Assembly (NCBI GenBank): GCA_965645245.1
Contig: OZ287069.1
Location: forward strand, 1,612,001 to 1,676,000
Length of the DNA: 64,000 nucleotides
Source: Massalongia carnosa
Taxonomy: Eukaryota
Reading direction: 5' to 3'
The notes beneath the pieces are model-generated. The model was not told the DNA's origin. It was given only the letters and a program-made list of their open reading frames with translations, and searched no databases. This document shows positions 1 through 64,000 of this stretch, in pieces. The translations under genes were made by a program, and so were the position numbers. Each line of letters begins with the position of its first letter. Within the stretch, counting starts at the first letter, position 1.

Positions 1-406
1 GAGGTGTAGGGGTTGTCGCTGCGGGGGTAGATTGGAAAGACTGAGCAATTTGAGAGGATGTTTGACCTGTCTGTTGTGGAGGGATAGGAGGTTGGGACAG
101 CGTGCCTGTCTGAAAAGGCTGTTGCGAAGGCATCGTACCTTGACCGGCCTGCTGGTTCTGCGGAGGGTAACCCGTATATTGTGTCTGCTGAGGTAGAGGT
201 TGATAGCCCTGTTGCGGTGCTTGTGCTGGAAAGCCGGTATACTGCGTCTGAAGTGGTGCTCCGCCAAAACTAGTCTGCTGCTGCATAAACCTACCTGGTT
301 GCTGCTGGCCTTGAGGTGCATTTGAAAAGGATGACGTGCCATATTGAGGAGCCCCTTGTCGGCCACTGTTATTACCACCTAAGAAACTATTAGAACTTGT
401 ATACAT
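1..406 (-). CDS. pan1: Actin cytoskeleton/endocytosis scaffold Pan1, 5' end only (continues past the window start)
   Basis: Not in the ORF track (no stop in window). Manual translation from ATG at 406: MYTSSNSFLGGNNSGRQGAPQYG...LQTQYTGF...QTQYTGY...PPQQTGQTSSQIAQSF, open to position 1. The MYxSSNSFLGG start and QxTG repeats match the recalled N-terminus of Pezizomycotina Pan1. Confidence 0.8.
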   Translation of the reverse strand, partial: MYTSSNSFLGGNNSGRQGAPQYGTSSFSNAPQGQQQPGRFMQQQTSFGGAPLQTQYTGFPAQAPQQGYQPLPQQTQYTGYPPQNQQAGQGTMPSQQPFQTGTLSQPPIPPQQTGQTSSQIAQSFQSTPAATTPTP

Positions 407-720
407 CGTGATCGTTGCTGAATAATTTGGGAGAACAGGATGTGAAGCTTGAAGAAGGGTGACGACGTAGAAGTGGCTCTAAATATATGTAGCAAGTTTT
501 GGCGCCCAATTCAGGGTTCAGCTCCTTGAATATTTCTCACTCAAACTGGCCTTCGTAACTCATTTGCTCCCGCAGCTAGGACAACAATCTTAAATATCTA
601 TGTCAGAAGGTGGAATGAACACAATGCCTAATGGCATTTCCTTCTTTAGCTCCAGTGCAAAACAACTATTTTTTGCATCTACGCATTCCTTGTGAATCAA
701 TACTCAACCAATTGCCCAAC

Positions 721-2101
721 TCAGTCAAGGCCTACATCAATGTCTCTTTGTGCCCTTCTTCCCCCACCCATTCCCCCACCTCCGCCGCCGCCAGCTCCAT
801 TCGTCTTTGCCTCAATCTCCCTCGTCTCCCTCTCCTTGTCTCTAAAGAACCGCTCCCTCTCTTGCTTTACCACTGCCAGAACCCCTTCAAGGCCCGACCT
901 CCATGTATCCAGCCTTCCCTGCACCTCGATCCATTGCTTCTCACCAAATACTCTGTAAGTGCTCCGGTGTATCAAGAATGTCTGGTTGAGCTGTGAGAGC
1001 TTGCCTTCCACCAGTCCAGCCCGAATTACGTCAATGACCCACATCTCGACATCTTCAGAAGGTATTTGGAGAGCTTTAGCGATATGTTGATAAGGTAATG
1101 ACCTTGATTGTGTTGATGCTGCAAGGGAGGCCAGAGTCAAAAGACGCATCTTACGGTATAAGATTGGGTTATCCAATCCTTGCTCTTCAAGCCATGAATC
1201 GTGCTCATCTTTAAAGTCATTAAAATCATCCAGGAGATCGGCATTAAATATTTCTAACAGCTCAAAAAACGTCGAATCGGACTTTCGTAACGCTTGGATT
1301 GCGTCCACGGCTGTCAGGTCTTGGAAATCAAAATGGGTGGGGTGTAATAATGCAGACTTCAAAGCTCGAACAGAGAGAGTGTGGGCTTCCTCGCTGGTGA
1401 CTTCATCGGTCGGTATAGTACGAAGTGTGCGGAGGAGGTAGAGATATGACTGCTCATCTTCGCCTGCTTCCTCGGCTACATCTGCAATGCTAAGGTATAA
1501 CTTCCGCTGATCCTCTTCATCACTTTCCCACTGCGCGACCCAGCTGTCGAGGTTCTTAAGTTGTGGTCGGAGGTTCTCAAACGAGGAGCTTCCTCTTACC
1601 ACGCGAAGGATGGCGAGGAAAACGTGGTAACGGGTCTCGTTGTCCGGGGGGAGGATATTGAAGATTGTAGTGAGAATCGATAGTGCAAGACCAGCGCCGT
1701 TGAGAGGGGAAGAGGTAATGGGCGCCGAGAGGTTCTGGCATATCTTGGGAAGAAATTTGTCAAGGTTGGGTGATTGGCGGACAAGGTGAACGAGGAGATT
1801 GTAGGCTGCTATGAATTCTGCATCGGGGTAAGAAACCTTTACAAATTCTCGGACGCACAGGCCCATTCAAATTCGAGAAGATACCTTTCTCTGGTGCGAG
1901 GTTTAGGATACTGCTTCCTGTAACAATTTTTTTCAACGCTTCGTCCTTCTGTCCTTGCTCCAAAAGGGGAGCAATTTCCGCCTGTACGCCGGACCCGTCT
2001 TCACTCGGTTTTTTTTTCACATCATCAATGTAGTGAGCTAGTTCGTCAGCAAGCTCTTCAAAGGAGCCTTCAATTAATAATGTGTTCAGAGGCCCAGGCA
2101 T
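721..2101 (-). CDS. eIF3m: Translation initiation factor 3 subunit M (PCI domain); exons 2101-1885 and 1817-721
   Basis: ORFs 1760..2137 and 721..1866 join through a 67-nt GTAT...CAG intron (1884-1818), giving APEK-EFIAAYNLL. PCI motifs KMRLLTLASLA and VEMWVIDVIRAGLVEGKLSQ. Confidence 0.93.
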
Positions 2102-2270
2102 GTCGGTAATGCTGGCTGTGATCGGATTGATCTGCAAGCCGGTTAATAGTTGTGGGTTGATATCTTGGTGCTTATCCTATTGGCGCTAAAATTATGGGTG
2201 TGGCTTTAGAGCCTCTCGAGTTTAGTATTGAACTAAATATTCTCTAAGAGCACAATTTGTGATCTTTCGA

Positions 2271-2396
2271 GACTGATTGGCGCAATGGTAGCGCGTGGCT
2301 CTCCTAAAGCCAAGGGTTTGTTGTTCAAAAATTCATCAACAATTAAATAGTTAACTAATAGTCCCCTAGTTGAGGGTTCGAGTCCCTTGTTAGTCG
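2271..2396 (+). tRNA. tRNA-Arg(CCU) with a 54-nt non-canonical insertion (2316-2369) in the variable loop
   Basis: Acceptor stem GACTGAT/GTTAGTC, discriminator G, D arm GCGC-AATGGTA-GCGC, anticodon arm TGGCT-CTCCTAA-AGCCA (CCT at 2303-2305), T arm GAGGG-TTCGAGT-CCCTT. Removing 2316-2369 gives a 72-nt cloverleaf with variable loop AGGTT. Confidence 0.88.
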
Positions 2397-2402
2397 ATTA
2401 GA

Positions 2403-2407
2403 TTTTT
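2403..2407 (+). terminator. RNA polymerase III terminator (T5) of the tRNA gene
   Basis: TTTTT starts 7 nt after the tRNA discriminator base. Confidence 0.65.
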
Positions 2408-2666
2408 ATAATTTTGCGCTCTGAAACTTGAAGTCAGTGGTGGGATAGGTTGTGCCTGTATACAGCGGGAGGGATTCCTCATAGCCGGCTCTTACTGACT
2501 ACCTGGTTAAAATAATGGCTTTAATGTATGAAAAGAACCTGTGTCCTAAGGGTGCAAAATCTTTGGATAACCACCTCTACGCCGAAAATGGGGTTCTAAA
2601 AGAAAACCATCATAGGATATCTAGCGCCTTTCTAATGCAAAAACTGCTCGTAGTACTACTTAGATA

Positions 2667-5600
2667 TCAAAGATCATCCCTACGAATGTTATCACCCCAG
2701 CCCATCACTTCCACAATAACATTTCCAATTGTGCTTGCACACCAAAGCGTTACAAGTCCCCAACCTATTTTCCGATCCATCCTCCACCGATTTAGCGGCA
2801 CCGCAATGAGAAGGCCTAGGAGCGTCACCAGAAGGGTGATGCCGCTGATGATTAAGGTCCCACCGAATTCGATCTGATAGGGTTTGTATTTCCAGGGCTT
2901 CTTTGGGTGTCGCTCATGGTTGCCATTCCCGGTTTTGATTGTCATATATAATCCGCTAAGGCCAATACCCAACAAAATGTTAAGCATCGGTCCTCCAAAG
3001 CATGCGCTGAGCGCCATTACAGGGTACCCTAGGCGTGCGATTGTGATGTCTGCCACAAGATCCCCAAGAGAGTTACCTACCGCAAAAATGGTCAAACCAA
3101 GTATTGCATCGCTAATACCTAATATGATACCAAACGCCTTGAGTACCCCGACCACCTCATTGGCAATAGTAGAGATCCAAGCGATGCTGACTATGAAGCC
3201 TAGAAAACAAAAAAGGTAACGATAGCGTGGCGAGCTCGCAATTGTGGTAGTCAACAACAGGATCGCAAATAAAATAAGTGAGACCATGAGACCATAGAGC
3301 GTGGGTAGCAAGAGGTTGCGAATTAATAGGTCCGGATCGTTGTTCGCCCAGTATAGAAGAACAATGAAGAATGGAGCTGTAAATATTTGAGTGGACACAA
3401 GCCACCGGTTCCATTCCTTTGGAGATGAAGGAGTGGATCTGGGCGGATCCGGTGGAGCAGAAGGCAACGTGCTAGCCTCATGGAGTGCTGACTGCTGAAC
3501 GGTTTTATTTGCCACACTATTGCCTTCTCCATCGGAGATACTGATGGTCGGAGTGTTTGGGCTATGGTTATGATTAGAATCAATGAGCTGCAAGTGAGAT
3601 CTGAGCCTCCGCGGTCCGTTCGCTCTACGTTCTGTATGATGGGGTTCTGGAGGTACTTGCGTAAGTGTTTCAGATTGTGATCTCGACCGAGTTTCAACTG
3701 GTGTAAGAAATCCGGGATCTGAGCCAAGGATCTCGTCATCTTTCTCGGCTTCGACAACTGGTAGAGTGATAGCAAGAAGCAACACACTTGGTGCGGCCAC
3801 AACACCCAGGAGCCTCTCCCAAAAATTCTTGTCATGCCAGGCGTAAAGAGTCGGAAACAAGGTAGAAACTAAGATTTGCGGAGGTGGAAGGAACTTATAT
3901 GGCCACCAATGGACTACTTTATCTTCGGGATTGTTCCAGGCGTTCTGGGGATACGTAGATTCAGACCCAATGCTGGGCGGAGGTAATAGTAGACTTGGCG
4001 TTCGTGAAGAGTTCACAAAATTGGGATCATCATCATAAATAGGGAATGGCGATGCTGGACTCGACCCTTGGGTACGGGAGGGTCGTGGTAGTTTGATCTT
4101 GGGAGTCTGAGGTACAGTTATTGAAAATTGTTTAAATTTCAGATTATTTCGATCTCCTTCATCACTGGAGCGATGAACTCCTACTGCACCGGAACTAGAC
4201 CCGGGCGGTGCTAGTAAATCTGTAGAGAATCTTCGTTCTTCAGAGGACATAGGCGCAGGACTAGTAGCAAGATAACCAAAGTCATCTGGTGGTGGTGATA
4301 GAGCCCATCCCAGGGTTGAAGGCTCTATCAAAGCACCTCGGACAACATCAGCACCCTCCACATTCTGTGGAGGACAGAGGCTTGCTTGCCCTGGTGGCAT
4401 TGCATTCAAAAAATCTATTTGAGGAACAGATGGTCTTTGAAGAGGGTGTTGGTCTAACTGTAAACCTGAAGCGCCATTAGCAGAAACTGCTCGCAATCTA
4501 TTCACAGTACTTCGTTCAGAATCAATGCTAGGCCTGAGGAAGCTGCTCGAAATTGTATCATGATCTTCCACATCGCTATAACGGATGTTCGGATTTGATG
4601 TTGAGGTATGATTTTGCTGTTGACTTGTTGTATATGGATCATCGGAGTAGCGACGGAGATTGATCGGTATGCTTTGAATGTTTCGCGACTTTTGTAGTGA
4701 TGATAGTACAGATCTAAACTCCAAGGCGCCCACAAGACTGGGTCGGATTGGAGTATGTGTGTTTCGTCTTTCACCAGGTCGTGGTCGACTAACTCGCATG
4801 TTGCTGCTAATTTCAGCCATCCAGTGATCTCGAGTATTGTCATCAGCATCTTCGCAAATAGACCCCAGCGCTGGGCTGCCTGCCCTTTCCAAATTCGCAA
4901 AGTCGTCACCAGACGGAGCCCTTAGTGGAGTTCTACTCCCACCTGCCACTCCATCTGCATCATTATCAAGATATACATCAGTTTCGGCATCGTCCGTTCC
5001 GGGCATATGAAAATAGTCTCTGGCTGCTGCCTCTCTATCCCTTCGATGTTTTTTCCGGGTCAAGTACCAGTGCCAGACAACTACCGTAACCACATAAAAT
5101 CCGTAAAATCCAACCATGACAGCGCTCTCCCACATATGGAGATAGCCGTCCGCTAAGAAAATCATACTGAAACTTGCAGCAACGATAAAGAAGCCCACAT
5201 CTCTAACAAAACTTTTCCGGGCAACCTTGAAGGGTCTCACCAAAGCCATGGATCCCGCCACTACCGCGGTTATAAATCCGGCTGCTCCAATCAACTCACC
5301 AATAGCCAAACTTCCGCTTTGCGTTTTCATCGCTGCGAACGTTGAAAAAACGTCTGGGCTTCCGTTACCAAAGGCGAGGAAGGTCACTCCTGCCATGCTT
5401 TCACTCATTCCTAAAATCGACGCAATCGTGCTAAGATTTATGCAGAAGAAGTCACTGGCAGCAATGCCAATCGTGCTAAAAAGAAGACCAAGCCATAAGG
5501 TTAAGATAGTAAAGGCAACTGGTTTAGCGCGGGGTAATTTGCAGTAGTAGAGTTGAAGATACGAAAACAGTCCGGCCTCTTCGTCTGGGCAATTCTCTCG

Positions 5601-5988
5601 AATGAATCTGCACTGGTCTTTGGCCGTGTGGACGAGGCGGCACTGGCAAGTGTTAGCTAGTGTCCCATATGGATATAATCAGTATTTCAATGGCATTCGC
5701 GATTGGAATAGCACAATATACCTCTAGATCTGTTGACTTTAAGCCGCCGTTTGCGCTATCAAAGGGTGCCTTGTTGTCAAGGAACGCAGCTCGCTGAAAT
5801 AGCTTCCGGTTTTCTTGCCTTGACAATCGCCCGTCCCAGTTCAAAATAAGACTCCATACCGTGATAGTGGAGATTAGGAGGATTGAGATATAAAATGCTT
5901 GGGCAGCGGAGTATTTCCGTCGCAGCCGCGCATGAGGACTTTGGCGGCGCATTAGCGATGATAAGGGAAGAAATAAGAAAGATGGCAT
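2667..5988 (-). CDS. Sodium/calcium exchanger (CCX/Ecm27-like), about 1080 aa; exons 5988-5722 and 5642-2667
   Basis: Alpha-repeat motifs AGVTFLAFGNGSPDVFS and LGLTIFAVGNSLGDLVA. A 79-nt intron GTATAT...GCTAAC...CAG (5721-5643) joins ORF 5653..5988 in frame with ORF 2667..5408. Confidence 0.92.
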
Positions 5989-6417
5989 CGAAAATACATC
6001 GTAGTGCGTGTGTACTTTAGCTATGCAAAATTTACAGAATAAGAAATCTCTAACCAGGACTTATCAGTCTGTAAGTTCTGGTTGAGAACAGGCACTCCTG
6101 GAGTGATTACTATGACAGCATAGCCACATCAAAATACGCTGCATTACTTATGCTCAGACGTGAGTGGCTCTACGAGCCATTTAAGCCTCTTCAGGTTAGC
6201 TCATTTCGCTAAGCTTTTTCTGATTAGCGTTTTAGTTGATTGACGTGATGCGATAGCACGTTCAAACGTAAAATTCAAAATTACGATCAAATATTCGTGG
6301 TAAATCGTGTATTACTATTAACGTTCAGCTTTTTTTGACACTTTTTTTCGAAAGAATTTAAATAATATCTGTAAAAAACAAGATTGAAATTTTTGTACTT
6401 TGTTAGAATAGTATTAA

Positions 6418-6886
6418 TGTAATAGGGTAGGCCTAGTATGCGTTCGTTGAACGTAAGACTGGCCTATGTGGCTACGTACAGCCAAAACAACCACCAAGAC
6501 AATAAGGTCTCGCCTAACCCAGTTAGGCATAGTGTGGGGACTTAACTTATTATGGAGGTGTTTTCGTAGTACACCCCCTCGCCTCGCCTCACCTCCCCTA
6601 GCTCGCCTGCCTAGTCTCATCTACCCGAGTGTTTCGGAGACCGAAGTATTTCGGAGTCGCCGTATAAGGCTGATTATTACTAAGCCTGATGACTCAGCGG
6701 TGCTGAACACCATACTATAGTCAGGTCAAGCGATGACTAATGGGACGGGACAGAAGGTCTGAGCCCACGGAGGAACGTCCGCCCTTAGTTGGCATAGTTG
6801 GCAGAGTACTGAAGAAACTCGACCTCGACTATCCCCACTGATCTATATAATGTGGTGTTAGGCCCACCTAGATAGATCATCTTACA
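6418..6886. mobile_element. Probable solo LTR
   Basis: TGTAAT...CTTACA ends, TATATAA near the right end, near-matching 5-bp flanks ATTAA/ATTTA. Confidence 0.4.
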
Positions 6887-7497
6887 ATTTAACTACTCCG
6901 TACTAAATTGTTCTACTCTTAACCCACTACACTACTCCTAGTCCAGAGTCACTCTCACAGTAGTATGGGCAAGGTATGGAAGAAGAGCTTAGGTTGTGGA
7001 TTGTCCTATCCTACATAGAGCAATGATCAAGCACTTCAAAGGGTAGCATTTAGTCTACCCTTTGACCGACCCTATCTATTTGTACCTCTATTGTGACCAT
7101 CACGTTGTGTAGCCGCCCCTGTGGATCCCGTCTTCCAGTAGTGAATGCCTACTGGGAGAAGGTCTCCCCGTTTCAATTAAACAGTTTGATTGTATTTCAC
7201 AAAATCGAGAATCGATTTTGTCACGATTCTACTCGGCACGACGCATTCACTTCCATAACAGATTTAACGAAAATAACAAAACGTATGTATTATGTACATG
7301 TTATAAATATAAATAAACATTGAAATTTATAAATAAAATTCAATAATACAATAATCATGATCATATCAAGCGACGACGTTACGAACATGAAAATAATGAA
7401 ATTGTGACGATGTTTTGTTAGGTCGAAATAATTGTCGTCTTGATCGTTAAATCATATCTGATTGTAATCTTGAGCTCAGACGTGCTACTTAGCCAGG

Positions 7498-8102
7498 CAC
7501 GCGGGTGACAAAAAAAATGACAACGTGCAAGCGAATGTGACGGTTCAACCAGGATGTGGAATTGACTATCTACTGGGAAGCTATGCACTAGAAAATATCA
7601 GAAAGGAAACAAGCAAAAGGTGCTCTCTCTAGGAGTCTATATAGATAATCGCTTTGCCCGATCCAGCTGCTTGTGTCTCCATCAATAAGTGAACAGTTTG
7701 GTCAAACAGTCTTTCTGCCCTTTGTCCCTTTCATCCATTTATGTTTGCTTTAGAAGGTCGTTCCGATGCGTCCCTTTCAGAACCTCCTGTTGATTGCCCT
7801 TAAGATTGCTAAAAGGGTTGAGTAACGGAAGCGGTTAGTGCGCCGGCAGATGCCGTACTTTCCTTTGGGTGGATGTGGTTGAACCGTGACAGCGAAAACC
7901 ACACCAAAATCTTGTTCGCGTTACCCCTTTACACATGATTAAATCATATTAAACCACATGAAAAAACCATCATGAAAACAACATCATTGAATAAGATATG
8001 GTGTTACTTTAGAACATCAAAGCTGCACTTTCACTTATCAAACTGGAAAACCTAAACGTACATTTATTTCTACACGTTGTCATTTATTTTGCCACCCGCG
8101 TG
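7498..8102. mobile_element. MITE of the CACGCGG-ended Tc1-like family, 5-bp TSD CCAGG, carrying a solo LTR
   Basis: About 30-bp TIR CACGCGGGTGRCAAAAWAAATGACAACGTG at both ends. CCAGG at 7493-7497 and 8103-8107; single CCAGG at the paralogous empty site 10606-10620. Confidence 0.8.
7536..7891 (+). mobile_element. Solo LTR, 356 bp, 5-bp TSD GCGAA
   Basis: TG...CA ends with a 16-bp inverted terminus TGTSACGGTTCAACCA. GCGAA at 7531-7535 and 7892-7896. Second copy at 10690-11054. Confidence 0.8.
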
Positions 8103-8627
8103 CCAGGCACATCTGAGATACCGAGGCAAATATGTACGTGGCACTAATTCTAGGTCATTTAGTAAAGAATATCAAGTGGAAGTTAGATTACATCATCTCT
8201 GTTTGAAAAGGCTGCAGACTTTAGAAAAGATAATGGCGCTCCAACTATTACACCACCAATAACTTTGATCTACGCATGCATGTTTCGTACAGAAAAGAAT
8301 GGTCTTGAAGATTGTCGACATATCTCCGAAAAACCCGCTTTGACGGCTGTCGTCGAATAACGCCATCGTGCAGATGGATTTCATATGGCCCTCACAAGTC
8401 CGATTTCCCCTCTTCGAGGCAGACATCTATATGTAGTCAGCCAGAATCTGTAGAAGGCCAGCCCAAGCTCAGACTACTTATAGAGCTCAATTCTCTACTT
8501 TGAAAATTCAAGAATTGGAAGCCCAACCCAATACCAAGAAACCTTCGACGTCGGCGAAGCAGCTAGCGATAAGCCAAACAGCAAGTTATTTTGTCAGGTC
8601 CCTACAGTATTATCTCCTTTATATATA

Positions 8628-10087
8628 ATGGAAATCTTCACCGTTTTCATTGGCCTTGCGCTATTCATCATGTCGTTGACTCCTGGAGGGCTAGCAAAAC
8701 CGGGATTAGTTTCAAAAAGGCAATATCAAGCTAGGGCAGAAAAAATTTTATCAGAACACCCTTTAATAGGTTCTCTACCTTCCACCAATTTGTTGTGACC
8801 CTCAAGCCTAATATGTAACGTAGATGGGCATGATGACTTGGCTATCCTTATCCGGGGCCTTTACCAGAATCATATATTTGATTCAAAGTTCACAACTAGT
8901 TTTGAGAATGGAACTTTCCCTTACCATGTTGATCTTGCGCGACTAAAGAAGGGAAAGGTTGGGGGAACATTTTGGGTTGCTTATATTCCATGTCCTTCGG
9001 AGAGTGATAATTTCTCCGACTCGATTTATGCTTCAAGTAGGTTTCCAGCTCTTCAAATACCAAAAACAGTCGTTTGTTTGGGGTTGCGAAGCTTTGGTCG
9101 TTCCGAGCGTCATGAAGACTTTGTAGCCCCCAATGCTGATAAAGTGCAGTTGTCGCCGAAACTCTACAACAGATAGACCTACTACATCGTCTCACAACTA
9201 AATACTCTGCCCTTTTCTCACCTCCAGACATTGATAGTGCTAGCGCCATTGCAGTCTTCAAAGATAAAAAGATCATTTCACCGTTCGCTATCGAAGGGCT
9301 CCATCAGATTGGCAACTCCTTTTCCAATCTTAGGTTATATCGATCTTTGGATGTAAAGTATGCCACTTTGACCCACAATTGCCATAATGCTTTCGCAGAC
9401 GCAGCACTCGTCGCAGATTGGTCAGGCGAAACAATTAAAGCTTCTCCTTACTGGGGTGGGGTAAGCGATCGTGGACATCTTCTCATTAAGGAGATGAATA
9501 GGATCGGGATGCTCGTGGATCTCTCACACGTGAGCGCGAATACTATGGTAGACGTATTAGGCGGTCGTCCAGGCAAATGGGAGGGCAGTCTCGCCCCAGT
9601 GGTCTTTAGCCATAGCTCGGCATATGCAATTTGCCCGCATCCTCGAAACGTACCGGACGACGTCCTTGAGCTTGTGAAGAAAACAAACTCCGTCGTAATG
9701 GTGAACTTCTCTCCCAGCTTCATCTCATGTGTGGCAGCAAACAACACCAATGGTCTCCCAGATACTGTTAAAGCCAATGCAACCCTCGATCAGGTCGTGA
9801 AGCATATCACGTACATTGGGGATAAAATCGGATACGATCATGTTGGGATCGGTAGCGACTATGACGGTATCGAGGATATCCCCAAGGGACTAGAGGATGT
9901 GAGCAAGTTTCCAGATTTGGTGGCAAAGCTGTTAGAACGTGGACTGTCCGACGACGATACAATTAAGATCCTAGGTGGAAATGTCTTACGTGTATGGGCG
10001 GATGCTGACAAGGTTGCCACAAAATTACAAAACGACGGCCTTCATCCCATCGAAGATACTATCAAAGGTATTGACGCTGTTCTCTAG
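8628..10087 (+). CDS. Secreted/membrane dipeptidase (peptidase M19, renal dipeptidase/GliJ family), 3 exons
   Basis: Hydrophobic N-terminus MEIFTVFIGLALFIMSLTPGGLA. PLI-DGHDDL spans intron ~8770-8823; second intron ~9038-9149. Motifs IEGLHQIGNS, LTHNCHN, VDLSH, FSHSSA, HPRNVPD, GIGSDYDG. Confidence 0.9.
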
Positions 10088-10689
10088 ATGATCTAGGCGG
10101 AAAGATCGGGCGGTTTTGCATCGAGGTTAGGAAATTATAGATGGCTTGTATTTAAGTCTCAGACTCTGTCCACTTTCTCTCCAGCGAAACTTAGATATCA
10201 CTGTTCAAAACTTGAATATATTTTCTATACTATGCTTTCAGGGAAAGTACCCAGAGGTGACTGGTCCTCATTTTTTCAAAAACCTCCAGAAGTCTGTCTG
10301 ATCGTCTACTCTACTTGTGTCGCTTACAATTGCTTGATTCTCCTATTCAAAGTAGCGTACATTCATGATTTACGTAGTTATGACCTATCCCGCATATCAC
10401 CCGAACAGGTGTTCCCACTAAAATTATATTTCGCTTTGCATAACATCCATCAACTTTGATTCTGTATGCTCATGCTGTCATTGTCTGACTTAATCGTGCT
10501 ACAACCACGACTTTTAACATTATATTGAGTTATCAGACTGTTTTACAAAGCACTTTAGCCACTAGACTTTGCTGAAACATCGAAAACGTTCAATTCATCC
10601 TCAAACGTGCCTGGCTAAGTTCCTTCGGGTTAATTACGTAGCAGATCTGTAGCAACTCTGAGCTCAAAATTCAAAGATTACGATCAGAT

Positions 10690-11054
10690 ATCCACCCAAG
10701 GCGCATCTGCCGGCGCACTAACCGCTTCCGTTACTCAACCCTTTTAGCGGTGGATTGGACGGTCATGGGACCGAAAGCTCCGGGACGCTAAACCTTATTT
10801 CCATCTACGGAAACCGTAGGTGGCCGGTCACCATCAAGCAATCATAGGGGCAATCAACGGAGGTCAGAAAGACTGTTTGACCAAACTGTTCACTTATTGA
10901 TGGAGACACAAGCAGCTGGATCGGGCCAAGCGATTATCTATATAGACTCCTAGAGAGGGCATCCTTTGCTTGTTTCCTTTCTGCATCTTTGATATTTTCT
11001 AGTGCATAGCTTCCCAGTAGATAGTCAATTCCACATCCTGGTTGAACCGTCACA
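10690..11054 (-). mobile_element. Solo LTR of the same family as 7536-7891, one end truncated by about 17 nt
   Basis: Near-identical reverse complement of 7536-7875. AGATA on both flanks; uninterrupted site at 7441-7470 (reverse complement). Confidence 0.8.
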
Positions 11055-11074
11055 AGATATGATTTAACGATCAA

Positions 11075-11245
11075 TGTAAGGGTTCGACCAAGCGTGGTGC
11101 GGACGGCAGGACCTATAGTGAACATGGTAGGAGTCTCAATTATAGTAGAATAGAGCTTGGTATGCGGATTAAGTATTGTGCCTTTTGGTCGGGAAGGATA
11201 GGTGGCGCAATGGTAGAAATCTATTCACTATCTCGCTTCGTCACA
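11075..11245. mobile_element. Short solo LTR (171 bp), 5-bp TSD ATCAA
   Basis: TGTAAG...TCACA ends. ATCAA at 11070-11074 and 11246-11250; empty site in copy 1 near 7431-7450. Confidence 0.7.
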
Positions 11246-12896
11246 ATCAAGATCGGGTTCAAATTATTTATGCGGGTCAACGGGTTTAACCGTTCAACCC
11301 GATCAATTTTTTTGCAAATTAAATATGAAAATTAAATAAAAATATGATATTAAAAACGATACTTTTTTAGCTGACAAATCATAATTTTCTGATGATTAAT
11401 TTCTGAAATTTTTGTAAATTTAAAATACCGAATTATTTGGCAGACAAGACCCTGGTCTTATGGGTCAATTGATCGGCCGAAGGTCATTTGGGACAGGGTT
11501 TTATGGGCTATAGGGTCTTTTATATAGGGGGGTTTTATGGGCGAGGGGGCATTAGTCAGGCCCTATAAGCACGTACTAAATTTGCATCGTGCACCCTGCT
11601 GAATTTCGTGCATTTTTGATCTACAAGAACAACGTTTTAGACTCAGTTCATCAGCAATTCATTCATAAACTTCTTGTTATTATGGCTCCTCCTCATACTC
11701 AGAATCTTCTGCAGGCTTCAAAACAGCCCCGTCCTGGGCCTGCTGTGAAGTCTTCAAGTCTTCGTAGCATAAATCAGGCCCGAATTTCAAAGAACGTTTA
11801 TATTCAGCCTTCCATGCCCACCGTACCAACCTCTTTTTCTGGCGATCAGGAGACTCAGCTTCTGGAACAGTTTCGTCTTCATCGCGAGGAGGAAGGTCAC
11901 AATTTAATTGATAATGCTCCCGATGACGAGGATGAGATGCGACGACGTATTTCCTACACCAGAGAGCAGAAATTAGCTGCTATTAGTTATGCAGAGACTA
12001 CCTGGAAGCAGCAAAAGAATGGAGGTTTAAAACGAGATGCTTAGGGACAGTCCCCCCGACCGTCCCCCCCCCTGTGTGTAAATCTTTGCTAGTAAACAGC
12101 CATTTCACTGCTTATCCAGGGTGCGTACAAGCTAGTAATGCAACTGCCAACAGCACATTAAACTCTTTTCGGTTTAAATCGTATGACGTGTTATTGCTAC
12201 TAATAATTACCCTACTCGGTCCTCACTCACCCTCACCCTCACTTACCATTTGCCCTTGCCTATAAGACAATCGGTGCAGAAAATATGTGATGAGATGCGG
12301 AAAAAACAATTAGATCAGGAGATTTTGTGCAATCAACAGCGAATACGCAATCCTAGGTTGATCGATAGAAATGCTTTTGCGCTACTCATTGGGAAAATTA
12401 CGCATCATGCCATTGGCCTCGTTTCAAGAGAACTCGATGCCGCCAAATCATTAGCTGAACGAATCCTTTCTATTGTCCCTGATGGTGGAAGCTGTGTTTA
12501 TGATTGTGAATTGCCTTTAAGGTACGGTCTCCCATGCAAATGCTGGTTGTATAAATGCATCATCGACTCGGCCCCTATTCCCGTTTCCCTCATCCACCCC
12601 CGCTGGTTTTTTGATGGCCCACCTTATGCGGTCTCTTGGCAAATGACCTTCGCTTTCGCTCGCGGCTCGGAGCCCGAGGTCGAAAAGATTGTCGATGAGG
12701 TCGAAGGGACGGGAGAGATTGAGGCGGATAAGGATGAGGTCGAGCTCGAAGAAGGCGTGTTGAGTGAGGATAGATTTCGCCGCGAAGGCCTTGATTTGCT
12801 ACATTCTGTGACATATCAATCTATTGACCTGCATCAATCAATAGAAGATTCTCATCGAAGGGAGGAGTACTCTCGCGAGCATGCTCACATCGTTGA

Positions 12897-13619
12897 TGAT
12901 GATGATGATGATGATGATTCTTATTCCGATGTGGTACCGGCCGAAGGCCGGCCCATGCGGGCGAGTCTATCTAGTTTTATAGTACATGGAAACCCTTTTG
13001 AGGAAGAAAAACCATGCAATCCTGTGTCCGGCCGAGGACCCTCCGGGTCCCAGCCGTGTGCTCCATGAAAAAACCTTTGACCTAAGACAAGTATGAAAAA
13101 TAAAACAAAGCATGCCTACTGTTAGCAGTATAGATGCTGTGCTGTCAGCGAAAATTGTGACAACAAACCTGTCTTCATTAGCCACTTTGTGACTAATTTC
13201 ATTGCTTTAGATGACTCAGTGATTAATCGATAGTTGTTTGTGCTATCGTATTTAGCAGAGTTTTTCTGTCGTTGAGTTTGCAAAACATGATCACATGTTT
13301 TGCAGTCTGTTTGTGCCAGCCACATGAGCAGTTCGGGGACGAGACGTCTGGGACTCGGTGTCTATGTAGGAAGGCGGCTAGGCCTATCTTTTCTGAGCGT
13401 ATCTGAATGGCTAGCGCGCTCTCCGCTTTGGCTAGAGTTTCGTGCAATTTGATGCGTTTTTTGGAGAGTGAACCTGATTGTGCCGGGGTGGGAACGGGTG
13501 TGTGTTCCTGATATGATCTCCACGAGGCCTGCCATGCAAATGTGTGTAGTTTTATTTGAGCAGTTATTTTGTTATGAGCGGCGCGTGCCTCCCCTATTTC
13601 TCGGGCGAGATTCGGGGGG
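12897..13619 (-). mobile_element. 5'-truncated Tad1-like LINE fragment with (ATC)n tail and 14-bp TSD
   Basis: Minus-strand C-terminal zinc knuckle QIRSEKIGLAAFLHR...CSCGWHKQTAKHVIMFC. (GAT)n at 12895-12918. GCTCACATCGTTGA at 12883-12896 and 13620-13633. Confidence 0.82.
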
Positions 13620-14483
13620 GCTCACATCGTTGAAAAGTTCAATAAGAAATGGCAAAAGAAGGAGCTGGTAAGACCTCTCATCCCCACCACATTCCCCGAC
13701 GAAATTCGGCCCAAAGAAAACCTCATGTATAAGAAAGGAGGGAGTCGTCGACGTGCCCACACTGGTTGCGAGGCAGCTGAGGCTAGAGAAACTGAACAGC
13801 GACGTACTAGGCGAAGGGACTCTATTGAACAAGGGAGGAGGCTTAGATATAATAGATTGCGTGCTGGGGGCGACGATGAGGTTGAAGGTGAAACAGAAGG
13901 TAAAATTCACGATGTTGCAAAGTTATTGCGCTCGGGTCGGCTAATATTGGGTACAATAGGTTTAGGAGAAAACTTAGTTATGGAGAGAATCGAAAACGCG
14001 TCTATCGTCTCCGACGACGATGACGAGGTGCAGTATATAAGCACTCAGCCCATTCTCGGTCATTCTATGGATCTTATGCTTCCTTCGGATGACGATAATG
14101 ATGTTATTCTTAGATCAGAAGCCTCGTCGGATTCGCTCGAAGACATTGACGATGTGCTTGCCAAGCATAGTCAAAAAGCCCTGCCTCAGGCAGCGCCGGC
14201 TCCATCTCTTTATAGTCTTAGCCAAAACGTGCGCGCCAGTCAAATTCTCCCTACTTCCTCTACAACAACGCGAAGGTCTCGGGGTGTGGCGAAGAAATCA
14301 AAGGCTCAGTTGGAGTTGGAACCTCAGCAAAGAGTCGAGAAATCAGTCAAATAGGCTAGGGCTCAAGCGAGAAAGGAAACGGCGATGAGAAAGGTGGCTA
14401 AAACCATGAAGCCTAGAAAAGATGATGTATCGCAATTGGCTGATGAGTTTTTGGAGTTGAAGTCATCGCAATAGGTAGATTTG

Positions 14484-14787
14484 TAGGTGTTGAATACACT
14501 TAGTCAGTAACAGCAACATTATAGGTGTTGAATACACTTAGTCAGTAACAGCAACATTATAGGTGTTGAATACACTTAGTCAGTAACAGCAACATTATAG
14601 GTGTTGAATACACTTAGTCAGTAACAGCAACATTATAGGTGTTGAATACACTTAGTCAGTAACAGCAACATTATAGGTGTTGAATACACTTAGTCAGTAA
14701 CAGCAACATTATAGGTGTTGAATACACTTAGTCAGTAACAGCAACATTATAGGTGTTGAATACACTTAGTAAGTAACAGCAACATTA
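14484..14787. repeat. Minisatellite, 8 x 38 bp (TAGGTGTTGAATACACTTAGTCAGTAACAGCAACATTA)
   Basis: Seven identical units plus one with a single substitution, head to tail with no spacers, just inside the MULE right TIR. Confidence 0.95.
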
Positions 14788-17004
14788 CTAATACGTAGTG
14801 TAATTGCTAGCTTGTACGCACCCTGGATGAGTAGTAAAATGGCTGTTTACTAGTAAAGATTTACACAGGGGGGGACGGTCAGGGGGGCGGTCAGGGGGGG
14901 ACTGTCCCTAAGCATCTCGGGTTTAAAACTCATCAGTAAATATGCTGCAGCGGCGAATCTCGGAATTACCACTGCTATGTTAAGACAGTGGATTAAAACG
15001 ATGACGCATATTGAAACACTTTCTAAAGGTAGACGAAAAGAAAGTGGAGGAGGTCCCTGTCAAGAACCTGAGCTGGAAAAGAGTCTTTTGGAATTGTTTG
15101 AAGAAGCTCGATTAGCTGGACGTAAAATCAACAAACGTTGGTTTATTCGTCAAGGACGCAAGTAGTACGGCGAAATGTATCCTCATAGAGTGATCAAAGT
15201 CACCGATGAGATGACTGAATATAGCGGGTTCAAATTCTCTGATGGCTGGTTTAAACGTCGAACTCATGTAGCTGTCAGAACTCCAACCAAAAAAGCTCAA
15301 CAGGTAAATCATTCGTTGAAACGACACGAAACATTTTGACTAACCCGATTTGATGCATGCAAAGGTGTCAGAGAATTTTCGCGCTAATATTGAAAGCTGG
15401 TTGCAATTCAATCGTCGCAATTCTCAACCACTTTCACATCAGATTCCTTTGCATGGAGGCAGATATCGACTTTGTGACATTGGCAACATGGATCAAACTC
15501 CGATTGCGTACGAGTTTCTTCAGGGTCAGTGCTACGATTTCAAGGGGGCCAAAACGGTATGGGTGAAAACTTATCGATCTAGCTGGGACTACAGGCAAGC
15601 CACATTGATGATATATGTTTCTGCTGATGGCGTCAATCGCTGCAAACCCTTGCTCATTTTCAAAGGACAAGACGGGCCAAAAAACAGTCGAATCAGAAAA
15701 GAGATGACCATGTACGATTCGGGGGTAATTGTGCAGTGGAATGTGAAGGCCTACTGCAATGCGGAAGTCATGATTCGATGGCTAAAACAGCAATACAAAT
15801 ACGCTACAGTGGGACTGCATGACACAAATACACGGCGATTTTTATCCTTAGATGTGTTTGCAGGTCAAAAAACGCAGGAGGTAAATTGAATTCAATAATA
15901 GCTTCATTTAATTAACAAATTTGCAGGTCAAACAAGCCTTTCGTGATTTAAACATCACGGCTTCTTTTATTCCTTCCGGTTGCACCGGTTATGTGCAGGT
16001 TCTCGATGTTGCTATCAATAAACCTCTCAAGACTCGAATTTCCGAGCTGGCCGACATTCATTACGATGAAAATTTCGAGAGATGGAGCAAAGGATCCTAC
16101 ACAGTAGGTGATCGACGGGTTATGCTAACAAAATGGGTGGGTCAAGCGTGGAGAGAACTGCATGCAAAACACGTTTCTCTCATTCGTCAAACATTTCGAA
16201 AGCTGGGGTTATCGCTCGCTATTGACGGTTCAGAAGATGAAGAGTTGTCGATCAAAGACATACCAAACGTTCAGGTTGGTGATTGGGCGCTATCCGTCAA
16301 TCAGGAGGACATTCAGGAGGTACGAGAGTCTGAATCAGACGTGAATGAAACGATGAAGTCGGTAGAGGCTGAGAAGGTTTTCTCTGAAGACATGGAAATG
16401 GAATATGTAATGGAGGATGAATTGGAAGATGACGTGAACGATCAGGAGGCTGTTTTTGATGTTGAAGTAACAGAACATGCAAGCGGTGATGAACTGAGTA
16501 GAAGAGGGGATTAAATTTCCGGTTCAATTGATTTCTAAGAAAGGATACATAAGCTTTGATGACGTTTGCATATAAATTTATGTATCTTTTCTTTCAATTC
16601 AAAAGGACCTGGTTTTATGGCCCAACCCCCCCCTATGGTCAAAAATCAGCCAATCAGAACAGGGTTTTATGGGCAAAGGGGTCTTATACTACAGGGTTTT
16701 ATATGCCAAATAACTCGGTATGCATAAAATGTTTAATTAAGACGTTGCGGGAGGGATGAACTGAGCGGTGTGCGTGGTCCACTACAGCTAGGAGTACAGG
16801 AGAACAAACAAACAAGAGAAATAAAACAATAGTATGAGAACGATAGCTAGACTAGTCAATGTAGCTATGCTACGAGCGTGCTTGCTGACTATCTGAAAGA
16901 CTGTCACCTGACTTCTCCGAGACCTCTGCCAAGACTCCGTCGGAAAAACTAACCCCCGAACCGCTAGCAATTTTGGTTTTTGGGCCTACAGTCGAACCCC
17001 GCTA

Positions 17005-19328
17005 ACGTAATTCACCTGTATTCAGAACACCCGCTTATTCGGAACTAACAAAACCACGAAACTTACTTTCAACCATTATCTCTTCTACAACTTATTGAAA
17101 AAAACCCTAAAACTGATTTAATGAGGCAAAGGGTATTATAATCATTATAATAGCTGATTATCGATAAATTACATCGCTGAAATGGCTTCTTCCCGGCAGT
17201 TTCGAGTTACAAAATCGGGATTGCGTACCACCTTGAAAGACGAGGTTAGAGAACGTTTAAAACAGGCTGTTAAGGTCTATGAGGAGGCAGAAGGGTCGTT
17301 ATCTATTACGCAAGCTGCTTGGCTCCATGCGGTACCGAAAACAACACTGTATCACAGGATAAACGGTCGCCAGGACCAGGTATCGTACGTTACTTCAAAG
17401 CAGAGATTAACGCCCGAGGAGGAAGGATCTCTTCAGAGTTGGGTGCTACAACTTCAGTCTTGGGGATTTCCGCCTAGAATAGCGCAGTTACGCGAAATGG
17501 CAGAGGAATTATTACGAGCCAAACAGGATTTTAAAGAACTGGGCAAAAACTGGTCAGAAAAATTCCTCAACCGTCATACTATACTACAGTCGAAATATAG
17601 CCGTACGCTTGATCAAGAACGGTTTTTAGCTCAAAATCGGGATTCAATACAGCAGTGGTTCGATCTGTATCTGTCTATTAAGGCGCAACATGGTATATTG
17701 GACGAGGATACATACAACATGGATGAAAACGGTTATATGATGGGTATTGCGGGGAGTTCAAAGGTGGTATTTTCAAAATACCGGAAACAGGCATTTATAA
17801 ATCAAGCTGGTAATCGGGAATGGGCGTCCCTCATTGATGCTATTGGTACCACTGGTCGTCGATTACCGTTATTTGTTATTTTAAAGGGTAAGAGATGGAA
17901 AGATGATTGGTATCCTAGTAATATGGAACCGGGTGCTCGTATTTCACTAAGTGAAAACGGCTGGACTGATAACAAGCTCTGTATGGAGTGGATGCGTGAC
18001 TGTTTTGAGCCAACAACAAGAGCTTACCTCCGTGGTAAATATCGAATGTTAATTGTTGACGGGCATGCATCTCATGTGTCGACTGAGTTTATCCGATTTA
18101 CCCGGGAACATAAAATAGTTTGTCTATGTCTACCAGCACACTCAACACACTTATTACAGCCTCTTGATGTTGGGGTATTTGGCCCTTTAAAACAAAACTA
18201 TAAAACGTTGCTAGCTGAGAAAACACGGTTTACAACCTACAATATCGACAAGGCTGATTTCATTTCTTTAATACAAAAAGCTAGGCAACAAGGTATTACT
18301 GCTCGAAACATACAATCAGCATGGCGAGCTACTGGACTTATTCCATACAATCCTTCCGCTGTCTTTGACAAAATATCAGCTAAGCCTCATACGAACGATG
18401 ACACTCTACCTGACGCTAGTACTCCTATTCAAACGCGTTATCTTTCAGGCCAAATACCACCAACACCAGGAAACATAGAACAAGTCTCAGAGGTTGAGGA
18501 GCTTATATTACTATTTCGCCATCAGACTCTCGATTCCCCTAAGCTTACTCTTCTACAAAAAACCCTTAAAGCAGCTAGACTTGCTATGGCTGATCGTATT
18601 GTCTTGAATCGTACTAATACGGAGCTTTTAGAAGCCAGTACACGAAAAAAACAAAGAGCTCAACGTACGGGCACTCAATATGATGGTCAAGGGGCTCGCT
18701 TATTGAGCTTAGAAGATGTAGAGAAAAGAAGACAACTAGCTGAAAATAAGAAAAAGGAGAAAGAGGCTACATCACAGGTAAGGAAAGAAAAACAGAACGA
18801 TCGACTATTTTTTCAGGTATCTAAAGACCTTATGCGACTTGGACCCGACCTGATATACGGGCCTGATCACGTAACATCTCGATCTTTACCTAAAAATAAG
18901 AAACGAGACGATTCTATCTTTCAAAACGCTTTTCACGACCTTCTTCAGATTACACCTCATATTTTTGAGGAGACAGTTGAGGGTGACCTAGGGTTTAAAA
19001 AACTGCTCTGAATAAAGGAAAATGTATATCAAGAAAGAAAAATACCACTGAGTTGGTACAGGGTGATGTGGAAATTGTAGGAAAGGGGGAGAAGGAGGAA
19101 GTTTTAGAGGTTCGGGTTAGCTCGCGCGGTCGTGTCATTCGTAACACTCGTAAATTGTAGCTCTACAAGCTTATGCTAGCTACATATGTTCTCTAGAACC
19201 TGTTCATCAATTCCCGAATACATGTGCTGGAAGTTTTGTGGATGCGGCGGTGATAATAAATTACGAAGGTTGGTATCAAATTTGTTAGTTCCGAATAAGC
19301 GGGTGTTCCGAATAGCGGTGAATTACGT
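17005..19328 (+). mobile_element. Fot1/Pot2-type transposon inserted at a TA inside the left TIR of T1
   Basis: About 48-bp TIR ACGTAATTCACC...ATTCGGAACTAACAAA. TA at 17003-17004 and 19329-19330. Confidence 0.92.
17182..19011 (+). CDS. Fot1-type DDE_1 transposase, 609 aa (tail probably frameshifted)
   Basis: HTH motifs (VPKTTLYHRING; LGKNWSEKFLNRH), catalytic motifs YNMDENG, LIVDGHASH, LQPLDVG. Confidence 0.9.
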   Translation: MASSRQFRVTKSGLRTTLKDEVRERLKQAVKVYEEAEGSLSITQAAWLHAVPKTTLYHRINGRQDQVSYVTSKQRLTPEEEGSLQSWVLQLQSWGFPPRIAQLREMAEELLRAKQDFKELGKNWSEKFLNRHTILQSKYSRTLDQERFLAQNRDSIQQWFDLYLSIKAQHGILDEDTYNMDENGYMMGIAGSSKVVFSKYRKQAFINQAGNREWASLIDAIGTTGRRLPLFVILKGKRWKDDWYPSNMEPGARISLSENGWTDNKLCMEWMRDCFEPTTRAYLRGKYRMLIVDGHASHVSTEFIRFTREHKIVCLCLPAHSTHLLQPLDVGVFGPLKQNYKTLLAEKTRFTTYNIDKADFISLIQKARQQGITARNIQSAWRATGLIPYNPSAVFDKISAKPHTNDDTLPDASTPIQTRYLSGQIPPTPGNIEQVSEVEELILLFRHQTLDSPKLTLLQKTLKAARLAMADRIVLNRTNTELLEASTRKKQRAQRTGTQYDGQGARLLSLEDVEKRRQLAENKKKEKEATSQVRKEKQNDRLFFQVSKDLMRLGPDLIYGPDHVTSRSLPKNKKRDDSIFQNAFHDLLQITPHIFEETVEGDLGFKKLL

Positions 19329-21456
19329 TATAGGGAAGTTCCGTATAACGAAAACCTCGGCATAACGAAATTATTTTTCGGATTTTTTGTAGTTGTATGG
19401 TAAAAACCTCGTTATAACGAAAAACCCCTCCATTACGATATAACGAAATTTATTTTCATATTTTTGGTGACGTTCGTTATAGCGAGGTGGTAAAACTATC
19501 ATATATTTGCTACGATTCTGCTGTAAATATGTCTCGAGAATGGCCTGCCTACATGTCTTTGTCAACTTCCCCTTGGAAAAAAAACCCGTCATGGAATCAC
19601 GAATATTCAGCGAAAAGCTCTTCGGGACTGGTACAATGATGATTCAAAGAATAAAGTGACTCAGAACGACTGTCGCATGTGGTGGAAAAGAGAGTATAAT
19701 TATGTGCCTAGGAGTGCATCTATCAGCGAGATTCTTAGTTCCAAATATACTTACTTGGATGATAAAGAGGATGCGAGTTCAATCAAACGGGAGGTTATTC
19801 CAAAATGGCCTGTGTTAGAAGATGCTTTGTTCGAATGGGAGCAGCGATATGAACAGGCCAGTCTTACTGTTAATGCTGACGTGCTACGGACCAAGGCCAC
19901 CGAGTTGTGGAACAAACTGCCTCAGTATGAAGGTATTCCCACTCCGAAATGGAGCAATGGCTGGCTGGATCGGTTTAAAAGACGACGAGGACTCAAATAA
20001 CGCATTCATCATGGCGAGGCTGGTTCAGCTGATCAAAGCGAAAATGTACAGCAGATAATGACTGATCTTCGTAAATCAGTATCTGAATATGCCGCCAAAG
20101 ACGTTTATAACATGGATGAAACAGGGCTTTTTTGGAAAATGGCACCCGATCGATCTCTTGGTACTGAGAGGCACGCCGGTCAGAAGCAGGATAAGGTGTG
20201 TTTTTCACAGTAAGCTGCTTCAATTTTGCAGAGTTCTAATTATAACAGGCTAGAATCACTGCCTGTCTCACATGTAATGCTGATGGGTCGGATAAACCTG
20301 ATATCTGGTTTATTGGTAAGGCCAAAAGGCCAAATTGTTTTCGGGATGCTAAAATTCATGGACTGGAGAATGTGGGTGCTGTTTGGAGGTATAATCCCAA
20401 GGCCTGGAATAACAACATCATCATGAGAGAATATTTGTATTGGTTAATGGTCATATAAATGGACGATCGATTTTGTTGTTGATGGATAATTTCAGTGCTC
20501 ACAAATTGGCTGTGAAAACTTTGATGGATGAAGGTAAATAAATCAATGTGTTAACGTTATAATTAATCATGACATCATTTCTAAAACTCGTCTATCCAGG
20601 TGTTTTGCAGAATATTCGCATTGCGTGGCTACCTGCAAATGCCACCTCATTACATCAACCTTGGATCAAGGCATCATACAAAACTGGAAGGTCTATGTAC
20701 GAAAACAACTCGTCCAGTTTATGGTAAGTTCTTTCGATGCTGGAAAAGATCCGACTGCCTCCATAAATGTTCTTCGTGTCATTCGATGGGGCATTTCAGC
20801 ATGGGAAAACGACGTCAAACCTTCCACCATACAGAACTGCTGGGGGCGATCAGGAGTCATTGATTGGGGTTCAGCACCCTTCAATCAACCAAGAACCTCG
20901 AGATGGGTCGAGTCCGAGACTGTTTTGCAAGAGATTACACAGGACATACGTCAGATGCAGGTCATGGGTAGAATAGAAGAGGCGATGAACATTCATCAAT
21001 TTATAAACCCGCCCGAGGAGGCTATAGGGGACACAAATGAAGATATTATGAATGATATCGTTTCACGATATGCGGAGCAGGAAAGGCTCGCTGAGACGGA
21101 TGAAGAGGTGGAAGTTACACCTGTTATAACGGTCTGTCAAGCACAGGAGGCTTGTATGATCCTGAGACTGCATGAAGAACAGAAGTTGAAGGGCGATATG
21201 GGCATGCTTCGTCAATTACGAAGGCATGAACGGGGGCTGGGCAAAACAGTCAAAAACAATCTACTTTAAGCACTTGGGTAGTTGCTGGGGACAAAGGGGG
21301 GGAATTGGGAGTTTATAGGGGGCAAAGTAGTAAATTTACTATGATTTTCCCCATCTCCCCCGATATAACGAAAAACCCGCTATAACGAGATTATTTTGGT
21401 AAAACGCCACCATCGTTATGGCGGGGTTCGACTGTACACAGTAAAACTGATATATA

Positions 21457-24400
21457 CAGTCGAACCCCGCTACAACGATGGTGGCGTTTTACCAAAATAA
21501 TTTCGTTATAGCGGGTTTTTCGTTATATCGGGGGAAATCATGGTAAATTTACTACTTTGCCCCCCTAAAACCCCCAATTCTCCCCCTTTGTCCCTAGCAA
21601 CTACCCAAGTGCTTAGAGTGACTTGTTTTTGACTGTTTTGCCGTCTTTCAAACAGCCCCCGTTCATGTCTTCGTAATTGACGAAGCATGCCCATATCGCC
21701 CTTCCACTGCTGTTCTTCATGCAGTCTCAGAATCCTACAAGCCTCCTGTGCTTGACTCATCGTTATAACAGGTATAACTTCCACCTCTTCATCCGTTTCA
21801 GTGAGCCTTTCCTGCTCCGCATATCGTGAAACGATATCATTTATAATGTCTTCATTCGTGTCCTTTATAGCCTTCTCGAGCGGGTTTATAAATTGATGAA
21901 TGTTCATCGGCTCTTCTATTCTACTCATGACCTGCATCTGACGTATGTCCTGTGTAATCTCTTCCAAAACAGACTCGAACTTGATCCATTCCGAGGTTCT
22001 TGATTGATTGAAGAGTGCTGAACCCCCAATCAATGACTCCTGATCGCCCCCAGCAGTTCTGTATGAGCAGCTTACTGTGAAAAACACACCTTATCCTGCT
22101 TCTGACCGGCGTGCCTCTCAGTACCAAGAGTTCGATCGAGTGCCATTTTCCAATAAAGCCCTGTTTCATCCATGTTATAAACGTCCTTGACAGCATATTG
22201 AGATACTAATTTACGAAGATCAGTCATTATCTACTGTACATTTTCGCTTTGATCAGCTGAACCAGCCTCGCCATGATAAATGCGTTGTTTGAGTCCTCGC
22301 GAGAAGACTCAGGACAGTCCCCACCCCAGCGAAAATCATTCCAAATTAGGACTAGCTACAAGCCACCTCCCCATACTAAATAATTAAGTGCATACCTCGT
22401 TCACCATCTCTTCCTCTAGCTGAGAACGTTGTATACCTAGGCAAATTATCAGTTTCTTTCCGCATACACCAAAAAATTCCCTAATTTAGGTGCACATAAC
22501 ACACAAAGGGTGAAAGGTATGCATCCGTTGGTAAAGAATGTGACAAATAGGCATACATCTATTAAAGACTCGGTGCGGAAATTATGCAAAACAGTGCAAA
22601 GGGTTCAGGTTGACTACGAAATATCAATCAATCATCAACGAATCAACAAGCCCCGGCTAATGAATAGAAGTGCATTCAAAGACCTTATAGGTTTAACAAC
22701 TCATCATGCTATTGGCCTCATATCTAGAGAGTTGGATGCAGCTAAAGTTGAAGGGACTGCGTTAATCGAACCAACCGATGAGGATTGTATGTATGATTGT
22801 GATTTGCCTCCACGATACGATCTTCCGTGCAGATGCTGATTGTATCATTGCGTCATTGATGTTTTCCCCATACCTATCTCCCTCATTCATCTCCGCTGAT
22901 TTTTCGATGGCCCGCCTTTTGTGATCTCGTGGAGAAGGGTTTTTGATCCCACCATAAGTTTCGCTGAGATGTTTCGGAGAGCAGCTCACAGGAAGACCAC
23001 AGAAGAGCAGGATGAGGAGGCGGATGAGGGAGAGAATGCTCAACAAAGACAAGAATCTGAGCTGGAAGAGGAGATCGAGAAGGCAGTTGACAATAATACT
23101 GAGGATAGATTTCGTCGCGGGGGTGTTGATTTGCTGCATGCGGCCGCACATCAATCTATTGATTTCCATAAATCAATAGAAAATGTGCATAGAAGGGAGG
23201 GATACGCTCGTGAATTCGCCAAATTCACTGCTATTTTCAATAAAAAATGGCAGGATAAGGAGCTGGCGAGGCCACTTATCCCTACAACTTTCCCCGACGA
23301 AACCCGACCGAAGGACAACCTCATGTATAAAAGAGTGGGAGTCGCCGGCGGGCTTACACTGGCCGTAAGGCAGCTGAGGCAAATGAAGCTAAGCAGCGAC
23401 GTGCTAAACGTAAGGACTCGATTGAAGAAGGAAGGAGAGGAAGGCATGAGGATGAATTGCGGGTAGGTGATGAAGACAAGGATATGATTGATGATAAAAA
23501 ACCCACGATATCAGCAAACCGATCGATGTAGCGCGGCTAATATTCGGTATAAATTCCGGAGATGCTATCATCGTATCTGACGACGATGACCTGCAATATA
23601 TAGCAACTCAGCCTACCCCTGATCCTCCATTCCCTCTGAATGAGAATGATGATTTTATCCCTCAATCCTTGGCATCTTCTTCCGATTCATTTGAAGACAT
23701 TGATGAAGTGCTAGCGAAACATAGCCAAAAGGCTCTTTCCCAAACGATTCCCTCTTCAAAAGCTCCTTCCCTTTATAGCCTCAGTCAAAAAAACATCCGC
23801 GCTAGCCAGCTACCATCCACATCGTCTACAACAACAACACGAGGGTCACGGAGTGTGGTAGCCAAAAAATCGAAGGCTCAGTTGGAGTTGGAGTCTCAGC
23901 AGAGGGCCGACCAAGCGGCTAAACAAGCAAGGGCTGAGGAGAGGAAAAACGCAGCTGCAAGAAAGGTTGCTAAGACTATGAAGCCTAGAAAGGATGATGT
24001 TTCGCAATTGAGTGATACATTTTCGGAATTGAGATCATCGCAATGAGTAGTAGGAGTAGTAGTAATAGTAGTAGTATGAATAGATGAGGATTTTTCAGAA
24101 TGCAAGGCTAAGCTAAATCAGCTAGAGGAAGCTTGCGGAGAGACGGTGGACCTGCACATATTTAGTATGGGGAGGTGGCTTGTAGCTAGTTCTAATTTGC
24201 AATGATTTTCGCTGGGGGGACGGTGGGGGACTGTCCCGAGTCTTCTCGGAGTCCTCGTCGTCTTTTAAATCGATCCAGCCAGCCATTGCTCCATTTCGGA
24301 GTGAGAATGCCTTCATACTGAGGCAGTTTGTTCCACAATTCGATGACCTTGATCCGTAGCACTTCAGCATTAACAATGAGACTGACCTATTCATCTCGTT

Positions 24401-24732
24401 GCTCCCATTCGAACAAAGCATCTTCTAACTCAGACCATTTGAAAATAACCTCTCGTTTGATTGAGCTCGCCTCCTCTTTATCATCCAGATAAGCATATTT
24501 GAAACTGAGAAGCTCGCTGATAGATGCATTCCCAGGCACATAATTATACTCCCTTTTCCACCACATGCGACAGTCGTTCTGAGTCACTTTACCCTTTGAA
24601 TCATCATTGTACCAGTCCCGAAGAGCTTTTCGCTGAATATTCGTGATTCCATGACGGGTTTTTTTTCGGGAGGGGGAAATTGACAAAGACATGAAGACAG
24701 GCCATTCTCGAGACATATTTACAGTTCGACTG
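21457..24732 (-). mobile_element. Tigger-like copy T2, inverted, with internal deletions and a MULE insertion
   Basis: Reverse-complement homology to T1 (ORF 21506..22087 vs 20625..21269; ORF 24387..24809 vs 19656..20000). TA-CAGTCGAAC ends. Confidence 0.85.
22300..24248 (+). mobile_element. Second MULE deletion derivative, 9-bp TSD GAGTCCTCG
   Basis: TIRs of about 90 bp starting CGAGAAGACTCRGGACAG. TSD at 22291-22299 and 24249-24257. Translation homologous to the 12033-14919 element (THHAIGL.SRELDAAK, SWIM-like motif). Confidence 0.88.
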
Positions 24733-25479
24733 TAGTAAAAAATCGACCGGGTCGTCGGGTCAAGCGGGTTAACCCGGCTCCGGTTTTCTAACCCAACCCA
24801 CGTGCCCACTAGCAGGTTAGGTTTAAACCCGGCCCAACGCGACCCGTTGTGCGGCGTGCACAGAACAACATCATAATTTCATTATTTTCATGTTTGTAAC
24901 GTCATCGTCAATTGATATGATTATAATCAATGTATTATTGAGTTTTTTCGTTATAAATTTAAACAGTTGTTCATATTTGTAATATGCAAAACAATTTTAT
25001 ATACGTCTTGTTATTTTCGTTAAATCAGTTGGGACGCTAATCCGAAGAAGCTTAGCGAAACGGACGGAGCCACGCACGTCTGAGGTACTACAACACAACA
25101 TACGAGTTGAGTACAATATAATCGAGAAGCTAATTTTAGTTCTGGCAAGCAAGGGTCGATACGAGTACTTAACTCTATACTCTGTACTCTAAAGTTAGGT
25201 AGCTACAAAGACACATAGCTACAGAATAAGTTAAGGGAAGTCATCGAAGTTCGATTCCTGTCAGCGCTGGCCTAATGATGGGTGGTAGTTTTGTTTCTTT
25301 AAGCGGCTTAGCTAAGCATTAGTTATCGGCATAACGTATAACTACCTGCGTGCCTACCTACCTAATTAAGAGGCTTCACTTAAGGCACAATAAGTTTCTT
25401 GGCTGGAGAAGTTTGCTGTAAAGTTTTGGAAATGCCGATATAGTTGCAATGAGCACATCCATCAACAAAACTGGCCAAT

Positions 25480-28400
25480 ATGTCTATTCCAGACACAGAG
25501 ACCAAAGAGTTGAGCCTAGTGAGCAAAGTTGAGCTTCGGATTGCATTGGCAGATTCGGACACGAAATTGGAAGCTCTATTGAAAACATTTCTCGCTCCTC
25601 TATTACTTAAACTTGCCTCTGAGTATTCGAGCGTTCGTAACAAAGTACGTCGAGTTGTTTTCAATCAAGAATTGATGCCTTGAGGAGAAATACTCTCATG
25701 AGGATACGTCTTTTATTATTCGAGTCGCTAATGGGCTCTAGGTCATCTCGGTTTGTCAACATATCAACACTAGAACCAAACTACCGTAGGACTACTTTCT
25801 TTTCTTGCTTGAATAAGGCGGTGTTGTAGCAATTAGTTATACCTCGTGAAGTTGTGGAGAATATTTAGCATACGTCTTTCTACACAAGCTAACGAGGTGG
25901 TTAACTCCAGATCGATCAAGCTGCCTGTAGCTGTATTGCTGAAGCAATTCAAGGACAGCCACAGTGCACTCGTCCGCCATTTTGACCTTCTCTACGTCCA
26001 ACAAGGCGTTGATCGACTGTCCAAATCTGTAAGAAACCCTTCAACTTGATTAACTGCCTGAAGGACTGCCCTCAATCTGAGGTATCTAGGCTTGGTTTCT
26101 TCAACCATAGCTCGGGGCAAGGTTCAAGCTCACTGCTAGAAATGATGAGTCTCATGATTTATCTCTTTACTCTACGGTATTATTTTAGAGTATGCCGCAG
26201 CTAACATGCTCGTTGACAGGATCAGTTAGATTTGCTTCCCATATTACTTCAGGGGTTACGTCATAATTATGATGAGTCTACAACCCAGGCAGCTAGTTTA
26301 TTCAATTTGCTTTTCAAAATACTACACAGCCTGTCTCTGCCAGAGCGTGGAAGCGTAGATGATGATGCTCTCCGCGCTAAGATTGGGTTTAGTGACCAAC
26401 CAGAAGATGCTAGCTTTGTAGCTAATTGGCTGGGTAAGCTCATCCTCTTCAACATCAATCGGACTGGAGAAAAGCGCTGCCCAGGGCTTAGTGTCGAGGA
26501 TTGCACCTTCCTATATCCTCCAGGCAAAAAGGATACCTGGACGCCAGCTTCCGGTGGCGGCATGAACATTGTAGAAACAAAGATCATAGCGGCTAGATTT
26601 CTTGCTAGTGGGGCCTTCCTCGACTCCGAAAGATTTATACCTGCACTTTTTGCTTCGGCTGACCCGAACTCGCGGCTTTCTGACATTGGAGATGATATTC
26701 TGAAACGAGCAACTTTAAATGTATCATTCGAAGACCATAAGCTTATAGAAACTTTCTTTGAGATCTACTTAGGTACACGCGGCCTCGAAGGTTCTTTGCC
26801 TGCTCCAATTCCCTTACAGACCAAGTTACTCTCTCTCTTATCTAGGTCTAAGCTCTCGTCCACTTTTGTTCAACAAAGCATTCAGGTTGTTCAAGAAGGC
26901 TTGGTCCCTCCAAAACTCAAACAACTGAATGGAACGACTGGTCCACCAAAGCAAGGGTTAGAGGCTTTAAAGCTTCGGACTCAAGTTTTTGTCTTTACAA
27001 ACTGGTTAGCGCGAAACAGTTCAGTGGCAGACATCAGTCTATTTGCTCCTACTCTACTATTCAAACTTCGGGGTTATATTGAATCTCAAGGATGGCCACA
27101 ATTTCAAAGTGATAGTCCACGGCCAAGCGATGGGGATTTAAGATCTCGAATTTATGGCTACGAGAGTATTGGCCTCTTAGCAGCAGCATGTCCAGGTTCC
27201 ATTCTACTAGAACCAAATCTCGATGTTCTTCGATGGCTCTTCACTTCCCTAAGTACAGATGATTCCGGCAGCGACGTTTCTATTAGTATCGAGCAAGCCT
27301 TAAGTAGCGTTCTTGGTGCTTTTAGACAAGATTTAGAGATGGACGTCGAAATGGCTCTTACAAGTCTCTTACTGCGATACATGAGCTTGCGTCCGGGAGA
27401 AGTTGATGAATCAAATTTCGAGGTTGTTCGAAGCACTAGGTTCGTGGCTGTTCGATTTGCGAATCGGTGTTTGCCTTATAAGAATGTTACTGCTCGGTGG
27501 ATCGATCTACTTGCCTTGGACGATGATGCAAATGACAGGAGTGAGGTTAAGGAAGAAGGGATAAAAGGACTGGACCCATACTGGTATAAGATGTTCAATC
27601 CATCCAAACTCATTTTTTCTGCAAACGATGAGACGCCTTATGACACCCGGTATGATTTTCCAAGCTTTTCTGACCTTGTAGAGAAGTTCTTTGGCCATGA
27701 ATCTATTTGGGATATTCAAGGTCGCAGATCCACTCAGTTTCAACTCACCACTGCATATAATCCTGCCATAGCTTTCTGTCGCTACATTCTACTGCATCAA
27801 GCTTTGTCGTCTACGAAGAAGGCTCCTGCTATCAATACAGAATGGGAGCGCAATATTGATGCTCTAGTTGCAAATGATGAAGAATCTCGTGCTTGTGTAC
27901 AGCAATATATAAAAACTAACTTAACGATAGATAGTCGTTTTTATCAAGCATTTCATATTTATCTGACAGCTTCCCTTAGGAGCATAACCGACCACATTGG
28001 TGGCGATCCCTCTCTATCTGGCGACGGATTTTTGGAGCTAGCTTCTCTATGTCCGGATTCAGAATTAGACCATCTAACGTTGATGGTACCATTTATACAA
28101 GACCCAATATTCTCAACCCAAAAGCCAATTAGAAACGCCGCAGCGCGTATCTTTGGCCTCTTGGCATCTCGGGAACAGTGCTCCCAAGATGTTGTCCAAA
28201 ACCTACTGCGCGCTTTCAAGCAGAAAATTCAAACGTGGCGTCGAGCCATTGGAACAGAAGTCTTCCATGTACATGGGGCCGTTTTGGCAACTGCGTACTT
28301 TCTCAGCCGAGCTACCTATCGTGGCAAAACCTCTTTTGATCATGGAGATGGAGACCTACGGGCATTTTTTGTAGCCGTAATTTTGGACATATTAAGCGAT

Positions 28401-31400
28401 TCTCGCGACAAGATGCTTATTGATGCCGCCATCATTGCATTTGCAGAGTTAAGTCTATTCGGTGCTATCTCTCTTGATAAATTTTTAGAACCTTACAATA
28501 CCTCTTTTTTGTTGGAAATGCTGAAGGAGAAGTCTAAAAACGGACAAGAGAAGGCAATTATGGCTCTAGGAAATCTAGGGATGCAGTGCGAAGAGGCTGA
28601 GTCTGGAGAGTCCCAACTGAACCAAATTTTGAAAACACTATATGATTTACACGAAGTGAGGCAACCAGAAGTACAATTTGCAGTGGGATCCTCCCTCTCA
28701 TGTTCGGCGGCCGGATGGCGTTCAAAATCACTGGTGGCCGCTATAGAAATTCAAGGACCGTCTCCACAAACCCCAGATAGGGTGTTAGTGTTATCCAAGG
28801 TTTTTGATAAAGTCTTATCTGATTGCAAAGCCACCAAACCAGCTTTAAGGCAAGCCTCGGTCATTTGGCTGTTGTGTCTAGTACAGTATTGTGGGCATCT
28901 AGAAACCGCCCAGAGCCGTTTACGAAAATGTCAAGCGGCTTTCACAGGTTTTCTATCAGACAGGGAGTCCTTGAATCAGGAATCTGCATCGCGAGGACTA
29001 ACCCTAGTTTATGAGAAAGGTGATCAATCTGTTAAAGATGATCTCATACGAGACCTTGTTGGGTCATTTACTGGAACAACCGCGGGTCTTGCTGGCAATG
29101 TTTCTCACGAGACAGAGTTGTTCGAATCCGGAGCGCTGCCTACTAGGGATGGTTCAGTCACAACGTACAAAGATATTGTCAGCCTTGCTTCTGAGGTTGG
29201 AGACCCTGCTTTGGTTTATCGATTCATGTCACTTGCTTCGAACAATGCAATATGGTCAACCCGAGCTGCATTTGGCCGTTTTGGATTAAGCAATATTCTC
29301 TCGGACTCCAGCGTCGACGGGTATTTAGCACAAAATCCTAAAATATATCCAGCATTATTTCGATACCGTTTTGACCCGAATGCGAACGTAAGGGGGTCCA
29401 TGAATGATATTTGGAACGCCTTGGTCAGAGAACCAGCGGTAATAATCAATCAGCACTTTGATAGTATCATGGATGATTTGTTGAAGAACATCCTGGGCAA
29501 GGAATGGCGTGTTCGTCAAGCTAGCTGTGCTGCCATCGCCGATCTTGTTCAGGGGAAACCGTTCGAGAAATATGAAAAATATCTCCGTCAGATCTGGACA
29601 ATGACGTTTAAGGTAACCTTTGTGATAACTCGGTGGATGAGATATGCTAATTTATTGCGAAGGTTTGCGATGATATTAAAGAGTCAGTCCGAAAGGCAGC
29701 TATGAGTTTAGCAAAAGTTTTAACAGGGGTTCTAACCCGGAGCCTTGAGGCTGCAGACTCATCAAGCCAGAAGGCAGATGCGATGCTAAAGGAAGTATTG
29801 CCATTTCTTCTCAGTCCATCTGGACTAGAGTCAAACGCCAAAGAAGTTCGATTGTTTGCCATTCTCACACTCCTACAGATCATTAAAAGCAGTAATGGCA
29901 AGACTTTGCGGCCTTTTATCCCTAACATTATTGACCACCTCCTTGCGCTTCTCAGTGCACTAGAACCTGAGCAAGTTAACTATCTCCACTTAAACGCGGG
30001 CCAATATAACTTGACCACCCAGGAAATCGACGATGCCCGACTAAAGAGTGTGAGGAGTTCACCAATGATGGAAGCCATTGAACGCTGCCTTGACTTCCTT
30101 GATGAAGAGACTATGGCAAAGCTATGTCCGAACCTGGAAAACGCTATCAAGACAGCGATTGGACTTCCGTCAAAAGTAGGATCTGCGCGTGTGCTCGTAT
30201 CGCTTTCAACGAAACACAACTATATCTTCAAGAAGTATGCAGATCAATTTTTGATACTTGCTCGCAAACAGGTACTTGACCGTAACGATACCATTTCATC
30301 TTCGTATGCTGTTTCGTGCGGATACCTTTCAAGACTAGCATCAGAAAAAGAGATTCTGAATCTAATTAAATATTGTCAGCGACTCTATTATGAGTCTGAA
30401 ATAGACACCCATCGGAGCGTATCTGGCGAAATTGTTTATGCAATCTCCAAAAATGCTTCAGATCGCTTCAACTCGGTTGCCACAGATATTTTGCCGTTTG
30501 TCTTTGTTGCAAAGCATGATGCATCGGAGCATGTGAAAGGATTCTTTGAAGACACTTGGAATGAGAACGTTGGAGGCTCTCGTGCTGTGCTACTATATCT
30601 CAATGAGATCATTAGCCAAGCATCGCAGCATCTGGACTCCCCTCGATGGTCCATCAAACACACCTCAGCCTTAACTATTGCGAATGCTATCACTTCTTTA
30701 GGTAGTGGGATTAGTGATTCGAATGCGAAGACTGTATGGCCGACACTTGAAAAAGCTCTCGGTGGTAAGACCTGGGAAGGCAAAGAAAAGGTCTTGGAAA
30801 GCCTCGTATGGCTCGTGAAGAATAGCAATATATTAAAACTAGATGAAGGTATTGCTAAACAAGCCCAGGTAAGTGATATCGATATATTTAGCCCAATATG
30901 CTAGGCTTAACCGTCAGGATTTCTATACAAGTCTTAATTTAAGAGTATCAACGCTAACAAAGTGAAGACCATCTTCTTTCGCGAAAGCAAGAGATATAAT
31001 GCTACGTATCGTCAGCATGCATTGGCTTGCTTAGGGGATTTTGTGGAGCTACAGAAAAGGATCGATCTGTCTCAGGAAGTGTATTCTATCGTTGAGCCAG
31101 TCATCACTCAAGCCTTGGATACTTCTGAAGATATGGATGTTGATTCGTTGTCAAATGGCCTCTCTTCTAAGTTACTGTACTTTATTTATTTCCAGCATGA
31201 CTTGAGAATGCTGCTAAATTCTGTACAGGAGCGATGCGAGTGTGGCAAACTCGCTGGGTGCGCTGCTAAAGTCAATCAATGGTCAGCTACAAAGCACACC
31301 AGGTATGTAAAGCAAACGTGGAGAGGAACTGAGTCTAAATCCTAGCATTTAGTCCTCATATCGATTCTTCCAAAAACGCTCGATTTAGTAAACAAAGTCA

Positions 31401-31750
31401 TCTCTAAAAACGGGAATAGAGTGATTCTAGACTCTGTTTACGACGCTGGAAAGTCTCTTTTCGAGAGGCTTGGCTCGCAAGACCTGGGCATAATAGAGGG
31501 TCCGTTAGAGAAGGTCTTAATCGGATATATACAGATGATATTTGCTTCCAAGGAGTGCGTTGAACAAACCCGTTTGAAAGCTGTTGAGGTATCTATTGCA
31601 ATGCTTCCCTTTGCCCGTGAAAGTGATCGTATCGCGGCTGCACTATCTCAGGCAATCGCGGATGCGAGAGCGCAAGAGCGGTCGGTGTCGGTTCAACAAC
31701 GGCTTAGCTTTGCAATGAAGGCGCTGGGAGAGGGTAAATTTGCATCCTGA
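25480..31750 (+). CDS. ecm29: Proteasome adaptor/scaffold ECM29 (HEAT repeats), multi-exon
   Basis: N-terminus ELSLVSKVELRIALAD...FLAPLLLKLAS; YKDIVSLASEVGDPALVYRFM; LFRYRFDPN; KEWRVRQASCAAI; GKTWEGKE. ORF segments are separated by GT-AG introns; exact internal exon boundaries were not all fixed. Confidence 0.93.
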
Positions 31751-32265
31751 GACCTGTATTTGCATTGGGGCGATTCACAGGTGCTTAGAAGTCATTCGAT
31801 GCTTGGAAAGGTATCTGGTTATCTACTAGCGAAATAATCTGCAAAGTCTTCGCGTATTCGGGCCACAGTCTAATTTTGGTGTTATGGAAAGTAACGTTAG
31901 TGGAAGGGCAAGTATACCGCTCTAGCGTAAAAGGGTTGAAACTAGTCTGTACGGTATGCAAGATTTCCCTGCTGGGTAACATAAGGGATTATGCATTATG
32001 TGGGGGCGTCGTGTGGCGCACCCGGGCACCCTACTGTATTCTAAGGGTTCTGATACTGAACGTTATAGAGCACTCTGTCCTCTAAATACTGTATATAGAG
32101 TATTATATGATGCATCACCATGCACTCATGTATACACACATTATGTGATTAGCTAAAATCACCTATAACCAAAATCGGGTGCTGTGCATGGTCCAACTTT
32201 ACCCCACCAAAATTTCCCCCTTTATTTCGTTCTCATCCACCTTTTCACCATTATTCCTATATAAA

Positions 32266-33350
32266 ATGCCCCGAAAATCTCACTATGATACGCCTCAAAA
32301 GGCCAAGGTACAGGGAGCTCATCAGTTTCTTGTTGCGAAAGGAATTTCGCATGATGTCCGTGATATTTTCAGAGAATTTAACGTTGAGGAAAGAGCTGGA
32401 TACAGAATGATTGAAGCAGGATCTTCTTCACGAACTCGTCACAATATTACTGAACTAAATGAAACTCGGGGTTGAAAATCAAAGGTCACAGGCGAGCAGG
32501 TGCGAGAAGCTGATCATATTCTACAAGACGATAATGCTCGAAGGCAAGCGTTATACTTGGGATCAAATTGCTCTCGAGGTCAACGCTGAGGTAGTGGATC
32601 GTACTATGCATCGCATTCTTCAAGCCGCATTAGACTCTGAAAAATGCCTCGCATGTGTGAAAGGATACGTTCCAATGGAACGCAGAATGGAGTTCGCTCG
32701 TGTTATGCTGAAAAAATACCCTAAACCCGAAGACTGGAGTCGTGTTCGATTCAGCGACGAAGTGCATTTTGGATATGGACCCGAAGGTCAACTACGAATC
32801 ATAAGACAGCCTGGTACTCGATATAGATGGGATTGTATTCAGCATCGTGATCCCCCTCCTGAAAAAGATCGAAAACGAATGCATTGTTGGGCTGCCGTTG
32901 GATATAATTTCAAGTCTGAGCTCGTCTTTTACGATGTTCCTGGAAATAGCAATGGAAAGATGACCCATGAGGTCTACATCGACTCCATTCTCAATCCCGT
33001 CGTCAAGTCTTGGCTTGATCGAGTTGACGACTTTATTTTAGAAGAAGATGGGGACTCCGGACATGGCACTGGTAGAACCCGAAATGCAGTCAAGACATGG
33101 AAGGAAAGCAATCATTTGAATCATTATTTTAACTCTTCGTCTTCTCCTGGTTTGTCTCCAATCGAGAACTGCTGGCTACCGATTAAGCAACATCTTCGTA
33201 AATATCCACACTGGGATGATGCGACTCTGAAGGAGTTGATTTTGGAGGGTTGGACTCGTGTTTCTTAGGAATTCATCAATAAACGGGTGCGATCAATGCC
33301 TGATAGACTGTAGGTAGTACTAGATGCTGAAGGTGCAATAACTGGTTATT
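32266..33350 (+). pseudogene. Tc1-like (DDE_3, DD38E) transposase pseudogene of the CACGCGG family; TIRs degraded
   Basis: MPRKSHYDTPQK...RVRFSDEVHFG...LEEDGDSGHG...SPGLSPIENCW with stops and frameshifts; homologous to 33608-34697. Confidence 0.85.
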
Positions 33351-33482
33351 AAATTGAATTTTTCTTGTGTAAACACTGTAAAATCGTGATTGAAAAGGGG
33401 GAATGCATGCAAAATGGTGTGCCGAACTTTGAACCCAAAACTGCGCGGTAAAAAAAAATTAAGCGACAGAATTGTTGCCTCA

Positions 33483-34841
33483 CACGCGGGTGAAAAAAAA
33501 GGGCAAGGTGAGCCGAAACTCCCCCACCAAAACTTACCCCTTTTCTTCCCCTTTTTCTTTCCCATCTTCTTCCTCATTGTAGCATTAATCTCAAATCCAA
33601 CATTTCAAATGCCATCCCACTACGGTACACCTCAAAGGCCAAGGTGCAGGGAGCTTATGAATTTCTTCTTGCAAAAGGCATTTCCATCGATCCTCGAGAG
33701 ATTTTTCAGCATTTTGGCATTCGAAGCGAGAGACGGCTATAAGATCATTCGAAACGGAGCAGCTTCTAGAAGAAGACATCATTCAACGCTCGTTGAGACA
33801 TGCGGTCGCAAATCAAAAGTCACGGAAGCACAAATACAGGAGGCAGATCACATTCTACAAGATGAGGGGCTACAGTTGGAAGGAAAACGATACACATGGG
33901 AACAATTGGCTATGGAGATTGGGGCCGACGTTGTCGGTCGTACAATGCACAATGTTATGTCGGCTGCTCTAAACTATGAGAAATGTCTGGCCTGCGTCAT
34001 GGGATGGCTGGCCGACCCACCTATGGAAAGACGGGTCGAATTTGCTCACATGATGCTGACCAATATCCCAAACCGGAGCAATGGGATCGCGTACGATTTA
34101 GTGATGAGATTCATTTTGGATATGGGCCGGAAGGACAGTTACGAATCATTCGTCAGCCCGGAACACGATATCGTTGGGATTGCATACAGCATCGTGACCC
34201 GCCTCCTGAGAAAGATCGAAAACGAAAACATTGCTGGGCTGCAATTGGCTACAATTTCAAGTCGGATATTATCTTTTATGACGTGCCGGGCAACAGCAAT
34301 GGTAAAATGACTCATCAGGTGTATATTGAATCCGTTCTTGACCCCGTCGTCAAGCCCTGGCTGGAGCGTGGGGATGACTTCGTACTTGAAGAAGATGGAG
34401 ACTCTGGTCATAGCACGGGCAAGACAAGAAATGCCGTCAAGAAATGGAAGGAAGATCATCATTTAGAGCATTATTTCAATTGTGCCTCATCACCTGATTT
34501 GTCCCTATAGAAAATTGCTGGCAGCCAGCGAAGCAGCATGTTCGAAAGTATCCTCATTGGGACGATGTCAGCTTGAAGCAGCTGATTAGGGATGGATGGG
34601 AACGGTGACGCAGGAATTCATCAATGAAAGAGTTCGATCAATGCCCAAACGATTAGAAGAGGTAATTAGGGCTGAGGGGGCGATGACTGGCTATTGAATA
34701 GAATATGTATGTAGAATTGAAATGGTCATACGAATTGAAACGTTGAATGGGGAAGAAGATGGGGAAGAAAAAAGGGAAGAAAAGGGTAAGTTTTGGTGGG
34801 GGAATTTCGGCTCACCTTGCCCTTTTTTTTTCACCCGCGTG
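33483..34841 (+). mobile_element. Tc1-like element with CACGCGG TIRs and 5-bp TSD CCTCA; transposase frameshifted
   Basis: TIR of at least 60 bp (CACGCGGGTGAAAAAAAAGGGCAAGGTGAGCCGAAA...). CCTCA at 33478-33482 and 34842-34846. Motifs RFSDEIHFG, LEEDGDSGH, SPDLS. Confidence 0.88.
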
Positions 34842-34935
34842 CCTCAGTACCTCAGACCTGCCTTGCCACAGCTAAGCCTTTTCAGATTAGTATATAATTA
34901 GTCAGAAGCTTAGTAACTGTTTAGAATAAGATTAT

Positions 34936-37100
34936 CCCTCTCGCTGTCATTCTAGCACCCCCCTCCCAAGCTAATCTATATTGGACTAGCTTCCGCACCG
35001 ATGAGTCATCAGAACATTAGTTTTCTCTAGAGTGTTTGCGCGTTTGTTTACTTTTCAAAGAATACTATTCGGTCATTCAATCAAAATAAATCACATAAAT
35101 TACTATTCTTCTAGCTTCGGAATTGATATTATAAGTATGACGCTCAATGAAGAAGAAATCCCGAGTGTATCAGACAAATCTCCCATTTCAGCGAAGCAAC
35201 ATAAAATAAATCGCAAAAGAAGTGTTCGGGATATTTTAATCGACCTTCCCCCTATTTCCTCAAAATATACCCCCATTCGGGTTGAAAACAGGCCTTTTGT
35301 TCCGCTCGTTGAAAACGATTCTCGAAATCCTTTGGGATTATTTCGGTTATTTATAACAAGGCAGCATTGTCGTATCATCGCAAATCATACCAATATCAAG
35401 GCAAATAACTACATGGAAAAGGAGAAGGAGAACAATCATCGGGTTTGGACTGACACTACTGACTCGGAAATTGAGGTTTTTTTGGGCATATTAATTCTTA
35501 TGGGACTCGATCATCTACCTGCTACAGAGGATTATTGGAATCAACGTCCTGACAAACCAGTTATCATGCCTATTCTGTCCGCGATGTCGCTTGGTCGATT
35601 TCAACAAATCAAACGATTTTTGAAAATCAATAATGGACAGACTGAGCCTATCGGACTTGGTCAAGGACCTGATTGGTGGAAGAAACTGGAACCGTTGGCT
35701 ACTGATTTCCGAAAGACTTCATTGAAACATTGCAGACCAGGAAGTATGATATCTATAGATGAACAGCTGGTGTTATTCAAGGGCCGTTCTCGACATACCT
35801 TGCAGATTACTACAAAAAGTGCCCATAAAGGATTTAAAATCTACAGTCTCTGTCAGGATAATTATCTGTTGTCATTTATGTTTGCCTCGAAGAGTAGCAG
35901 AATAAGTGAATTGAAAACAGTCAGACAATTGGGATTTTTGCCAAAAGATAAACTAACTCCTAGTGCTTTGCTAGTGATTCAGTTATGTAAAGAACTTCCA
36001 TCCTCACTGAATTATCATCTTTTCTGTGATAATTTCTTTACTAGTACGAAATTATTCAAGGCACTTCGATCAATCGGAATAGCTGCCAGTGGAACTGCTA
36101 AAAAGGGCTCGGGCTTTCCAGAAGAATTGTTGGCCATACGGGACGTCACTTCAAAAGGAAAAGACTGGGGTCTTCAGGCCCATATGGTGGTCGACGATAA
36201 GGTGCTTTGTATGGGCTGGGTGGATAATAATGGTGTGCAGTACATGACCACCGGTCATTCTCCTCAGGACTTGTACGAAATGCACTATATAAATCCGCAC
36301 AAGAGATATGGAATTCCCGAGACCTCTCTTCAACCTATTGTATCGTATTTCCCATCAACTCTGGCTCACTCCATTCCCTTGCTCAATCAAGAGGTTCAAC
36401 GGCCCTTAGGATTACCGATACCAGCCCCAATCAAAGAATATAATCTTCATATGGGGGGATCGGATGGAAACGCTCAGCAACGAGCGATTTACTCATACAA
36501 TCGTCGAACGGATCGTTACTGGTGGCCTTTGTTCATTTTTATTTTAGATGCAGCCGGATTGAATGCCTATAAACTTTACTCGCTGAACTCTTTCGATTCC
36601 GAGGAGATAAAATTTACTCGTTCTGAATTTCTTCGTCGGATTGCTCTTGAACTGATATCAAATCAAGCGGGCATCAGGCCCGGCTCATCAAAGATAAGCA
36701 TCAATACCACGATTGATGCTTTAGTACCATCTCCCATTCATCATTACGTTCGTCTTGAAGGCAGAAAAAGATGTGTGCAATGTAACGCCGAGAAAAAACG
36801 ACCTTCAAAGCGGAAGGGAGAGCCACTGGCTGAAATAAGTGTCGATGGGCGTAAAAGAAGGCGAAGGGGTGCTCAGACTATATGGGCTTGTGGAGGATGT
36901 AATCCAATCAGGCCCTGCTGTAAGAAAGCCAGCTGTTGGGAAGCTATTCATATGATAGGGGACGAGTAAATAGGTATCTGATACTCCGTACAACTTCTTG
37001 TGAATAGGAATAACATTGATTGGTCAAAAGTTTAAGGTTTAGCGCTTTCTAACCAACAATGGTTTAGCTTGGGGGGGGTGCTAGAATGACAGCGAGAGGG
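34936..37100 (+). mobile_element. piggyBac-like transposon, flanked by TTAT and ATAT
   Basis: About 38-bp TIR CCCTCTCGCTGTCATTCTAGCACCCCCC...AAGCTA with CCC...GGG ends. Confidence 0.9.
35137..36969 (+). CDS. piggyBac-type transposase, 610 aa, uninterrupted
   Basis: SIDEQLVLFKGR, CDNFFTS, YNLHMGGSD, WWPLF...NAY and a C-terminal Cys-rich finger (CVQC...CGGC...CC...CW). Confidence 0.9.
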   Translation: MTLNEEEIPSVSDKSPISAKQHKINRKRSVRDILIDLPPISSKYTPIRVENRPFVPLVENDSRNPLGLFRLFITRQHCRIIANHTNIKANNYMEKEKENNHRVWTDTTDSEIEVFLGILILMGLDHLPATEDYWNQRPDKPVIMPILSAMSLGRFQQIKRFLKINNGQTEPIGLGQGPDWWKKLEPLATDFRKTSLKHCRPGSMISIDEQLVLFKGRSRHTLQITTKSAHKGFKIYSLCQDNYLLSFMFASKSSRISELKTVRQLGFLPKDKLTPSALLVIQLCKELPSSLNYHLFCDNFFTSTKLFKALRSIGIAASGTAKKGSGFPEELLAIRDVTSKGKDWGLQAHMVVDDKVLCMGWVDNNGVQYMTTGHSPQDLYEMHYINPHKRYGIPETSLQPIVSYFPSTLAHSIPLLNQEVQRPLGLPIPAPIKEYNLHMGGSDGNAQQRAIYSYNRRTDRYWWPLFIFILDAAGLNAYKLYSLNSFDSEEIKFTRSEFLRRIALELISNQAGIRPGSSKISINTTIDALVPSPIHHYVRLEGRKRCVQCNAEKKRPSKRKGEPLAEISVDGRKRRRRGAQTIWACGGCNPIRPCCKKASCWEAIHMIGDE

Positions 37101-37120
37101 ATATTAGCTTACTACGCATG

Positions 37121-38387
37121 CACGCGGCTGACAAAATAACCGGGAATCGGCCAAAAATTTACCCCACCAAATTCTCCCCCCCTATTGCCCTACCACCCCT
37201 AACTTGGAGCTCCGGGCTGCTAAAGCTCATTATTCTACTCCTACCAAAGCTGCAGTTCGAAGTGCCGTTCATTTCGCTGAGCGAATGAATTTGTCCTACA
37301 GAAAACAGGACGTTTTCGAAACATTCAACGTTAGTACAACACGTGGCTATGAGATGCTTCGAAATAAATCTTATTCTTCTTCTTCTCGTCAATTTCATCA
37401 TAATCCTGATGACGAAGAAACTCGAGGAAGAAAACAGCTTATTTCTTCCGTCAAAATTCGGGAGATGGAACGTATTCTAGAAGAAGAAGGAATTGAAGCT
37501 CGCTCCCTGACTTGGCAACAATTGGGCTACGAAGTGGGATTGGATTGTAGTGGTCGTACGGTGCAAAGAGCTATGGAGACAATGGATTATCATAAATGCG
37601 TGTCTTGCAAGAAGGGCTGGGTCAACCTCAAAACTGCTGCTAAAAGAGTTGAATGGTCAGAATTCATGTTAACCAGATATCCTAATTCAGAGGATTGGAA
37701 TCGTGTACGATTTAGTGATGAGGTGCACTTTGGTTGGGGCCCACAAAGTAAACTTCGCATCATTCGAAAACCGGGTCAACGATACTGTCAAGATTGCATT
37801 CAAGAGCACGTGCCAAATGAGAAGGATAAAAAGCGTCGTCATTGCTGGGCAGCCGTCGGGAGTAGTTTCAAATCATTTCTACATTTCTACGATGTGGCTG
37901 GCAATATCAATGGAAAAATGAGTCAGAAGGCATACATTGATCAAATTTTTGAGCCCGTCGTCAAGCCATGGCTTGATAATGGTCAGAATTTCGTGTTGGA
38001 AGAACATGGAGACTCAGGTCATGGACCAGGCAAATCAAACGTCGTTCGTACGTGGAAGGAGAAGAATAGACTGGAGCATTATTTCAATCGTGCCTCATCT
38101 CCCGATTTATCCCCCATTGAAAATTGCTGGCAGCCCGTCAAACAGGAGCTCTACAAGTATCCTCATTGAGACGACGTGACCACCAAGAGCTTGATTTATG
38201 AGGGGTGGGAGCACGTGTCTCAGTCATTTATAGATGAAAAAGTAGCTAGCATGCCAGAAAGGCTAAAAGCGGTCATTGACGGTGAGGGTAAAATTACTGG
38301 TTATTGATTGTACGTAGCAATGCAGAAAGGGATGGTTTTGGTGGGGTAAATTTTTGGCCGATTCCCGGTTATTTTGTCAGCCGCGTG
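37121..38387 (+). mobile_element. Tc1-like element with CACGCGG TIRs and 5-bp TSD GCATG; transposase inactivated
   Basis: About 50-bp TIR CACGCGGCTGACAAAATAACCGGGAATCGGCCAAAAATTTACCCCACCAAA. GCATG at 37116-37120 and 38388-38392. ORF 37204..38169 has RFSDEVHFG, LEEHGDSGH (second D changed to H), SPDLSPIENCW and a premature TGA. Confidence 0.9.
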
Positions 38388-39296
38388 GCATGCTTCGGGC
38401 GGCACAGCGAACTTAGTAAGCAAAGCCTAACTCTAAAAGGTTAGACATATAGTGTAAATAAGTTAGCGCCGAGCTAACCGAAAGAGGTTAGTACAGGCGA
38501 AGGCTGTGCCACAACACGTCTGAGGTACTGAGGCAACAGAATTGGACCACACCAGAATTTGGTGCAGTAGCTAATGGCCCTCCTCCCCTTCACACCACCT
38601 TTTGCAGTCTGTAGGATAAATGATAAGTAGTATTTTCATGTAGATCTTTATTCTTGCTACCTCGTAGTTTCAAAAGCAAACATGAGACGATCATTCAGCA
38701 TCATCATACGCCAGGCTATAAAGTTCAGACTGGAATCGGGTGAAGATGATAACACGATCATAACTGCTACTGGTGTCAGCATCAGACAACTACGTAAGAT
38801 GAGACGTAATTGGGAACAGTTCAATGAGGTTGCAAAACCTCAGCTTGCTGCTGGCCGGCGCAAGAAACTGAATCAACAACAAATCGATCAACTACTTCGT
38901 GTATCTGGATCAGAGACTTACCTCTTATTTGGACGAGATGTGCTGGGTTTTGTATGATGAATTCGACGTCTTGATGAGCGAGTCTACGGTTTCTCGAACT
39001 CTAAAGCAGATGACCTAGAATCGAAAGATGGCCATTCGTATAGCATAACAACGCAACCAATCTTTGCGTGATGAGTGGATGATTAGACTGAGAGGATGAA
39101 GGGCTGATCAGTTGATTTTTCTGGACGAAAGCGCTGCATACGAGCGTACTGGTCAGTACTATTTGAAGAACTTCAGTTTCTTTGCTAATTGTTATTACTT
39201 TAGGTGATCGTCGATATGGATGGGCCGCACCAGGAATCAAACCGACCATGATTCAAGCGCTCAAACGTTCTAAGAGATGGAGTATATTATAAGAAC

Positions 39297-39479
39297 TGTT
39301 AGACTACCATCATGGGCATCCATCTAGTGCCTATCTCGGTGACCCTACCACGGGGTCAGTGGACATGACTCCCTATGAAAGGGGGTCGCCGGAAAGTCTT
39401 CAATGTGACTGCTATATAATGAGTAGATAGCTCACATATAATCCACACCTTCAATGACAATCATGCTATTATACCTACA
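39297..39479. mobile_element. Possible short solo LTR at the deletion point of the IS630-like transposase
   Basis: TGTTAG...CCTACA ends and internal CTATATAA; no TSD. Confidence 0.35.
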
Positions 39480-39596
39480 AAGTGAAGCTATATTTTCATA
39501 GCACTGCAGGCTATAAGTGAAGATATTTCACATGATGCAGGTGCATTGTTTCGACAGTCTAGTATTGAATATAATTCATAAAAATCAATTTCCTCA

Positions 39597-40390
39597 TCAG
39601 CTACTGTCTTCCGTATCATCCTCCTCGTCCTCCTGATTGTCCTCCTCCTCCTCCCCCTCCTCCTCCTCCTCCTCATCCTCGTCTAGGTCCTCCTCCTTCT
39701 CCTCTTCCTCCTCCTCGTCATTCAAAGCCTTTTGTGTAGTCCTAGTAGTTAGCGGACGAACATTGAAGCTTGGCCGGAAATTCTTTGACAAAGATTGACC
39801 GGAGGAACGTGATTCTGATGGAGGAGGAGGAACAGTTATAGGTTCAGAATCGTGCTCGGATGATTGCTGCTTCAATTGTCTAGCAAATTTGCTGACATCG
39901 CGAGCCAAACGTATGCCGATGCCAGGTTCGATTCCCATTTTCTCCCATTTTTCCTCATAAGTAGTCCACTGCTGAATGGTTTGTAAATCAGAGTAAACAA
40001 AACAGGCTCGGGCTCAGGCTCAGGCTCAGGTTCAGGAGCACTACATAGCTCAGAAAGACAAGGAGAAGGCGCACTATTGCGAGTCGGACAAACATTCCTT
40101 GGCTCGGGGAGGAGGAGACGAGGAGGAGGTAAAGGCGAAGCCGAAGGAGAAGCTGGAGGAGATGATGAAGGTGAACGTGATGGAAGATCAGGAATACAGG
40201 CAGGAGAGGAAGGTTCTATAGTCGGGTTCAAAGTGTTTAAAACTGGTGATAATGATTTAGGAGGATTGATTCTAAGCCTTTGTTTGGATAGAGGTGCTGA
40301 GTTCCTAGGCAATTCAGTAGTAGATGCCCGTTTTCTGGGTTGTTTGGAGGACTGTTTTGGAGGCTGTCTAGGAGGCTGTTTTCGAGGCAT
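39597..40390 (-). pseudogene. Accessory ORF of the IS630-like element (Pro-rich N-terminus, acidic C-terminus), split across two frames
   Basis: Overlapping ORFs 39872..40390 and 39597..39938, convergent with the transposase 3' end. No family recognised. Confidence 0.4.
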
Positions 40391-40610
40391 GATGACTGGA
40401 ATAACTACGTTGAAAGTTCATACAAACGACAATCAAAAGGATATCAGCATGCAAATTAGGTGGCTGATCAGCTGCTGACAGGTGGGGGTGCTGTCAACCG
40501 TGCGGAAATCAATACCACCAATCGAAGCGTGGCCCCACCCAAATTAGTATGGGGCGGTGGCTCAAGTAGAGTTTTTCCGTCCTCGAACTTTGTCGATTTC
40601 ACGTTCGAAA

Positions 40611-40697
40611 CCCACCACCTCCACCACCTCCAACCACCTCCAACCACCTCCAACCAAACCTCCAACCACCTCCAACCACCTCCTCCAACCACCTCCA
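40611..40697. repeat. Imperfect tandem repeat, ~10-bp unit CCAACCACCT
   Basis: Read directly; about 8 degenerate units. Confidence 0.85.
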
Positions 40698-41196
40698 TAC
40701 CCGAGAAAGCGGTTGGGACAAGCACGAAAAACACGACAATGAAGGCCTAGAATCAGGCTATTTACGCATGTGCCTCTCAACTGCTCTCGATGCGAATCGT
40801 CATCGCTTCGAGGTTGAAAAAGGTCGACGTGACTGCTTTTGCGACAAATCATTTACACTGAACTCGGTAAATTAATTACATGAAAGAATTGAAGATTATT
40901 TATCATGATGATAGCACGTAAATGACTGCACTGTCTTTAGAATACAGTATGAATGTGGAATAAATAAATTAACCTAACAAATCAACTCCAAATCATGTCC
41001 AAAATTCAATCTTCGTACTCCATTTCCTATCGAAAAAGACGGTGCAAACACTGCAAAAACTGCTGCAAAAACACCCATCACCTCCAAAAAATGCGGGAAA
41101 ATAGGGAAAGCAAATGGTTCAAAGAAAATCTCAAACAAACTCCAAAAATGCATAAAAATCATTCATCCACCCTTTCCTTCATCATTCCGATTCTCG

Positions 41197-43385
41197 TCAC
41201 CCTCGCTTGCCCTTCTTGATCTCGTTGGCCAGCCCATTCAACTGTAGTACTCCTCGCTCGCTATCCAGCTGCTTTGCCATCTCTTCACGTGAACCTGCCC
41301 CAGCCCGGCGAGCGAGATACTCGATGATGGTAAGTCTTTGGGAGTAATACTGTCGCTCTTTAGCAGGCCATCCTCGTCTCCAGCCGGAACCATATCTGGA
41401 TTTTAACTTTCCCACAGCTGGCCCGGTGCCCAAACCAACAGTCCACTCCCTCCACAAACCCACCACAGAACAGACCTGTCAATTCAAAAAAATAAGAAGA
41501 CGAGGCCGGAGGTTCGACAGAGATGTCAGCGTCGAAGGAAGTAAGCGCACGCTCGGATGGCGAGGGAGAGCGGGTGAGACTATGAGGCCGAGAGCGACCA
41601 GAGCGGGGGCGATGAGAGCGAGGAGTAGGAGGATCGTGAGCGGAGGGGCTCGAGGAGAATAAGGTGGTGACCGCAGGGGGGTGAAGCAATGGATCGAGCA
41701 TATTTAGTGGAATCGGTGACGTAGCTCGAGGCAATTGTCGAATCTTGGAGGGGTTCAAGGTGAATGTGACCTTGCCTGTTAGAAAATCATCCAATTTGCC
41801 CTCCATCAGACTGAACAGCTCCCTTTGTTTCAAGAATCCAGCGTTCATCAAACTGGTGAGGCCCACATGCAAATCAACCACCTGCTGACCCAAGTGAGGC
41901 AAGGCAGTACGAATCAAACTGTTTTGATCCATCTCCTTCTCGTCCAGATGAGCCAAAACATCCGCAGCAAAAACATCATACTCCGCAAGAGAAAACAAGC
42001 GATGATTCCACAAAGGATGCTGAGGATATTTCTGTCGAAGAAGCACGGAGTCCTGCAGAAAAACCACACGAAGAAAGTCTAACAGCCTTACGAACTGAAC
42101 AGTGGCTATATCATCGAAAGAATGCTTCAACCACTTGTCTAGAGAAGGCCAGAAAGAAGACAAAAGCTCTAAAGATGGCGTGACTGCTGCTCGAGCGATA
42201 TGATTGGTTCCAGGATGCTTTGGATCAAATTCAGCCATGCCTCGCATGAATTCTCTAGGCAGGGATGTAAGATAGCCCTTGTGCATGGAGTCGGTAGTCC
42301 AATGAGCTGCACGACGTATCTGATCCTCCTGAATGCCTTTCAGCTCGTCATACTTTGTTCCAGAACTTCGCCCAGCATGAGTGACCTTGCTATAGGTGAG
42401 GCCGAGGGGACTGTACACGCTGTGAATCCATTTGCGCTGAGCGGAATCAGAGATTTCTTTGCAGACGTCTTTAGGAGAGGCTAATAAACAAGAATCGTCA
42501 GTCGCATCATATCACTGAATTATTTCGCCGAACTGATAAAAACAATACAATAAAATGAAGGCAGTTTCGAGAAAAAACGATAATTCATTCAAAAAAGTGG
42601 GTCAAAAGCGGAAAACTTCGAAAGCAGATGGACGAATTGAGAGCAATTTAGTGAAATGGATTAAACTGAAAGAAAAACTGTGAGAAACGTCGACAAAACA
42701 GTGATAAAATGAAAGAAAATCTCCAAAACTCACCGATCAGGACTCGTGTATTATACCAGTCCTTATTGCTTCCCAAATTCGGAAAAGATTCACCCGATTG
42801 CTCCCAACGCCAGAAAAAATACACCGATAACGCACTCAAACCACAAAGCGAAAGGTCCTTGTGCCTCAGCATCCCATTGTACTCGATGCGCCCATTCTGA
42901 TTGGTTTTACCATTGCCCATGAGGTAAAGCAATGCCGGGCAGGGCGAGGGACCCTCGTTGTCAAACATAAGTAGCTGTAAATCAGGAAGCTCAGCAAAGC
43001 GACGAGACTCACCCCGAGCAAGAAGAAGGTGTCTCATAAGATAATCTAGACGTCCTCGTAGGTTACCTCCGAGAATGGAGGCCTTGAAGGAGTGAGACTG
43101 CTTCCAAAACTCCTCCAATATTTCCCGAAGGGTCTTTTCATCATAGCCATCTGCTACCGTTCCTCGACCTCGATCCTCGAAGGCCAGCTTCTTCTTGATA
43201 TGCTGTTTTCGCGAAGAATCCTTCATAAGGGACTTCAGCGCATTGCCATTGGGATGAGAACGATTGTGCTGGCCTCGGGAAACTTGATAGGACCACATAT
43301 CTATCAGCGCAGTCTTGTATCCCCTTATTGAATTGTATTTGAGAGTTTGAGAGTCCTGATCCTCGTCCGAGTCCGAGTCGAGGGC
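41197..43385 (-). pseudogene. CryptonF-type tyrosine recombinase (Ndc10-like domain + GCR1_C), 5'-truncated, frameshift near 41470
   Basis: EDRGRGTVADGY, LARGESRR, GNGKTNQNGRIEY, RHKD...C, SKVTHAGR, IRRAAHW, GYLTSLP; C-terminal LWREWTVG...YGSGWR...YYSQRLTII. In-frame 253-nt intron 42733-42481 (GTGAG...TAG). Confidence 0.85.
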
Positions 43386-43574
43386 TTGAGCCAGGTGAAA
43401 TTTTGATGCTTAGTAAGCAAATGGCTATTTTTTAACCAGTATTTAGATGGCAGCAGGTGATTTATTTATATGGTAGCAGGCTATAAGTTCACCGTGAGAT
43501 ATCACTGGAGATTTTGGTGGGGCTGGGTGCGGATATCCCTGATTTCCCCAGCTGATTTTTTGTCAGCCGTGTCA

Positions 43575-43637
43575 GTTTACGTTCTGACACCGAGAGTTTA
43601 TGTTCTGACACGAGAGTTTACGTTCTGACACCGAGAG
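43575..43637. repeat. 3 x ~21-bp tandem repeat GTTTACGTTCTGACACCGAGA
   Basis: Read directly; lies just inside the right TIR of the 38537-43717 element. Confidence 0.85.
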
Positions 43638-44728
43638 GGATAGCCTGCAATAGGCGATGTGAAGGGGAGGAGGACCATCAGCTACTGCACCAAATTCTGG
43701 TGTGTGGTCCAATTCTGTCGTTTAATTTTTTTTTTTTACCGCGCAGTTTCGGGGTTCAAAGTTCGGCACACCATTTTGCAAACGGTGTGAACGGCCCCCA
43801 CGTTGTCGTTTTTCGTGACTGGGTACTCTGAATTTTGGGAAAAAGGGGGGAAGACAGATAGTTACTCCATACAGAGTTGGATGTAACCCTTTTTGACTCT
43901 CGCCCCCAATGTCCTATGATATATCTTCTGACAGGAGGCGTCCAACATCTACGTGTCGGATGTGTGAAGAAAATATGGTATTGGTTGAAGGGGTATTGTC
44001 GTAATTACATGGAAACGTGGAATGAACGTGGTGGTACCTATATGAATACCTAAGTTGGGTGAAAGATGAGACCATTTCTCCGGGAGCGTAGAGTCTATCT
44101 GAACCAACATTTTTGATCAAGAAGTCAAACGTCTCAAAAAGACGGGTTGAATTCGCCAGGTACGTGATTATGGACCTCTTTCAAGATGATGAATGATCTT
44201 ACAAACATGCGAAACATATTCATCACTAGCAGCCAATCATATTAATCCATCGTGACCATTTTCCTTCTCTTCGTCATCGCAATGGCCAATAGTCATCTCT
44301 GCTAAGCCTCTTCATCTTGAATATTTGATAATATTGATATTCGCTTTCCCTTCGGTCTTATGTTTCATGTTTCGCATTTATCATTACATCAGGGCTTGTT
44401 GCGATGATTCATATATAACGTGAGTTTCCTGCGAAAAACACCGTTTCGGAATTCTCCAGGTTAATTTGCCGTCATGGGGTAGAGTGACGATGATGGTCTG
44501 GTAACCACAGAGAGAGAACCCTAATCTAGCTTTGCTGTGCCGGGCGGAATTTATCGATATAATCATCGAGAAGCCCTTGGTCGGGTGACTCTTGTTTTTC
44601 TAACTTTTTTTTCAACGAAAAATTCATGAGAAATCGGTGATATATTCCTTTATTAGATCTTTCATCGGATTGAAGTCTTGATATTTAGTCTTCGTATAAG
44701 ACTCAAAGCTGACCGATCAAATCCAGCC

Positions 44729-47496
44729 ATGGCTATTACATCTCAACAGACGCCAGGCGGTCTTCATCCTTCGTTCCAGCAATCTCAGAACCAACTTTTG
44801 GTAATAGCACCCAAACTTGAAACGCCTCTAGCCTCGACTCTCATTCGACATCATCCTCTCCCCGTCAACATAGTACCAAATCTTCCGAAGCCACGACTAC
44901 TTCCTAGGTCACGGTTTGGATGCTGGTACGTCCTCAATCTATATAAGTAGAATATCTAGGCTGACATGAACTACGGATCTAGGACCTGTCGGGTTTGCTT
45001 CTCCCTCCAATTGGTCTATTTGTGGTCTGACTGCCAATTGAATGCAGAATCGCAAGGTCAAGTCAGTCCTCTATGGACAGTCAGTTTTTTTAGGCTTACT
45101 AATTCATTCGTATCTTACTAGATGTGATGAGATCCGACCACGGTGTACTGTAAGCCCTCTTAACTCTCTAGATATCATTGGAGGAGAAATGGATGTTCAT
45201 TTGCATGATTATATAGCCGTGTGCCCGGCTAGGGCACTTTTGTGATTACAATCCTCGACTGTCATTCAAAGACGATACGCCAAGAGTGGTAGAAAAGATG
45301 AAGCACCTGGAAAGCTCTGGGAGCTTGGTTTGGCATAGTATGGTAAGGAAGACCTGCCGTATGCTTGTTAGTAATAAGACCGCAGCAACTTCTATTACCC
45401 CGTCGGTTGAAGGCAATCATATCAACGACTTCAAAGCCGATTCTCTTCCTCCGTTTTCAGTTCTTACCAGCGATGAGGATAGAGAAAGGAAGGCAGAATA
45501 TCGAGCACCAGGAACTTACAATATCGTTGTCAATCCTTCCAGTTTTACGAACATGGAGGAGTATCGAGGAAGCAGCAATGAACCAACACCAAAGTTGAAA
45601 CTTGCGCGAGCCAACTCACTGCAGCGACAACAGAGTATGAGCAGTATCACAGGCTTGGGCAGTTCTGGAGATCCTCAAGATGACCCCGATGTGGTGATTT
45701 TGGCATATTTTGAAGCCGATACCATGAGCATATCAGTTTCGAATAATCATAATACCCATTCCACGATTTCTATCGCCTCATCGCCATCAATATCTTCAAG
45801 CACAAGCTATACGTCTCATACAGATGTTGCTACATTTTTGAACGAGGCCATGCCCGCTCAAAACTTTGTGCAAATACCATATCGAAACGGCGAAGACGAT
45901 CAACTCATTGCCCATTTCAATAAATTCGTACAGCGTTCATTTGCACAAGTCCATCGAGATGCGTTAGGAACTACGTCAGATACTCATACATTATTAGCGC
46001 ACGATGTCTTCGCAGGGCAAGCTGCCCATTTTCCTCCAGTGTGTATCATCTTTCCATCTCTTCAACTTGTACTCTGTCCCTTCCAAACTATCGACACGTT
46101 ACAAGCGAGTGATGTAGCTGATGTATCTATTAATATAGCTTTTTCACGCTCTGATGGCGCTTACGGCGCTCAGCATGGAAAACCGGGGCGGCGCACAAAA
46201 TGTCGATGCTCTACAGCATTACCAAAAAGCATTTCCATCTCTTCAAAGCAGTGTGAAGACTACCGAGGATCTCTCTTCTGATCTTGTGTTACTAACACAT
46301 TTTATCTTGCTCCTGTATGAGGTAAGTCATTTTAGCACGAATGACAAGACAGTTTAATTGCCAACTGTCTGTGATTAGATTGCTGCGTCAGAACCAAAAA
46401 GGTCAAATCTGTGGTCACAGCATTTAGACCAACTCCTTCGGATCATCAAACTCAGGCACGATATGTTCGATCCGGAACGCTATTCATTCATCATTTGGTG
46501 GATGTTCGTGATAGATGCTCATGGTGTGCTCACTGGCGGCGGTGATGGGGTTCATGCTAAATCCTTATTAATAAACGATTTGCTCCCAAAAACGGACAGA
46601 CCTGTCCTAGAGTTTGCTCCTAACGGCTCTGTTTTTCCACCTTCAACTAGAATGGAAACAGGCCCATCAGTCTTAGAATTTCATCGGGAAATCTATGTCC
46701 AAGCAGCACGCCTTGGTCTATTAGCCCGCGAGCTGCGGAAAGAAGTTGCTCAGCACGGAGCTCATGCCTTGACCCACAGGGCAGTTCACTCTCGAATGCA
46801 ACGCACAGTTCAAGCGCGAGATTTGTTGGAGCAAATCTGGAACACACATGTACCCATGTTCACTGCTTTGGGTTATACCAATGAACATATACCTGTCAAA
46901 GATCGTGGAATCTTCGAACATGTGAGTATAAGCTTTCTTCATTTTTAGGTATAGTTTTCGAAAGATAGGTTCGCTACTTTCACCTACGGCTTCATTCGCT
47001 AGACTACAATGTTATTGCTCTTTCACACTTTCCTTATGCCGGGATGATTTCAACTTTCAATCACTTACTTGTGTGACAGACTTATGCCTTGTATCGTGCG
47101 TGCATTATCTACTCCCATACAACTATGTGGCCCACTCAGCGACTCGAATTCGGCCACCCCAACCACCCCAGAGTCGCACAATACGCCCTAGAGATCCTGC
47201 ACCTCGGGCGCGAAATCGTTGATCATGACCGCCTGGAACGCAAATTTATCGTCTTCCCACTTTTTATGGCAGGTTTCGTCTCAAACAGTGTGCCAGACAG
47301 GGACGAAGCCATGGAGCTATTGACAGCGCTAGAGCAGCAAACCATGGGTCGGGTTGCGAACGCCTCAAGGGTACTGCTTCGGCTTGTCTACGAGCGGCAG
47401 GAATTGAGTCGGCAGAACGGAGGAAACGCTTTGGATGTAGATTGGGTTCAAATTGTGATGGAGAGTGGCTTGCAGGTTGTTAATTGTCGACTTTGA
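44729..47496 (+). CDS. Zn(II)2Cys6 transcription factor with C-terminal fungal TF domain; zinc cluster split over five exons
   Basis: Exons 44729-44925, 44983-44992, 45048-45061, 45122-45149 and 45217 onward assemble to [31 protein letters not shown]. Downstream LTHFILLLYE-IAA, WWMFVID, VFPLFMAG. Confidence 0.88.
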
Positions 47497-48222
47497 GCTT
47501 AAATGGTTGTTTGGAATGTTTGCAAACTTGCTCAATGGGGGGCTGTATCTAAGGCTACTGGATGTCTCATTGAAGAGGTAGTATAGCGTTGTAAGTTATG
47601 GGGTGATCTGTTACACATAGGGGCATTCAACTCGACGCGAACGGCATAGCGGAGAGAGGTCTATCTTTAGGAGAGGAGTCAGCGATGTTAATTTGCATAT
47701 GGGTGGTATGCTCGGTTAATACCGAAAACTTTGGTGGATTCAGAGGCTCAGTCTTCATTAAACATTACCTCATAATGGATTCCGCTACTGATCAAAGAGC
47801 ATTTTGGGAAAAATGATCGGGGATTAGGGCTTAGCCCTTGTTGCCGAACTCTGTATCTTGACTCCTTTCGTCATGTCTAAACAGGAAAAGGCATTACTGA
47901 GGAAGGTTACCCATTGGGTTAGGTGTTCATTTTGCCATCTCGATTGACTTGAAAGTATTCGTATTCGTGAGGAAATATTAGTTTCAGGTATCAAAGTTTC
48001 AGGATTAGAGAGTTTCGATGACTAGCTAGGCTCCAAGGTCCAAGCAAATTCGTTCGTCCCGCTCTTGAACCTTTCTCGACGCACAGAGAGCGCGCACGTT
48101 TCTGGTTTCCAACAATCCTCTGACTTCGGCCTCAAATACCTACACTTTATATAGATCCCTGTACAGATTTTCCTAACAGTATAAGATCGTGTCGAGAACA
48201 ATATCCAAGAAAGGATTCGGAG

Positions 48223-50525
<2,303 letters not shown>

Positions 50526-51332
50526 TGACAACGTTTCGAACCACCCCAACAGAGGCAGCGTGTTCAATCTATTCCAAGCGTATAAGTACTTGAGTGGCAT
50601 ATACGCTCGCAATTCGCTTTGCCCATGGTACTGACAACTCGTGTTAGCTTACCATCCGTGCGACGATTAAGGTAATTGCGTAATTCTTCAGCCTGTGTCT
50701 TGGGGTACATGAAGGAGATATAGATTTAAGTTTCACCATCATTCGCGAGGAGGTCTTTTCAACTAGCCAGCGGGAACGATTTTTTCCCAAAATCGTACTT
50801 GACCTAGGATTAGCGTTGTGTTTACTTTAAGCGTAGTGGAAAAATCGAGATGTTATTTGGAGGAAGCAATGTAGGTTGTTATGTTATAAGATCGCACAAG
50901 GCGAGATTTGTAGAAAGCAATCAAACCAGTAGGGGTTCATTGACTATATAACTGTATATGACCGTACGTTATGATACTATACAGACAATGGATTTTTGAT
51001 ACAGAGTACTCTATGCAGTCTTGTCAATATCGATGTAAAGAGAGTGCTGTACCAGGGGAACGGTTAATCGTGCCAAAACACTAAACCCCAACCGAGTCAG
51101 GGTCTGACTCGGCACGATTAGGTAATAATGGTTCGACGCCGGCATCTCGAAACTCCGGTCTTAGCGTAAGTAATAGAAAAATTATTCTGGAAAGCCCGTG
51201 ATATAAGATGCCAATGAAATTGTTCATGTTCTGTACATTCATTTCCTTCCTCCATGTTCTTTCCTTCTGCCCTTCTATGCTGAGAATCGCATAAGATCAT
51301 CATAGCCATCTAAGTGTCTGTCTTTGTCGATA

Positions 51333-53035
<1,703 letters not shown>

Positions 53036-56000
53036 ATGGTGGGGATTGCGTTTTTCTTTATGGATGGCGTGGTATGCGGTTCTGTTTTGGGGGTTTTTTC
53101 TCCCTTATAAATATTTCACATGTCAAGGGTTGTAGGCGGGATCGACCAAACAGGATAACAATCTCAAGTCCGTCAAAAGCCCCTCCCAGAGAACTGCCGT
53201 CGTCACCACTCCCCTCGAGTTATAGACCCGTTTACTTTACCAAGAAGTCACCTACCTAAATACCTCTACTAGCAACGATAAGATCCCGCTAGGTAGTTAT
53301 GTATCGCCCTAACCTTTCGTCGTGCTGCTATCTATGTACAGAGCACACTCATCCCCTCGGAAAAAAGAAAATGGAACGAAAACCTCGACAAAACCTCGAC
53401 AAAGCAATCTAACCATCCTCTATTTATCATCGACAGGTGGTTTGGCGATGTGTTTCTTTTTTCCTGTTTGTTTTTTGTTTTTTTGGGGGCGGAGAGGAAG
53501 GGTGGTTCGCTTCCCCGAGTCGTCGCAGCCGACGCAATTGCCGCATATTCGGTACTTTGACTAATCGTTAGTTATCATTATCATCATCTTTGCTTGAACG
53601 GTCGGAAAAGCATGGTTTCAATATCGACATGCTTACTAATTTCCAGATTAGGCAATCGTCTGCTATATGCGAAAAGCTTCATATATCAGCACGACTTCGA
53701 CAACTACGAGGAGGCAAAGGTATGCAGCAAAAATGCTACATTTCGGAGGCAATTCAGCTGTTCATGAGCGCTGAGTGTCTCGGTGTCTCCGGTCGGCAAT
53801 AAGGTGTATTTTGCCTAGCTGAAAAAGTTCAAAGGAAGCAGGTTCATGCATTTGATATAGGCCGAGATGGAGGCCTTCAAGCAGTATAAAGAGGCGGTGA
53901 TTTCTCATGTAACTTAGCTATTCAGTCATTCAGAGTTCAGTTCAGCAGATAGCTAAGTTTGGAGTATCTTCACTGGAAATACGGAGTGCCTATATCACGT
54001 TTGCCAAGCACTTCTCTTTGCCTATCCTTGATAGCCCTGGACCCTCTTCTCCTGCATCCCGCTGCCGTATGCCTGGTTGGTTTTTGATCAACAGAACAAA
54101 TCGAAATGTCTAAAATCGTGCTCACTTCTTCATTCTTCCGCCTTCTCATCCCCTACCGTCCTCCTCGCGCTCGCCTGCCACTTTCGTTCGTTCTTTTAAA
54201 CCAGTGCCTGCTTAATAAATAACTCTAATGAATTGCTAATCCTGGCAAGGACGAAAGGATGGAGGGATCGAAGGATCGAAGATGGATGAAGGAAGAATGA
54301 AGTATTTGAAAGGGAGGGGGTTTCGTCATAAGGCCGTCAAGGCTGAATTTCAGAGGATTCGGGAAGATTTATTTGATGGATGAACGAAATGAGTGGAGCT
54401 TTTTGGTCTCTCTCTTTTCATTTTTTTGGAAAACGTGAAGCGATCGATAACGGGATCATCAAATGAGAGTCAGCGGAGGTTTCGTGCAGATGACTTGTTG
54501 ATATATATATTCTTTCTCATTCACGTTTTAAGGCTTTTCCCGAACTCCGGTAGGTGTCGTTGCTTTTTCCTTACTTTCCTTCTTCCTATTTCTTCTTAAG
54601 ATTGAGAGCCGAAGCTGAAGTCAGAGCTAGAGCTAGAATTAGAGTCAAAATGAGGTCAATGTTGCTCAAAATAGAACAAAATAGAGTGAATAGAGCACAA
54701 AAGTTGTCATTGCTTCTTTCCTCTTTTCCTTCCTTCCCCGTATCCTATCGACCTATCAGCATTCCTATCTTTAAGCACAGAGTTGGCTTGATCACTTCCT
54801 CTTTCTCTTACTCTCACTCACTCCTATTATTACAGATTCGAAAACTTTAATCAATAGTTGATAAGCTGATAAGGTACAAAGTGAAGCGAAGCGGGTGAAA
54901 GCTAGTTGAGCATAAAAGGAGTAGGAAAGGAAGAAAGGAGGGACGAAGGATGAGAGGGTGAATGGGGAAGGCAAGGAGAGAGGAGATGAATGAATTGAGT
55001 TATTGGTGGGAAGCGAGGCTTGGGAAAGGCGGAGTGAGGGGTGAAAAGCAGGTGAGAGAATGTGTGTGTGGGTCGATTTTCCTTTTTTCCTTCGCCTGGC
55101 GTGTGATCGTTCATTTCATTCGTTTCCTCGCAGCTCGTTCATTAATTCTTCCATCCTCTCCTCACAATTCACCTATGATATTCTACTCATCTTATCCTAT
55201 CTTAATCCCGCATCACCTGCCCGTCTTTCTTCTGAGATGAAACTAATTTGAAATCTCACCTCTCATTGTCACTATATATTGCGAATTGGTAATTTAGAGG
55301 TATCTCTTTTGTTATCATTATTGCTTGTTGCTGGACTTTTTCTTTATAAGAAAACGAGAAAGCAAGCAAGCAAACAAATCAAGCATTTTTGTTCCTGAAT
55401 GAAAAAAAAAATTATAGAAGCGGGAGCGAAGAAAAACGACAAAGACAGAAACAGAAATAGGAAGAGAATTTCTCGGGCAGGAAAAGTATTGTTTAAAATT
55501 ATCAATTATTTCATCCCGAAGATGTTAAAATTCGAAATCACACGACCGCGCAAAACCAAAAAACGCTTCATAAGCGTCGAAGAAGAAAAGGCCTGGAATC
55601 TTGATAACAATAAAACGAAACAAGACAAGAGAAAAAGTAAACGACGAAGTGACGAGAAATCAACTAGCAGAGGTTTTCAGAGATTGACGAAAATGAAATC
55701 CATAGCTACCTATTGCCTTCATCGTATTTCTTTCTTTCTTTTTCTCTTTCGCATACAGACATACGTTGGAATACTGGCTTAGCCCCATTTGTATTAGCTC
55801 AGTCCTGCAAGCTGCCATGACTGCTATAAGCAGTCACCTCCGTAGCAATTTCAACATTATGCCGTCAACTGTTCATGTAACAGGTTATGAAAACAGATAT
55901 AATCCTCAAATCCCGGCGCACTCATCTTCCTCAATTCTCACAAAATTTCTCGTTCGTTCGTTCGTTCGTTAGCTATAACGAAGAGGCGGAAGAAAAGTTG

Positions 56001-56824
56001 AAGAAATCGGTCGTGTTAATAGATTGAAACAGGTACGTGGAAGGAATCGGTTGAGGGGATGACAATGACAATGATAATGATACTCGAGAGTTTTTCAAGA
56101 CTCTAAAAGAGTATAAAACTAACTGATCTCGAGAAAAGATAGGTGCTATTGTGATTTGGGTACCTAGTATCTACAGAAATGAGAGGGCTTCCGTTGAAAG
56201 CGAAGTCGGGGACGACTTTGTATGCCAGCCACGTTCAGCCACGTGCCCAGCTCAGCTCAGCTACCGGAAAAGCAGTTGTTCCTTTGACACTAAGGTACCC
56301 AGGAAAGAGAGTACCATTGGAACTGGGTTACTTGACCGGCCAATGAGAACATGTTCGCCAACTTTCGCAGTTAACCGATCGCTTGATTGCTAGATTAACT
56401 TCTGGCTCGGTAGCAATTACTTCCCCTTTTGTCGCTTTTCGATATGTCTGCGTCCACTTCTTCCCGCAAGCGGTAACGGCTCTGTCTAACATTATGTATT
56501 AATCGCCAAAAATTACCTCCCCGCCACCGTCGCTCTCTATCGGAACAAACTCATGATCTTGTCAGGTCTTCTCCCCATAAGCAAATTAACTCATACAAAA
56601 CGGCATGAAAGACGTCTGCTCCTGACATCGTTATCTTTGCTAAGATACTGAACCGTATTAAAATTCATAATGGATTGAAATCAATCAACGTCGACTTCAT
56701 ACCCAAACTCCGACAATGATAGCCGTACAGTAAAACACCTTTCGATATCCATAGAGTATCATTCGTGTTTAAACCTGGCCTGCAGGGATAAACTCGATGG
56801 ACTTTCCGGTGAAGGAATACACGC

Positions 56825-59053
56825 TCAATATGGTCTGCCAGAGCTCGACGGCATCTGCATGAGGGGAGCGGAAGACGACGTCGACTTCTGAAACATTTGG
56901 ATCAAGCGCATTCCCACGCTTGTCTCCAGCTCGGTCCCATCGCGGGCAATCTTCACTTCCCGGTTCGCGTTCCAGGGGTTTCGTAACCCCCTTGTTCGGT
57001 AGAAAGGCAAACGGTTCGTCGAGAGCCACTCAATCTTAAAGGGCCTACCAAAAGGCTGTGCTCCGAAACCTCCCGCAGTATCATCGACTCCTTCACCGCC
57101 TTCGGCAACCTTTGTAGCCTCAGCTTCCACCTCTCCGTCAATCAGTGGAGCTAGATCTTCTTCTTCGGGATCAGCCTCCCAGAAGATGGTGCCCCGAGCC
57201 GAATCGTCGATGATGCGGCCTTTGGGAGCAAACTCCGTGGCTAGCGTGGGGATCGATCTAGGCACATCAGAGTCGTCCACTATCGCTTCGGCTGGAGGCG
57301 CCCAGTTGAGTTTTGCGGCGGCTTCTTCATTAATCGGGGAAGCCATGCGAGCGAAACCAAAATACTCTCCGGATTTGTTAGCAGAAAAGATAAGATAAAC
57401 ATTCTCCGTTGTCTGTGCCTGTCAGATATGAGGGACGACACCACCGACCTGACTCACCTCGAACGCTTTGTTCAATGCATCCACATTGTGTGCTTGAGTT
57501 GCCCATAAGCTGTTCCTAACACTCAATTCCATGTCTTCCACAGTCAAGCTCTTCAGCACAAAATACTTGTCGGCCACCTTCGATGGACCCGTACCTTCCT
57601 GCATCGAACTAGCTTGGGCAAGTTCTTCAGCACGCGAGGAGATCTCCCGATTCTGCGCAATTGCTTCGAAGGCGGTCTGCGACTGTGCAATGGCAGGCAT
57701 GAGGGCAGCAGGGCCTGTGGGAACACCAGGGGCGGGAGATACGGTGCTTCGTCTGAGTCGACATACTAGACGGACACCTTGAAACCTCGAATCGTGGAAT
57801 CTCGCCATCGCGGCCGCGCAAGCTTCTTCGGTTCGGTAGTTGACGAATGCACAGTTGCTTTTCGAGATGAGAAAAACGCTTTCGATGGTGGTCGTAGCTT
57901 CTTTGGAGAAATGATCTTTCAGGTCGCTGACAACAGCTCCAGATGGAAGGTTTCCCACCCAAAGGGCATGGCCAGACTGTTTGGGTTTCCGAGGCGGCCC
58001 ACGAGGCGCCGATGGAATCGTACCCGAGCTCGAGTTGGAGCTTCCCCTACTAATGGCTAAATAAGGTCGAAAGTAAGCAAACAGGCGGCTGTAGGTGCAA
58101 GGAGGATGGCTTGCCTGGCACGGCTCCTGGCCGTAAATAGGTCCCCGACGGATTGTATCCCAGGTTCATTGGATGACCTGGGGGATAGCCGCTGTAAGAT
58201 GAGCTCTTCGCGCCTGTACTGTTCGCATTTCCCTCCTGTTGGGGAAAGTATCCTGACCCGAATGGAAGACCGGGCATTCGATGTAAAGAGGGGGGAAATG
58301 AGGTTTGTTGAGTCGGGTAAGCCTGTTGCTGCCCCGCAACGTGCCCATACTGGTTCGGATAATACATGTAGGGTTGTCCCTGAAGTGGAAAGTGATTTTG
58401 ACCCATGTAAGACGCTTGGCTTGGACTGACACTTCCAGGCTGTGATGGATGGGCTGCGTGGCTTTGAGTATACGCTTGACCCGCCTGTTGATAAGGTTGA
58501 TACTGCGGTGGATACGCGTTGTACCCTAGATTGTTTGCGGATGGATGGCCCGCAAACTGGGAAATTTGCTGGTTTGCGTAGCCTGGCGGAAAACCCGCAG
58601 CACCAGACGATAGCCGGTGGAGCTCTTGAGGCGATGTACGTGAATGCCTTGACGACTGGAACTCGGGGAGGGCTCCAGCCAGGCCTGACATACTGAAGAC
58701 CCCGGGCGGCGCATTTCCCATTGCATTTGCTGATGCATATTGCCCGGGATGGCCGAAGGGATGGCCGCCGCCGCCGCCGCCGCCGCCTTGCTGGTGAGGA
58801 CTTGCTCCTTGTAACTGGAAATCATAGAGAACGTTCCCGCTCGTAACACTTGCTGAAACGAAGTGAGCGTCAAACACGTGCAAATCTGCCGGAGGGTGTG
58901 ATGAAGAAAGGTTTCGGATTACCAAGACTTACTCGACGCTGGGTAGCCTTCATTTTCGCTTATTTCCTGTAGCGTTGAGGGGTCAACTGGAACCTGCCCC
59001 AAGGACAATCTTCCCCCCGATACACTCCCTTCGTTCATCTCTTGGCCTTCCAT
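56825..59053 (-). CDS. RRM + YTH domain RNA-binding protein (YTHDC-like), about 4 exons
   Basis: RRM: LWVGNLP, SNCAFVNY. YTH: KYFVLKS, WATQAHN, LIFSANKSGEYFGFARM, RNPWNANREVKIARDGTE. First exon 59053-58933 ends at a GTAAGT donor; start codon less certain than the domains. Confidence 0.88.
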
Positions 59054-62000
59054 TATGACAGGCAATGCTGTCCACTGCTGTATCCAAATTACTTGCATGT
59101 CAATTAATATCAGCTAGACCTTCAACCTATATTGGCAAGATTGCTAGATGGAAGAAGCAAACCTTTACTTGACAGCTCCTATATGTTTCGTGAAGTTTTG
59201 GAGCTGAACTTCTGCAAGTGGCAATGATCGGAAACGTGGAGACCCGATGAAGGTAATCGAGATCCTTAACAGCGTATCAGGTAGAGATTGGCGCACCAGA
59301 GGCCCCAAAGGGCAATGCAGATGGATAGCGAGATGATCAGGAACAGCAAAGTTTGTAGCAGTTGTTTACACGCGAACCACTTCCGGCAGCGTACCTGGTA
59401 GAGAGTGAATCCTAATCGATATTGATGGACTTCTTTCATGTGCGTTGTCGCCAGGAGCACGTTTGACAGGTTATTGTAAACTTAGCAGACGAATGGGAAA
59501 GTTGCCGAAATAATAGTCAAGGAGACATGACGACCAATATAATAATAGAAGAGATGGATCGACAGCACGACAAGGATGAGGAGCTCGGGTCTATCCTGAA
59601 TAAAAGGGATGAGTTAGGAGGTTTCGAAGTACCGAACCAAGGACGGACAAGTCTCAATGCTTCAATTCACCGTGGCGAAGAGGAGTTGTGATAGATCATT
59701 GGCCATCAGACACTCAGCCTCGAAAATTCTCTGATTAGCTCACCAGTGGAATCAGTTTAAAGTAGCCTTTATGCATGATTATCCATATTTCATGCATTAA
59801 CGGACGCTACTATTTCAAAGAGCCGATTTACTTACTGATGCGAATTGTCGAATGAGCGGAACTGCCTCCTGGAGAGGACTATCGATGTCAAGGAAGGAAG
59901 TCCTTCAGCGAAAGGACTGTGATGGTAAATATAGGATGCATGGGGGGGGAGGACCTGCAAACTAGCGAAAATACTCTGTATTGTAGTCATGATTCTGCAG
60001 CCCAGAGTCAATGTAAGGAGTGGAGTAGGAAGGTAGTGTATTAGTGTAGTGAGTAGTGTCGGTTGAATAGCTCTATGGATGACGAAAGACGTTTAGGAGT
60101 CTCCCAGGGAGCACGAGGGAGCCAATAATGTGACTTTGAGTGGCGAAAATGGGGGGGATAAGTTAATCGATAGCCTCAGCCACAGATCAGGTACGGTGTA
60201 CTAGGCACTAGACCAAACCGCCCCAGATCTGGATTCTTCCATACAACGCTTCTCGAGGCTCGAGTCTTCGGCTCTCGGGTCTCGGTGCTCGATTCTCGAC
60301 TTTCGACCCTGTCCCTCGGGACCACTCCTCTCCTTCCCACAACAACACATTTCCTCCCCGCGCTACTCTTGTCATGCAGGGACATCCATCAGATACCCCG
60401 GGCTTGAGAGCGGTCAGGATGAGAAGTAATGTGAAGCCCAGGAGCAAGAAGTGGTCTTCCGTGAACAAGAAGACAGGCCCACCGGTCTCTCACTCGTACC
60501 TCTTCGGCCGATCTTGTGCCCCCAACGCTTGTACTGCTTTCGTTTACGTCATATCATTTAGTCATGATGAAAGTACTCGAACCAAGCTAAGCGTCAGAGT
60601 TTATGGAAGGCAGTAGATACCGTACCTTACTTCCCTTGCTTTGGCAACGGAGCAATCTCCGAGGCCGCTTGATTTATTTTTTTTGGCCGGTGTTGGGCGT
60701 TAAACTATCAAAAAACGTTGAGCCCAGCACGTGCCGCATCCGATCTTTGCGCAAGCCACAGCCCCAGTTGCTGCTCGGTTTCGGTTTACATGACCTTTCG
60801 CAAAAACGCTACGTATGGTGAGTTATCAAGTTCCCGAGGTAGCGGATGCAGTGCTGCCCTAGCTAGCAGTTGGTGTTGATGAATCGATGCTGGCTAAGAA
60901 AAGACAATGAAATGATCGACATTGCTTGCATGACCTAAGGATATGTCTATTGTTAAGCTCGAGTGAGAAAGCATACCTGCTCCAGAACCATCCACACCAA
61001 ACGAATCTTGTTGAACAAAGCGTATGATGATCAACACCTCATTTTACTAGGTTAATTTTCTATCTTTAGGAAAGGGCCATGAATAAGGTTGCAAAAGGTT
61101 TGCAGTGTTCGTACTATGTAAACTGGAGAAGGGGGATTGGCGCTGATGTCAGCAGCGACCTAACTAATAACGCCACGATCGCCTCTTGTGCCCTAAGTGC
61201 CTGACTAACTGGCCTCACTGGCCTCACTGGACTAACTGCATTAGGTAACTTCAATTAGCCGCAAGCCTCGGTTCTGTCGGGGTCTGGACTCTGAAATCTC
61301 GGACTTTTTCAGCTCTGCTAGGTACAGAGCATACTCGCTGTATGGAGTAACTTCCGTGGACGGATGCCGACTTTCCAAGGAGCGCAATGATGAACAAGGT
61401 ATAGAGTACTACCCGTACGGGAGTACTCTATGCTATGATGATCTATCCAAGTATTTCACCAATCGAATCATCAAATTGCCTCCTCATATTATATCAAGCT
61501 TTGGTCTTCTCCAGGTCCACCGCCAGCATCTACAAGATGAGCAAGGTCGTGTATTTTCCAGAAGTATCACGGAAACTTAGTTCTAACAACATTGTACCTG
61601 TGCACCTTCAGACTTCGTGTTCTCACCTGGCCCGGAGAAAAAGCTAAATTGCAGATCTGTTGGAGGTTTGATGGAACTTCCATAGCAGCCAAGCGGCGTA
61701 GCTCTAGTAACTGTCGTACCGTTCCATTGGTGACCAATCATTGGTGATATCTATCTTAACTTCAAGGATTCGTTTTTTTTTTTGGTCGTGCCAACATTCA
61801 TGGCGTTCTCGGCCCTTACGATCGACATTTAAGTCCTCGTGAGGATATCGGGTAACTCGGGTGTCTTGTCATCTGTGGTGGCTGTGCATTGGTTCCGATT
61901 GTATCCCGATGCTGTCCCGTGATCTCTCGGTTGGTTTAAGGTAGACGTTCGTGGCTGCAGATCGGTGGATCCGATGCTTTTGTATTCTGTACTTTATACT

Positions 62001-64000
62001 TCGTACAATTTACGTTGTAATACTGTTGGATTGACTCGATTTTTTATTGAACACTTGTATCAAAATCTGAGAAGAATCAAATGGTATCAATTCATCCATA
62101 TTGAGCAAGTGCTGAGGTTGTATGTTGCCTATGGCTGGTGCCTTTTCACATAGTTCGTAACATACAAGTACTGTATTCTATATATACCCAACGTGTATAA
62201 GCTAGGTAATGTTTCATAGTCTTGTGGAAACGAAAGAGGTCAGGGTGGAAATAAACTCTCGCTGGACACAACAATGACATCGACGGCTTGCACCATCGTT
62301 CTAAACACTGATCAGACTCGAGATATCTGAAAGATCGCTATAATCATCACCACCCACTGGCAGGGTTTTACCATGTCCTTGAGTGAAAGCCTATCAGGTC
62401 GACGCTGGCAGCCTACTTTTGGCAAAGCTTCAATATGGGAGTTGATCGTTGCCTGAAAGGACGACGGATTGTATCCAATTATCATTGATGTATAAAACTT
62501 TTGTATCAGCCTATTCATAGATGCTTCATCGCGCAACCGATATCTCAACGTGACACTTGATCTTTCAATGCAAGCGTGACTCCATGAGGCTAGTATCACC
62601 CATGCTATGAAGCCTAACCTAGTCTCTGCTATATCGTACTTCAAATGGAAGACATGCCCTAGAACTGCCGAAAGCCATCAACGCCAGATCTGCTATGCTA
62701 TGTATATTCCCTGGTTGTACATATCGGTGGGATATAGGTATATACGTGACGGTTCGTGGACGGTCGTTCCGCTGGCAAAGACGTATTGGCGCCATTCACT
62801 TCCCTCCCCTTGCTTCTCACTTCTTTACAACTTACATATTACTTATCGTACGATTCAGGGTCCCAATTAGGAGACGAGGACCGAATCCATCACCGCCTGC
62901 TCGATCTGTGTGAACCTATTCTTGATCTTTATCCGGACCTATATTCGTTTGCTCTATTCGGGCATATATCCTAGCGGGAAACTTAATAGCAGCACGAAGG
63001 ATGACCTCAAGCTTAGGTCCCTCGTATTTATTCACAATTCGAGAATAGCCTACCTAGATTGGTCCCTGGGGTATGCTATGAGCCAAACTTTTTTTTTGGA
63101 GTACCAAACCAAACCAACTAGTCACATTGTAGCTATCTAGCTGAGGGTTGCGAATCTATTACGACGAGGAAACAAGGGGTTCAAAGCTTCAGCTCACCAG
63201 CGCGCTCAGCCAATGCCAATGCCATTCTGGGGATTTCGATACGAGTGTATGTCTATCAAATCCTATTCCTCCATATTAATCCTTGGAGCACTCTAGGATA
63301 CGTCTTGGACTTTCGGCATTCCTCTCAATGCCGAGGACAGGCACCTTCTGAGTTACACAATGATCGGATTCAAGTCAATGCGTTTCACATGTCAAGCCTT
63401 TGGGTGATGATCAACACAATGAACCCAATTAGCCTTTATGGAAATCCCATCCTTCATCTTACAATTCCGCGGGAAAGACCGAAACCGCTGAATACGGGGA
63501 TTATAGTGCAGAGAATACGACGTGAAGAGGACTACTCAGTGTGCGTTGGGGTGCTCTTGATAGGATAAGTAAAGAAATCATTGAGGCCAAATTGAAGTGC
63601 CGCGATGCAAGAACGCCTTCGAAAATGGTAGAGAAATGGAGAACCTAGTTGCCAAGCTCTATCGTATATTACAAGTCAACCCATCAAGACATCTCCTACA
63701 AGCAACTTGAGCCCCCGCATCCTAACAGCTAGCGGATCAGCTCTCGAGAAAAAAATATCAGTTAGGATATCATTTTCAAGATGTCATTCCCCGTTCGTCT
63801 TCCTCCTAAGGTCAGGGGAAACTCTTCCATGGGAAAGGTGAGGTGCATGTAGCATCACAGAACCCAAAATATCAGAACTGTGATAGCAAAACCTGTCTCT
63901 AAGTTCCCGCACATAGACCCCAAGTAAGATATCTAGATTTCCAGTTCGCATACTTCAGGAAACAAAATAACTAAAATAACCAACCCGCCCCGCCTAGGAT

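Follow-up and report, generated by a model that had tools for sequence, protein, structure and literature searches.

A putative spliceosomal intron interrupting the variable loop of tRNA-Arg(CCU) in a lichen-forming fungus

In the textbook account, introns of tRNA genes either splice themselves or are removed by a protein endonuclease that acts together with a ligase, and no tRNA is known on which the spliceosome acts. The canonical introns of eukaryotic nuclear tRNA genes lie at position 37/38 and are removed by SEN and a tRNA ligase, as stated in a passage of PMC10275265. Introns at other positions, recognised through a BHB structure, are described in a section of PMC4090602 for Archaea (position 45/46 included), Cyanidioschyzon merolae and nucleomorphs. 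Regarding the spliceosome, an mRNA-type intron interrupts the U6 snRNA gene of Schizosaccharomyces pombe (Tani and Ohshima 1989, 1991, cited in PMC5855946), and the passage on U6 in that review names U6, U2, U5, U1 and rRNA genes as hosts of mRNA-type introns, with tRNA genes absent from that passage. For spliceosomal introns in the rDNA of ascomycetes, two papers, PMC5855946 among them, cite Bhattacharya et al. (2000, Mol Biol Evol 17:1971).

Here we describe a tRNA-Arg(CCU) gene whose variable loop is broken by an insert of 54 nt that is built like a U2-type spliceosomal intron. The gene lies in a stretch of 64 kb, which we analysed as a whole and call the window. The coordinates proposed in an initial annotation for the exons, the insert, the ACTAAT motif, the A box, the B box and the T5 run all agree with the sequence. 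The features of the locus are:

721-2101, minus strand: eIF3m gene, with its start codon 170 nt from the tRNA gene and transcribed divergently from it
1818-1884, minus strand: the only intron of the eIF3m gene, 67 nt, verified
2271-2315, plus strand: exon 1, with the 5' strand of the acceptor stem, the D arm, an unbroken anticodon arm with anticodon CCT, and the variable-loop A-G-G (Rfam, ARAGORN)
2278-2288, plus strand: A-box-like Pol III promoter element TGGCGCAATGG, read from the sequence
2316-2369, plus strand: the insert, 54 nt following the variable-loop A-G-G, 28% G+C, with the anatomy of a U2-type spliceosomal intron
2316-2321, plus strand: putative 5' splice site GTTTGT (GTNNGT core), read from the sequence
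2351-2355 and 2355-2359, plus strand: branch-site candidates TTAAC and CTAAT, read from the sequence
2363-2369, plus strand: pyrimidine stretch and putative 3' splice site CCCCTAG, read from the sequence
2370-2396, plus strand: exon 2, from the variable-loop T-T through the T arm and the 3' strand of the acceptor stem to the discriminator G (Rfam, ARAGORN)
2375-2385, plus strand: B box GGTTCGAGTCC, read from the sequence
2403-2407, plus strand: T5 run, candidate Pol III terminator, 6 nt past the end of the gene

The locus shares something with each of the described systems and differs from all of them. Like canonical tRNA introns, the insert is an intervening sequence in a nuclear tRNA gene that leaves the internal promoter boxes intact, but it sits at 46/47, the anticodon arm is unbroken, and both the ends of the insert and the motifs within it are of the mRNA-intron kind. 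With the non-canonical BHB introns it has in common a site outside 37/38, here in the variable region, and the fact that precise removal restores the cloverleaf; whereas those introns depend on a BHB structure and the splicing endonuclease, here we found no BHB at the cuts, and it is the spliceosomal sequence signals that are conserved. The intron of fungal U6 is also a short GT-AG intron with canonical signals in a small, structured, non-coding Pol III gene. In our case, the host RNA is a tRNA and no component of the spliceosome, so that the usual explanation for U6, reverse splicing into an RNA of the catalytic centre, does not directly apply. The rDNA introns of ascomycetes are likewise of the spliceosome type, in genes not transcribed by Pol II and in the fungal group to which the window's host belongs, but those genes are transcribed by Pol I and encode long rRNAs, in contrast to a 72-nt tRNA gene of Pol III.

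Scanning the whole 64-kb window with Rfam (cmscan, gathering threshold) gave a single match, a tRNA (RF00005) at 2271-2396 on the plus strand with 46.1 bits (gathering score 29). Each of the 71 positions of the model was matched and the alignment contains one long insertion, within the variable region. Rfam thus places 54 nt after A-G-G and excision leaves a tRNA of 72 nt, confirming the interruption of the variable loop that had been claimed initially, and since the anticodon arm is continuous in the same alignment, this is indeed not a canonical 37/38 intron. ARAGORN called no tRNA in the window at default settings. When 2316-2369 were cut out by a script, it called a 72-nt tRNA-Arg(cct), a result obtained with 7/7 of the spliced or intronless sequences described here. 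After excision the four stems are paired and the 7-nt anticodon loop carries CCT at 34-36. By our own Sprinzl numbering, with nt 17 absent, exon 1 ends at G46. We also forced canonical-intron models in ARAGORN (option -i) and rejected them, given that they disagree between lineages: the window gave i(38,41), and two further intron-bearing genes from lichen metagenomes (L002 and L004, see below) gave a spurious Leu(taa).

Judged against the A-box and B-box consensus sequences, both promoter elements are in place, and the A-box-like element TGGCGCAATGG is invariant across the seven aligned genes (7/7). The insert lengthens the distance between A box and B box from about 34 to about 88 nt. A T4-T5 run follows within about 10 nt downstream in all six metagenome genes and in the gene from metagenome X7. 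From the A box, the B box and the T-run we infer that 2271-2407 is a Pol III gene. The initial annotation had also taken the absence of a T4 run in the insert as evidence for Pol III read-through. This argument does not hold: 76% (P = 0.76) and 68% of the interior shuffles were likewise free of TTTT, so that chance alone accounts for such an absence. AGG usage is normal, with 53 of the 395 Arg codons in long ORFs.

The insert begins with GTTTGT and ends with CCCCTAG. TTAAC and CTAAT, which fit the YTRAY branch-site consensus, start 19 and 15 nt, respectively, ahead of the last base of the intron (2369), and the ACTAAT motif at 2354-2359 overlaps TTAAC. The register of the GT..AG boundaries is ambiguous by exactly one base (cut +1), in accordance with the single alternative register proposed initially. 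We then asked how often such a combination of signals arises, defining the full set as GT..AG with GTNNGT and with YTRAY 3-25 nt before a terminal YAG. Of the 255,794 segments in the window with a length of 49 or 54 nt, 8 had it, and composition-matched shuffles gave it 2 times in 200,000 for the window insert and 0 times in 200,000 for the insert of L002. Its occurrence by chance is therefore very rare. Taken individually, GTTTGT makes a weak 5' splice site because it departs from the GTAAGT consensus at +3 and +4, and AGG|TT, as an exon context, does not form a classic proto-splice site. As regards a repeated mobile element (MITE, SINE or introner), no second copy of the insert was found in the 64-kb window or the six metagenome loci, the best non-self match being 11 nt long (E = 0.53). 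Regarding self-splicing, an Rfam scan of 2150-2500 with E values up to 1 matched the tRNA and, at chance level (E = 0.91), a miRNA, but no group I or group II ribozyme core and no further RNA family in the insert or around it; besides, 49-54 nt are far too few for the size range of group I and II introns, and we rejected this class.

The initial annotation had further stated that the size of the insert matches that of the mRNA introns of the window. This is so to the extent that 54 nt falls between the two introns that were verified, the 67-nt intron of eIF3m and a 45-nt intron in a YTH-domain gene, a sample of two. These introns begin with GTGAGT and GTATCT. The remaining mRNA intron candidates of the window measure 50-83 nt and were picked by motif. 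Five ORF pairs were scanned against Pfam for proof across the junction, and three gave none: the ORF-joining candidates around 23463-23514 and 48902-48951 lacked it, and the one around 9037-9149 was ambiguous. A further candidate, at 13119-13168 on the minus strand and also beginning with GTTTGTTGT, was not used, as its flanking ORFs are not gene-like. The host is a Lecanoromycete, that is, a lichen-forming ascomycete; the best named match of its eIF3m is to Lobaria immixta (88% identity). The described cases of spliceosomal introns in rDNA are reportedly also mostly from lichen-forming fungi.

We compared the locus with sequences from other lichen metagenomes. A contig of 10,992 nt from a different study (X4, a metagenome of the same species) covers 1700-3000 with 3 differences in 1301 nt, none of them in the tRNA or the insert, so the insert is not an assembly artefact. 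In metagenome X7, from another lichen, a DNA contig carries the tRNA without exactly 2316-2369 (GT..AG, cut +1), at a depth of 50 compared with 49 for the X7 contig that carries eIF3m. Together with the intronless loci described next, this intronless DNA form fixes the boundaries of the insert independently. A contig from a third lichen (X6) matches 2275-2321, which is exon 1 followed by GTTTGT, and then continues into unlike sequence; this case is partial, with 30 letters visible past the match and exon 2 outside the aligned part.

From the six metagenome loci, four (L001, L003, L005 and L006) are intronless, with Rfam scores of 58.6-59 bits, and L003 equals the spliced form of the window gene at positions 8-65. 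Positions 8-45 are identical in all six. The other two, L002 and L004, are 99.6% identical to each other and carry a 49-nt insert at the identical site, which starts with GTAAGT, has a TTAAC that begins 14 nt before its last base and ends with CCTAG. These signals are closer to consensus than those of the window insert, and the differences between L002 and L004 include some within the insert and none in exons or signals. The inserts of L002 and the window gave no blastn-short match; the score of their local alignment was equalled by 368 of 5000 shuffles, and that of their global alignment (with the L002 coordinates off by one base) by 363 of 2000. All 21 stem pairs are standard in each of the five distinct genes (21/21 in 5/5), as counted by a script in place of the MAFFT alignment, which put the gap of the intronless genes in the wrong position. 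Between the two intron-bearing genes there are 7 differences: six make up three fully compensated pairs, and the seventh is a purine swap in the T loop. In summary, different fungi carry introns at the variable-loop site that cannot be aligned with one another, and close relatives have none there.

Aligning orthologous loci next to eIF3m, as suggested in the initial annotation, proved impracticable: none of the six metagenome loci has flanks in common with the window (0/6), and in X6 and X7 the tRNA and eIF3m are on separate contigs. Concerning these other flanks, an ORF neighbouring L002 has a single match, to one near-identical protein, and for an NSF-like ORF at L005 the only named match among the 120 listed is to Letrouitia sp. 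(69%). A 21-mer of exon 1 found no match in a genome-contig collection and none in a viral-contig collection. Each metagenome set yielded one gene type. In the metagenome of the same species no second Arg-CCU copy was seen, with one X4 contig at a likeness of at least 80%, by contigs and exact-word scans, which can miss genes. In S. cerevisiae, tRNA-Arg(CCU) is encoded by a single-copy gene and is dispensable, hence being the sole copy is no proof of function. The initial idea that AGG decoding is tied to splicing is speculation; yeast manages without this tRNA.

One could argue that the gene is dead or dying. A spliceosomal-type intron would have been inserted, for instance by reverse splicing and then reverse transcription, and if Pol III transcripts are not spliced, the gene would be a pseudogene and AGG would be read by tRNA-Arg(UCU). 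The non-essential gene of yeast, the failure of ARAGORN at default settings and the drop in Rfam score from about 59 to 46-47 bits caused by the insert would all fit such a gene. However, both intron-bearing lineages retain the 21 stem pairs, the two promoter boxes and the terminator, three different inserts keep the splice signals with interiors that cannot be aligned, and no second copy was seen in the same species' metagenome. A lethal lesion, moreover, would not be expected to recur at one site in several fungi associated with lichens. The lack of decay is of little weight should the insertions be recent and independent of each other, and given the shuffle results, the window and L002 inserts may not be homologous, so that the intact tRNA bodies could reflect recent independent insertions and not long maintenance. 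All in all, the comparative data argue for an intron over damage, and we regard a dead gene as unlikely. An insert that is retained, giving a mature tRNA with an extra arm of 49-54 nt in place of a short variable loop, is hardly credible: we know of no tRNA with such an arm. The minimum-energy fold of the 126-nt form does keep the cloverleaf, from which the insert stands out as an arm of its own, but this fold is not unusual (z = -1.5, with 9 of 200 shuffles folding as well), the L002 insert folds otherwise and upsets the T arm, and the two inserts have no structure or sequence in common beyond the splice signals.

A real intron might also be taken out by proteins, with SEN or another endonuclease cutting at a relaxed structural motif and the tRNA ligase Trl1 joining the exons. 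The known non-canonical tRNA introns cut at a BHB, including those at archaeal position 45/46 in the section of PMC4090602 mentioned above, offer a precedent. In the window, moreover, A-G-G-G of the exon can pair with C-C-C-T near the 3' end of the insert, leaving A-G|T bulge-like, and L002 has a similar 4-bp helix. Nevertheless, a scripted scan for the BHB geometry (two 3-nt bulges around a 4-bp helix) found none at the cuts that restore the tRNA, 45/99 or 44/98 in the window, nor at the equivalent cuts in L002 and L004. The BHB-like pairings with the right 3' cut (48/99 in the window, 49/94 in L002) have the wrong 5' cut, which would fall 3-4 nt within the insert, and their outer and inner helices measure no more than 1-2 bp; the scan yields dozens of such chance matches per sequence, and we dismissed these as chance-level. 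The folds of the insert differ between the window and L002, and a structure-based mechanism leaves GTAAGT/GTTTGT, TTAAC and YAG unexplained. Fungal SEN, for its part, works with a ruler that runs from the mature domain to 37/38. Removal by an endonuclease thus seems rather improbable. We consider it very improbable, finally, that the intron is that of an overlapping Pol II transcript, or that the tRNA derives from a Pol II precursor that has been spliced. With the divergent eIF3m start codon 170 nt away, a bidirectional promoter could reach the gene, but introns occupy the same position of the tRNA, in sense orientation, in loci with unrelated flanks, which indicates that the intron belongs to the tRNA gene and not to a host transcript, and the A box, the B box and the immediate T-run are kept.

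According to these results, we favour, with a probability of roughly 0.6, a working nuclear tRNA-Arg(CCU) gene with a U2-type GT-AG spliceosomal intron between positions 46 and 47. Since the insert looks like an mRNA intron and the corresponding site of a second fungus is occupied by a different one, the tRNA is probably matured by the spliceosome. With respect to the initial proposal of a spliceosome-type intron in a functional tRNA-Arg(CCU), all the comparative tests that were run strengthened it, while removal by the spliceosome remains something that we infer. In the mechanism that we propose, the gene's own A and B boxes would drive transcription by RNA polymerase III, with termination at the T5 run. 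The precursor would fold as a cloverleaf from which the intron protrudes where class II tRNAs bear their long arm. The spliceosome would recognise GTTTGT, the TTAAC/CTAAT branch site and CCCCTAG, the 54 nt would leave as a lariat with G46 joined to U47, and the end product would be a normal 72-nt tRNA. Against this mechanism it counts that a spliceosome working on a Pol III transcript that is uncapped and strongly folded, and whose exons measure 45 and 27 nt, would have its precedent in U6 only. As for the broader view that lichen-forming ascomycetes mature a Pol III tRNA by means of the spliceosome, and that the 46/47 intron of tRNA-Arg(CCU) has been repeatedly gained or lost at one site in different lineages, we would give it even odds.

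A full-text literature search, covering few subscription journals, found no description of a spliceosomal intron in a tRNA gene. If confirmed, tRNA would join the short list of non-coding RNA genes that bear mRNA-type introns, and the locus would help to answer whether spliceosomes work on Pol III transcripts that lack a cap, and in what way, besides offering a natural system for intron gain by reverse splicing. If the reading is true, there would be a further class of tRNA introns beside the endonuclease-type and the self-splicing ones, and reverse splicing could seed introns in abundant non-coding RNAs outside the spliceosome. Since ARAGORN misses the gene at default settings, annotations of such fungi may wrongly lack tRNA-Arg(CCU), and a targeted survey could uncover many more tRNA introns of this kind. 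Taken with the rDNA introns of the same fungal group, the intron would mean, if true, that in these fungi the spliceosome has access to transcripts of Pol I and Pol III.

A tRNA (RF00005) at 2271-2396 (+) was the sole Rfam match reaching the gathering threshold in the 64-kb window, with 46.1 bits, 71/71 model positions covered and a single long insertion in the variable region. The initial annotation had read here a tRNA-Arg(CCU) gene interrupted by an insert and followed by a T5 run, and all its coordinates and motifs proved correct on re-reading. Together with the neighbouring gene, the layout is as follows:

721-2101, minus strand: eIF3m gene, neighbour of the tRNA gene
2271-2315, plus strand: exon 1, with the acceptor 5' strand, D arm, anticodon arm (CCT, uninterrupted) and A-G-G of the variable loop
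2316-2369, plus strand: insert, 54 nt, read from sequence
2370-2396, plus strand: exon 2, with T-T, the T arm and the acceptor 3' strand
2403-2407, plus strand: T5 run, downstream of exon 2

In our own numbering, with nucleotide 17 absent, the insert separates Sprinzl position 46 from 47, and no RNA family other than tRNA matched it in Rfam. With default settings, ARAGORN called no tRNA across the window; once 2316-2369 had been excised by script, it called a 72-nt tRNA-Arg(cct), the cloverleaf that cutting at GT/AG was expected to restore.

An exact scan of metagenome contigs with a 21-mer from exon 1 gave six loci (L001-L006), all of them tRNA genes according to Rfam. Four (L001, L003, L005 and L006) are intronless, 72 nt long and score 58.6-59 bits. 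The other two, L002 and L004, which are 99.6% identical across 1798 nt, score 47.4 bits each and carry a 49-nt insert at the identical site, after A-G-G. This insert starts with GTAAGT and ends with CCTAG, with a TTAAC beginning 14 nt upstream of the final base; it differs by one base between both loci, while exons and splice signals show no difference. Its interior cannot be aligned with that of the window insert: blastn-short gave no match between them, and the best local alignment of the window and L002 interiors was equalled by 368/5000 shuffles. Further copies of the window insert were found neither within the window nor among the six loci. In L005 (3-1097) and in L006, an NSF/Sec18-like vesicle-fusing ATPase gene of a fungus is next to the intronless Arg-CCU gene, and the protein has close relatives at 92-100% identity.

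We also placed contigs from four DNA-type sequencing runs on positions 1700-3000 (likeness of at least 80%). A 10,992-nt contig of the same species, from run X4 of a different study, covers this region with 3 differences and is identical over tRNA and insert, so the insert is no assembly artefact. In X7, a lichen metagenome, the tRNA lacks exactly 54 bases, with a joint from 2314 to 2369 and GT..AG ends if the cut is shifted by one base. This gene shows one difference per exon from the window, is followed by a T5 run and has flanks unlike the window's; its contig has a depth of 50, versus 49 for the eIF3m contig of the same run, whose pieces differ from the window at 15/114 and 38/190 positions. 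Hence, a closely similar insert-free tRNA-Arg(CCU) gene exists as DNA, and it fixes the boundaries of the insert independently. A contig from X6, another lichen metagenome, matches 2275-2321 (exon 1 plus GTTTGT) and continues into unrelated sequence. As exon 2 falls outside the match, this is partial evidence for what may be a different insert sharing the first six bases.

The closest named relative of the eIF3m protein, best among the 120 matches listed, is from Lobaria immixta (88% identity), and the other named matches among these 120 are mostly from lichen-forming fungi. Together with the lichen-metagenome label of one run containing the locus, this identifies the host as a lichen-forming Lecanoromycete. 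The two genes are divergent, with the tRNA 170 nt upstream of the eIF3m start codon (2101-2271). An alignment of orthologous loci next to eIF3m, as initially proposed, does not work: none of the six metagenome loci has flanking sequence in common with the window, and tRNA and eIF3m are on separate contigs in X6 and X7, which makes their adjacency specific to the window's species.

Two mRNA introns of the window were verified. The only intron of eIF3m (1818-1884, minus strand, 67 nt, GTATCT...CTTAC...GCAG) is spanned by the protein alignment at APEK|EF. In the X7 relative, 92 letters here are replaced by 89 unrelated ones: the position of the intron is conserved, its sequence wholly diverged. 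The other intron lies in a YTH-domain gene:

56828-58165, minus strand: gene for a YTH-domain RNA-binding protein (YTH1-like RRM + YTH; Pfam)
57413-57457, minus strand: its intron, 45 nt, GTGAGT...CTGAC...CACAG, with the Pfam YTH profile continuous over the junction (position 38 to 40)

The claim that the insert matches the mRNA introns in size holds insofar as 54 nt falls between these two; the other ORF-joining candidates, of 50-83 nt, were chosen by motif and are illustrative only. An ECM29-like proteasome adaptor gene at 26217-30901 (+), with ECM29_N, ARM_ECM29 and HEAT_ECM29 domains, contains a 74-nt candidate intron (29683-29756). A further candidate GT-AG segment at 13119-13168 (-) shares its first nine bases (GTTTGTTGT) with the tRNA insert and ends in CTAACAG; it may be due to chance, since the flanking ORFs are unlike any conserved gene. 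When we searched for GT..AG ends with a GTNNGT start and a YTRAY 3-25 nt before the terminal YAG, 8 of 255,794 window segments of 49 or 54 nt on both strands carried the set, probably including true introns. Among composition-matched shuffles, it appeared in 2/200,000 for the window insert and 0/200,000 for the L002 insert.

A dead gene is an unlikely explanation, given that stem pairs, promoter boxes and T-run are intact in the intron-bearing genes. Once spliced, the genes of the window, L002, L001, L003 and L005 give five distinct mature sequences, in each of which 21/21 stem pairs are standard; four pairs vary, three of them with both sides changed. The spliced window form equals L003 over positions 8-65, with compensated acceptor-stem pairs as the sole differences. 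Between the two intron-bearing genes, window and L002, six of the seven differing positions form three fully compensated pairs and the seventh is a T-loop purine exchange. Every gene retains A-box-like and B-box motifs and a T-run shortly downstream, and no decay is visible in the intron-bearing ones. Comparably improbable is excision by protein enzymes, such as the endonuclease cutting at a bulge-helix-bulge motif. Neither the window nor L002 and L004 have, by a scripted search, a 4-bp helix between two 3-nt bulges at the tRNA-restoring cut pair. Pairings with the correct 3' cut place the 5' cut 3-4 nt within the insert, with flanking helices of 1-2 bp, and each sequence gives dozens of comparable chance matches. 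We rejected a conventional 37/38 intron, for which forced ARAGORN models disagree among lineages. There is little likelihood that a Pol II host transcript carries the intron, and least of all that the insert is kept as an extra arm of the mature tRNA: the 126-nt fold preserves the cloverleaf, but it is unremarkable (z = -1.5) and the fold of the L002 insert is unlike the window's.

Three inserts at one tRNA position, with only mRNA splice signals in common, in intact genes and precisely missing in close relatives, are most simply explained as spliceosomal introns. From sequence comparison, we give a probability of about 0.6 to the window insert being removed from tRNA-Arg(CCU) by the spliceosome. 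Pol III would transcribe the gene from its internal boxes, with the A-to-B spacing stretched by the insert from ~34 to ~88 nt. The argument that Pol III reads through for want of a T4 run carries no weight, as T4 is also missing from 76% and 68% of shuffles. The precursor would then fold with the intron protruding from the variable loop, which is where long-arm tRNAs tolerate additional RNA, and the spliceosome would take it out as a lariat. The site may have been occupied once, with several later losses, or it may have been invaded repeatedly.

Fungal U6 genes, likewise Pol III genes with an mRNA-type intron, offer a precedent: according to a review (PMC5855946), such introns share canonical signals but no other conserved sequence and have a patchy distribution, and the host genes listed are those of U6, U2, U5, U1 and rRNA. 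Two tRNA reviews (PMC10275265, PMC4090602) treat endonuclease-type introns and, as non-canonical cases, those of archaea, a red alga and nucleomorphs. A full-text literature search, with subscription journals mostly outside it, turned up no tRNA gene described as having a spliceosomal intron. The new element would be an mRNA-type intron of a non-coding RNA gene in a new host class, tRNA.

In X4 a single contig matched, and one gene type was found per metagenome set, a weak indication that the genome has no Arg-CCU gene besides the intron-bearing one; AGG accounts for 53/395 Arg codons in ORFs of at least 300 aa. Since default ARAGORN misses a gene that Rfam scores at 46 bits, tRNA-Arg(CCU) may be left out entirely when such genomes are routinely annotated.

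Follow-up and report, generated by a model that had tools for sequence, protein, structure and literature searches.

A Tc1-like transposon family with CAC ends and variable 5-bp target site duplications in an ascomycete genome

Can elements with a Tc1-like transposase insert between 5-bp duplications instead of at TA? A TA target is part of how the ITm group is defined (PMC7325037), and in 2005 Transib was described as the one superfamily of eukaryotic DNA transposons to make 5-bp duplications (PMC1131882). The question is raised by a 64,000-nt stretch of Massalongia carnosa contig OZ287069.1 (the window, in which all positions below are counted). As a preliminary description had reported, it contains three elements that start with CACGCGG (7498, 33483 and 37121) and end with CCGCGTG (8102, 34841 and 38387). 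The 5-bp direct repeats named there, CCAGG, CCTCA and GCATG, flank elements 1, 2 and 3, respectively, and each is exact.

Element 1 (7498-8102, no strand assigned) had been taken for a plain 605-bp element. Its ends and its CCAGG repeat (7493-7497 on the plus strand and 8103-8107) stand, but it is a non-autonomous MITE of the family, about 244 bp long with TIRs of about 30 bp, split by a 356-bp solo LTR (7536-7891, also unstranded) with TG..CA ends and its own GCGAA duplication. Contigs matching 5500-12000 stop at repeats, and the reads and contigs among the matches listed contain no joint spanning element 1. Element 2 (33483-34841, plus strand) measures 1359 bp, with TIRs of about 96 bp and CCTCA at 33478-33482 and 34842-34846; its transposase (about 33609-34694) is frameshifted. 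Element 3 (37121-38387, plus strand) is 1267 bp long and has perfect 51-bp TIRs between GCATG copies at 37116-37120 and 38388-38392. Its transposase (about 37189-38304) reads H where the second catalytic D should be and also has a premature stop. A degenerate fourth copy without intact termini occupies approximately 32195-33359 on the plus strand, and the transposase is broken in every copy within the window.

Joining the flanks of element 1 or element 2 gives a sequence that aligns to the paralogous empty site proposed earlier at 10606-10620 or 38525-38536, respectively (both minus strand). Each of these sites holds a single 5-mer, the first at 10610-10614 inside a diverged host-repeat copy and the second at 38529-38533. 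Element 3 also has an empty paralog, in locus L007, whose 5-mer differs by one substitution.

The preliminary description had suggested tabulating copies across the genome as its own check, and had named a majority of copies with TA flanks or without a 5-bp duplication as the outcome that would overturn it. An exact 5-bp duplication borders 67 of the 86 copies with both ends, and TA flanks both sides of none (0/86). Chance is excluded, since shuffling yields a mean of 0.31 exact 5-bp matches and a maximum of 3 in 2000 shuffles. With repeated flank pairs removed, the duplication is exact at 64 of 81 sites; the remaining 17 comprise two swapped by inversion, three with an extra CA/TG, three with one mismatch and nine unexplained. 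Ten more regions picked solely by the terminal pattern contain 11 elements, eight of them with the 5-bp duplication. Its length is sharply 5: exact repeats of 7-10 bp are absent, and exact repeats of 2-4 or 6 bp are few, most of them in homopolymer or periodic 5-mers.

Relatives on metagenome contigs, with 36-70% transposase identity, carry the 5-bp duplication at 23 of 35 distinct sites and TA at 0/35; the other 12 include one 7-bp duplication and several doubtful ends. These counts support the 5-bp duplication as a lineage-wide trait. The CACGCGG ends characterize the family in this genome but not the lineage, as relatives also begin with CAAGCG or CTCGCG.

The duplications comprise 58 distinct 5-mers across 67 sites, with a GC content of 65% and TA inside just 11 of 66. 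The target consensus is a palindrome, TA-N-SCWGS-N-TA, symmetric around the middle base of the 5-mer. Its SCWGS core could pass for a TIR extension, as would be expected if the boundaries were mis-set and part of the 5-mer were element sequence or a repeat already at the target. The diversity of the 5-mers speaks against this, as does their direct, not inverted, orientation. Paralogous empty sites, found for 28 of the 67 duplications (15 of the 28 identical across a 17-nt core), contain exactly one copy of the 5-mer and largely refute mis-set boundaries already, leaving that explanation with next to no probability.

Pfam, a PDB sequence search and the predicted fold uphold the earlier assignment of the transposase as Tc1-like. 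The protein matches DDE_3 (PF13358, E 1.3e-9) and, weakly and below the curated cut-off, HTH_Tnp_Tc3_2 (PF01498, E 4.7e-6). Sleeping Beauty is the sole PDB match with the single protein and the sole significant one with a profile (E 1.4e-18). Foldseek on the predicted fold ranks Mos1 first (E 2.4e-12), followed by Sleeping Beauty (7.5e-11); Transib and RAG chains are absent from the fold-search matches listed, and ESM Atlas matches are solely DDE_3/Tc1-like or unnamed clusters. VIA-align superimposes the predicted fold on Sleeping Beauty with Z 20.2 and rmsd 4.0 over 212 residues, and gives a modest match to the Tc3 DNA-binding domain (1u78; Z 5.4, rmsd 6.0, 102 residues). Two helical bundles in the model, together with the weak PF01498 match and the modest one to Tc3, support a bipartite N-terminal HTH DNA-binding domain.

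The SPDL motif and DDE triad are present. The spacing of 37-38 residues claimed between the second D and E was found in 49 of 60 motif-bearing rows (78 rows examined), making the transposase DD37/38E and not the classical Tc1 DD34E. DD37E and DD38E groups of Tc1 are already known (PMC7325037, PMC11544213), and Dupeyron 2020 lists the impala group as DD37E (PMC7325037). The element, of about 1.3 kb, consists of a single ORF between short TIRs, a layout that it shares, along with the domains and motifs above, with Tc1 elements such as Sleeping Beauty and fungal impala. It differs from them in its variable, GC-rich 5-bp duplication in place of TA and in carrying other residues at the linker KP, at the W of WPxxSPDL and at the N of SPDLN.

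A comparison of six subfamilies gave dN of 0.15-0.43 against dS from 1.04 to saturated, indicating that the transposase is under purifying selection. An ORF of at least 340 aa is retained in 47 of 86 copies, and a young subfamily has 23 intact ones, such as L016 with its 361-aa ORF. The family is widespread and recently active, with recent bursts.

A Transib-like or other 5-bp enzyme might instead act in trans on the ends, with the Tc1 ORF as captured cargo. Hallmarks of Transib (PMC1131882) recur here in the CAC termini, in a 5-bp target rich in GC and in an A-tract within the TIR, and the GC content of the duplications agrees with them. Cargo, however, would hardly be expected to take up the bulk of the element (1086 bp out of about 1328, encoding 361 aa), to be under purifying selection and to vary in step with the TIR subfamily, or to recur in the same architecture in other organisms at the identities given above. 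The nearest TA-type Tc1 family also has a similar TIR start, fungi are reported to be without Transib in PMC5751038, and the distance from the end to the start of the A-tract is about 10-14 bp, not that of a 23-bp spacer. A search of the genome with the RAG1 Pfam (PF12940) returned no match, though no control genome gave one either. We consider action in trans highly improbable.

The likeness to Transib/RAG1 lies in the 5-bp GC-rich duplication, the CAC termini and a preferred target site, which is cCASTGg in some Transib families (Kapitonov and Jurka, PMC1131882). The protein here is a 361-aa DDE_3 transposase of Tc1/mariner fold, not RAG1-core-like, and the ends lack the heptamer/23-bp spacer/nonamer arrangement. 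We also considered a resemblance of the ends to the RSS heptamer and nonamer, and attribute it to chance or convergence, given the different spacing and the CAA or CTC starts of relatives.

TA-type Tc1 families of the same genome provide a control. They have TA at both ends in 43 of 47 sites (10/10, 13/13, 11/12, 5/5 and 4/7 in five groups). A sister Tc1-like family (loci L306-L326) has a variable 3-bp duplication at 11 of 13 sites, all of them in this one genome. Like the 5-bp family it is DD38E with CAC termini; unlike it, it has a long catalytic-domain insertion, and the two share about 20-25% identity. Trees in which the TA-type families of this genome are the sole references place the 5-bp rows in one clade (100/99 and 100/100) and join the 3-bp and 5-bp clades (98/88, 90/87, 95) next to a TA family. 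An AU test did not reject a single separate TA clade (p 0.22), which leaves the direction of change dependent in part on a long-branch outgroup and on general knowledge.

Other non-TA groups within ITm show that its duplication is able to lengthen. Zator, TBE and Tc4 make 3-bp duplications. The pogo elements Fot (TAA) and Fot-like (TAAA) also have longer duplications (PMC7386202). Those of the non-TA groups are 3-4 bp long and tied to an AT-rich motif, whereas the ones described here are 5 bp, variable and GC-rich, and the enzyme of Fot and Fot-like pogo is DDE_1, in contrast to the Tc1-like DDE_3 here.

Could strand transfer still occur 2 bp apart, with the 5-bp repeat arising from host repair or slipped second-end attack? 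A few sites with an extra CA/TG or other lengths attest to some repair noise. Yet such an origin is difficult to reconcile with a length so sharply 5, a target consensus centered on the middle base of the 5-mer, the scarcity of TA within the 5-mers and the clean TA left by TA-type families of the same genome; we regard it as very improbable. A Tc1 lineage whose strand-transfer spacing widened from 2 to 5 bp, and which converged on Transib-like hallmarks, is very probably the correct reading. The cuts at which its enzyme joins DNA are likely separated by five bases, not two. We infer that capture geometry itself has changed, with the stagger read from genomic scars. The preliminary description's view of a Tc1-related lineage with changed target-capture geometry is likewise supported by the Tc1-like protein, the lineage-wide 5-bp duplication and the TA kept by TA-type families.

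By analogy with Mos1 and Sleeping Beauty, a transposase dimer would bind both TIRs, excise the element without a hairpin and capture a bent target, after which host gap repair would copy 5 nt. One repeat site exists in three states: without the element, with it, and bearing a CAC footprint, the last checked against an empty paralog. This single footprint (duplication, CAC, duplication) would fit 3-nt staggered end cuts better than the hairpin opening of Transib/RAG1. In a genome-wide count, 5-mer/CAC/5-mer patterns were not enriched: there were 12, the smallest number for any of 32 three-base cores. Integration by Tc1/mariner over 2 bp is described as requiring the strongest target deformation (PMC6900584), and adenine flipping occurs at the Mos1 target (PMC5481204). 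We speculate that flipping of the central adenine was lost, that the two flanking TpA steps act as bend points and that the change maps to lineage-specific substitutions. Candidates are linker KP to GW, WPxxSPDLN to NCxxSPDL[AS], Sleeping Beauty P247-K248 to S-G and 3-4 residues inserted behind the second D. These changes correlate with the 5-bp trait, but not exclusively: a TA-type family likewise has G where Sleeping Beauty has K248, and the inserted loop is common to the 5-bp family and the TA-type L280 family.

Our literature search, outside which lay Repbase, Dfam and subscription journals, found no earlier description of a Tc1 element with a 5-bp duplication; the FASTA supplements of PMC7325037 may hold members of the lineage. 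In PMC10085805 the term 5-bp TSD refers to LTR elements. A broader proposal could equally prove right or wrong: that this is an undescribed fungal Tc1 branch off the TA rule, its spacing tuned stepwise (TA, relaxed 2 bp, variable 3 bp, variable 5 bp), which converged on the Transib/RAG signature while using a Sleeping Beauty-type scaffold and of which active natural copies exist.

Together, the 5-bp family, the sister family with 3 bp and the TA-type families beside them form a series, all within one genome, for testing what sets strand-transfer spacing. If the broader proposal is true, a handful of exchangeable residues would emerge as determining both the spacing and the target choice of Tc1/mariner transposases. 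A compact, TA-independent Sleeping Beauty-like enzyme with a GC-rich preference could also complement fungal mutagenesis tools. Because Transib was called the sole 5-bp superfamily, fungal MITEs that end in CAC and are flanked by 5-bp duplications would be misfiled under the usual rules. The solo LTR that splits the MITE in the window belongs to another repeat, which has 154 candidate places genome-wide.

Massalongia carnosa is an ascomycete whose genome spans 52 Mb in 25 contigs, and transposons are densely nested within the window. The preliminary description placed three Tc1-like elements with CACGCGG..CCGCGTG ends at window 7498-8102, 33483-34841 and 37121-38387, flanked by exact 5-bp repeats (CCAGG, CCTCA and GCATG), and all of these are present in the sequence as described. 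Their terminal inverted repeats (TIRs) measure ~30, ~96 and ~51 bp. The first element is a ~244-bp MITE with a 356-bp solo LTR inside, the transposases of the other two are both broken, and window ~32195-33359 holds a fourth copy in decayed form. For elements 1 and 2, splicing the two flanks together gives an alignment to the proposed empty sites (10606-10620 and 38525-38536), with a single 5-mer in each; for element 3 an empty paralog was found in locus L007.

A protein search of the genome returned 613 candidates and 150 scored matches, and 110 of the best 113 matches were sampled (three lay inside the window or adjoined an included locus). Both ends could be paired in 86 of the 110 loci. 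The 5-bp duplication claimed from three copies holds genome-wide, with an exact direct repeat in 67 of the 86 paired copies against a flank-shuffle expectation of 0.31 (maximum 3), or in 64 of 81 once repeated flank pairs are dropped. None of the 86 has TA at both ends or an exact repeat of 7-10 bp. The 17 non-exact sites comprise two with swapped 5-mers, three with an extra CA/TG, three with one mismatch and nine unexplained. L012 and L013 (G000:C12:908102-922201) are inverted copies 10.5 kb apart with exchanged 5-mers, consistent with inversion by recombination between them. At L046, L075 and L082 an extra CA or TG separates the element end from one 5-mer copy, perhaps through slippage in gap repair. 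The terminal pattern occurs 395 times in the genome and three times as a reversed control, suggesting roughly 200 elements. In 10 regions picked from this list regardless of transposase, 8 of 11 elements carry exact 5-bp repeats.

The duplication arises upon insertion. Paralogous empty sites, sought among the sampled loci, were found for 28 of the 67 exact sites; 15 are identical across the 17-nt core, 10 differ by substitutions only and three are gapped. One repeat site is empty in L326 and occupied by two subfamilies (L034, L035 and L045 by one, L083 by the other); the right flank of L083 differs. L321 carries the same site as 5-mer, CAC and 5-mer, which looks like an excision footprint; such footprints are not enriched genome-wide, so this reading draws on a single case. 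Window 37116-37120 with L094, and L034/L035/L045 with L083, are insertion hot spots where different subfamilies struck one host-repeat site. Symmetrising 66 distinct sites gives the target consensus T(0.61) A(0.63) N - S C(0.52) W(0.74) G(0.52) S - N T A. GC makes up 65% of the 5-mers, and TA occurs in only 11 of the 66.

The youngest subfamily encodes a 361-aa protein. Its Tc1-like nature, asserted earlier, is borne out by a Pfam DDE_3 match, and the 37-38-residue spacing between second D and E by DD37E or DD38E triads; HTH_Tnp_Tc3_2 matches under the cut-off. Sleeping Beauty is the sole significant PDB sequence match. The AlphaFold model (pLDDT 82.8) matches Mos1, Sleeping Beauty and SETMAR (Z 20.2-17.7) much better than integrases and other DDE enzymes (Z 9.8 or less). 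Six subfamilies share 51-77% identity (dN 0.15-0.43, dS 1.04 to saturation), and a long ORF is kept in 47 of 86 copies. In the youngest, 23 of 28 copies are intact and median identity is 99.8%; the family was thus likely active recently. These 28 copies differ by a small, balanced set of substitutions (G>A 20, C>T 15, T>C 16, A>G 12) and show no RIP signature.

Homologues with 46-75% identity occur in named Dothideomycetes, Leotiomycetes and Sordariomycetes, in Hirsutella and Coniosporium, and in many metagenomes; a profile search gave 488 clusters at E <= 1e-30, some outside the family. The 80 metagenome loci examined yielded 35 distinct sites with both ends and flanks. Exact 5-bp repeats flank 23 of these 35 (36-70% transposase identity; shuffle mean 0.29), TA duplications flank none, and the target core matches that of the M. 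carnosa sites. The 5-bp duplication is lineage-wide in this fungal Tc1 branch. The CACGCGG ends hold for this genome but not for the lineage, as metagenome ends start with CACGCG, CAAGCG or CTCGCG followed by an A-tract. One metagenome relative (L169:668-2024) has an exact 7-bp duplication.

In five other Tc1-type groups of this genome, TA flanks both ends of 10/10, 13/13, 11/12, 5/5 and 4/7 copies. The last is the nearest TA-type family (L291-L305, L280-L281; DD41E by count), in which four TA and two AA exact 2-bp duplications among seven sites suggest relaxed base specificity. It shares cysteine motifs, 29% identity and a similar TIR start with the 5-bp family. A further family (L306-L326; DD38E, ~1.4 kb, ends CACAG..CACGTG; for example L306:975-2397, G000:C5:1519880-1523689) makes 3-bp duplications of variable sequence at 11 of its 13 sites and has many database relatives. 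Some of its left ends start with CACAGTG, the sequence that PMC1131882 gives for the RSS heptamer.

Three trees were built from the catalytic region, the first after dropping seven fragments and two rows in which the first motif is missing, the second from a subset and the third without 11 rows that lack the motif. The 5-bp rows are monophyletic in all three (100/99, 100/100, 99) and group with the 3-bp clade (98/88, 90/87, 95), the database rows among them carrying a presumed 5-bp or 3-bp label. This group joins the L280 family (99/95, 95/96, 93) amid other TA families. A single TA clade is not rejected (AU test, p 0.22) and a lone, long IS630-like branch serves as outgroup, so the case for TA as the likely ancestral state draws in part on the superfamily at large. 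L111-L140 are IS630-like DDE_3 families, some >2.6 kb with an apparent intron; left ends were seen, and those of two families are preceded by TA.

The family is Tc1-like in protein and architecture but lacks the TA duplication. Like Transib it has CAC ends, favours GC-rich targets and makes 5-bp duplications, but its enzyme and TIR layout place it outside that superfamily. Among ITm elements, Zator, TBE and Tc4 are exceptions that make 3-bp duplications. Fot groups are described as ITm exceptions with TAA and TAAA duplications (PMC7386202). The changed target duplication in this branch of fungal Tc1 elements is real, and the branch has a 3-bp sister family. Searches of the open literature turned up no description of a Tc1 element whose 5-bp duplication varies in sequence, but the family is so widespread in sequenced fungi that a repeat catalogue such as Repbase or Dfam may already list it.

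The Mos1 target is reported to be kinked by 147 degrees, with backbone atoms reading its TA adenines, which are flipped (PMC5481204, PMC6900584), and H187, P247 and K248 of Sleeping Beauty to influence target choice (PMC8934666). The P247-K248 positions are S and G here, each in 73 of 78 rows. The linker KP is mostly GW (W in 75/78); on either side of SPDL, N replaces the preceding W in 77/78 and A or S the following N in 73/78. All three features, [KR]P, W and N, are retained in the TA-type rows (6/6); [KR]P and W are also gone from the 3-bp family. From the alignment, these lineage-specific changes are candidate determinants of duplication length. We propose that an ordinary Tc1 paired-end complex would present a target-binding face that sets a 5-bp distance between the two scissile phosphates, and that gap repair would then generate the duplication; speculatively, the two TpA steps immediately outside the cuts could serve as bend points.

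The window holds several other mobile elements. A tyrosine recombinase gene of Crypton type (NDC10_II matches, 41360-43409) is enclosed by inverted repeats at 33408-43780 and 38548-43704, and the structure may be a Crypton bounded by TIRs. A piggyBac-like element (34933-37103; DDE_Tnp_1_7, ORF 35005-36969) has inverted repeats starting TATCCC and no TTAA immediately outside its ends. Regions 16998-19335, 15344-16514, 19506-24739 and 12026-14926 contain Fot1/pogo-like elements (DDE_1, HTH_Tnp_Tc5, HTH_ABP1_N), long nested inverted duplications and unclassified TIR elements, the latter including a tandem array of 38-bp units (14405-14860). A cytochrome P450 gene (51306-53035) matches Pfam as p450 only and presumably resembles sterol 14-alpha demethylase, CYP51.
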